Source: Reclinomonas americana ATCC 50394
Taxonomy: Eukaryota
Direction: 5' to 3'
Length of the DNA stretch: 46,569 nt
NCBI GenBank assembly: GCA_048213135.1
Contig: PS015361.1
Span: 46,524-93,092 of the forward strand
Positions 1 to 46,569 of this stretch are shown piece after piece (position 1 is the first letter of the stretch; each line of letters begins with the position of its first letter). The position numbers and the translations under genes are program-made. Below the pieces are notes generated by a model. It saw only the letters and a list, made by a program, of their open reading frames with translations, was not told the origin of the DNA and ran no database searches.

Positions 1-1
1 C

Positions 2-508
2 GGTGCGGCGGCGGCGGCGGCCGAGAATTTGCAGGTGGCACGCGGGGATCCTGTGCGTCGCGCGTCGGTGACCAGCGTCAGCATGATACCGACGACGCAG
101 GGCTCGTTTTATGGGACGCAGAGCGACATGACCCCGGAGGGCATGCTGTCGCGCATGCAGTCCATGGTCACGTTTGCGCACGGGCAGGGGGCGCCGGCGG
201 GCGCGCTGCTGGACCCGCTGAGCCGCGGGTCTTCGTTTGCGAGTGGGCCGCCGTCTGCGCTGCTGTACTCGCAGCAACAGGTGGGTGGGCCGCTGTCGCC
301 GACCACGCCCACCAAGGGCGCGCCGCTGAGTGCCGGTCACGAGGTGATCCCGATGGTGTCGATGACCACGGCCGGCACGCGACCGGTGCCCGTGGTGCCG
401 CCATTACCGCTGCACGAGCTCAATAAGCCGCGGCCGCAAAAGCAGCATCGACGGGACGATAGTAAGATTGTTTTGCCGCCACCGGGCGTCGACACGCCCA
501 TCTTGTAG
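2..508 (+). CDS. 3' end of a Pro/Ser/Ala-rich hypothetical protein (starts upstream of window)
   Basis: Frame open from the window start to TAG 506-508, GC-rich codons, followed by an AT-rich 3' UTR. No recognisable domain. Confidence 0.5.
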   Translation, partial: GAAAAAAENLQVARGDPVRRASVTSVSMIPTTQGSFYGTQSDMTPEGMLSRMQSMVTFAHGQGAPAGALLDPLSRGSSFASGPPSALLYSQQQVGGPLSPTTPTKGAPLSAGHEVIPMVSMTTAGTRPVPVVPPLPLHELNKPRPQKQHRRDDSKIVLPPPGVDTPIL

Positions 509-620
509 TTAATACCCTCCACCCAATTAATGTAATCGTTTTTTCACCATCTCGTTCAGTATTTTTCCCTCTCATCATCCCGAGAGTGACGCAAAATAAA
601 AAAGAACAAAACACAGAGTG

Positions 621-712
621 CTACGACGGCGGCGCGTAGGTCGAGACGCCAGTTGCCGGATTGTAGTAGTAGACGCGTCCTTGCGCGTCGTAGTAGGCTT
701 GCCAGGCGGTCG
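621..712 (-). other. Terminal exon encoding a WW domain (second Trp replaced by Tyr)
   Basis: After intron 777-713 (GTTGCGT...TGCAG) the frame reads W-x2-YYDAQGRVYYYNPATGVSTY-x2-P, matching the WW consensus GRxYYYNxxTxxSxWxxP. Confidence 0.8.
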
Positions 713-3700
713 CTGCACTCGAAAAAGTAAGGATGCGGGAAAAAGAATGAGAAGAGGAGCGTGCTAGGTGACGCAACGTTGTGGCGCTGCTGGCTGCGGG
801 GCATAGGTCGGGTACGCATACTGGGAAGCGGGAGGCGCGTACTGGGAAGCGGGAGGTGCGTACGGAGCATACTGCTGTTGCTGAGGTGGAGCATACTGCT
901 GTTGCTGCGGCGGGGCATATTGTTGTTGTTGAGGTGGAGCATATTGCTGTTGCGGCGGAGCATATTGCTGCTGCTGCTGTTGTTGTTGTTGTGCGTACGC
1001 CGCAGCGGTGACGGCGGCGGCAGACTGGGTGTAGGCGCTCGCGTAGCCGGATGGCGGCATGTACGCTTGACCGGCGGGCAACGTGTAGGGCGACGCTGAC
1101 GCCGGCAGTGTCGTGGCGACGGGCGCCGCGGCTGGCGGTAGCGTGGCGGTGGAGGCGGTGGTGGCGGGCGCGGCAGCGACAACCACTGGAGCGGCTGGAT
1201 TGTAGGCGGGCGGCGGTGGAGCGGACACCACTGGAGCGGCTGGATTGTAGGCTGGTGCCGGAGCAGCAGCCGGGAGTGTGGCGGCAGTGGCTGCAGGGAC
1301 GGCGGTGGTCAGAGAGGGGGAACTAATGAGTGACACACACATGCACTGGAGAAAGTGTGGAAAAAACGCACCAGTGACTGGCTGGCCCGCCGCTAATGTG
1401 GAAATGTACGGCGAAATGTACGAGTTGCCGAGAGAGGCTGGTGTGACAAAACGCATCGGCGTCAAGCCACTACTCGGGTCGGTCGATGCGGCCGCCGGCG
1501 CGGGGGAAGGCTGCCGTGGGGCGACCGTGGCTGTTGGCGACGATGATCGAGCACCCGGTGCGGCCAGGAAGCTGCCGCCAGTGGCCGGAGCCGGAGCCCA
1601 CATGGCGTACGATCCGGAGCCTGCAGTGGAGCTGGAACCGGAGCCGGAGCCGGAGCCGGACCGAGGGGCGGCCGGTGCAGCAGGCCCGCCGGCGGTCGCC
1701 GTCGGGGCGACCATGGGAACGGCAGCGGCAACAGGAGCGGCCCACATGGAAGCTGGCGCGGCGGAGACCGCCGTGGTAGTCGTCGTCGTCGTCGTCATTG
1801 GTGGCGGCATCATCGCCTGCACAGGCGCACTGACGACCACCGGGGCACTTTCGTTGAACATTGGCGGCGGCGGCGGCGCAGCAACGGCGACCGGAAGGCC
1901 AGTGGCAGTGGCCACAGGGGCGGAGACCGGCGTGCTGCACGTGGTGTGAGAATCGTGCTGGTGGACGAAAAGTGTGAGAGAGAGGGGACACACCTGGCAG
2001 CTCGCTGCGACGGCGCCTGCACCAGAATCGGCGTGTTCGCCGGTGAGTGGGTGGGCGGCGGTGGCAGCCAGTCGCGTGGTGCCTCCGGGGCAGCCTGCAT
2101 GCATACAAGGGCAGTATGAGGTCCGGTCGAAGCGAGTACGCCAAGGGAAAAGGGAACGGGACATACACACCGAAGCTACTGACGATTGCGAATCGGTGGC
2201 AATGGTTCTCGTTGGCTCCGCGCCTGCAGCAACAGACACTGCGACGTCAGATGGTGAGTGTGGGAGCGGAGAAGTGCAGACGCGCAGTTTCATACGGAAC
2301 TTTGTGCAAATGCCGCAGTCGCAGGTGCAATACCTGCGCAACACTGTCAGAAGAATAAGAAGGACGAGTCATCTCTGCATAAAATACCACGCAACTCTCG
2401 GGTGCCTGGACGACGCGCATCGGGGTCGGTGCTGCCGGTGCCACAGCGGCCTCGATGTAATCCATGTACTGCAGTCGAGGAGCGAATACGTCCGACGGTT
2501 TGATGTGCTGTGCGACGCGCATCGTGAGACAATGGCACACCGGCAGCACATTAGCGCAATCAAGTGCGTCACCGTGGTACAAATCGGGTGCGTGACGAAA
2601 ATCTGCACTCACACAGAAGGAGTGAGTGATTGACGCGAGGACAGAGAGAAAGAATGCGAGAAACACAGGTCGCAGCAAGCGCAACTGGGAGCTCCATGTG
2701 CACTTTCCGCTTCTTCTTGTTGCGCTTTTCGACCTCCACGTCCGCAAACACAAAGTAGGCAATGCGCACGAGGACGCCGCGGATACACGGTGGCGTCTGT
2801 GCCGGAATCTCCAGCGACATGACCAGTGCGTCGGCATCAAAGTTGCCACTGGTGAGAACCGTGGTCTCGTCCGTGGTCTTGCCGTGCGCACGAAGCGTCT
2901 TGGTGCGCACCAGCGTCGCTGCCACATTCAACAGCACTGCACGCAACAAGCCACAGGTGAGGGCGCTGTGCCCGAGACAAGGAGCGTGAAAGGCAAGCAG
3001 AACGCAACTGGCATCCGTCGACACGGTAAACGACACCACATCGCCAGCAAACTGCACCTGCCGCTCCGCTTGCAGCCTACGGAGTGTGAGTCGAACGCAC
3101 CCAGCGACAACGACAGAGGAGCATAACGCAACGACACCGAGTACGTCTTCTTCGTGACGGTCTTCACCACCGGCTGGAAAAACGCCTCGTCCTCCGACAA
3201 CAAACACTTTTGCAGCACAAACAGCGCCGCCCCGTCCTCAAACGCATCCGGCTGGCTCGCCGCACTGGCCACCGCAAAGTACGCCGAGGCCTGTGCCCAC
3301 ACTTTGCATCAACAACTCGCCCTCTTGCACGCAGACGACTGGCGTGTAAGGTAACCTGTCGCTTGGCGGCCACACATCGCACTCGGATCTCATATTGAAT
3401 GTAGCCGGCCGAGTACGTGACCGTCGACACGGCATCGTCTTGCAGGTAGCATGAGAATGGCAGTTTGTACACTCCCGGTGCCATGACACAGCAACCAGTC
3501 GCCGCATCGCGACCTGCAAGTGAGTGAGAAATCAAAGAAAAGGAACAATTGCAACACTGGTGCAGACTGAGAATGCGGAACTTTGCACCATGTGATCGGG
3601 AATGATGAGGTTGCTGTCCTCTTGCGTCACCTCCGATGTCTCTGTGTGGCAGAGGCTTGCTGAGCAACTGCACACAGAGACAGAGAGAGAGAGAGAGAGA

Positions 3701-4004
3701 CAGGCGCAGAACGTACCCTTGTGCGACTCGTCGAGCTTGACCAACTCTTTGCCAAAGACGCGCACACGCAGCAACGCAATCGCACGCTCCTCTGCCAGCT
3801 CCAGTGTCACAGTGCCAGTCACCACTACAACACACACGCGCGTGTGTGTGAGAGCGGGCGAGAGACACAGACACACACACACATGAGCGCGCAACTGCTT
3901 CCAGTGACGACAATGCCTCGTCCAGGCACCTCAATGTGCACTGCACTCTCGCGCGGGATGTTGACAGCAGCTGCAGCAGCTGCAGCAGCAGTGGGCGCCC
4001 ACAT
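621..4004 (-). CDS. Alpha-arrestin-like protein with Pro/Ala/Gln-rich tail, PPxY motif and C-terminal WW domain (multi-exon)
   Basis: Spliced arrestin-N-like segments VTGTVTLELAEERAIALLRVRVFGKE and GVYKLPFSCYL..STVTYSAGYIQYEIRVR; arrestin-C-like LEIPAQTPPCIRGVLVRIAYFVFADVEV..MELP; PPAY motif; last exon 712-621 gives PTAWQAYYDAQGRVYYYNPATGVSTYAPPS*. ATG at 4004, stop at 621-623. Confidence 0.8.
830..990 (-). repeat. Coding tandem repeats (YAPPQQQ[Q]) x4, (YAPPASQ) x2 and poly-Q
   Basis: Imperfect 21-24 nt units visible directly in the sequence and in ORF 764..2344. Confidence 0.85.
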
Positions 4005-4084
4005 CGATGTTTAATTAAAGACAAAAGAGACACAACTTGGCGAATTTGCATACGAGCTTCCTTCGTTGCTTTGTTTGTGTGTCA

Positions 4085-5250
4085 ATGGCAACGCAAGCAA
4101 CGAGTAACAACAGTGGTGGAAGTGCTATAGGCCGACTGGTGCCCATTGCATGCTCCATTGCAGTGGCCGGAGCAAGCTTCTTTATGATCAAGATCACCGA
4201 CGCTGTTTCGTGTTCTCTCTTTCGTTGCGCGTGTCGTGTGTGTTTTTTTCTCATGTGCAAAGCAGCTTCTTTGGTACACTGGAGGACCGGGTCAGCGATG
4301 CGCGTCGGAGTTGATTGAGGAGGTGGAAGATGAGTTCTTTCATGCGAGTTCCGCGCGGCGACGAGTCTACATGCAGCGCTTGATTGCGGCTCCGCGAAGT
4401 GCACCACCGCCACAGGCAGCAGCTCCTCCTCCTCCTCCACCACAACCTCAACAACAACAGCAGCAACAAGTTCTCTTTCAACCCAGGCTCAGTTGCGTTT
4501 CTTTGTTGCTGTCCGCGTGATGTTGTTGTCAGTCGTGCTCACTCTCTGTCGTTTTACACAGTGGATGTGCCGTTTCGTGTGATCGTTTGTCTCTCTTTGT
4601 TCTGCACACGTTGATCTTGTTGTTGTTGTTGTTGGCGACAGTGAGCATCTTGCGGAGCATGTCAATCGTTTGTTGCAAGTGTGGAGTCGTTGCGTTCTGT
4701 TTGTTGTCTTTGGTGTGTTGTGTGGCGAGAGTGCTCATCTGTGTGTGTGGAATGTGGCGTAGAGGTCATGGGGATCAGTTGCGTCTGCGTTGTTGATTGT
4801 GGTTGTCGACGAGGCTGTCACTGATTGCTTCTCGTTTCTGTGTGGCCAGACTTGCATGATTTGCCTGTTGCGTGCCTCTTTTGTGTTGTCTTTTTGATGA
4901 TGCGTGGTGGATGCTCATGGCTGGTGTGCGAGTAGATTCGCGGAGAGGCCCTCGACGGCAATCGAATCGACCAGCACACTGCAATTCAAGTGTGTCGGAC
5001 CGCGAATGATCTGCTTGCTTCCGACGGTTCCGGCGACATGTTTCGTGTTTTCTTGCACGCACCGGTCGTCCATCTGCTTGCTGACTCCTTCATCCACAGT
5101 TGTGCCGTTTGCTTGGACCCGTATAACATCGACGAGCGACTACGAGTGCTTCCGTGTCATCACCGCTTCCATGTTGCGTGCATCGATGCGTGGCTCCAGC
5201 GCAACAGTCTGTGCCCCACATGCCGCCACGACGTCCTGGTTCCTGCGTGA
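4085..5250 (+). CDS. RING-H2 E3 ubiquitin ligase with N-terminal hydrophobic segment; 8 exons including microexons
   Basis: Last exon CAVCLDPY..LPCHHRFHVACIDAWL..CPTCR is a C3H2C3 RING-H2. The frame closes through exons 4562-4571, 4642-4667, 4763-4777, 4850-4866, 4936-5039 and 5100-5250. Confidence 0.85.
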
Positions 5251-5406
5251 GCCAAGTACACCCACCCCGTCGTGACACTATGCTTGGTGTCTTTCTTTTT
5301 ACAGGAGCGACTTGTGGCGGCACTAGAGAACTCTTATCTACACACGCCAACACGATAGACTGACTGTACACACACACACGCACACACACACACTTAACGC
5401 CGTGTC

Positions 5407-8400
5407 TCAGCGGCGACCGGATGACTTCGGCACCGCTGCAGGCGACGAGCGAGTACCGGCTCCACGCACGAGTGGTGGTGACACCGACCGCGTACCGCCG
5501 CGAGTCGGGGACGTGCGCTTGTGTTCGGGTGAGTCGGCTTTGGTCTTGCGTGGTGCAAGACCCACTGGAGTGGTACCCGGCGGCATCACCCGGTGCGAAA
5601 CCTTGCGCGGCTGTGTCGCACGGTGGACGGTAAACACCGACTGCACAGGAAGAGTTGGGGAGTGAGACGAGAGCCGCAATCGCACACACTCACAGAAGAG
5701 GAGAGAGAGAGAGAGAGCAAAATTCGATCTCACCGACTCGGGCGAGCGTTGCGAACGTCGGTGCACCATCTCGTGCATCTGGGCCACCTGGTCGATGAGG
5801 TCNNNNNNNNNNNNNNNNNNNNNNNNNNNNNNNNNNNNNNNNNNNNNNNNNNNNNNNNNNNNNNNNNNNNNNNNNNNNNNNNNNNNNNNNNNNNNNNNNN
5901 NNNNNNNNNNNNNNNNNNNNNNNNNNNNNNNNNNNNNNNNNNNNNNNNNNNNNNNNNNNNNNNNNNNNNNNNNNNNNNNNNNNNNNNNNNNNNNNNNNNN
6001 NNNNNNNNNNNNNNNNNNNNNNNNNNNNNNNNNNNNNNNNNNNNNNNNNNNNNNNNNNNNNNNNNNNNNNNNNNNNNNNNNNNNNNNNNNNNNNNNNNNN
6101 NNNNNNNNNNNNGTCGACGGTCGGAATATTGAGGTCGGGCATCTCCTCGAGATCGCCATTTGCCGCCACGGCTGCTGCCGACAGTGGCGCACCGGACTCA
6201 CTCTTGCGGTCACTGGGCGAACGAGCCGCCGAACCGACGCCACCGTCGCGCGGCGAGTGTGGTCGAGTGTGCGTGCGCGAGCCGGGAGCCGAGAGTGTGG
6301 TTGGGGCCAGACGCGGTGCATCGAGATACGCAGATCCGTTGGCCAGGTCGGCGCGCGTCAGCTGTGCCACGAATAAGCAACACGAGCACACGTCATCGAC
6401 ACGAGAAAGACTCGTACCTTGCGCAGATATGAAGTGCGCTGCTGCGGACGTGCCACGAGTTCACCGGGTGGACTGTCTGATGTCGGTGCCACGGCGACTG
6501 GGACACCGGCCGGGCTTGACACATAAAGTGACTGCGGATGTGTGTGAAGTGAGTGAGTGAACCATCGACTACCAAGTGTGGGCGCAACGAGGGAGTGAGC
6601 GTACCAGGAGATTGCGCGACTCGTTGAGGCGGACATCGCGTTCCGGGCTGGAGCTGTGCTGACTGCCGGTGGCGACGGCGGTGGGTGGCGAGGAGCGGCG
6701 ATTGCGCAGTGTGCGTTGCGCAGCCTCCATCATGGGATCGCGTGGGGATGTGGGCGCCGAGGTTGCCGACTTGGTGCCGGCACCGACGGTCAGATAGGTT
6801 GGCGAACGAGGTGCGCTTCGCGCCGCTGGCGATCCAGCAGGTGGCGGCACCGGCACCAACGGTGCTGCTGCTGTCGCGGCTGCTGTTGTCGCCGACACGC
6901 GGAGCTGAGGAGACTTGGCAAGTGGCTCGAGAATGGAGCTCATGGCCTGCGCTGCACCACGCGGCGACGACGGCGCGGTGATGGAGGGCCGGCGTGCGTG
7001 CAACGGCGACGCAGAATCGAGGCGGAAGCGCACCGACGGGCTCACGCGATGTGGAGGTTGAGGTGGTGAGCCAGCTGCCACTGGCGACAGGTGATCGCCC
7101 GTCGCACTGCTCCGCAGGCGATTTTGTGCTGCGGCCGACAGCGACGATGACGGAAGTGGTTCAAGTCGCGGTGTGCCTGGTCGAGGCTGCGGCAGCGCGA
7201 CCGGTGAAACATGGCTTTCATCGGAGAGGAGGTTGGTGAGCGTGCTGAGGCGGGGAAAGAGCAGAGGGTGCTGGCAAACGCAACATGGTTGTTGGCGACG
7301 ATGCCGTCACATCAACCGAGAGCGGCGGGAGGCGACGGGGAGTCGGCGGTCGCACAGGAGGCAACACAGTGGTTGTTGCCGTCGTGGCTATTGTCGGTTG
7401 TGGTGGCGGTGGCGAGCCAGACGACAATTCTGTGACACACTCACTGAGTACTGGACGCGCACTGAGATGGACGTGCCGACACGTGAGAGACTTACCCTTG
7501 GCTTTCTGAACGGCCGACACCATTTTCTGCACGAGACTGGAGGGTCGGTTGCGGCCGGGTGATGGCGGTTGGCTCATCGAGCTGCTTCGTCTGGCCACGC
7601 GTTTCTGCAGCTGCTGCTGCAGTTGCTCAATGCCCTGCACACACACATTTTTGTTGAGATGAACACGCGTTTCACCACTTCGTCGGTCACACTCACTCAC
7701 CTCACGAGTGTCGAGCATCGCCATCACAGCAGAACGCGCAATGCCACTGGCGGTGGGCGCCGCCACCGACGACACCTTGTCGCGATCCGGAGTCTCCGGA
7801 AGCCGCAACTGCGGCACCTGCACGGGTGAGTTCGGCAATTGCGCCAACGGGGCCGCCAGATTCAGGTGCCCGATGATCACAGTCGAGAACAGCTCGCCCA
7901 GCGAACCCCTGCGTGCATTCACAACAGGGAGTGAGACGCATGACGTGGGGGAACGCCGAGTTACACCCTCTTGCCACCACGAAACTTGCCACCAAAGAGG
8001 ACCAGCTGCGGCAGCGGGCCAACGGTGATCACACAGGCGTGCTTGGAGCGCGGAGTAATGGCGTCAGAATCACGACGAGTCCACGGCTCTGCCGCAGGTG
8101 GCGCATCGCGATTTGCTGCCGCCATGGCGTGGTCCTCCAGGGCGTCTACCACAAGCGGAAGAACACGCAGTGAGCTCGCGACCCGCAGTGCCTTCGAAGA
8201 GCGCAGGCAACGCACCGGCATTGGCCACCCAGCAGTCGCCGAGAGCATCTTGCCGATGATTGATGCCTCCAATGACGACAAGGATGCGGCCGAAAGACGA
8301 CAGAGTCATGAACGAGCGCGGGCAAATCTGCTCCTGCACTCCCAGAAACGTCCACACGTTGGTGGTGGTGTCGTACACAAACAGCTCGTTGCTGTACTTG

Positions 8401-9339
8401 CTCTGCTGGTCACAAAAGCCACCAAAGAGGAACAGACCTGAGCACCAGGGTCAGACACACGCACCGATGAGTACGCCTGTCAGTGCGAGGACGACGCAAC
8501 GAGTGCCGACCGCAGTCATGGCATGACCGCACCGTGGCGATGGAACCTGTCCCTTCGGCTGCAACAGCGTGTACTCGTGGTCGCGCAAGTCAAACGAGCA
8601 CATGCTGTCGGTGGCGCGCACGGAGCCATCAAACACTTGCTGATTGCCGCCAAACACATACACGGTGGTGCCAACACGCGCACAGGCGGCCTCGTAGCGA
8701 CCTCGGAAAGTCGGAGGCATGCGCACGCGCTCAAAGTGCCCCGAGCCGTCACCCTTGTGCTTGTACCACTTGCGTTGCAGGCGCAAGCAGTACACATTGT
8801 GCAGACTGCAACCAACAAAAGACGTCAGCTACCGACGCGAACACACGGCTGCGTTGTGACAGAGCGCAACATGTTCCCCGACGCGTCGAGTCCAGAGAAG
8901 AGATACACGTGGGCGCCAGAGGAGAACGCCAAGTGGTCGGTGCGACACAGCGGGTTCGCCACACCACCCGAACCCATCATGAGCGACGCCAGTGCCGGCG
9001 ACGAGTTGAGCGCCACCGCCGCTATCACAAGGACACAAATGAACAGGAGTCAGCACTCTACATATGGTGTCTCACTCCTTCGTAACGCTCACCGGCACTC
9101 GGGGCCTCCCAGGTGGTCGGCGGACGCGCCCATTCTCCCGATCCCGGCAGCTGAATGACACCAAAGCCTCCGTCGAGTGCCGCCGACGACTTGGACTGTC
9201 GACTCCATCCTCCACACACCAACACACCACTCTCCGTGGCAGTCACTGTGGCGACGAGTGTGTGTGAGAGAGGGAGTGTGTATGGTTTGACTGCATCAAT
9301 GTGTTCGCAACTCGTGTGACCGACGCGTCCACTCAGCGA

Positions 9340-9372
<33 letters not shown>

Positions 9373-9585
9373 GAGTGAGTGTTCTGTGGAGCAAGAGAGC
9401 ACAGTGTGTGTGAGGGAGAGGCGCACCTCATTGTATGGCACAAAGGGAGCAGCGATAATGGCAGTGGTGACTGCTGAAGGCGACGAGGCCGACGCGTGAG
9501 ACTCGCGCGGTGGTGACGGAGGCCTCTTTTGCTCTGCCGCAGTGTGCGACTCCTCCACGGAGAGCACCTCAAATGTCAAGTCCAT
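5407..9585 (-). CDS. Kelch-repeat protein with long low-complexity Ser/Pro-rich C-terminus
   Basis: Kelch-like blades RVGHTMT..VLVCGG, RTDHLAF..YLFSG, RYEAACA..VYVFGG, PSPRCGHAM, PRSFMTL..VVIGG. Spans N gap 5803-6112; the 3' end is less certain. Confidence 0.75.
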
Positions 9586-9693
9586 GAGGTAACACACACG
9601 CAGCGCGACTAATGTTGTTGATTGAACCGAGAGCTGCTGAGATGATGCCCAAATTTGGTGAAAGTGTCTACACAATGCCATTCATTGTCTTCT

Positions 9694-12537
9694 TCATGTC
9701 GCGTCGTCGCCGGCACCGGCGAGGGCACGGGCACGAGCTTCCCACATGGGTACTTCGTCGTCGCGACCGGCACGGCGGAGCACCAGCACGAGATTGCTGT
9801 AGGCCAGTGCGAAACCGGGCCACAAGCGGATGGCTTCCATGTAGTCTGCAGCGAGAGAGAGAGAGAGGTGTGTCATTCTCTGAGATTTGTACCGAGACGC
9901 GCCTTGCCATGTACTTACCATTGATGGCTTCTGTGAACTGGCTGAGGGCGGTATATGCATTCTGTGCAAAAAGGCAATGCGTTAAGAATCTCAATGTCAG
10001 CAAAAAAAATCGCGATTGCCAAGAGCACGCACTCCGCCTGCGAAACAACACAACGACAAACGGTGAGGGAATCGCCGGTGCAGCAGAAACAAGCGAAGAA
10101 ACGAGCGAAGGGAAAAACGGCCGCCCCCAAGAGGACGCACGATTCTGCAGGGAGAATCGCAAGTCAGCAAACAACGTTCCGCACCGGGCCATAGCATCTG
10201 TATTCATATATTCCACCCGACTCCGCGACGCAACATTCAGCGCTGTCCAGTTGTTCGCGTCCAACGCCAGTGCTCTTGTGCAGTCGTCTCTGTTATTTTG
10301 CACACAACATGCGATTCGCACGTAACAACAACCGGTCAGCGGACATGCACACGCAAAAGACAGGGGGACGCTGCCGTGCTGACCTCGCTCCCATGTAGTC
10401 TCGCATGCAGTACAACGAATCGCCGTGCGCCACCCACGCCATGGAGCACTCGGGGTCCAACCACAATGCGTGCTCCGAGTCCCGCAAGCCTGCGGCAACG
10501 ACGGCGGTGTCAGGCTGTGCAGAACAACACACATGCAGCTGAATGGAGGTCACCATCGTCGATGCGTCGACACCGATTGTGACTTCTCGCTCGCCCGCAC
10601 CACGCCAGCACAAGTCGTGGATCCAGTTCAATGGCCTCGTCTGTTGTTGCCGGAGAACATATGCATCACCATCAGGAGGAGATCGACAGGCAGACAAAAG
10701 GTGAATGAAACAAGGCGACGCAACCGTACAGACGGGTGGCTTCCGCGAAATTACGATCGCGATACATGGTGTCGGCATCGCGCAACTTGCGCAGTGCTCG
10801 CGATCGCCGAGCACTCGCTGCATGCGTCTCCAATGTCAACATCGACCAGCAAACAAGGGAGGTCAGTGCTGCAGATCCCTTTGCGAACCTCTAGAAAACA
10901 CTTGTGCACCACGGGCAAGCACCGTCGACATTGGTAATGCCAGCGCCATGTTGGCGACTCGTCCCGAAATGTCGGCCTTGATCAGCTCGTCTTGAATCGC
11001 CGCGTCCGCTGTGACCGACGAAGTCCCAATGTGTGTGATGAGCTGCGGGTGATGCACGAGCACATCCGACGGACGCACCTTCAGAGACCGCCAGCAGCAC
11101 CTGCAACATTTCTTCGACCCAGTCGATGCGAGGGATGCTGGCCGCCGACTCCAACCAACTCAGCGTCAGTGGCACCATGCACAGGTACCGGAAGGCGCCG
11201 CTATTGCCGCGATGATCTGCGACAGCATAAAGAGGGGTAAGTGTGAGTGGGAAGCAGACACTCACTCGCAACTCTAACACCAACGCACCGGTCACCGCAT
11301 TGCGGAGCGTCCGCAGCAGTGCAAGCGAGAGCATGTCCTCGCCGGTCCGTGACACCTCGCTCACCGCCAACGGCAACATGGCTTCACCCAACAACGAGAA
11401 GCGGTGGCACAAGCAGCGGAGCAGAACACGCAGACCCTCGCAGTCGTGAAACGCATCCTGATTCCGCACACAACCTGCAAAGACCAGTGAGCGATTTCAG
11501 TCCGTGCACAACTCTCTCGTTCACGTCCCGCAGACGAACCGGCCATGGCGTTCCCGATGCAGCCGAGCAGACATGAGGCAAGGAACGTCGGTGTTGACTC
11601 GCTGACCGCGCGAATCAGCAACGACATGCCGTCGCAGTCGGCCAGTTCATGCTTGCTTTCGGAGCATTCTGTTTCCCACACGCGCAATCAGCGTCTTCAC
11701 CACACACACCACACGCAAAGGGACGCGCACCACACAAAAGAGCCCAGAGCGCAGCAGCCGCACGCTCACGGATCACAAGCGGCACCGACGACGGCGACGC
11801 AATCTGCATCAACAGGAGACTCACGGCTCCCTGCTGTGCGGCCAATCGTCGCTGCGCCGGGTTCACTGTACGCGCACAGAGAACAGATCAGCTACAAACA
11901 ACAGAGCATGGCGGTCCACACACGTACACGCACACACATACCATGCAACAGATCCGACAGCGTCGCCAGCGCCTCGACCAGCACCGACTCATCGACACAG
12001 ACACCACGCAACACACCCAACAACTGCGACAAGACCACCACCTGCTGCTGCCCAACAACCACCACATCCACCGTCGGCGTGGTGCTGACCGCCCGCTCAT
12101 CCACCGCAACCACATTCCTCCGCGACACTTCTTCCACGGCGACCACCACCACCTCCTCCACTTCCTCCACTACATCATCATCGTCTTCGACCTCTGCCAA
12201 TTCCCGCTTGGCGCACCACGGCGCACCACTCGGAGCGATCTTGGATCGCGTTATCAGTGGTGGCGGTGGTGGTGGTGAAGATGAGAGAGGAGGAAGCAGT
12301 GGAGGCTGCGCGCGTGCTCTCCTAACGCGTTGTGCTGGTGGTCGACGCGGTGCGATCGGCGAGTATGAATGCAGCGGACCGGCCACGGAAGAGGAGGACG
12401 AGGACGACGAGGAAGAGGAGGACCGCGATGCTGGCGCGTCGCGATTCGCTGTGTACGTGAGAGTGAGAGAGTGAGAGTATGTAAGTGTCAGTGACTAAAA
12501 GCGAGCGCGCTTTCGGCGATGAGAATGACGCACCCAT
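9694..12537 (-). CDS. Armadillo-repeat plus C-terminal TPR protein
   Basis: ARM-like helices (NPAQRRLAAQQGAVSLLL, ERAAAALWAL, NQDAFHDCEGLRVLL) and TPRs (RLYDEAIELDPRLVLAWCGRA, DSEHALWLDPECSMAWVAHGD, DYMEAIRLWPGFALAYSNL). First coding exon appears to be ATGG then a GTGCGT intron. Stop at 9694-9696. Confidence 0.75.
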
Positions 12538-12927
12538 TCGTTGTTGTTGTGTGTGATCGCGGTTAGGTTGGTGGCGGAGGCTGAGGATGAGGGTGATCTA
12601 CTCGTTCTGTGTGCGTGTTGTGTGTGTGTGCGCGGAGTGCGTGATTGGAGACAGAGAGAAAGAGAGAGCAAGTGATGCTCGCGCGCGGGAAGGAAAAACT
12701 ACAACCACGACCCGCCAGCCGCTCCATGTTGCGCGACTCACTCACTCACACTCACACACTCTCTCTCCACACGCATGTGATCCTTCTCTGTGTGCTGCTA
12801 GTAACGCTTCATTGCTTCACCACCTTTCCTCGTCTGTTGTGTGTGTGAATATGAATATGGTTCGGACACTCACTCACACACACACGCACAGATCAAGTGA
12901 GGCGAGCACGCACGTGCGCGGTTTGGC

Positions 12928-15900
12928 ATGAACACTCCGTCGCGTGTGCTCGCGCGCCGCGTGCGGGAGAGCGGTGCCACCAGCACGCAACGACAACAAC
13001 AACAACAACAACAACAACAACAGGCGCGACTGGAGAGTGTGAGTGGCCGCGGCGGTCTGCTCATCAATGCCGCCACTCTGGCCGCCCTCGCACCTCCATC
13101 CGCGTCTGCGCCCAAGTCGGGTGGGTACCCGGTGGTGCCGGAGGCGCAGGGNNNNNNNNNNNNNNNNNNNNNNNNNNNNNNNNNNNNNNNNNNNNNNNNN
13201 NNNNNNNNNNNNNNNNNNNNNNNNNNNNNNNNNNNNNNNNNNNNNNNNNNNNNNNNNNNNNNNNNNNNNNNNNNNNNNNNNNNNNNNNNNNNNNNNNNNN
13301 NNNNNNNNNNNNNNNNNNNNNNNNNNNNNNNNNNNNNNNNNNNNNNNNNNNNNNNNNNNNNNNNNNNNNNNNNNNNNNNNNNNNNNNNNNNNNNNNNNNN
13401 NNNNNNNNNNNNNNNNNNNNNNNNNNNNNNNNNNNNNNNNNNNNNNNNNNNNNNNNNNNNNNNNNNNNNNNNNNNNNNNNNNNNNNNNNNNNNNNNNNNN
13501 NNNNNNNNNNNNNNNNNNNNNNNNNNNNNNNNNNNNNNNNNNNNNNNNNNNNNNNNNNNNNNNNNNNNNNNNNNNNNNNNNNNNNNNNNNNNNNNNNNNN
13601 NNNNNNNNNNNNNNNNNNNNNNNNNNNNNNNNNNNNNNNNNNNNNNNNNNNNNNNNNNNNNNNNNNNNNNNNNNNNNNNNNNNNNNNNNNAGACTGTGCG
13701 CGCGGCCATTCTCCTCCGCATCTTCCTCATCTGCACCGACAGTCAGCATCCCGATGACAAAAGCAAAAAACAAGCGGCAGCGACGCCACACAAAACAGAC
13801 CTCCATCCAGTGCAATCACACTGGGACTTCGCTTGCGCACCGACAGCGATCCCGGATGCCGCCGCACGACCGTGGTGGCGGGTGGCACACCTGCAGCTGG
13901 CGTGGATGTTTCACGACCCCAGCTCTCCAGGAAACCGCGCAACGCCACGGCCACTACGCGCGGAATCTGACACAGGAACTCGCACAGAATAACATGGTGC
14001 TCGTTGGAGAGAGCGACGACGCCGGCGTCGTCGTCGAACAGCACCTGGAAGCCCGGCAACACCGTGTATCGCACCAGCCGCTTGCGCCCAGCCAGTGCAC
14101 CCTCATCCAACAGTGCCTCCATCTCATCACTGTTGCTGCCTCTCCTCCGCTCGGCATTGTCGCCCGCATCGTCATCGTCGTCGGCATCATCATCATCGTC
14201 GGACTCATTATCATACACATCGCCAGCGCAGCACGGCGCACAAAACGCAAAGCGCCCATTGGCCGCCGCCCTCTGCCGCGCCCGCTCCGCCCGCAACGCC
14301 GCTCGCCGCCTCCGCCGCTCCCGTTTCTCCGCCTCCGTCGGCAACCTCTCAAACATCACCTCACCATCCACACAATACAACAGCGCCGGCACACACGCAT
14401 CCCACGAGACAGCGCGCGCCCGCTCGCCCGGCACCGCCGGCGCCGGCGGCAGCACACCAATCTCCACCAAGAACTCGCCCTCTTCCACACACCGTCGCGC
14501 CAGCTCAATCTCCACCGCCGACATTCCCAGCGCCAGATCCACATAATCACTCGAGCNNNNNNNNNNNNNNNNNNNNNNNNNNNNNNNNNNNNNNNNNNNN
14601 NNNNNNNNNNNNNNNNNNNNNNNNNNNNNNNNNNNNNNNNNNNNNNNNNNNNNNNNNNNNNNNNNNNNNNNNNNNNNNNNNNNNNNNNNNNNNNNNNNNN
14701 NNNNNNNNNNNNNNNNNNNNNNNNNNNNNNNNNNNNNNNNNNNNNNNNNNNNNNNNNNNNNNNNNNNNNNNNNNNNNNNNNNNNNNNNNNNNNNNNNNNN
14801 NNNNNNNNNNNNNNNNNNNNNNNNNNNNNNNNNNNNNNNNNNNNNNNNNNNNNNNNNNNNNNNNNNNNNNNNNNNNNNNNNNNNNNNNNNNNNNNNNNNN
14901 NNNNNNNNNNNNNNNNNNNNNNNNNNNNNNNNNNNNNNNNNNNNNNNNNNNNNNNNNNNNNNNNNNNNNNNNNNNNNNNNNNNNNNNNNNNNNNNNNNNN
15001 NNNNNNNNNNNNNNNNNNNNNNNNNNNNNNNNNNNNNNNNNNNNNNNNNNNNNNNNNNNNNNNNNNNNNNNNNNNNNNNNNNNNNNNNNNNNNNNNNNNN
15101 NNNNNNNNNNNNNNNNNNNNNNNNNNNNNNNNNNNNNNNNNNNNNNNNNNNNNNNNNNNNNNNNNNNNNNNNNNNNNNNNNNNNNNNNNNNNNNNNNNNN
15201 NNNNNNNNNNNNNNNNNNNNNNNNNNNNNNNNNNNNNNNNNNNNNNNNNNNNNNNNNNNNNNNNNNNNNNNNNNNNNNNNNNNNNNNNNNNNNNNNNNNN
15301 NNNNNNNNNNNNNNNNNNNNNNNNNNNNNNNNNNNNNNNNNNNNNNNNNNNNNNNNNNNNNNNNNNNNATCGTCGGTGCTCGCACCCAGCATGGTGTCTG
15401 TGGAAAAATACCCGGGCGTGGTTCGCTTGCATCACAACGACTATCCGGCCCTGCTGGACCCCGACCTCGACGCTCTCGAGGCGCGCAAGCAGCGGCGAGG
15501 GACGATTGACCTCGCCACCGCTTCCATGTTTCGTCTGCCTGGCTCCGCAGCGCCAACTCCCAAGCCGCAGGCTGGACTGTCATCTGTTCATGAGGCACGA
15601 TCGGACGCAGATGAACTCAGCAGGTTCCGTTGCATCCGCTCCGTGCGCACGAGAGCCATCATCGTGTACTCATTATGTCTTGCGTGTGAGCAGTGCTCTG
15701 CTGGGCAACCCATCGCTTGGACGCGTCCACGACGTGGCGCGACCGCGCGTGGAGCTGACGCAGGCTGAACGCATGTTGTCGCAATTGAATGCCAAACATG
15801 GCATTGTGGATAGCGCGCCGCCGGTTGCAGTGGCGTCGGCGATACCCGTGCGTCCGGTGCCATCGTGGACATTGCCGAACGAGGTGTTGCGCGCGGCGGC

Positions 15901-18900
15901 CCAGAAGCAGAATGGAGATCCGACGCACTGGGGCGACCAGGTGGTAAGCCCCGACGCCAGTGAGTTGGCGATGCTCACTGGACTGGTGGAGGTGTGTGTG
16001 TGTGTACGATGACAGCGATTGCCGCGTGTCGTGGGTGTGCGCGAACTCATGTGTCTCCCCCAATGCGTGTGTCTCACCACAGCCCTCCAATCGTCTGGGT
16101 TCACCGGCCTTGGCGCCAATCGACGCCCTGCAACGCGACTCATCGCCTCTGGGAGTGGTGCAGCCGTACGCCGCGGAGGAGGGGCTCGGTGCTGATGCCT
16201 CGTTTGATGACATGGTGGCGAATCTACTGCGGCGGCAGGGTGGTGATGAGGAGGGAGAGGCGGGCGGAGAAATGCTGGACACTGGCCAGATGCCGCCAGA
16301 GATGCTCATGCAACAGCTGCAGGAGCTGCAAGAGCAGCTCGGCATTGGTGCCGACGAACTTGCACATGTCCTTGAGGCGCATGCGCAGGGTGCAGAATTC
16401 GTGCGTCCTTTGCATCAAGAGTTGCCCGAGGAAGGACTGGCGGCGGAGGGAAGTGGCCTCGGTCTCCCCACGGCGCCGTCAGAGGGTGTTGCGGAGTTGA
16501 TGGCTTCGGCGGCGGCGGCGGCGGAAACAACTGCGGCGGTGGACTCGCCGACACCTCCTCCGCCACTTGTCGCCTCGCCACACCCGGTGAGTCGTGCTTG
16601 AAATCAGAGAGAGAGAGAGAGAAAGGGGTGTCGTCATCGGCATTCTCACACTTGCAATTTTGTACAGCCTCCCCCCGAAATCGACCTGGCGGCGTTTGGC
16701 ATGACCATTCCCGACATCAAGTTGCCGCCACTGCCGGTGGAGGAGGTGCCAGTGGTGGCGGTGGCGGAGCAGCAGGCACACGTGAATGAGCCGTCGTCAC
16801 CGCGTGCTGCGGACGCGTCTGCGTTGGCGGTCGTGCCGCAGACACCAGTAACTGTGGTGACCACTGTTGCGTGTGATTGTGGTGTTCCGTAGCAGATGCG
16901 CTTGGGTCTCTTTCACCAACATTTCTGCACTGGAACGCAGGTGACGGCCACTCTCTCGCCAGAGCAACTGGAGGAGATGGAATCGCAGCGCCGGAGATTG
17001 GACGAAGAAGAACGGCTGCTGGAGGAGCAGCGCAGATTACAGCAGGAGATGTTGGTGCATCAGGCAGAGCAGGATCGCCTGCAGGCCGAGCAGGCCAAGA
17101 TGCAGGAGGAGATGGATCGTTGCGTGTGTGTGGGAGTTGTTTTCCGTGTGCACTCGCATCCTCACGTCTCCCACACGCATGCCAGAGCGCATGCGCGAGT
17201 TGCAGGAGCAACTGAGGCAGCAGAACGATGTGTACGCACAAAGCCTGCTGAAATACGGAGAGGACATGGACGAGAAGCTGCGCGCACAGCAACAGAGTCA
17301 ACTCGCGAAGCAGGAAGTGCGTTGTTGCAGCGACTTTGAAGCTTACCTCCTCTCATGTGCAATCCTTTTTAATATGTGTGTCGGCAAACAGGAGGAGCTG
17401 CGGAGACTGGAGGCAGAATTCAAGTACCAGCAGCAGCAGCTGGTCGAGCAAGAGGTCAGTGGGCGTCACTGGTGACACACAATTTGCTGCGATCGCGGCG
17501 TTTGATGACGGTGGCTCATTGTGGGCGATTGCAGCTGAAAGTGGAGCTGGAGAAGCAACTTGCGGCGCAGCGGCAGGGCATGCAAGAGGAGCTGTTGTCG
17601 CTGATGGAACAGCAGCGAGCCGAATTGGCGCGTTCACAGGCCGAAGCCGACAAGGCCATGCAGGAGGAGCAAGTGAAGATCATGTCGGAGAACTTGCGCG
17701 TGCAGCTGGAAGAGGAGCGCCGGTGTGTATTGTTTTGCGGATTAGCCCCTCTTCTGCTCGGTATGGGATCTCTCTCTCAACCTTGCCTGCGTGTTGTGTC
17801 TGCGCGCAGTCGCCAAGACGAACAACAAAAATCAATGATGGAGGAGCGCCAGCAAGCACTGCTGAAGGAGCTGGAGGAGCAGGTTGGTGGAGCGTCGGTG
17901 AACCATTGATGCGTGTCCATTCTGCTGAACCGCATTGATCGTGCTGTAGCTGGCATCGCAAGCGGCTGCTCGACTAAAGGTGGAACAGGAGCGACTGGAG
18001 CGGGAGCGTGAGGAGGCTGAACGCAGTCGAGAAGCCATGCGACAGCAAATCGAACAGCAGCGACAGATGCTGGAGGCGCTGGAGGAGAGGCGACGCAAGG
18101 AGCTGCAGGAGATGGAGCAGCGATTGGAGTTGTTGAATCAGCAGCGAGTGGAGGAGCAGACGAAGCTGCGAGGTAATTTTTAGGAGTGTGTTGACGTGCT
18201 CGTTCCTGGTTGCTTACTGTGTCCGGGGCAGAGGAACAACGTCTCCTGATGGAGGCAGAGCGACAGCGTGTTGATGAGGAGCGACAACGTCTGCACGACG
18301 AAATCCGGCAGGCCACGGAGGTGGCGGTGGCGGCGGCCAAGGCCGCCGCTGCATCGGCTGCTACCGCGGCCGCCATTCCGCACGCAGCATTGCAGGCCGC
18401 AGAGCAGGCATCGATTGCTGCCGCGCAGCAACAGCAGCAGCAGCAACAACAATGGCAGCAGCAACAGCAGCAGCAGCAGCAGCAGCCGCAGTATGTGAAA
18501 CCGTCGCCAGAGGCATTCGAGATCAGCGGTGTTCCTGGTGCAGGACCAAGTGCGGCCGGCGATGCTGCCTCTCAGTCGTCGGTGCTCTACACTGGATCGT
18601 TGCCGCCGCAGCAGGTGGCCGGGGCGGTGCCGTCGTCGGTCTGTGACGCGAGAGAGTACTGCAGTGCTCATTCACAGCTATTGGTTACTTATTCTCCTGT
18701 GTATTCACGAGCAGGAGTCGGCCAAGGCGCGTGCTGGCGGGCGTGCAGACGGCAGTGCCGTTGGAGGCGACGTCAAGCTGACTGGTCAAGCGGGTCTGGG
18801 TGTCCTCGGCACACCTGGCATGATCTCTGTTGCATCCTCAGTGCGCCACTGCGCATTTATGTGCACGCTGTGATGTGTGTAATTCTGACCCTATCTTCTG

Positions 18901-19497
18901 TATTTTTTGCAGCCTTTGGCTGGCGGCGGCGATGCGGACGTGTCGGTGGCTGGCCGTGCCGCCAATCCAGTGCGATCGGCAGCGCTCAGTCCGCGTAGCA
19001 ATGCCAGCAGCACACCGCGTTCCGGTGCCAGTGGCGAGGAGTGGGAGCCACGACCGGAGCCTCTGCGGTTATCGCAGACGCCAACACGGCAGTTGAACCA
19101 AGCCATTCCGCTGGCCCAGCCCGCTCTGCTGGCCTCACGCACCACCCCGAGCCCACCGCCAATCGCGGCACCAGCGTCTCTCTCCGTCTCACCGCCTCGT
19201 CGGTCGCGTGCCTCGCTGTCGCCACCCGAGTACTCCACACGACTGCGCGATCTGTCACCACCCGGGGGCTCATCGCGGCTGTATGGACGCACTCCGCTCG
19301 AATTGTCGTATCAGGCGGTCGACCGCATTGATGAGTTTGCTCGGCAGCACGCCTCCGGTGAGGCACCGGTGGAGGAGAAAGCAGCCGTACGGCTTCCTCC
19401 GCTGGTGCGGCCGGCGCCGCCGTCGGCAGCCTCCATTGCTCAATCGTTGTCGCGTACNNNNNNNNNNNNNNNNNNNNGGTCGTCGTCTTTCGTTCTC

Positions 19498-19537
<40 letters not shown>

Positions 19538-20006
19538 CGATGTCTCACACACGTTTGGATGTCCTCGGCGCCACAGCCTCCGTCCATTGCACGCAGCAAG
19601 CGCACTGCGCCGCGCGGCTTCTCGACCAATCGCGCCAGCAATCAGGAACCCAAACCGCCATCGCAGCCGCCACCAACCGGCTCTTTTGTCCGCAAGTCGC
19701 GGTCGGCGCCGTCAATCGTGCGGCAGCCACGCAACAATAGCGCCCGCCAGCGCAGTGCAGGTGCGTCGTCATTGTTCGCAGAGCGTGTCAGATCCTGCAT
19801 CTCAACCACCGTGCATCACAGCGCCCAACTCGGACCGCTCGCCCGAGCGTAAGTCTCTCTCCCCACAGCGCTCCGACGACGTACCCGAAGATCTCTTCCC
19901 ACCGATGCGGTTACACTCGGCCGTGCGCAACACCTTCTTCCACCAATCAAAGGAGTGGCTGTCGGAGATTGCACAAAACAAGAGCCCCTCGACTGTGCGA
20001 GCGTAA
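12928..20006 (+). CDS. Large multi-exon protein with extended E/Q/R-rich coiled coil and low-complexity termini (interrupted by gaps and an inverted contig)
   Basis: Consecutive in-frame exons such as LSPEQLEEMESQRRRLDEEERLLEEQ and RLKVEQERLEREREEAE; TAA at 20004-20006. The 5' part (12928-15368) depends on flipping 13691-14556. Confidence 0.6.
13691..14556 (-). other. Gap-flanked contig, coding on the minus strand, apparently inverted relative to the surrounding + gene
   Basis: Open acidic coding frame on the minus strand. Its reverse-complement end (..CAC AGT CT) joins 15369 (A TCG TCG GTG) in frame. Confidence 0.55.
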
Positions 20007-20129
20007 TGCTCACTTTAGTGACCTAGGAAAATGTATGAATGTTTGATGTTTGGTTGTTACCGCACGCACGCTGCATTTTTTCATCCTTCGTCACACCATC
20101 GCACGTCTCTCCCTTCCACACCTATGTAC

Positions 20130-20921
<792 letters not shown>

Positions 20922-21139
20922 TGATCGCTCTGTCAGTGATGTTGAGTGCACCACAACACACGCGCACGCACACACAAACCGTGAGGCACACACCCACTCT
21001 CACTCACACTCACCTCTCTGTTCACAACGACACGCCGACAGAAAGACAGAGATAAGACAGACGCGCTGTGGGACATACACGTCCTTCTCGCTCTCTCTCT
21101 TGTGTGTGCGCGTGTGTGTGTGCGTCTCTTGCTCTGCCC

Positions 21140-21818
21140 ATGACACAACGGAACCGCGTAGTGACGGCCACTGCGTTTGCGCAGTTGCTGAAGCTTGAAG
21201 TAGGAGTTGCGGATGCGTGGTGCGCGCGCAATAACTATTTCTTGACACACTCACTCACCCTGCACGCCTTCACTCACCACCCACAGGAGGACTGGTCGCT
21301 GACATCTCAAGGCCTGTTTGTTGCATTCCAGAAGAGCAGAGTGTTTCGATGGACAGCATATCTGGTGAGCGTATGTGGCTTGTCTCTCATCTTGCACGCA
21401 TGCATGTAATCGGTCTCTCATCCTCACCTCGCAGGGTGGCATCTCGTGCTGGCTCGCTCGCTTCGCCAACTTCTTCTCGGCCGTTGTCCTCATGGCCATG
21501 GGCGGGTCGGACCAAGTGGGCACCGACGGCATTCTGGGCGCCTCAGTCGCCTTCAACACCACACAGTTCTTCGCCACTCTGCTGGCCATTCTCACGCTCA
21601 CGTGCGGCAGCTCGCATCAGATCGGGAAAGTGGGTCGCTTCTTGTCTGTGGCCCAATTCATGACCTTCATCGCCGAGATCTTCACGTGGGTGCGCTGGAA
21701 CAAGCTCATGGTCATTGGGCTGTACGGCAAGGCCTACTTGATTATCGTCACCATTGATGCCTGCACGTATCCATTCTTCCTCACCATGCAGTGGATCATG
21801 CGCGCGTGCTGTTGTTGA
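21140..21818 (+). CDS. Small multi-pass membrane protein of unknown function, ending -RACCC*
   Basis: Three exons joined in phase 0, several hydrophobic helices, TGA at 21816-21818. Confidence 0.65.
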
Positions 21819-21884
21819 TCTACCGAATACCAGTCAGTAACATGCTTTGTTGTTGTTTTACTACGTGTTCTCTTTCCCTCCACG

Positions 21885-24800
21885 TCAGTGCGGACCAAAG
21901 GCTGTGCACGGGCACGAGAGTGAGACAGCGGAGGAGTCATTCTTCGTGTGTGTGTGCGTGTGTACGTACCGTACATGGGTGTCGACAGTGGTGGATGAGC
22001 GGCGGGCGGGAGCAGTGTTGGTGGCGGTGGTGGGCGCACTGGGTTGGAGGCTGTTGTGGATAGTGCGTAGCCTGATGACCGCCTGCCGAGCGATGGACCG
22101 GCAGAGGCGGGTGCCAGCCGTTGAATCATGTGACCGCCACCCAGTACCATGTTGTCGGCTCGATGATCGCGACCGGAGACGCCGCCACCAGAGGGCGACG
22201 AAGATCGCGGCGACTTGTACATGGCGATGCCTGAGGCGCGCAGTATGAGTCAGTGCATGGTGCAGAAGAAATCAACAGCAGGGAACAACAACTCGCACCG
22301 GTCTCGTCAAACGCGCCGCCGGGCAGGGCGACAACAGCGGATGGAGGGGCGTCAGTACGCGCCGTCAACACAGACCAGGTGGTGAGGTCACGCTGGGTAT
22401 CTTGCCCGATGCCACCGGCACTGAAAGCACGAGCGGAAGCACTCTTGATGTTTCGGCGCTCCAGCACCCGCTCCCGTGCGCTCAACTGGCGCGCCAAATC
22501 ACGATCCTAGTATCAACACGGTGAGGTCAGCAGCGGCGCGCTCACTCGGACGGAGATTGATGCGCCCACTGACCTCTTTGTCGCGCAGCAGTTGCTCGCG
22601 TAGTTGGTTGGAAATCACCACAGCACGCTTGCGCTTCTCGTACTCCTCGTCCATGAGATTGGCAAGCTTGGACCGACGCTCGGTGCTGTCATGCGCAATT
22701 GAGAAATCGCTATGATTGCGCAAAAGCACACCGCAAAATCACAAGTCACTTGCCTCTCGTGCTTGCGCGCCGAAACCTCGACTCGTCGTCGGCGCTCGTC
22801 CTCCACCTTTCGTCTGGCAATGTCGGTCGTGCGCGACAGCTTGTCGACCATGTTGACGTGCCTGCGTGCATGAACGTTTACGTGAGCGACGCCGACCGCA
22901 ATAGTCACGAACGATCTCATGCGTGCAGTGCAGCCTGACCTGATGAAGTCGTCCGGTGTCACCTTGGGTTCCTCTGCATCTTCGTCGACCGCCGGTCGCG
23001 CGGTGTGTCTTGCGCTCAATTCGCGAGTTCGCTGCTGCTCGGCCAGCTGCCGTAATCTGTGTGCCCGCTTCAACGCCTCCCGATCGTACTTGTTGTTGCC
23101 GGCCTTCTCTTGTCTGTACACGCACGCAAAGTTAATNNNNNNNNNNNNNNNNNNNNNNNNNNNNNNNNNNNNNNNNNNNNNNNNNNNNNNNNNNNNNNNN
23201 NNNNNNNNNNNNNNNNNNNNNNNNNNNNNNNNNNNNNNNNNNNNNNNNNNNNNNNNNNNNNNNNNNNNNNNNNNNNNNNNNNNNNNNNNNNNNNNNNNNN
23301 NNNNNNNNNNNNNNNNNNNNNNNNNNNNNNNTCAAGCAGGCCGAACAGAAGCACCAACTGGCAGCTGAGCAGCGGCGCACTGTGTCGGCTGTGCGTGAGG
23401 CGTTGGAGATGCAACGGCAGATGGAGATTGCCGAGAAGCACTCGCGTATCCAGGACATGCGTACACAACAGCGAGCCACACAGCAGCTCATGGCTCATGT
23501 TCGTGCCGTGGCCACCGCCACCATGCGAGTTGCGTTGAACGCATAGATATTGAGAGAAAGAGTGACTCGTTGACTGATCACTGCGTCATTTTGCCACGCT
23601 TGCAGTCACAAGACAAGGAGGCGGCTCGGCGTGCGCGAGAGATTGCCGATGCGGAGCACCAGCGGAATGTGTTGCAGCGGACGTATGAGATGCGCACACA
23701 GCGCAGTCTCAGCAAGAAACAGTTCCGCGAATCACAGCAACTGATACTGTTGCGTCCTCCCACTTGGATTGCATGATGGATGGCTTCTTCTTCTGTCAGT
23801 CNNNNNNNNNNNNNNNNNNNNNNNNNNNNNNNNNNNNNNNNNNNNNNNNNNNNNNNNNNNNNNNNNNNNNNNNNNNNNNNNNNNNNNNNNNNNNNNNNNN
23901 NNNNNNNNNNNNNNNNNNNNNNTGGCGAGCGACTCGCGCGGCGACTGCGCCGAGTCGTGAACCATGGCACCGTCACGCCTGCCCTCCAGCGTCAAATCCT
24001 CGGTCGGCTGCCGGGAGCCTGGCATAGATCCGAGGAAGCGTTTCGACAAGGTCCCCGTAATGAACGGCAGATCCGAAGCAGCTGCCGAGGCCAACTCCGC
24101 GCGATTTGGTATTGTGAGTGACGGCACGAGTGGATGCTGTCCCTCCGACGACGTATCCATGCCTCCGTTTTGCATGGAAGTCAGCGTGGAAGAGAGGGTC
24201 ACAGGCTGCGACTGAGCAACGGTGGTGCCCGTGTGCATGACACGCCGATGTACACCCGCGCGAATGCTGATGCGACGCGGTGTTAAGTGGACCATGACAG
24301 GCAAATGATCTCCAGTGGAACGCGCCGTCCCTGTGCACGGGGGGTGGTGAGTTGGATGTCGCCGAGTAAATCTAGTGCCTGCAATCCGACTCACCAATTC
24401 TGGTCAGCAGTCGATACAGAGGCACCTTGACGGCATCCGGCATCGAAGCAATAGCCGCTGCGGCACCGGCGGCATCGGCTGTGTGCGAGAAGAAGCACGA
24501 GTGTGGGTGGCGAGATGGGGTGACTGCGAAGTAGAGGCGACGCACTTGCGGCAGGATCACGAGAGGCGAATACTTTGTTGCGCGCGGATATCATTTGTTG
24601 TTCGCGAGCCATGCGCTCATCGTGAGCCTGCTGCTTGGCTCGCGAGCGCTGGAGCAGCGCATCGACACGACGGTTCTTGAATTCCTAGAGCCAGGCAAGA
24701 TATCATTGAGCGACATGCAGTATGTGCGACAAGGAGAGAGCAAAGACCCACTCAACTCGCCACGCCCGCTGGAATATCCGTGCCGCGTGCTCCATTCTGC

Positions 24801-27800
24801 GCGCAAGCAATGATGAATGGCTCTGTTCGCGCTCACTGACAACTCGCGTGCGCACGCATACCGCAGAGCAACCGAGTCAACCATAAAGTACACGAGCGAA
24901 TCCGCCGGTCGATGGCACAGAATACCAAACAGCAAGCAGCGGATCCACACTGTGTGCAACAGGCCAGTTAGTGTTTGGTCGGGGTTGTATTCGAGCAGCT
25001 CAACGTGCACAAACCAGTGCGCGCATCGTCGTAAGTAAAGAGCACAACATCCTGCACGCCGCCAACAGACTCCATATACAATCTGCGTCAACACAGACCC
25101 GCGTCATGCAAAGGTCGAATGATTCGACATGCGTGCGCGCATGGCACTGCGGTACCTCAAATTCTCGTCCAGCCTGCACGCCACCTCCACAGTGGACGCT
25201 GGAATGTGCGACATGCGCGATCCCCAGCGCACCACCGACGAGAACTTGCGCTGCCGCCAGTAATAAATGTCGACACCATCTGTGGTGTGTGTGCGCTGTG
25301 TCAGGGCGCGGCACGCAGTACTCAGCGCATGAACACTTTCTCTCGCAACTTCGTGGCGGAACATACTGCGCCATCGTGTTCTTCAACCACGCCGGCACGA
25401 ACTCGTACTTGCGCGGGGCCGCAATCATGCACACTTTTTCTGAATCCTCTGCCAGCTCTGCGCCGCAACACAAGGGTTGAGACGCCAATCACCAACATGT
25501 TCTGACCACTCACTGTACACACCCTGAACCGTATCGGGACTGGCTGGCTGGAGTGGATCGCCCTGGCAGTGAGACACGAGCAGTGAGGCAAGCGCAAGGA
25601 GAGCAAGAACACGCAGCACATCCACACATGCCTTTAGCGTGTACGCATAGCAGACGGCAATCGCCTGCTCTGGAGCCAGTGCGCGTGGTTGAATAGAGTC
25701 CAGCCACTCGGCACGCTCCATGGCCGACGCCGGCAAAAGTGCAAAGCGCGAGTTCATGGTGACATTGTGCAGTGCACGCGCGTGCACCACAATGTACCAG
25801 CGTAGTCTGTTGCGCGTAAAAGAGATGAGTGGCACGGCACGCACGTCGACACATGGTGACAACAAGTCGTGGACACACCGTCCAATCGTACCACGCCACC
25901 ACCGCTGGATGCATACGGCTGCACGACGCCACTGCACGCGCTCAAACAATGGCGGTTGCAGCGCACGGAGGGCACGATAAGCCCTCCACGAGGCCTTGTG
26001 GACACGAGAGTGAGACCAAAGGCAAGGTGAGACGCCGGGTGAATGAACACCATGTGCACCTGAATACTCGTGGCCGCGGCATCCTCTTGCAGTGTGCGTG
26101 CATCGTCGATAATGTACCTGGGTGGGAGGAAAAGAAGTGGTCGTGTGAGGCAGAAGAAGCACGCACTGGAGGTTGGAAAAAAACAAACCGTCCGCCAGTC
26201 AAGTATCGCATGGCGACCACGAACGACGCGGCTCGGTAGCGATCGCGCAACTCCAGCCACAGCAGCTCATGCGGAAACCCATGCTGCTGACTGTCCTGCA
26301 TAACACTGTGCAGCTTCTGCAGCTCGCTCTCCCTGAACATCGCAAATGTAGTGTCAGCCATCAGACTGAGATAGGTGTGCGGTCAGTCGCCTCTTGCCGC
26401 ACCTCACAAAACTGCGTCGATGCACGTTCGACGGCAGTCGAGGCATGCAGAATGTGCGCAACCTATGGTTGCGTTGAAGCGTGCGAATGCTGTTGGCTGC
26501 CGGCAGGAGGCGCACGGGGAGGTTGGACGGCGACACGACGTGCGATCCGTACACGTCTTTCGACTCGGCGGCGGTGGCCGTCGGCAGCTGCCCATTCTCC
26601 GTCAGGAGAATGACACCGAGTGTACCCAGATCGCATGGACTGTAGGAATTGGCAATGGTGCTGGCCAGCTGCAGTGCGCGCTCCACCACCGGTCGCAGGG
26701 GTGCCGGAAACGCATAACACTGCACCACAACACAACACACGTCAGCGCGACTGCGCAGAGAAGCGGAAACTCGCAAGGCGTGAACTCCACCTGCACTGCC
26801 GAGAGACGAGCAGCCAGCTGACGGCGCATTTGCATGCGCGTGCGGAACCTGCGTTGAATCGTGACTGCTGCACGCTGGCGCACGATCGATCGTGGAGGAT
26901 GGACTCTGCGAGAGGGTGTGAGTGTGTGACGATCGCGGGGGACGAATATACAAAGCGAGGCAGGAGCGAAACTTGCGAACGACGATGCCGCGGAAGATGC
27001 GTTGGATTTGTGTCGCGGCGTGTCGTGCTCGATCGCGCTCCACAATAAACTTGCGTCGTGTGAACCACATGCGCATGACACTCTGAATGCACGCCGCGGC
27101 CGACGCACGCGACGACAGTGCACGAACGCGCAGGCGCAGTCGATCGATGAACCACGCTCGCTTGCCCGAGCGCCAAAACTGCACGGCAAAGAGACCCGCA
27201 TCGCCCGTCAAGTTCGGCACGAAGCATCGAGTCGACGAGCGACCCCACACTGGGTTGTCGGCTTGGAGCCCTGCGACGCACGAAGGTGAGCGAATGATCA
27301 CATCGCACACCGTGCGTGTGTGTCTGTCACCTTGCACAACGTCCTCGTCGACCACCACGTGCTCGTCCAGCAGCACGAGTCGTGCGCTGAGGTGGTTAAT
27401 GGCGAACTCGCGATAGTTGGGATGCATCGCCACCGGATTCTGGAACAGCGTGAGGATCTCCAGCTGCGTCAACACCGCCTACACGCACACACAAAGGAGT
27501 GAGTTGCACACACTCACGGTCGGTCTCAGGAGAGATCGACGAACCAACTCGCACAGATTGCGCAGACTGGAAATGTAGTTGCGATGCAGTAACAGCACAC
27601 GCAGATTCGGCAGCGACTGCCACGTGCGCGCCGACGCCGGCAATCGCTGCAGTTGATTTCCGTGCAGATCGAGCACTTGCAGGCCGTGCAGATCCCACAC
27701 AAACGGTGCTGGGGGGGCAATCATCATCATGATGAGATACAGGGTGGTGATTGATCGCGTCATCAGCAATCACTGACGCAACTCGACACCATGTCCGTGA

Positions 27801-28143
27801 GGAACAGATTGCGCAGTGAGCAGCCGTGCACGTTGCGCAGGTCGTCGACTGGCGGCGCAGTCAGCTGTCCCAACAGCACCGGCTGCAACTGTGTGGAATC
27901 GGGGCCGAGCCACGACGCGTTCTCCTCTGCTCGCGCCACTGCGTTCTGTTGCTCGACCTCAGCAATCGAAGGACGTCGCTGCTGTTGCTGCTGCTGTTGT
28001 TGCCGCTGTCGCCGCCTTCGCACCTCCACTGGATCGTTCTCATCGGGCCACAGACGCTGTCCGCCAGCGGTGCTTGGCAGTCTCGACGCAGCCGCCTTGG
28101 CAGCCTCCTCGGCCCGCTGACGCGCTGCCTTTTCCTCAAACAT
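21885..28143 (-). CDS. Leucine-rich repeat + IQ motif + coiled-coil protein (LRRIQ3-like)
   Basis: LRRs LQVLDLHGNQL, LRVLLLHRNYI, LEILTLFQNPV with cap HPNYREFAINHL..LDEHVV; IQ motifs IQSVMRMWFTRR, IQRIFRGIVVRK, IQRWWRG; C-terminal coiled coil that includes the inverted contig 23332-23801. Confidence 0.72.
23332..23801 (+). other. Inverted gap-flanked contig carrying two exons of the minus-strand LRR-IQ gene
   Basis: Flipped, it gives CTC GCC A+TC AAG CAG GCC in frame at one end, and a 76-nt GTTGCGT...TACAG intron with matching phase (CT+A CAA GAG AAG) at the other. Confidence 0.85.
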
Positions 28144-28356
28144 CCCACTCGGATCTGTTGTGTTGTTGTTGTGTGTGGTCGTTGGTCGTGCTCGCGCGTG
28201 GAGGTTTGGCGGGAGAGGTGCTGACCGTTGGGATTAATTTTTGGGACGAGCGAGAAAAGTTCAGTTGGTACTCATATGCCCGCATCGCACACCGATGTAG
28301 GTATAGTTGGAATCAGCGCATGTTAACGTTCCCCATTTATGAGATTCCAGTCAGGA

Positions 28357-28367
28357 GGCGCGCCAAA
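28357..28367 (-). promoter_or_regulatory. E2F-like element TTTGGCGCGCC in the AT-richer divergent intergenic region
   Basis: Matches the TTTSSCGC consensus about 150 bp upstream of ATG 28520. Motif match only. Confidence 0.25.
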
Positions 28368-28519
28368 TTAGAAACTGATTAGAGCGAATGCGGACGTGTG
28401 CGCGGTTATCACTTTCAATCGAAACCAGCATTGTTGAATCCCCGCGACGGAGCGAACATATAGTCCCCCACCCTTGCCCCCACACCCTATTTGCCACATT
28501 CACACACCCCTCGTCAGCC

Positions 28520-29695
28520 ATGGAGAGCGACGCCAGCCAAGTGATCAACGCCTACATTCAGCGTCTGCTGAGCTCTCCCACAGCCGCCACTTCGAGCCTT
28601 GCCGGCGCGCTGCCGCCGCCGGCCGCTCCGCGCAAGGCACAGCCACTGCCACGCGCGCGCTACGCACACTTGCAGCAGGAGACGGCCTTTAGCGCCGCCG
28701 CCATGGAGCGACTGCAAGTGGAGAACGCGCTGCTGGTGCAGCAGGTGGAGATGTTGAAGCTGCAAGTGGACACGGAGCGCCGCCTCCGACGCGAGGCCGA
28801 AGACAATGTGAGCACGGCACTGGCGGCCGCTGCGCGTCAGCTGGCGCAGCGCAAGTTCAGCGGCGTGCCCACGCTGCTGACGGACGACGACGCCGTGTCG
28901 TCGCTCGGAGATGCCAGCGATGCCGGATTGCCGAGCCCGACCACGCACCTCCTGCTGCCGTCGTCGACCACTCGCCGACAGACAATCTCTGTCATGACAC
29001 ATGCACCACCCCAGTCACGCTTCGACGACAACACGCCACCAGCGCGCCACCTGTCCTCCGGCAGCATGCTGGCCGACGACGAGCACGAACATCAGGACAA
29101 CGCCGAGGAGGAGGAGGAGACCAGCACACAAGGAACCGAGCGTCACACACGGCGGCAGCGCTTCGCTTCCCCCGCCACGATGACGACAGTGGCGACGACG
29201 CGCCATCACAAGCGACGATTCAAGTCGACTTTGGTGCGCTCGAAAAAGACGACGAGCAATGGTGCGCACAGTCGCATTCGCCACACCTCCAACGCCATAT
29301 GCAACTCGGAGGCGACGTCCAAGGCCGATCATGTCGGCAAGGCGCCTGCCGCCGCGGTCGGCGAGGACACGCTGCGCAAGTACAAACTCAAGAAGGCGCT
29401 GCGCCGTCAGCGTCAGTTGCAACAACAACAACAACAACAACAGCAGCAACATCAGCAGTCGCACCCGCACTCCGACGAGTCGGTGACCAATGTCGACAGC
29501 AACACTGGCGACAAGTCGCGGGAAATCTGCGCCGAGCTGGTCATTGATCCGAGCCTCGAGGCCGCCGCCGCCGCCGCCCAACAACGGCGCAAGTCGAGCT
29601 CCGCCCTGCAGATCTCGCCGCTTCACCGAGCTCTCCTCCAGTCCAGTCTGCGGCAGGTCACCAACGCGACCGCCAACACGGCGAGGGCGCAGTGA
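28520..29695 (+). CDS. Intronless hypothetical protein with short coiled coil and poly-Q
   Basis: GCCATGG start, heptad MERLQVENALLVQQVEMLKLQVDTERRLRREAE, stop at 29693-29695. Confidence 0.7.
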   Translation: MESDASQVINAYIQRLLSSPTAATSSLAGALPPPAAPRKAQPLPRARYAHLQQETAFSAAAMERLQVENALLVQQVEMLKLQVDTERRLRREAEDNVSTALAAAARQLAQRKFSGVPTLLTDDDAVSSLGDASDAGLPSPTTHLLLPSSTTRRQTISVMTHAPPQSRFDDNTPPARHLSSGSMLADDEHEHQDNAEEEEETSTQGTERHTRRQRFASPATMTTVATTRHHKRRFKSTLVRSKKTTSNGAHSRIRHTSNAICNSEATSKADHVGKAPAAAVGEDTLRKYKLKKALRRQRQLQQQQQQQQQQHQQSHPHSDESVTNVDSNTGDKSREICAELVIDPSLEAAAAAAQQRRKSSSALQISPLHRALLQSSLRQVTNATANTARAQ

Positions 29696-29894
29696 TTATT
29701 GGAATGCTCAGCGAGAAAAGACATGTACACAGAACAGTTGTAAATGAGAATTAAATGCAATGCATTTCGTGCACTGGAGGGAGGGAGAGAGGTAAAGAGG
29801 ACAAGGGAGAAGAGGGAGAAGCAAGTCAGAAGTTGGTGTGGTCCCACTCTCGAGAGGACATTGCTGCGGTTTCTGTAAATCTTCTTTCCCACGC

Positions 29895-30899
29895 ATGGAC
29901 CGCGCTGGGTTGCGCATATGGCTCGGTTCACTCTGTGTGAGTGGAAGTGAGCTGTGGCGACTGCTGAAGGAATGTATCGAGCAGGGAGTGCGACTCGTTG
30001 ATTTGGTGGAGCGGATTCGGAAGGATGAAGTTGATGATGTTTGGCGCTGCCTGCACGACTTGCGCGACTCTCGCACTGGTGGGGCCTTGTTGACGCCTGA
30101 ACAACTCTCTCTGCTGATGACGCGGCTGCGGATGATCTCGGTGGTGCAAGTGTCGGCGGAGGAGCACAGCGATTTTGGCGTGGACTGGGAGTTCAATTTT
30201 GCACACCACGACAGCACCTCCATCTGGCCTGTGTTTGGCTTGGTGGCTTGCGAAGAAGACGAAGTAGTCGATCATGAGTGCCGTGAGTCGCCCACTTCTG
30301 TCAAAATGAGGGAGGCCGACTGTGACGAAGACGATGAAGAAGACAGTTTTTTGGCCGAAATTGCCCATCTCGCCTGCACTGAGGAGGAACACGACGCCTT
30401 TGTGGAGGAACAGCAAGCCCAGTACCGACAGCTTGTGAATAACCGCAAGCCGTGGCAATTGTCTGCTTCGACACTGGAAGCCGGTGAGTCTCACTTTCGA
30501 TTGCCGTCCTTGCAGTGCGTCCTCGGTGGCTCATCGTTTGTCACGTGCACAGTGCGAGTGATCGATGAAGTACGCGCACTCAGTCGTACTCTGGACCACC
30601 ACTCCGAGGTTGCATCCCTGCGTCCACCACCGACCGATCGCGCGCGAGAGTGACGCCTCGACATGACTCGCGATCGCGATATCGATCTAGCTCGATCGTG
30701 AATTCAGATGGAGGATGATGATGATGAGGCACATGGTAAGCCGCATTGTGGTATCCTGCGCTGCACACGAGATGGACCGCTACCTGTACCTGGACCAAGC
30801 TGTGATCGATATCTTGCAGGCCTAGGGCTTTGGACTGCTGTTCTTCTCCGTGGCAAATCAACTGCGATCACGTCGTCTGCGACGTTGCAGCAATCTTAA
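29895..30899 (+). CDS. Hypothetical acidic protein, possible N-terminal SAM-like helical domain
   Basis: Long first exon. Putative introns 30484-30552, 30609-30707 and 30736-30819 keep the frame to TAA 30897-30899; without intron 2 it would stop at 30653. Confidence 0.5.
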
Positions 30900-31201
30900 T
30901 CCCGAAGTATGCTCTCGCGATGTCGACTGCAACATGCGTAGCTCTGAGAGTGAACGTGACAAGCGAATGCTTGATCCAATGCAATATGAATTTTCCGATG
31001 ACCGGCTCTCTCAATCATCATCCTCTCGCCGGCGCACGTGTGACCGCTGCCACTCCCCCCACCTCTGTTGCACACACGCACACGCACGTTACCCAGCTCG
31101 CCTCGTCATCATCAATACGCAACCTCACACCTGCCTTGGCATCGCGCCTCCCCACATCGACCTTGTCCGAAGTCTCTCCACCCCGCTGACTCTCCTCCGC
31201 C

Positions 31202-33777
31202 ATGGGCTGCGGCGCCAGCAAGAGGCGCGACTCTCTTGATCCGCTGACTCCACCCCCGCTCCCACCAACTCCCACAACAGCAGCAGCGGCACAGCGTCCA
31301 CACACCGTCGATGCCTGCACCGACACGAATGGATTGTTTGATGTGGACGAGGACGAGGGCAACGGTCGCCTCTTTGGCAGCGGTGTGTCGGGCGTGGGCG
31401 TGATGGGCTCGCCCAGCAGCCGACTCTTGCAGGAGACGGCGAGTCTCACGGGTGACTCGGAGATGATGGTCAGTGGATTGTTGGCGTCGGCGGGTGGTGA
31501 GACGCCGGCGAGTGTGCCGCACGCAGCGGTTACGCTTGGCACACCGCGCTCAGATGGAGGACGCTCACGGGAGCCCGCACTGTCGGAGATGTCGTCACCG
31601 GGTCGTGTGCCGTTGCAGGTATGTGACACGAGAGAAGAGAGGCTGTTGGACGTTGCATTGTTCATGAATCGTGGTGGTTTGGACAGGCTCCCCGTTCTCC
31701 GTCGCCCGGCGTCAGCCCGGTTCTGTCGCACCAGGTGCCTGTGCACGGGCTACCTCGGAGTGGCACCGAAGAATCACTGCGCAACATGCTCGGTACGTGT
31801 GATATGAATGGCAGTGCTGTGTCTGACCTCCCTTGCCTGATTGCACTCTCTCTCTCTCCTCACGCAGGTGACAATCGACTGCACTCACCTGCACGATCCT
31901 CGCTCGGCAGTCCACGTTCCAGTGACACCGGCGACAGTGAGTCGGTGACGCCAGCGGCAGCAACTACGGCACCGCGTCAAGTACTTCCTGCTGGTCTGCA
32001 AAAAATCCTCCCTCCATATCCCCCTTTTTTTGCCACCGCCTCATCCTCTCGTCCGCATACAGAGCTGCGACAGCGACTGACACTCGGTCTCTCGCTGCCG
32101 ACCGAGGAGGAGCCTCTGCGATCGCCGCTGCGTTCGCCTCGTGCCGATCGCGATGCATCTCGTTCGCCTCGCATTCCCTCGCCGTACTCGGTTGCGCCGC
32201 TCCGCACACCGCCACGTTCGCCACGCAGCGAGTCGCCAGTACCAGGCACCGCCGGCTCAGCAGCGGAACGTATGTCCATCCCACCTCCTCTCTCTCTCGT
32301 TTATTGGGGTATGTGCTCACTCGCCGCTTGCAGTGGACGGAGTCAAGGACGACGGTTTTGTCACGGAGGATTCATCGCCGTCGCCACGACACGAGTACTC
32401 ACCTCGCGGCCCGACTCCCGGACCGCCACCACCCGTGCTGCGTGCGTAACGTTGCAGACTCACTCGTTTCCGGTTTTCGACTTATTGATAACAAACGTGC
32501 AGCAAATGGCGTGGCCGGAGCCACGGCCGAGGAGTTTATCGCGTACAAGTCGTGGACGTACGAGCATCTTTCACCACTCGAGCGAGAGATGCTCATCCGG
32601 GCGAAAAAGTACAACCACGAAAAGTACTTGCAGCAGATGCGGCTCCGGCACTCCATGTTTTTGCATCAGCGCGAGGTGGGTGGGGTGCAGGCTGCGCACG
32701 GAAAATATCTTGGTCCCTTGTGTCGCTCACATTCGCTGTTTTCCCCTCTGTCAGACGGTGCGGCAGAGACTCGAGCTCAAGCGCAACACTCTTGGGCAAA
32801 ACGCCTCGATGCCACTGAATGCGTCCTTGGACTCCAGTGTGCACTTGTTGCAGCAGCAGCAGCAGCAGCAACTACACGATTCGCCCGGTCACGTGTCGTT
32901 CGCGCGACCGTCGACTGCACCCGAGCGTCCCCAGTCGGCCGTGGAGGGCAGACGTACGGTTTCCTCGCCGGCACCGCCGGCACCCCTCCGACCGCAATCG
33001 GCCACTGGTTTCACTGGTCGCCAGTCGTTCCGCACGCGTCGACAGGAGATGCTGTCGCTGGATCAAGTCGATCTGGATGTGGATGCCGATGCGATCTCGC
33101 TGGCCATTATGAACGAACGCGCCAACGACAACCCCAACAACCCGCTCTTCTTCGCACCCAGTCCGATTCCGCGCATTGTGCCGCGTCCGCGTATTGTACC
33201 ACCCTCCTCGGGACGACCACCGGCAGGTCGATCGCCACCGCGTCGCTCCCCGCCTACGTCCCCACAAAATCATTCCTCTCCACCGCCGCCGCCGCCGCCG
33301 CCACCCCCGCGAAGACCATCGCCCACTCGGTCGGGTCCGACGCGACTGGGTGCCGGCGTAACGAGGCGGCCGATCACGACCTCGCAGTCGGCTGCGCTCC
33401 TCTCTGTCGACAAGGTTCGCATCGGCAAGGTCAACACCACCCTGGACGGTGAGATTGCCATTCTCCGCGAGCAGTTTGAGCGCTTCCCGGAACTGCGACG
33501 TGCCCTGTCGCCCAAGAGCCGACGGCGGCCGACAGTCGGTCCAATCAGTCCGCCGTCACCACTGGCGACAGCAGGCGGTGCGTTAGCGGGTGGCACGCGG
33601 TCGCCCGTCGGCATCAGTCCGATTGGAGTGGGAGGCAGGAGGCCACCGTCGCCTGCCGAGCTCGCCACGCCCTTTGAGTTCACGAGAACGCCGCCGGACG
33701 TGTTGCATGCGGCCAACTGCGAGCGCGTCATGAACGAGGCGTTCAGAATAGGCTTCAAAAACATGTCGATTACGTGA
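31202..33777 (+). CDS. Ser/Pro/Arg-rich protein with N-terminal MGCGASK acylation motif
   Basis: GCCATGG start; Gly2/Cys3/Ser6 fits myristoylation plus palmitoylation; exons join in frame through a central helical segment (EFIAYKSWTYEHLSPLEREML) to TGA 33775-33777. Confidence 0.68.
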
Positions 33778-33907
33778 ATGCGCGGGATGAGAATGAAGAG
33801 TGCATGAATGTAGTATGATTGACACTAGAGTGTTTATGCGGTGATTTCTTGGTTTGAGAGCGTCCTCCTCGTGCCAGCTGCATTGCAGCTGCGCGTGGAG
33901 GAGGAGG

Positions 33908-36900
33908 TCACTTGACCAGTACATCGCTGACCGCATCGTTAATTTGCACCAGGCCCTCGTCGCCGAGTTGCAACAGAGCCTCGCGCAATTCACCGTGTGT
34001 GATTGGCTGAGCGGAGAGACAACGAGAAGAATTGAGTGACACAGAAGTGGGGATAAACAAGGCACACGCAGACGCAGACGCACCCGATCGCGCTCCGCAT
34101 TCAGATCCTGCTGCAGTTTCCAGAACTTGACTGTCTGTCCGCTGCGTGGAATGAGCATGGCTCGCAGCTCGGCAGCCAGCGCATCGACATTGGCACGGTC
34201 GGCGGCAGAGTGACCCGTAATCAGCTTGTCAATGTCGATGAGACCGGTGTCGGGGTCCATGGCTGCCTGGTGCAGCGCCACCTTGAGCAGCCTGCACACA
34301 AGAAACCGCGATGAGACAAGAGCGGAAGGATCGGTGCGCGAGAGTGCTCTTGTGCAGCCGCACCTGACGGCTTCCGCCACATCAATACGCTCGACCTGTT
34401 GTGAGAAGCGCATTCGTGCGTGAGCCTCGCTCAGGCGGATCAGCGACTCCAGTTGGCGTGGTGTCGCCGACACGGTGTGCCGAGAGTTGCCGACGCGTCG
34501 CAGATCTGTGACAATTGATGGTTGCTGTGAGTCGCCTCGCGACAGCAGGTGAACAACAGTGAGAAGAACGCACCCCTGTAAGCACTCTGCAAGTCTGCGC
34601 ACGCCTCGTCGGTCAGCTGCGGGTGGACGTGCTTGCGAGCGTACGAAATGTAGCGCGTCAGCAATTCCATCTTTAGCAGGCGACCGCGGCTCGTGTGCCC
34701 GGGTGCTGCCGGTGCGTCGCCTGCAATAGCAATGGGGTGAGTGGCCTGAGAGACACGAAAAAGAGAGGAATCGGTGCAAACACAAACCATCAGTGGCTTC
34801 GCGAGTGCTGTACAGCGACACAATGTGCCGTGCCAGTGCACGATCGCGTTCCTCGTCGGCCACATCCAACAGCAGGTAAATGAGATCGAAACGCGACAAA
34901 AGCGTTGGCGGCAGGTTCAGATTGTCGACCACCGACAGGCGACGATTGTAGCGCGAACCGATGGGATTGGCCGAGGCGATAATGGAGGTGCGTGCATTCA
35001 GCGATGCCACGATGCCGGCCTTGGCAATGGACACGGTTTGTTGCTCCTGTGCACCCAATACAAATGTGAGGCACGCACGTTTGAACAATCCAGTGGAGGC
35101 CAGCACACTGACCATGGCTTCGTGGAGAATGGAGCGCGTGGCGTCGCTCATCTTGTCGAATTCGTCGATGCAACACACACCCCTGTCACTCAGCACCAGT
35201 GCGCCACTGCAGAGGCGACCATGAATCCACCCATACACTGCGGCGTGAGAACAATGCGCTTTCTCCCCGAGCGTACCTCTCCAGCACGGCCTCGCCCGAG
35301 TCCGGATCCTTGGTGACGTACGCAGTGAGACCGACAGCCGACGTGCCCTTGCCACTGGTGTAGATTCCACGCGGCGCAATGCGATGCTGCGGCGACAGAG
35401 GAAAGCAGTGATCACTACGTGGTGTTGTGGCTCGGGAGAAATGTGTTGTGTGCGCACCACAAATTGCAGGATTTGACTCTTGCTCACACCCGGATCGCCG
35501 ACCATCAGCACATTGATTTCGCCACTGCACGCCTGCGCAGTGAGCGACAAGAAATGCACCCCCCAACGTCTCCGACGGCGATCATCCCCAGCACGTACCG
35601 GAAGCGAGTATTACCGGCTGTCTTCAGCTCCTTGTTGGTGCCACCAAACAGCATGCACAGAATGCCTTTCTTCACATCGTCGAGTTCCCAAATGGACGGC
35701 GCTGAAGGGGGGAAAAGGAGAAAGACTGCTCAGCACAAGGACGAAAAACAGCAACTTCACACGAGTGACACGAACCGAATGAGCGCACAAGCGTGTCATA
35801 AATGTCGGGCGACTGCGCCAGGTCCTGCAGCTCACGCTCCTCATCGTTGGTGATGGTGTCGAGTGGGTCGCCCTCCTCAACACTGCGGCGAGGAAAGAGT
35901 AAGCAAAAAATAGAGAGTAATGTGCCGACTGGAACGTGCGACGCAACGAGGTAAAGAATTCCGAGTCCTCTGGCACACGACGATCCTCGACCGACATGGA
36001 GCGCTGATCCATCTTGCGGAAGTGGATGACATCGACGTACGTCCGGTACACCGACTTGATGGAGCGGTTGCGTGGGTTGGGGCGGATGGGCGCGGCACGG
36101 AAAATGCCGGTAGCCTCAACGCGATCACCCGGCTTCACGTAGTCGACCAGGTCGTCGAAGCACACCAAATTCACCGTGTGCGGCGTCTCGCCCTCCGGAA
36201 TAGCCTCTGTGTGCAAGTGGGGAGACGAGGGGTTGGCGAACAACAACAACAACAACAGCAAGAGAAGCATGGACATGGGTACCGGGGACGCACCAGGCGA
36301 CTCTTGCAACTTGACGAGCTGCTTGTCGGTGTAGAAGCCTCGGTTGTGGACGATTCGCATCGACATTTTCGCGTGGCAATGATTGCATCGTGTCGGCTCC
36401 TCGATGCGGCCGCGATCAATGGCCACTTCGAGTTGGAAGTGGCACGAGTCGCAGCGGAAGAAGGCGCTCTTGATGTCGGGAATGATGGAGGTGGAGCGGA
36501 TGACCATTCCACGCACGGAAATCAACTGGTCAACTGTGCACGCCACAACCCGTGTCAAAAAATCCTCGTGACGACAGACAGAACTCGCAGAACGAAAAAT
36601 GCAACTGTCGGAGGGATTCAGGTCGCGCATGGCCTTGTACTCGCCACGTCGCAAGTTGAAGAGGCGGCACTGCGGCGGTCGTCGGTACTCGCCACCGCCG
36701 GCCACATTCTCACTCAGGCGACTGAAGTACGCCGACAGTTCCATGTCGGCCACCGGAATCACCTGCCGATCCACCATCACGCGTCAGTATCGTGGAAACG
36801 CAACGTCAAGCGAGAGCGACTCTCAAACCTCTTGCGGGTAGCGCACGAGCTGCAAGTAGAGGTTCGGATCAAATGCAAACACATTCTCACAATCAATGTT

Positions 36901-37582
36901 GACAATGTGCTCCTCGGCCAGGAACAGCTGCTCCAGGTAGCGCGGATAGAAGGGATCCAGGTCGGCGGGTCGCGTAAACTCCTCAATGAACTTGCGCAGG
37001 CGTCGCTGCAGCTCGTTCACGGAGACATTGGTGCCCCAGATGACCGCGCCGCCCTCTCGCACAGCCAACGAGTCGCTCTCCGACGCGGCTCCATCCTGCG
37101 ACGACGGCACGTACAGGCGCTGACCGCCTCCGAGTTCCGCACGACCACCGAAACCACTGAAATGCGATCGGTTAAGGCGATGATGATGAGATGATGATGA
37201 TGATGGGTGCGAGTGTGCATGGGGAAACGTACCGTTGACTGCGTGCACCCGAGTGTCGCGAGTCGGGCGTCGACTCGTTGGTGGCGCTGGCCAGCAGGCC
37301 GCGGCCACCAGCGCCGCCCCGAGCTCCATTGATGCGCGGAGACGACACGTGCGTCAGTGGTGTATCGCCCACCGTCAGGTCTGCGTCGACAAGGACACGC
37401 ACACATGCACGCACGACGGACGAGGGAGAGCACAAGAGTGAGTGCGTGTGTGTGTGAGAGAGTGCGAGTTGGCCATTGCACCCGCAAGCAGAGGCGTGTG
37501 TGCGTGTGCGTGTGTGGCATGCAGTCAACGCACCTGCGGGCACGTTGGGTGTCGTGCTGAAGCCATCTTCGGAAGACGCCAT
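33908..37582 (-). CDS. MCM4: DNA replication licensing factor MCM4
   Basis: [25 protein letters not shown], Zn finger [26 protein letters not shown], Walker A GDPGVSKS, Walker B IDEFDKM, Arg finger [21 protein letters not shown]. About 14 exons, all GT-AG. Confidence 0.95.
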
Positions 37583-37987
37583 GCGCGCGGTCAACGACGG
37601 AGAAGGCAAGTGGCGATGGACGATCGGAGGGACTGCGTCGACGTCGACATGCAAATGCAAGCATCTTCACATCCGCGCGTGGGGATCGCGACGCTCTTCA
37701 ACGCCGTGGTGCACACGACACACAGCGCACGGAAGGGGGTTTCGTTGGCGCGTTGCGGCCGGTGATGAATCTCTGCATCTGCGGCAACGTCGAGAGCGAC
37801 TGCTGCATCGACATCGGGAAAAAACGACAGTCCGGGCTCATTCCTCTTGCCGTGAAGCTCATCGCCACGCAGCGTACTGTCTCTAGACTCCCTCTATACA
37901 GCTCCTGCTGCGTTTTTATCAACACGAGCAGGTGTGGAGTGCAGCAGTCCCACAGTCCGATTCTGACTTCGTGGAGAGCAAGCAAAC

Positions 37988-39127
37988 ATGGCTGCCGCCT
38001 CTGGTTCCGGGTCTGACGACGTGTACAAGATTGTGTTCATCCGCCACGGCGAGAGCGAGTGGAACGTGCAGAACATCTTCACGTTGCGTAGGCAGCACAT
38101 CCTCTCCTCTCTCTATCTCACTCTCTGTCTCACACACACTCACACATTCGCTTGTGTGCATGAGCAGTGGCTGGACTGATGTGGATGTTGCGTCTGCGTG
38201 TTACACACATGTGTGCGATCATGAGGATGATTGACACGACATTCATTCTGTGCTATTTTGTTTGTAGTTGTCGCCCAAGGGCTTCGAGGAGGCCGCGCAG
38301 GCTGCGCGTCTGCTCAACGACGCCGGCTTCACGTTTGACCACATCTTCACCTCGGTGCTGAAACGTGCCATCCGCACCATGTACATTGGTGAGCATTTTG
38401 TCGTTGTCGCCGTGCATGCGTGTCTCATGATGATGATGCACCAGTGACCGACGGCCTGAACCTGTTGTGGGCACCGGTGACGCGCTCGTGGCGTTTGAAT
38501 GAGCGCCACTATGGTGCGCTGCAGGGACTCAACAAGGCCGAGACCGCCGCCAAGCACGGCGAGCAGCAGGTGCTCATCTGGCGCCGCAGCTACGACATTG
38601 CGCCGCCTGCTCTGGAGGCGGGCGATGAGCGCGATGCGCATCTCGATCGCCGCTACGCCGACCTCGATCCCGCACTGGTGAGTGATGACTCCATGCTTGC
38701 TCGTCACTCGTGGTTGCTGAGTCGCCGCACGCAGGTCCCCATGTCAGAGTCGTCCAAGGCCACCGTGGAGCGCGTGCTGCCGTACTGGTACTCGGACATT
38801 GTGCCCATGATGCAGTCGGGCAAGCGTGTGCTGGTGGTGGCTCACGGAAACAGCATCCGCTCGCTGGTGAAGCACCTGGACAACATGTCGGAGGAGGAGT
38901 TTATCAACCTCAACATTCCGGTGCGTGTCGCCCACGCGTCTTTGCAGCTCCGTCGTCGCTTGTGTGCGCATACTCACACGTGATGTGCTGTGTAGACGGG
39001 TGTGCCGCTGGTGTACGAGCTGAGCAAGTCGGATCTGTCGGTGCAAAAGAAGTATTACCTGGGCGACCCGGAGGCCATTGCTGCCGCCATGCAGGCCGTC
39101 GCCAACCAGGGCAAGGCGAAGCACTGA
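37988..39127 (+). CDS. gpmA: 2,3-bisphosphoglycerate-dependent phosphoglycerate mutase (dPGM, gpmA/PGAM family)
   Basis: [63 protein letters not shown]. Six exons. Confidence 0.95.
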
Positions 39128-39253
39128 GCTGTCACGACAACTTTTTCCCCTTTCATTGTATTTCCGCCCCTTTCCATCTCTCTCTCTGTGTGAGTAAGCG
39201 CCCAACATGGTGCTGCACGTAAAAAAAGAGTGATGGAGAGAGACATGTCGATC

Positions 39254-42098
39254 TCACGCCACACGAGTGGCGTACTCCACAGTTCCGTACCAACTTGGCA
39301 CCTGTGCACGAGTGAGACAGGCAGGCAAGTGATGATGTGAGACTCTTGCTGATCGCCGCAACTGAGATGCCGTCGGCCTGTCAGTCGAGTGAAATTGAGA
39401 AGAAAACGGAGAGGAGGAGCGATAAAAACAGCAAGCGACAGCGTGACTGCACCTTGCCGTTCGATCCCATGTGGAAGTGAACGTACGATCCGAGCGCGAT
39501 TCCCATCCACTCCAGGCACGCGACTGCGTCGGCTTGTACGCGGAACCTGCGCAGCCGAACGATCATGAGCGAGATGAGACAGTCTGCAATCTGACCACTG
39601 CAGCGCACGCAACGTATGCGGCGGCAGGCGAGATCCGTTGGGGGTGCCATTCTGCCATGAGAGCAGCAGGTTGCCCATGCTGCTCATGATCACCAGGTAG
39701 GCTGTCATTCGGTGGTGCGTGAGCAAGCCATGCCGAATTCACGTCGACCAACACATGCACAGCGCAACTCTTGCCGTCCTTGACAACCGACGTCACCACC
39801 GCCTTGATGACGACTTGCCCGTTTTGAATGTACTCGTACGTTCCTGTCGAGAGACACTGGTCAGGAAAAACAGGGAGTGCATCAGCACTTGTGTGCGCGC
39901 GATACCAGTGTACACATCACAGCAGTTCGGAGGCAGGTTCGGTGCCTGGTGGGCAATCACATACGACTCCACCGCCGGCTGTGACCTCAAGCATCAGCAC
40001 ACTCGTTTTACGATCCACCACAACGCTGCGCCACCACAAACCAACAGTGCATCAAGAGCAGGCGCGGCAAAGAGCGAGCCGTCAGTGGGGAAGTTCACGA
40101 ATGCGGCCACCGCGAGTTTGATATCTGTCGGAGTGATGAGTGAGTGAGACTCTCGGCAGTCGGCAGTACATCGTTCAAAGCACACACACACACGCCCACC
40201 TGGAACCAGAGCAACCGATGTAGCAAACACGCCAACCAGGCCACCCTTGGTCGGCACCCAGTGCTGCGTTCCATCGGCATCTTGTCAGTACAAAACACGA
40301 TTCATCCCCCGTCACACACACACACGCCTGCCCACCGATCGAGTGTAGACCGTCTCCCAGCCACCGTGACCAATCGCCGACATGCCGTTGCGATGATTGT
40401 ATCGCGGCAGCATGTGCTGGTTCTTCAGTCGCTGCGACATGATCGATGGCGTGGCGCCCTCCGACTGCATGTAGAACTGGAGGAACTTTTGCTGCGCACG
40501 CGCAAACATCCATGTATGAGCAAGACGTATATGCAGGAGCTAGACAACCACCACGCAAACAAAACCATATCGGTCATCGTCGTGTACATTTGACCAGCAG
40601 GAGCCGACCATCCCTGATGCCATCGACACAAAGTGAGAGACAACGACACTCTCATTTTGCCAACAAAAGAAGCAACCACAACGCAACGAGATCCATCGGT
40701 TGTGCGCCGTTGAGTGGTGGCATGCGTTTCTTCACATTCGGGTCGCTGACGTTGAAGCCGGAACTTGTCATGCCGAGTGGCTGCAACACGTACTTTTGCA
40801 GCAGCGTCTCGTATTGTTGGCCCATGGCAGCCTCGAGTGCGCGTCCCAGCAGCGAAAAGCCCAGATTCGAATAATCGTCACGTGTGTTGCCTTTCGAGAG
40901 CGTGAGACAATTGTGAGACAGATGGTGCCAGGAGAGAATGTGGGGGTTTTCACAGAACCTACCGGGATACATCAAGTACTCCTGTCGCAGAAGCGCCCAC
41001 ACTTGAGACGCCGTCTCGTTGCTGTGCGGACGATAGACAAGTGAGACAGTACATCGGGTGAGTGTCGACGACAAAAAAAGCGGAAGCGCAACAAAATCTG
41101 AGCAGCCTCGCGCTACTCGAGAGCACAAGTGGTGTGAGCAGCGACGACGTGACAACACAAGAGCAAATACGGCATCAACGCACCGGCAGTCCTGACACCT
41201 GCGATGCCAGCTCGTCGAGTGTCGTGTCGACGGGGAGGCCCGAGAAGGGATTGTTGATGGTATACTCGGGCAGGTACTTGCGGACCGGGTCGTCGAGCTG
41301 CACGAATCCACGGTCGTGCAGCACTGTGAAAATGATGAACACAGTGAGCTGCAAGTTCTCTCCATCGCTACCATCCGCACTCACCATACAACAGTGTCGA
41401 CGTGAACATCTTGGTGACGGATCCGATCTGGAAGATGGTGTCGGCCGTCGGTGCCACGCTGTCGGGCGTGTTGAAGCCGGCGAAGCGCGTCACCGCAGCA
41501 CCCGAGTCGTCCACAGCAACCACGCCGAGCGCCACCTACCACAGAGTCGGACGGAGAGGAGAGAAAGAGAAAGCAGGCCCCACACACGAACCGAGAACTG
41601 CCAGTTGACGCCTTGTTGGTGCAGGTTGTTGGAAATCGTCTCCATCTCCGACTGCACCGCCTGCTTGGCCGCCTGCCAGGCGGCACTCACTTGCGGGTCG
41701 TTGAAATCCACTGTGGGATGCGCATCAAGCGGCGCCGGGCACGGGCCAGTGCCCACAAAGCGCTACAATCACAATCAAAACGATATGAGATCGGAGAATC
41801 AAAGTCATGCATGACATCCACACGCACCTTGGCGAATGGATTGTCGGGATCCGCCGCATTTCCGACCTCACGCACACGCTCCAAAGCCGCATTCATCACC
41901 ACATCGTTCCCTGCGCGTTCGCATGTGAGCGAGAGGAGACGCTGTGGAGGAGAGAGTGGAGAGAGTCACGAAACTCGCATCGAACTCATCCGCGAGTGGC
42001 GTCGATATCTGCTGATACAGGTGATGGGGCGCGCCCTCCACGCACAGCACAACACTGCAGACAAGCAGCAGCAGCAGCAGTGGGAGCAGGGATCGCAT
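39254..42098 (-). CDS. Secreted serine beta-lactamase/penicillin-binding-protein-like family hydrolase (LACTBL1-like)
   Basis: Signal peptide MRSLLPLLLLLLVCSVVLCVEG; SxxK in FQIGSVTKMFT; LDDPVRKYLP; LASQVSGLPRE; YxN in YSNLGFSLLG; DLGWSAPAGQMYT; third motif TKGG. About 14 exons; the last exons are less certain. Confidence 0.88.
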
Positions 42099-42222
42099 CG
42101 ATGATTGATTGTGGAACAGTCTGGGACAGTGCGAGCATGCGCGCGCAATCTCCACTGTCACTCCAATTTGGGTGTGGGGGGTTTGCGTTGACACAGTGTA
42201 AGTGTGTGTGTGTGCGCGAGTG

Positions 42223-42792
42223 ATGTTGATCAAGGAGGATGACTTTCGCGAGGTGTACCAAACGATTCAAGTGAGCGTCAAGTCGGGTCGCGGCAGTGTG
42301 CTGATGGCTTGTGGAACGGATGCCGATGCTGTGTGCACTGCGCGCATTCTGACAGTGCGTGTTGTTTTCCCGCTCTCTCTTTGTCTCACACGCATACACG
42401 CAGTGCTGCGTGCTCATCTTCCTCTCTCTGTGTGTCACAGCACTTGTTTCGCATGGATCACGTGGCGTATGAGGTGGTGCCAGTGGCGCGGTACAGTGAT
42501 GTGCAGCGCGCGTACGCTGATTTCGTGCGCGCGTCGCGAGAGGTGTGTGGAGTGACGCACCAGCTTGGTGGTGTCTGTGCGCTCACTGTCAGTGTGTGTG
42601 TGTGCAGCATCGGCACTTTATCATGATCAACTGCGGTGGGCTGGTGGATCTTCGCTCCCTGTTCGGATCGTTGTCGCGGCGGCGGAGACAAGTCGGCGGC
42701 GGGAGATTAGGCAAAGAGGGCGACGATGCAGACATGCGGTTTCGCGGGGCACGTGGGGGCCATGATGATGGTGTCGATAATGAGGATGATGC

Positions 42793-42825
<33 letters not shown>

Positions 42826-44933
42826 AGAGGAGGATATGACAAAGATCGACGACTCACCCGACACGGGGCCGCTGTTCTACATTTTCGACTCGCACCGGCC
42901 CATCAGTCTCGAGAACATTCAGCACCCACGAGTGCGTACCGCTGTCCTCCAGTGGAATGGCTGCAGCAGTTTGCTCACTGCGCTGGTGCAGGTCAAGATT
43001 TTTGAGATTGGCGACATTACGCACGAGGCGCAGCTGTTGCATCAGAACCTGGACCAGGCCACGACGGCAGCCAAGGCGGCAGACGATTTTCTCGAGGGCG
43101 ATGGCGACGGGGAATCGTCACGATTTGATGAGGAGGAGGATGACGACGACGACGACGATGAAGATAGCGACAGTGATGACGATGACGATTTGGACGTGGC
43201 CAGTGGCATGTCGGGTCGGAGGAGACCGCGCAGTGCGTACTTGTCCACTCACTGTCCTTCCCTCACATGTTGACCACTCGCTGCGCACAGGTTCCGCCGG
43301 GAGCGATGTGGGTCCGCCCAGAAAACGGCGACGCAAGGACGACGCAGGTGGCCGTGTTTCACGACGCCGACTTTTGCGGCGAGCCCAGCGCCAGGTGCTC
43401 AAGGAGCACTATTCGGTTCGTTTTGACGCACAGGGGTAGCTGTTGTACGTGTGCGCTGGCTGACGCGTGGAGCGTGCAGGGCATTACGTGGGGCATTCCG
43501 TCGTCGATGGTGGCCTTCTTGTTGAGCACGAAGCTGCAACAGGCCACTTCCGACATTCGCTGGTGGGCCATGGTGGGTCTCGCCGACCTCTTCACTCGCA
43601 ACTGCTTCTCGGAGGAGCGGTATCGCGAGCTGTTTGCCGCCATGGCCGAGGAAATCGCGGCGGCCGAAGGCGACGCTTCCTCGCTGCAAACCGACCGACT
43701 CATTCGCGACTCGCGGCTGACCTGTGGCATCGAGTTGCGTGCCGGATATCGCTTCTCCACGTATCTCTCTTCCTCCCCTCCCCTTCTCACTCTCTCGACG
43801 GCAGGTATCGGTTCCCGCTGCTGCGTCACTGGTCGCTGTTCGACTCGATTGCACACACGCCACACGTGATTGGCAAACTGAAAACGTGGACGGAGCGCGG
43901 AGTGCGCAAGCTGGAAGAAATGTTTGCCAAGCTCGGTATTCCGCTGTTGGACGCCAAGACATCAGTTGCGTGCTGCTGCGTCACGCGCCACCAAAAAAGT
44001 GATGCTCACGCGAGACTCGCAGTTTGGCAGTGTCCACCCGAAAGTGGTCCACACGCTGGAGGACAACACCGACCTCCTGGCGCAGGAGTTGGACATGAGG
44101 TCGTCGTCGCACACGCCGATTGGCCTGCCAATGTGCATGAAACCGTACGGCTACACGCTGCGGCTGACCTGCACCGACATGGCCGAGGCGCTGGGGGCGA
44201 TTTTTGAGTCGCCGCAAGCGTTGCCGCCGTCGTTGCGGGGCATGGTGCGCACACAGTCGTCGGTGTTGCTGGAGGAGCACATGCGTGTCGCCGCGTCGGC
44301 CTCGGGATCGATGTCGGACCGTGCGAGCGAGGGCGCCGGTATGGCGGCGCTGCGCATGGAGGTGCGCATGAAGGAGAACTTTTGGTTGGCCTACGATGCA
44401 CTGGCGAGGTGAGTTGAAAAAAACGATGGTGAGATCGACCGCCTCCTGATTCTGTGTTTGTGCGCAGCGAGCTTTCCGGTCGGCAGGGCATCCTGAGTTT
44501 CGGCGTCCAGCAAGCGGTGGCGCGCCGCGAGGCCGTGTTGCGGCAGGCTCTTGCGTTGTGGAAGCGCAAGATGATTTCCAATGTCGGCAACCTGCGCTAC
44601 GCCCACATTGACCGCTCGCCCGACCTGCCGTACCTGCTGCATCCGGGCACACTGTTTGCGCTCTGTCACTTTGTGATGCACATGTTCCGTGGTGACGGTC
44701 GTCGTGCCAGACCGCTGGTGCTGGCCGCTCTGGACGAACAACGCGGCATTTGGCTGGTGGTCGGCACGCCAGCACTGGGCACCACATCGCGCAACACCTT
44801 TGGCAACGTATTCCGGAGAGCCGCCAAACGCAGCCGCGCTCGCGTGCATCACACGATGTTCAACAAGGCGTGCATCGAGGTGCACACGGACGACTTTGCC
44901 AGCTTCTGGGACACGCTGGCTGGTGGGGAATGA
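42223..44933 (+). CDS. CDC45: Cell division control protein 45 (CMG helicase subunit)
   Basis: MLIKEDDF..DADAVCTARIL, INCGGLVDL, YIFDSHRPISLENI, acidic loop plus PPRKRRRK, YRFPLLRHWSLFDSI, KLKTWTERGVRKLEEMFAKLGIPL, NFWLAYDAL, NTFGNVF. Confidence 0.93.
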
Positions 44934-45195
44934 AATCGAGCAATCCAATCGTCACCGCTGACTGACAAGACACACATTCACTTCCCACAAAACGACCGAG
45001 GCGCAAAAGAGAAGAGCAATAGAGAGACAAAGACAAAGAGCAGCAAGGGTGGTATGCATGCACAATGTGAGAAAAAATCGGAAGATAACGGATCACAGCC
45101 ATCGTCAAGGATTGCCGTGGTCACAAAAGGAGGAGATAGAAAGACAACAAGCAACTGTCGGAGACACACTCATTCACCGTTCGCAGCGGCGCAAG

Positions 45196-46416
45196 TTAAC
45201 CAGTCGCAAACTTGACGGCCAGCACCAACACGAGGACGGCGCAAGCAATCTTCCACAGCATGTCGTTGGAGGCAGCGGAAGCATCTGCACACGTTACAAA
45301 AAAAAAGAAGCGGTCAGCGAGAGACATGATTGTGTGTGTGCGCGCGCGAGACAAAGTCGTTTCACCCGCACCGCCAGCATGGCCGCCCTTCTTCTTCTTC
45401 TTGCCCTCGCCACTCGGCTGTCCGTCGGCCTCACCAGCGGCGGCCGACGGCTTGCCGCCCGACGCAATAACGCGAGCCTCCTTCAGCTCGCGGCGCAGCT
45501 GCTCGACCAGACGGCGCTCCTCCTTGCGCTCAACAGCCACAGCAGCAATCTGTACATGCATGAGTCTCATGGTTAGATCTACCACCCCTCTCCGCCCGCA
45601 ATGGTGGTGACGGCAGCGCACCTGTTGGGCGGCCTCCTCCTCAGCCGCAGCAGCACGCTGCTCCAGCGACTGCACTTGGCTGCGCAGGCGATCGCGTTCC
45701 TTCTGGAACTGGCTTTGACTGCAGCGGTGCGATTGTGTTGGTGAACAAAACAACGGGGGGAGCAACAGACGGCACAGCAGCGCGCACGCGACGAAACTCA
45801 GTACGCAGTTTCGCCGTTTGCTCCTCAATGCTCGCCGCACGCTTTGTCAGCGCCTTCGTCTCCTTCTCGTAGTGACGCTTCTGCTGCTCGGCCTCGTCCA
45901 AGCTACTCGGCACACACGCACACACACACCCCTCCCATGAGATTCGAAGGAGGGGTGGGAGTGACGGAAGAAAAAGGAATGCACGCACCGGCCCTGCAGA
46001 GTGGCATCAAACGAGCTGCGGTACTCGGCGAATGCCGCCTTCTCCTCGGCAAACTTCTTATTGGTGGCGTCGAGCTCGGCATCGCGTGCCCTCAACTGGC
46101 GCTCCTTCTTCTGGATGGTATCCAGAGCCGCTTGGTACTGCTGGTACTGCTGCTGCAGGCTGTTGCGGGTGGTTTCCAACTCGTCACGCTGCTTGTTGTA
46201 CGCAGTCACTTGCGTGTCCAACTCGCGAGACCGTGCCGCGTGGGCATTGTGCAGAGCCTGCACCTCCGCCTTTTGTTGCTCCAGGCCGCGCTGCACGTCG
46301 AGTGGATCAACGTCAGCACTGCAGCGCACATTGCGCATACACTCATGGTGGTCTCTCACCTGCAACTCGATTTGCTGGCGTCGCAACTGCTCCAACTTGG
46401 CCTCCTCGGCCTTGAG
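45196..46416 (-). CDS. 3' part of a long coiled-coil protein with C-terminal transmembrane anchor (tail-anchored, golgin-like)
   Basis: Heptad-rich exons ending MLWKIACAVLVLVLAVKFATG*. The gene continues past the window end. Confidence 0.72.
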
Positions 46417-46438
46417 CTGGCACACACAAATAATCAAT

Positions 46439-46569
<131 letters not shown>

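Follow-up and report, generated by a model that had tools for sequence, protein, structure and literature searches.

At human 5' splice sites, bulge registers, including a '+2/+3' bulge, have been established experimentally (PMC4856993), and variant U1 snRNAs are reported in human (PMC3561869, PMC10870369). We examined one 46.6-kb window of Reclinomonas americana ATCC 50394 (contig PS015361.1), a draft sequence with six N gaps from which alone all counts below are taken. We divided its donors into class A (GTNCG), class B (GTTNCG plus GTTGCA) and class C (GTNNGT). For the putative second class, B, the initial annotation had listed 25 GTTGC[GA] and four GTTTCGT motifs, and all 29 are present where it placed them, the one at 45797 on the minus strand. 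As it had also counted, the exon does not end in G at 23 of the 25 GTTGC[GA] sites, the two exceptions being 10724 and 30609.

Introns were called with a donor-blind gene finder, which required GT...AG but contained no donor matrix and never used the -1 base. Its scoring drew on codon usage, intron length, intron composition and a bonus for CAG/TAG, and a second pass added an empirical hexamer score. On a benchmark, 24 of 28 donors were recovered and 4/28 were wrong; one benchmark donor, 37232, is itself backed by just 1/14 MCM4 homologues. Donors outside every class made up 47/139 of the finder's calls, and many of these may be false. Among the 29 listed sites, 23 were called as donors in the donor-blind pass and 25 in the second. 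Homology was assessed by spliced alignment to homologues with a flat GT-AG penalty, and class-B cut positions were placed by the GT-AG rule, reading frame and homology. The following class-B introns have homology support and were each called by the donor-blind finder (a slash marks the cut).

38083-38167, plus strand: dPGM intron, 85 nt, CAC/GTTGCGTA...CAG; 20/20 dPGM homologues
38187-38267, plus strand: dPGM intron, 81 nt, GAT/GTTGCGTC...TAG; 20/20 homologues
36534-36605, minus strand: MCM4 intron, 72 nt, ACA/GTTGCATT...CAG; 12/14 homologues
35883-35947, minus strand: MCM4 intron, 65 nt, CTC/GTTGCGTC...CAG; 7/14 homologues
40614-40687, minus strand: intron of a serine-hydrolase (beta-lactamase family) gene, 74 nt, CTC/GTTGCGTT...CAG; 20 of the best 25 homologues
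41022-41092, minus strand: intron of the serine-hydrolase (beta-lactamase family) gene, 71 nt, TTT/GTTGCGCT...CAG; 9 of the best 25 homologues
43734-43804, plus strand: CDC45 intron, 71 nt, CGA/GTTGCGTG...CAG; Pfam-contiguous flanking exons

The two dPGM introns enclose a micro-exon of 19 nt (38168-38186). At MCM4 donor 35947, rival positions were backed by one or two homologues each, versus 7/14 for the class-B site, and once 13 introns, including two of class B, were taken out of MCM4, one frame held 739 stop-free codons versus 22 and 21 stops in the others. The serine-hydrolase intron at 41022-41092 follows a micro-exon of six codons, and seven of the nine homologues that support its donor share its acceptor. 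Across CDC45 donor 43734, the Pfam profile runs from 225 to 292 for residues 3-70 of 84 and then from 308 to 359. Among homology-supported introns, G occupied -1 at 21/21 ordinary donors versus 0/8 of class B (GTT-type; Fisher p = 2e-7).

GTTGCG is also abundant. Both strands together carry 82 copies versus 53.9 +/- 7.0 in 100 dinucleotide shuffles, none of which reached 82. It was the top donor hexamer in the donor-blind set (23/140 introns) and was 15-fold enriched at donors relative to non-donor GT sites in genes (29/2723). The initial annotation had proposed a comparison with a position-independent donor matrix; run in the window, it gave 2.7 expected versus 23 observed, with dependence on the -1 base present. 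GTTGC[GA] begins 26/140 donor-blind introns and the wider class 38/139, in line with the earlier estimate of roughly a fifth. If retained, 34/38 class-B introns would break the frame or introduce an in-frame stop. The motif by itself is insufficient to make a donor: the donor-blind finder left 29 genic sense-strand copies uncalled, 14 exonic and 15 intronic.

These results bear on whether the class is an annotation artefact, with the true junctions elsewhere or non-GT, or with the extra T an assembly error. Cut positions were placed from sequence rather than RNA, the draft has its six gaps, and the finder erred on four of 28 benchmark donors. Against this, homologues put six junctions (38083, 38187, 36605, 35947, 40687 and 41092) exactly at class-B sites, the MCM4 reading frame is open only as described above, and the 15-fold enrichment came from a motif-blind finder. 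An inserted T would moreover keep -1G, yet -1G is missing in 8/8. We consider an artefact very improbable.

Gene models provide further class-B introns, together with candidates and previously proposed donors.

20741-20871, minus strand: first intron of a PDE6D-like gene, 131 nt, ATT/GTTGCGTA...CAG; read by hand
43965-44022, plus strand: CDC45 intron, 58 nt, TCA/GTTGCGTG...CAG; second pass only; Pfam coordinates of flanking exons collinear but imprecise
39302-39362, minus strand: intron in the C-terminal part of the serine-hydrolase gene, 61 nt, TCA/GTTGCGGC...CAG; both passes; outside homologue coverage
39547-39613, minus strand: intron, 67 nt, TAC/GTTGCGTG...CAG; both passes
39702-39768, minus strand: intron, 67 nt, AGA/GTTGCGCT...CAG; both passes
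41911-41974, minus strand: intron, 64 nt, CGA/GTTTCGTG...CAG; both passes
45719-45797, minus strand: intron of a coiled-coil gene, 79 nt, TGA/GTTTCGTC...CAG; both passes
713-777, minus strand: intron of an arrestin-like / WW-ended gene, 65 nt, AAC/GTTGCGTC...CAG; both passes
2224-2300, minus strand: intron, 77 nt, AAA/GTTCCGTA...CAG; both passes
2334-2395, minus strand: intron, 62 nt, AGA/GTTGCGTG...CAG; both passes
2603-2685, minus strand: intron, 83 nt, CCA/GTTGCGCT...CAG; both passes
2937-3008, minus strand: intron, 72 nt, CCA/GTTGCGTT...CAG; both passes; not previously listed
3077-3132, minus strand: intron, 56 nt, GTC/GTTGCGTT...TAG; second pass only; not previously listed
3514-3581, minus strand: intron, 68 nt, AAA/GTTCCGCA...CAG; both passes
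3825-3895, minus strand: intron, 71 nt, GCA/GTTGCGCG...TAG; both passes
4205-4295, plus strand: intron of a RING-H2 gene, 91 nt, GCT/GTTTCGTG...CAG; both passes
4492-4561, plus strand: intron of the RING-H2 gene, 70 nt, TCA/GTTGCGTT...CAG; second pass only, the donor-blind pass taking 4470
4572-4641, plus strand: candidate intron, 70 nt, GCC/GTTTCGTG...CAG; second pass only; would leave a 10-nt exon (4562-4571)
4778-4849, plus strand: intron, 72 nt, TCA/GTTGCGTC...CAG; both passes
4867-4935, plus strand: intron, 69 nt, CCT/GTTGCGTG...TAG; both passes
5040-5099, plus strand: candidate intron, 60 nt, CAT/GTTTCGTG...CAG; donor-blind pass
7215-7284, minus strand: possible intron of a kelch-repeat gene, 70 nt, CAT/GTTGCGTT...AAG; second pass only; weak, with an unusual AAG acceptor
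7909-7985, minus strand: intron, 77 nt, CAA/GTTTCGTG...CAG; donor-blind pass only
8806-8870, minus strand: intron, 65 nt, CAT/GTTGCGCT...CAG; both passes; not previously listed
9022-9086, minus strand: intron, 65 nt, AGC/GTTACGAA...TAG; both passes
9246-9311, minus strand: intron, 66 nt, CGA/GTTGCGAA...CAG; both passes
10641-10724, minus strand: intron with -1G, 84 nt, ACG/GTTGCGTC...CAG; both passes
15624-15693, plus strand: intron with -1G, 70 nt, CAG/GTTCCGTT...CAG; both passes
17119-17185, plus strand: intron of a coiled-coil gene, 67 nt, ATC/GTTGCGTG...CAG; both passes
18829-18912, plus strand: intron, 84 nt, TCT/GTTGCATC...CAG; both passes
21343-21434, plus strand: intron, 92 nt, AGT/GTTTCGAT...CAG; both passes; weak gene model
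23529-23605, plus strand: intron, 77 nt, CGA/GTTGCGTT...CAG; both passes; not previously listed
23749-23755, plus strand: previously proposed candidate donor, ACT/GTTGCGT; motif present; intron enters the N gap at 23802-23922
25280-25349, minus strand: candidate intron, 70 nt, GAA/GTTGCGAG...CAG; passes disagree
26366-26462, minus strand: intron with -1G, 97 nt, TAG/GTTGCGCA...CAG; both passes
26906-26972, minus strand: intron of an LRR/IQ gene, 67 nt, CAA/GTTTCGCT...CAG; both passes
27709-27782, minus strand: intron, 74 nt, CGA/GTTGCGTC...CAG; both passes; not previously listed
30609-30615, plus strand: previously proposed candidate donor with -1G, GAG/GTTGCAT; motif present; called by neither pass; weak gene model
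31652-31734, plus strand: possible intron, 83 nt, GAC/GTTGCATT...CAG; donor-blind pass only

The PDE6D-like intron, which contains a (GT)n(GA)n run and was missed by both passes, links, in phase 2, an ATG-started exon of 50 nt and the open exon that follows. For the intron ending at 5099, the second pass kept the acceptor and preferred donor 5027 (ACG/GTTCCGGC) over 5040; at the 25280-25349 locus, the donor-blind pass instead called 25296-25362 (TAT/GTTCCGCC).

As the initial annotation had proposed, class B is discrete and strongly anticorrelated with -1G. In the donor-blind set, -1G was found at 26/33 class-A and 19/21 class-C donors versus 3/38 of class B (A versus B, Fisher p = 8e-10); a few class-B sites, 10724, 26462 and 15624, do carry -1G. 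Relative to exon frequencies, -1G was depleted in class B (exon G frequency 0.32; p = 5e-4) and -1A was enriched (18/38, exon A frequency 0.20; p = 1e-4). This -1A excess is the preference of the -2 position in the canonical site. The +3 base was T in 35/39 GTNNCG donors. When the CGT core is used to align them, the class-A and class-B logos coincide, with G before C in 26/38 versus 30/41 and T after CG in 30/38 versus 27/41. GTTGCGT is therefore G/GTGCGT with T in place of the second G, and its cut would lie one base upstream.

We lean, with modest confidence, towards the reading that class B is the ordinary G/GT-N-CGT donor with its first intron G changed to T, read by U1 in a +1-shifted register. 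T replaces the usual first intron G, the one change to the ordinary donor; the only remaining GU then consists of the normally exonic G and this T, so the cut would fall one base upstream. The seven bases to which U1 snRNA pairs are most likely the same in classes A and B: in class B, +1G would pair where -1G normally does, +2U would be mismatched, +3U would replace +2U, and the N-C-G-U core would be unchanged. Later steps (U6, U5, Prp8) would then direct cleavage to the GU that is available, and at that stage the class-B CGU core would lie one base farther from the cut than usual. We infer both the U1 register and all that is said here of U6 and U5; a search of the 46.6-kb window found no U1, U5 or U6 genes.

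A different reading of the same donors, which we rate as rather unlikely, keeps the canonical register of U1, and later U6, with +1G and +2U paired and one U bulged before the N-CGU core. It has the human precedent of the '+2/+3' and other bulge registers (PMC4856993). Where two Us adjoin, the bulge can sit at either position, which would account for the T in 35/39 donors, and some such bulge seems needed at the U6 stage for the CGU core to pair. However, in the bulged register -1 stays opposite U1 C9, and a preference for -1G equal to that of ordinary sites would be expected; -1G is instead nearly lost (0/8 versus 21/21; 3/38 versus 26/33), with -1A enriched in its place. With a human-type U1 5' end, taken from PMC4856993 and possibly different from that of the host, the class-B consensus gave 0.4 kcal/mol for shifted pairing and 2.2 kcal/mol for bulged pairing, a difference that supports the shifted register but is only suggestive. 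The initial annotation had offered both registers; its +1G in the role of the exonic -1G is favoured by the -1G depletion, the -1A enrichment, +3T and the core-aligned logos, and its bulged U is less favoured. Overall, the class-B data, from whose statistics alone we infer a register, favour a U1 register shifted by +1 over a bulged U.

Mean duplexes with this same human-type U1 were very weak for class B (-1.5 kcal/mol) compared with class A (-5.3) and class C (-7.1), so far as that U1 end stands for the host's; either the host has a different U1 or something besides pairing is involved. The weak duplexes would suit a dedicated second U1-like snRNA, or U1 variant, with a 5' end canonically complementary to GUUGCGU, such that two particles serve two classes. 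So would the sharp discreteness of class B (23 versus 2.7 expected) and its own exon context, and reported human variant U1 snRNAs offer a precedent (PMC3561869, PMC10870369). We nevertheless give this idea little credence. Both classes share one core-aligned logo, which is more simply explained by a single RNA that pairs in two registers, and the intron classes are alike in length (means 72.7 nt versus 74.4 nt), branch motif (YTNAY within the last 45 nt of 40/41 class-B introns) and base composition. Apart from the donor, class-B introns are the same kind as ordinary introns.

A discrete donor set in a particular exon context could likewise arise from a mobile intron family, and class-B introns might then be young copied elements (introners) with their own donor and insertion-site preference. 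We scarcely credit this: mean local alignment scores were 13.78 for B-B pairs (n = 820) versus 13.69 for A-B pairs (n = 1558; Mann-Whitney p = 0.45), and the best pair scores were similar (B-B 36, A-B 38, A-A 33). B-B pairs did differ from A-A pairs (n = 703, mean 13.47; Mann-Whitney p = 0.019), by a small 0.3 score units.

Altogether, these sequence data show GTT-N-CG(T), mostly GTTGCGT, to be a real second class of GT-AG 5' splice site in this genome, and an abundant one, serving about one fifth to one quarter of the window's introns; in humans, use of GTTGCGT-like donors, with the same signal cut one base earlier, is very rare.

The window of 46,569 bases, with about 59% G+C and six N gaps, is nuclear eukaryotic DNA that is dense in genes and rich in introns. 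The genes on which the analysis draws are listed here.

Genes of the window that supply splice-site evidence
about 37.4-33.9 kb, minus strand: MCM4 (Pfam; 120 homologues among the matches listed)
37,988-39,127, plus strand: dPGM, the 2,3-bisphosphoglycerate-dependent phosphoglycerate mutase
42,098-39,254, minus strand: secreted beta-lactamase-family serine hydrolase
42,223-44,933, plus strand: CDC45 (Pfam profile)
near 20.1-20.9 kb, minus strand: PDE6D-like gene

Further genes are of the RING-H2, arrestin-like, kelch, LRR/IQ and coiled-coil types. Over 631 residues, spliced MCM4 shares 66% identity with its counterpart in the jakobid Seculamonas ecuadoriensis; identity is 63% to a metagenome protein and 47-57% to the remaining 18 of the best 20 matches listed. 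None of the homologue matches listed is a protein of a close relative. These values point to a source that probably has jakobid affinities but differs from Andalucia godoyi, a jakobid in which introns are scarce (107 of 864 genes, according to the excerpted text of PMC7050145). The best 120 matches of dPGM are about 55-62% identical to it, and the few that are named come from bacterial metagenome bins. The gene is possibly of bacterial ancestry, and its five spliceosomal introns mark it as a resident nuclear gene. We also observed an intronless open reading frame of 391 codons with no Pfam match (28520-29695, plus strand) amid intron-rich surroundings. Many predicted proteins carry glutamine runs from CAA/CAG repeats, and there are long low-complexity Ala/Pro/Ser tracts; examples of such regions lie at 779-1288 (minus), 12928-13149 (plus), 18250-18640 (plus) and 29400-29500 (plus).

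We refer to ordinary donors reading GT-N-CG (the G|GTGCGT type) as class A, to donors reading GTT-N-CG or GTTGCA (mostly GTTGCGT) as class B and to those reading GT-NN-GT as class C. The initial annotation had placed 25 GTTGC[GA] and four GTTTCGT donors in the window, and all 29 motifs are where it placed them, with that at 45797 on the minus strand. Its observation that the exon does not end in G at 23 of the 25 GTTGC[GA] sites holds as well, the exceptions being 10724 and 30609. GTTGCG occurs 82 times in the window, compared with 53.9 +/- 7.0 in shuffled sequence, and none of 100 shuffles reached 82; the ordinary donor GTGCGT occurs 85 times, compared with 63.8 +/- 7.9.

Homologous proteins were aligned to the window with a spliced protein-to-genome aligner that admits every GT...AG intron between 35 and 600 nt long, charges a single flat penalty for each and is blind to the donor motif. 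Support for the serine hydrolase was counted over the best 25 of 47 aligned homologues.

Donors placed by homologues, with the number in support
36828, minus strand, MCM4, GTTTGAGA: 13 of 14
36605, minus strand, MCM4, GTTGCATT: 12 of 14
36293, minus strand, MCM4, GTGCGTCC: 13 of 14
35947, minus strand, MCM4, GTTGCGTC: 7 of 14, with alternatives at 1-2 each
35775, 35598, 35457 and 35276, minus strand, MCM4: 14 of 14 each
35112, minus strand, MCM4: 12 of 14
34787, minus strand, MCM4: 5 of 14
34573, minus strand, MCM4: 14 of 14
34363, minus strand, MCM4: 13 of 14
34083, minus strand, MCM4: 8 of 14
38083, plus strand, dPGM, GTTGCGTA: 20 of 20
38187, plus strand, dPGM, GTTGCGTC: 20 of 20
38389, 38678 and 38921, plus strand, dPGM: 20 of 20 each
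41384, minus strand, serine hydrolase: 24 of the best 25
41183, minus strand, serine hydrolase: at least 20 of the best 25
41092, minus strand, serine hydrolase, GTTGCGCT: 9 of the best 25
40962, minus strand, serine hydrolase: 14 of the best 25
40687, minus strand, serine hydrolase, GTTGCGTT: 20 of the best 25
40565, 40335, 40199 and 40041, minus strand, serine hydrolase: 14, 12, 13 and 7 of the best 25

Removal of the 13 introns leaves MCM4 with 739 codons and no stop in one frame, compared with 22 and 21 stops in the others. In dPGM all 20 homologues gave the identical five introns, and the gene is collinear with every one of them. Two of these introns, both GTTGCGT, flank a micro-exon of 19 nt (38168-38186, plus strand) that was again placed by 20 of 20 homologues. 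The gene models contain more putative exons of very small size, at 4562-4571 (10 nt) and at 41095-41112, 40246-40263 and 39363-39377 (15-18 nt). The dPGM intron at 38678-38734 (plus strand) is only 57 nt long, in-frame and stop-free, and was found by 20 of 20 homologues and missed by both passes of the gene finder described below. Since it is visible through homology only, frame-based annotation must under-count introns of this kind. In total, homologues set six class B junctions exactly at the given GT and AG. The C-terminal serine hydrolase donors 39768, 39613 and 39362 lie outside the coverage of the homologues.

Two further class B donors were assessed by other means. The exons of CDC45 match collinear positions of the Pfam profile, and across donor 43734 the match is contiguous, covering profile positions 225-292 (residues 3-70 of an 84-residue exon) and then 308-359. 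Examined by hand, donor 20871 opens a 131-nt intron that runs to a CAG at 20741 and links, in phase 2, a first exon that begins with ATG to the open exon that follows; we take the joined exons to be collinear with animal PDE6D. This first intron of the PDE6D-like gene contains a (GT)n(GA)n microsatellite (20815-20862, minus strand), because of which it is the longest seen (131 nt, compared with the usual 56-97 nt).

Genes were also predicted with a Viterbi finder that knows only the 'GT' of a donor and scores self-trained codon usage, an intron length term that peaks at 60-95 nt, a bonus for CAG/TAG and the base composition of introns; a second pass adds an empirical hexamer score. A version using codon usage alone was too weak, with 8 introns in its MCM4 model, and was superseded by this fuller scoring. 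The donor-blind pass produced 26 gene models with 140 introns. It recovered 24 of 28 benchmark donors and the second pass 26; among the 28, donor 37232 is backed by 1 of 14 homologues only. Donors 38678 and 40199 were missed even then. A decoy control using antisense predictions yielded only 2 decoy introns, too few to be informative. Among the 29 sites of the initial annotation, 23 were called as donors by the donor-blind pass and 25 by the second, while 23749 and 30609 are present as motifs only and the candidate at 5040 has an alternative donor at 5027. Class B donors beyond that list include 3008, 8870, 23529 and 27782 (second pass).

In the donor-blind set GTTGCG is the commonest donor hexamer (23 of 140 introns), followed by GTGCGT (17 of 140). 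At non-donor GT sites within genes GTTGCG accounts for 29 of 2,723, so that it is enriched 15-fold at donors. From a position-independent matrix of these donors, 2.7 GTTGCG and 2.9 GTGCGT would be expected. The two hexamers are discrete modes rather than extremes of a single matrix. On the sense strand of genes, 29 GTTGCG copies were not called as donors, 14 of them in predicted exons and 15 inside predicted introns; some are mis-called donors (for example 4492), and the remainder are unexplained, given how strong a splice signal they appear to be. Altogether class B makes up 19-27% of the introns in the window, in keeping with the original estimate of about a fifth.

The finder never reads exon positions, so the base preceding the donor provides an independent test.

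Exon-final G (-1G) by donor class, donor-blind set (n=139)
class A (GT-N-CG): 26 of 33 introns
class C (GT-NN-GT): 19 of 21 introns
class B (GTT-N-CG plus GTTGCA): 3 of 38 introns
unclassified: 18 of 47 introns, many of them probably false calls

Classes A and B differ sharply in this respect (Fisher p = 7.7e-10), and among homology-supported introns -1G is present at 21 of 21 non-B donors and 0 of 8 class B donors (p = 2e-7). The initial annotation's proposal of a discrete class anticorrelated with -1G is therefore upheld in both sets, although all class statistics describe one 46.6-kb window and those of the donor-blind set come from an imperfect home-made finder. At the -1 position of class B donors, G is depleted below background (3 of 38, compared with 0.317; p = 5e-4), whereas A is present in 18 of 38, compared with a frequency of 0.196 for A in exons (p = 1e-4). 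Ordinary donors keep their -1G (21 of 21 homology-supported, for example 36828, 40962 and 40335), including those with a weak intron side (GTAGGTTC, GTTTTGTT, GTGGGCAG), and the signal of ordinary donors here seems to require the exonic G almost without exception.

When the two classes are aligned on the CG(T) core, their logos coincide. The base preceding C is G in 26 of 38 class A and 30 of 41 class B donors, and T follows CG in 30 of 38 and 27 of 41, respectively; +3 is T in 35 of 39 GTNNCG donors. Compared letter by letter, G|GTGCGT and |GTTGCGT are one and the same seven-base word with its second letter substituted, and the class B cut lies one base upstream. The introns themselves are also alike, with a mean length of 72.7 nt for class B and 74.4 nt for comparison, and with similar base composition. 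A YTNAY motif lies within the last 45 nt of 40 of 41 class B introns (median distance from A to the 3' splice site 21 nt) and of 28 of 38 class A introns (median 20 nt). Of the 45 class B introns listed, all found under the GT...AG rule, 44 end in CAG or TAG and one in AAG, and retention of the intron would disrupt the frame in 34 of 38 cases. Their termini, branch-point-like YTNAY and open frame collinear with homologues are those of U2-type GT-AG introns, to which class B would thus belong.

Other origins for the class were considered and rejected. An introner-like family of copied introns was ruled out, as similarity between class B introns does not exceed that between introns of classes A and B (p = 0.45). 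U12-type introns were ruled out as well: RTATCCTT has no match on either strand of the window, and class B donors read GTTNCG. Homopolymer or assembly error was ruled out by reasoning, since -1G is missing rather than a T merely added. As far as sequence can tell, we regard the observation of class B as real and confirmed. A literature search by motif and lineage (supplements excluded) returned no description of a GTTGCG-type donor class or of jakobid splice signals, and an earlier report is possible.

In the simplest reading, U1 would pair with the seven-base word identically in both classes. At class B donors the intron +1G would pair in the usual place of -1G, +2U would lie opposite a mismatch, +3U would fill the role of +2U, and the N-C-G-U core would pair as usual. 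With U following the paired G, we propose that this G-U is the sole GU available and is the one used in catalysis. Shifted pairing would also explain why -1G is lost (its role having been assumed by +1G), why -1A is gained, as at the canonical -2 position, and why the extra base is nearly always T and the core logos coincide. At the U6 stage the CGU core would be one base farther from the cut, implying some accommodation such as a one-base bulge. That +1G takes the role of -1G had been suggested in the initial annotation alongside a bulged U, and the loss of -1G, the gain of -1A and the identity of the core logos support it statistically, favouring the shift. A bulged-U (+2/+3) register, in which canonical pairing is kept and the extra U is looped out, would account for the extra T; it should, however, retain the preference for -1G, which in class B is below background (3 of 38 against 0.32), and we favour it less than the shift. 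The statistics support viewing class B as a non-canonical U1 register that would be in regular use at a major share of splice sites.

Pairing energies are only suggestive on this point. With the human-type U1 5' end (PMC4856993), from which the host's own U1 may differ, the class B consensus gives 0.4 kcal/mol in the shifted and 2.2 kcal/mol in the bulged register, both weak. Mean duplex energies with this U1, which may not be the host's, are -1.5 kcal/mol for class B, compared with -5.3 (class A) and -7.1 (class C). At +4, 26 of 50 canonical donors have C, 11 have T and 9 have A, opposite to the customary preference for +4A. The excess of +4C, together with the weak duplexes, suggests that the host U1 differs at the position facing +4, and hints at a U1 that may carry G there, as speculated for Ostreococcus (PMC2483917). 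No Rfam family, snRNAs included, matched the window at the gathering score. A broader possibility, which we consider rather unlikely, is that across the lineage the place of the 5' cut is routinely set independently of the U1 register, with re-wired snRNAs or a second U1-like RNA. A quarter of introns would then share a G-N-U-N-C-G-U anchor and be cut one base upstream, where the sole GU lies; U1 position 5 would pair with +4C, and the U6/U5/Prp8 centre would tolerate a core one base away. In a more radical variant, the second U1-like RNA would be dedicated to GUUGCGU.

How the scissile bond is positioned during transfer from U1 to U6, U5 and Prp8 has been studied mainly with rare human sites and mutants. 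If the shifted class extends genome-wide, a fifth to a quarter of in-frame introns would carry the one-base offset, providing hundreds to thousands of natural test cases, and a two-class genome would predict specific, checkable snRNA features. Routine uncoupling, if true, would offer a natural system for studying how the scissile bond is chosen in the spliceosome once U1 has departed. Gene finders with a single donor matrix will mis-call class B introns, including those around 19-nt micro-exons as in dPGM, and annotation therefore needs a two-class donor model.

Human shifted sites number only a few dozen. Like class B in the proposed reading, human shifted-register 5' splice sites (Roca & Krainer, 2009, as cited in the excerpted text of Tan et al., 2016, PMC4856993; the same registers are given in excerpts of the review PMC9311317) have helix pairs moved by one position with +1G in the place of -1G, cleavage that stays at GU, and the conserved G at +6 rather than +5. 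They differ in frequency, since validated non-canonical registers of every kind account for 1.5% of 201,541 human sites in that excerpt (PMC4856993), compared with 19-27% of introns in the window. They also differ in that the core is AAGU there and N-CGU here, and the -1G split is almost absolute here, where the register is proposed from sequence statistics. The human '+2/+3' bulge register, with 54 curated sites in Table 3 of Tan et al., 2016 (PMC4856993, in excerpt), likewise has GU plus an extra U before the pairing core, which sets the conserved G one nucleotide farther from the cut. Its preference for -1G would be expected to be kept, whereas here it is lost, and class B is more frequent by orders of magnitude than that excerpted set.

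In the unc-73(e936) worm, one cryptic site is reportedly a GU that -1G makes with the mutant U. As in class B, U replaces G as the first intron base in this C. elegans allele, and neighbouring GU dinucleotides have to be used. The excerpted text of Zahler et al., 2018 (PMC6140464), on this allele, attributes the placing of the 5' splice site to the hand-off from U1 to U6 and PRP8, with SNRP-27 and PRP-8 (found as suppressors) implicated in holding the position, and reports that 14 of 26 mutant-promoted sites have G at +6. There, however, the situation is mutant and out-of-frame, whereas here many genes have it in frame as their normal condition. Finally, Ostreococcus lucimarinus outside chromosome 2 has an atypical GTGCGTG consensus, for which snRNA changes matching the divergent 5' splice site have been raised (excerpts of Irimia & Roy, 2008, PMC2483917), and shares the unusual +4C with the ordinary donor here (G|GTGCGT). 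The excerpted text of PMC2483917 describes no second, shifted class. That genome is intron-poor with one strong consensus, whereas the window is intron-rich, with 13 homology-supported introns in MCM4 alone.
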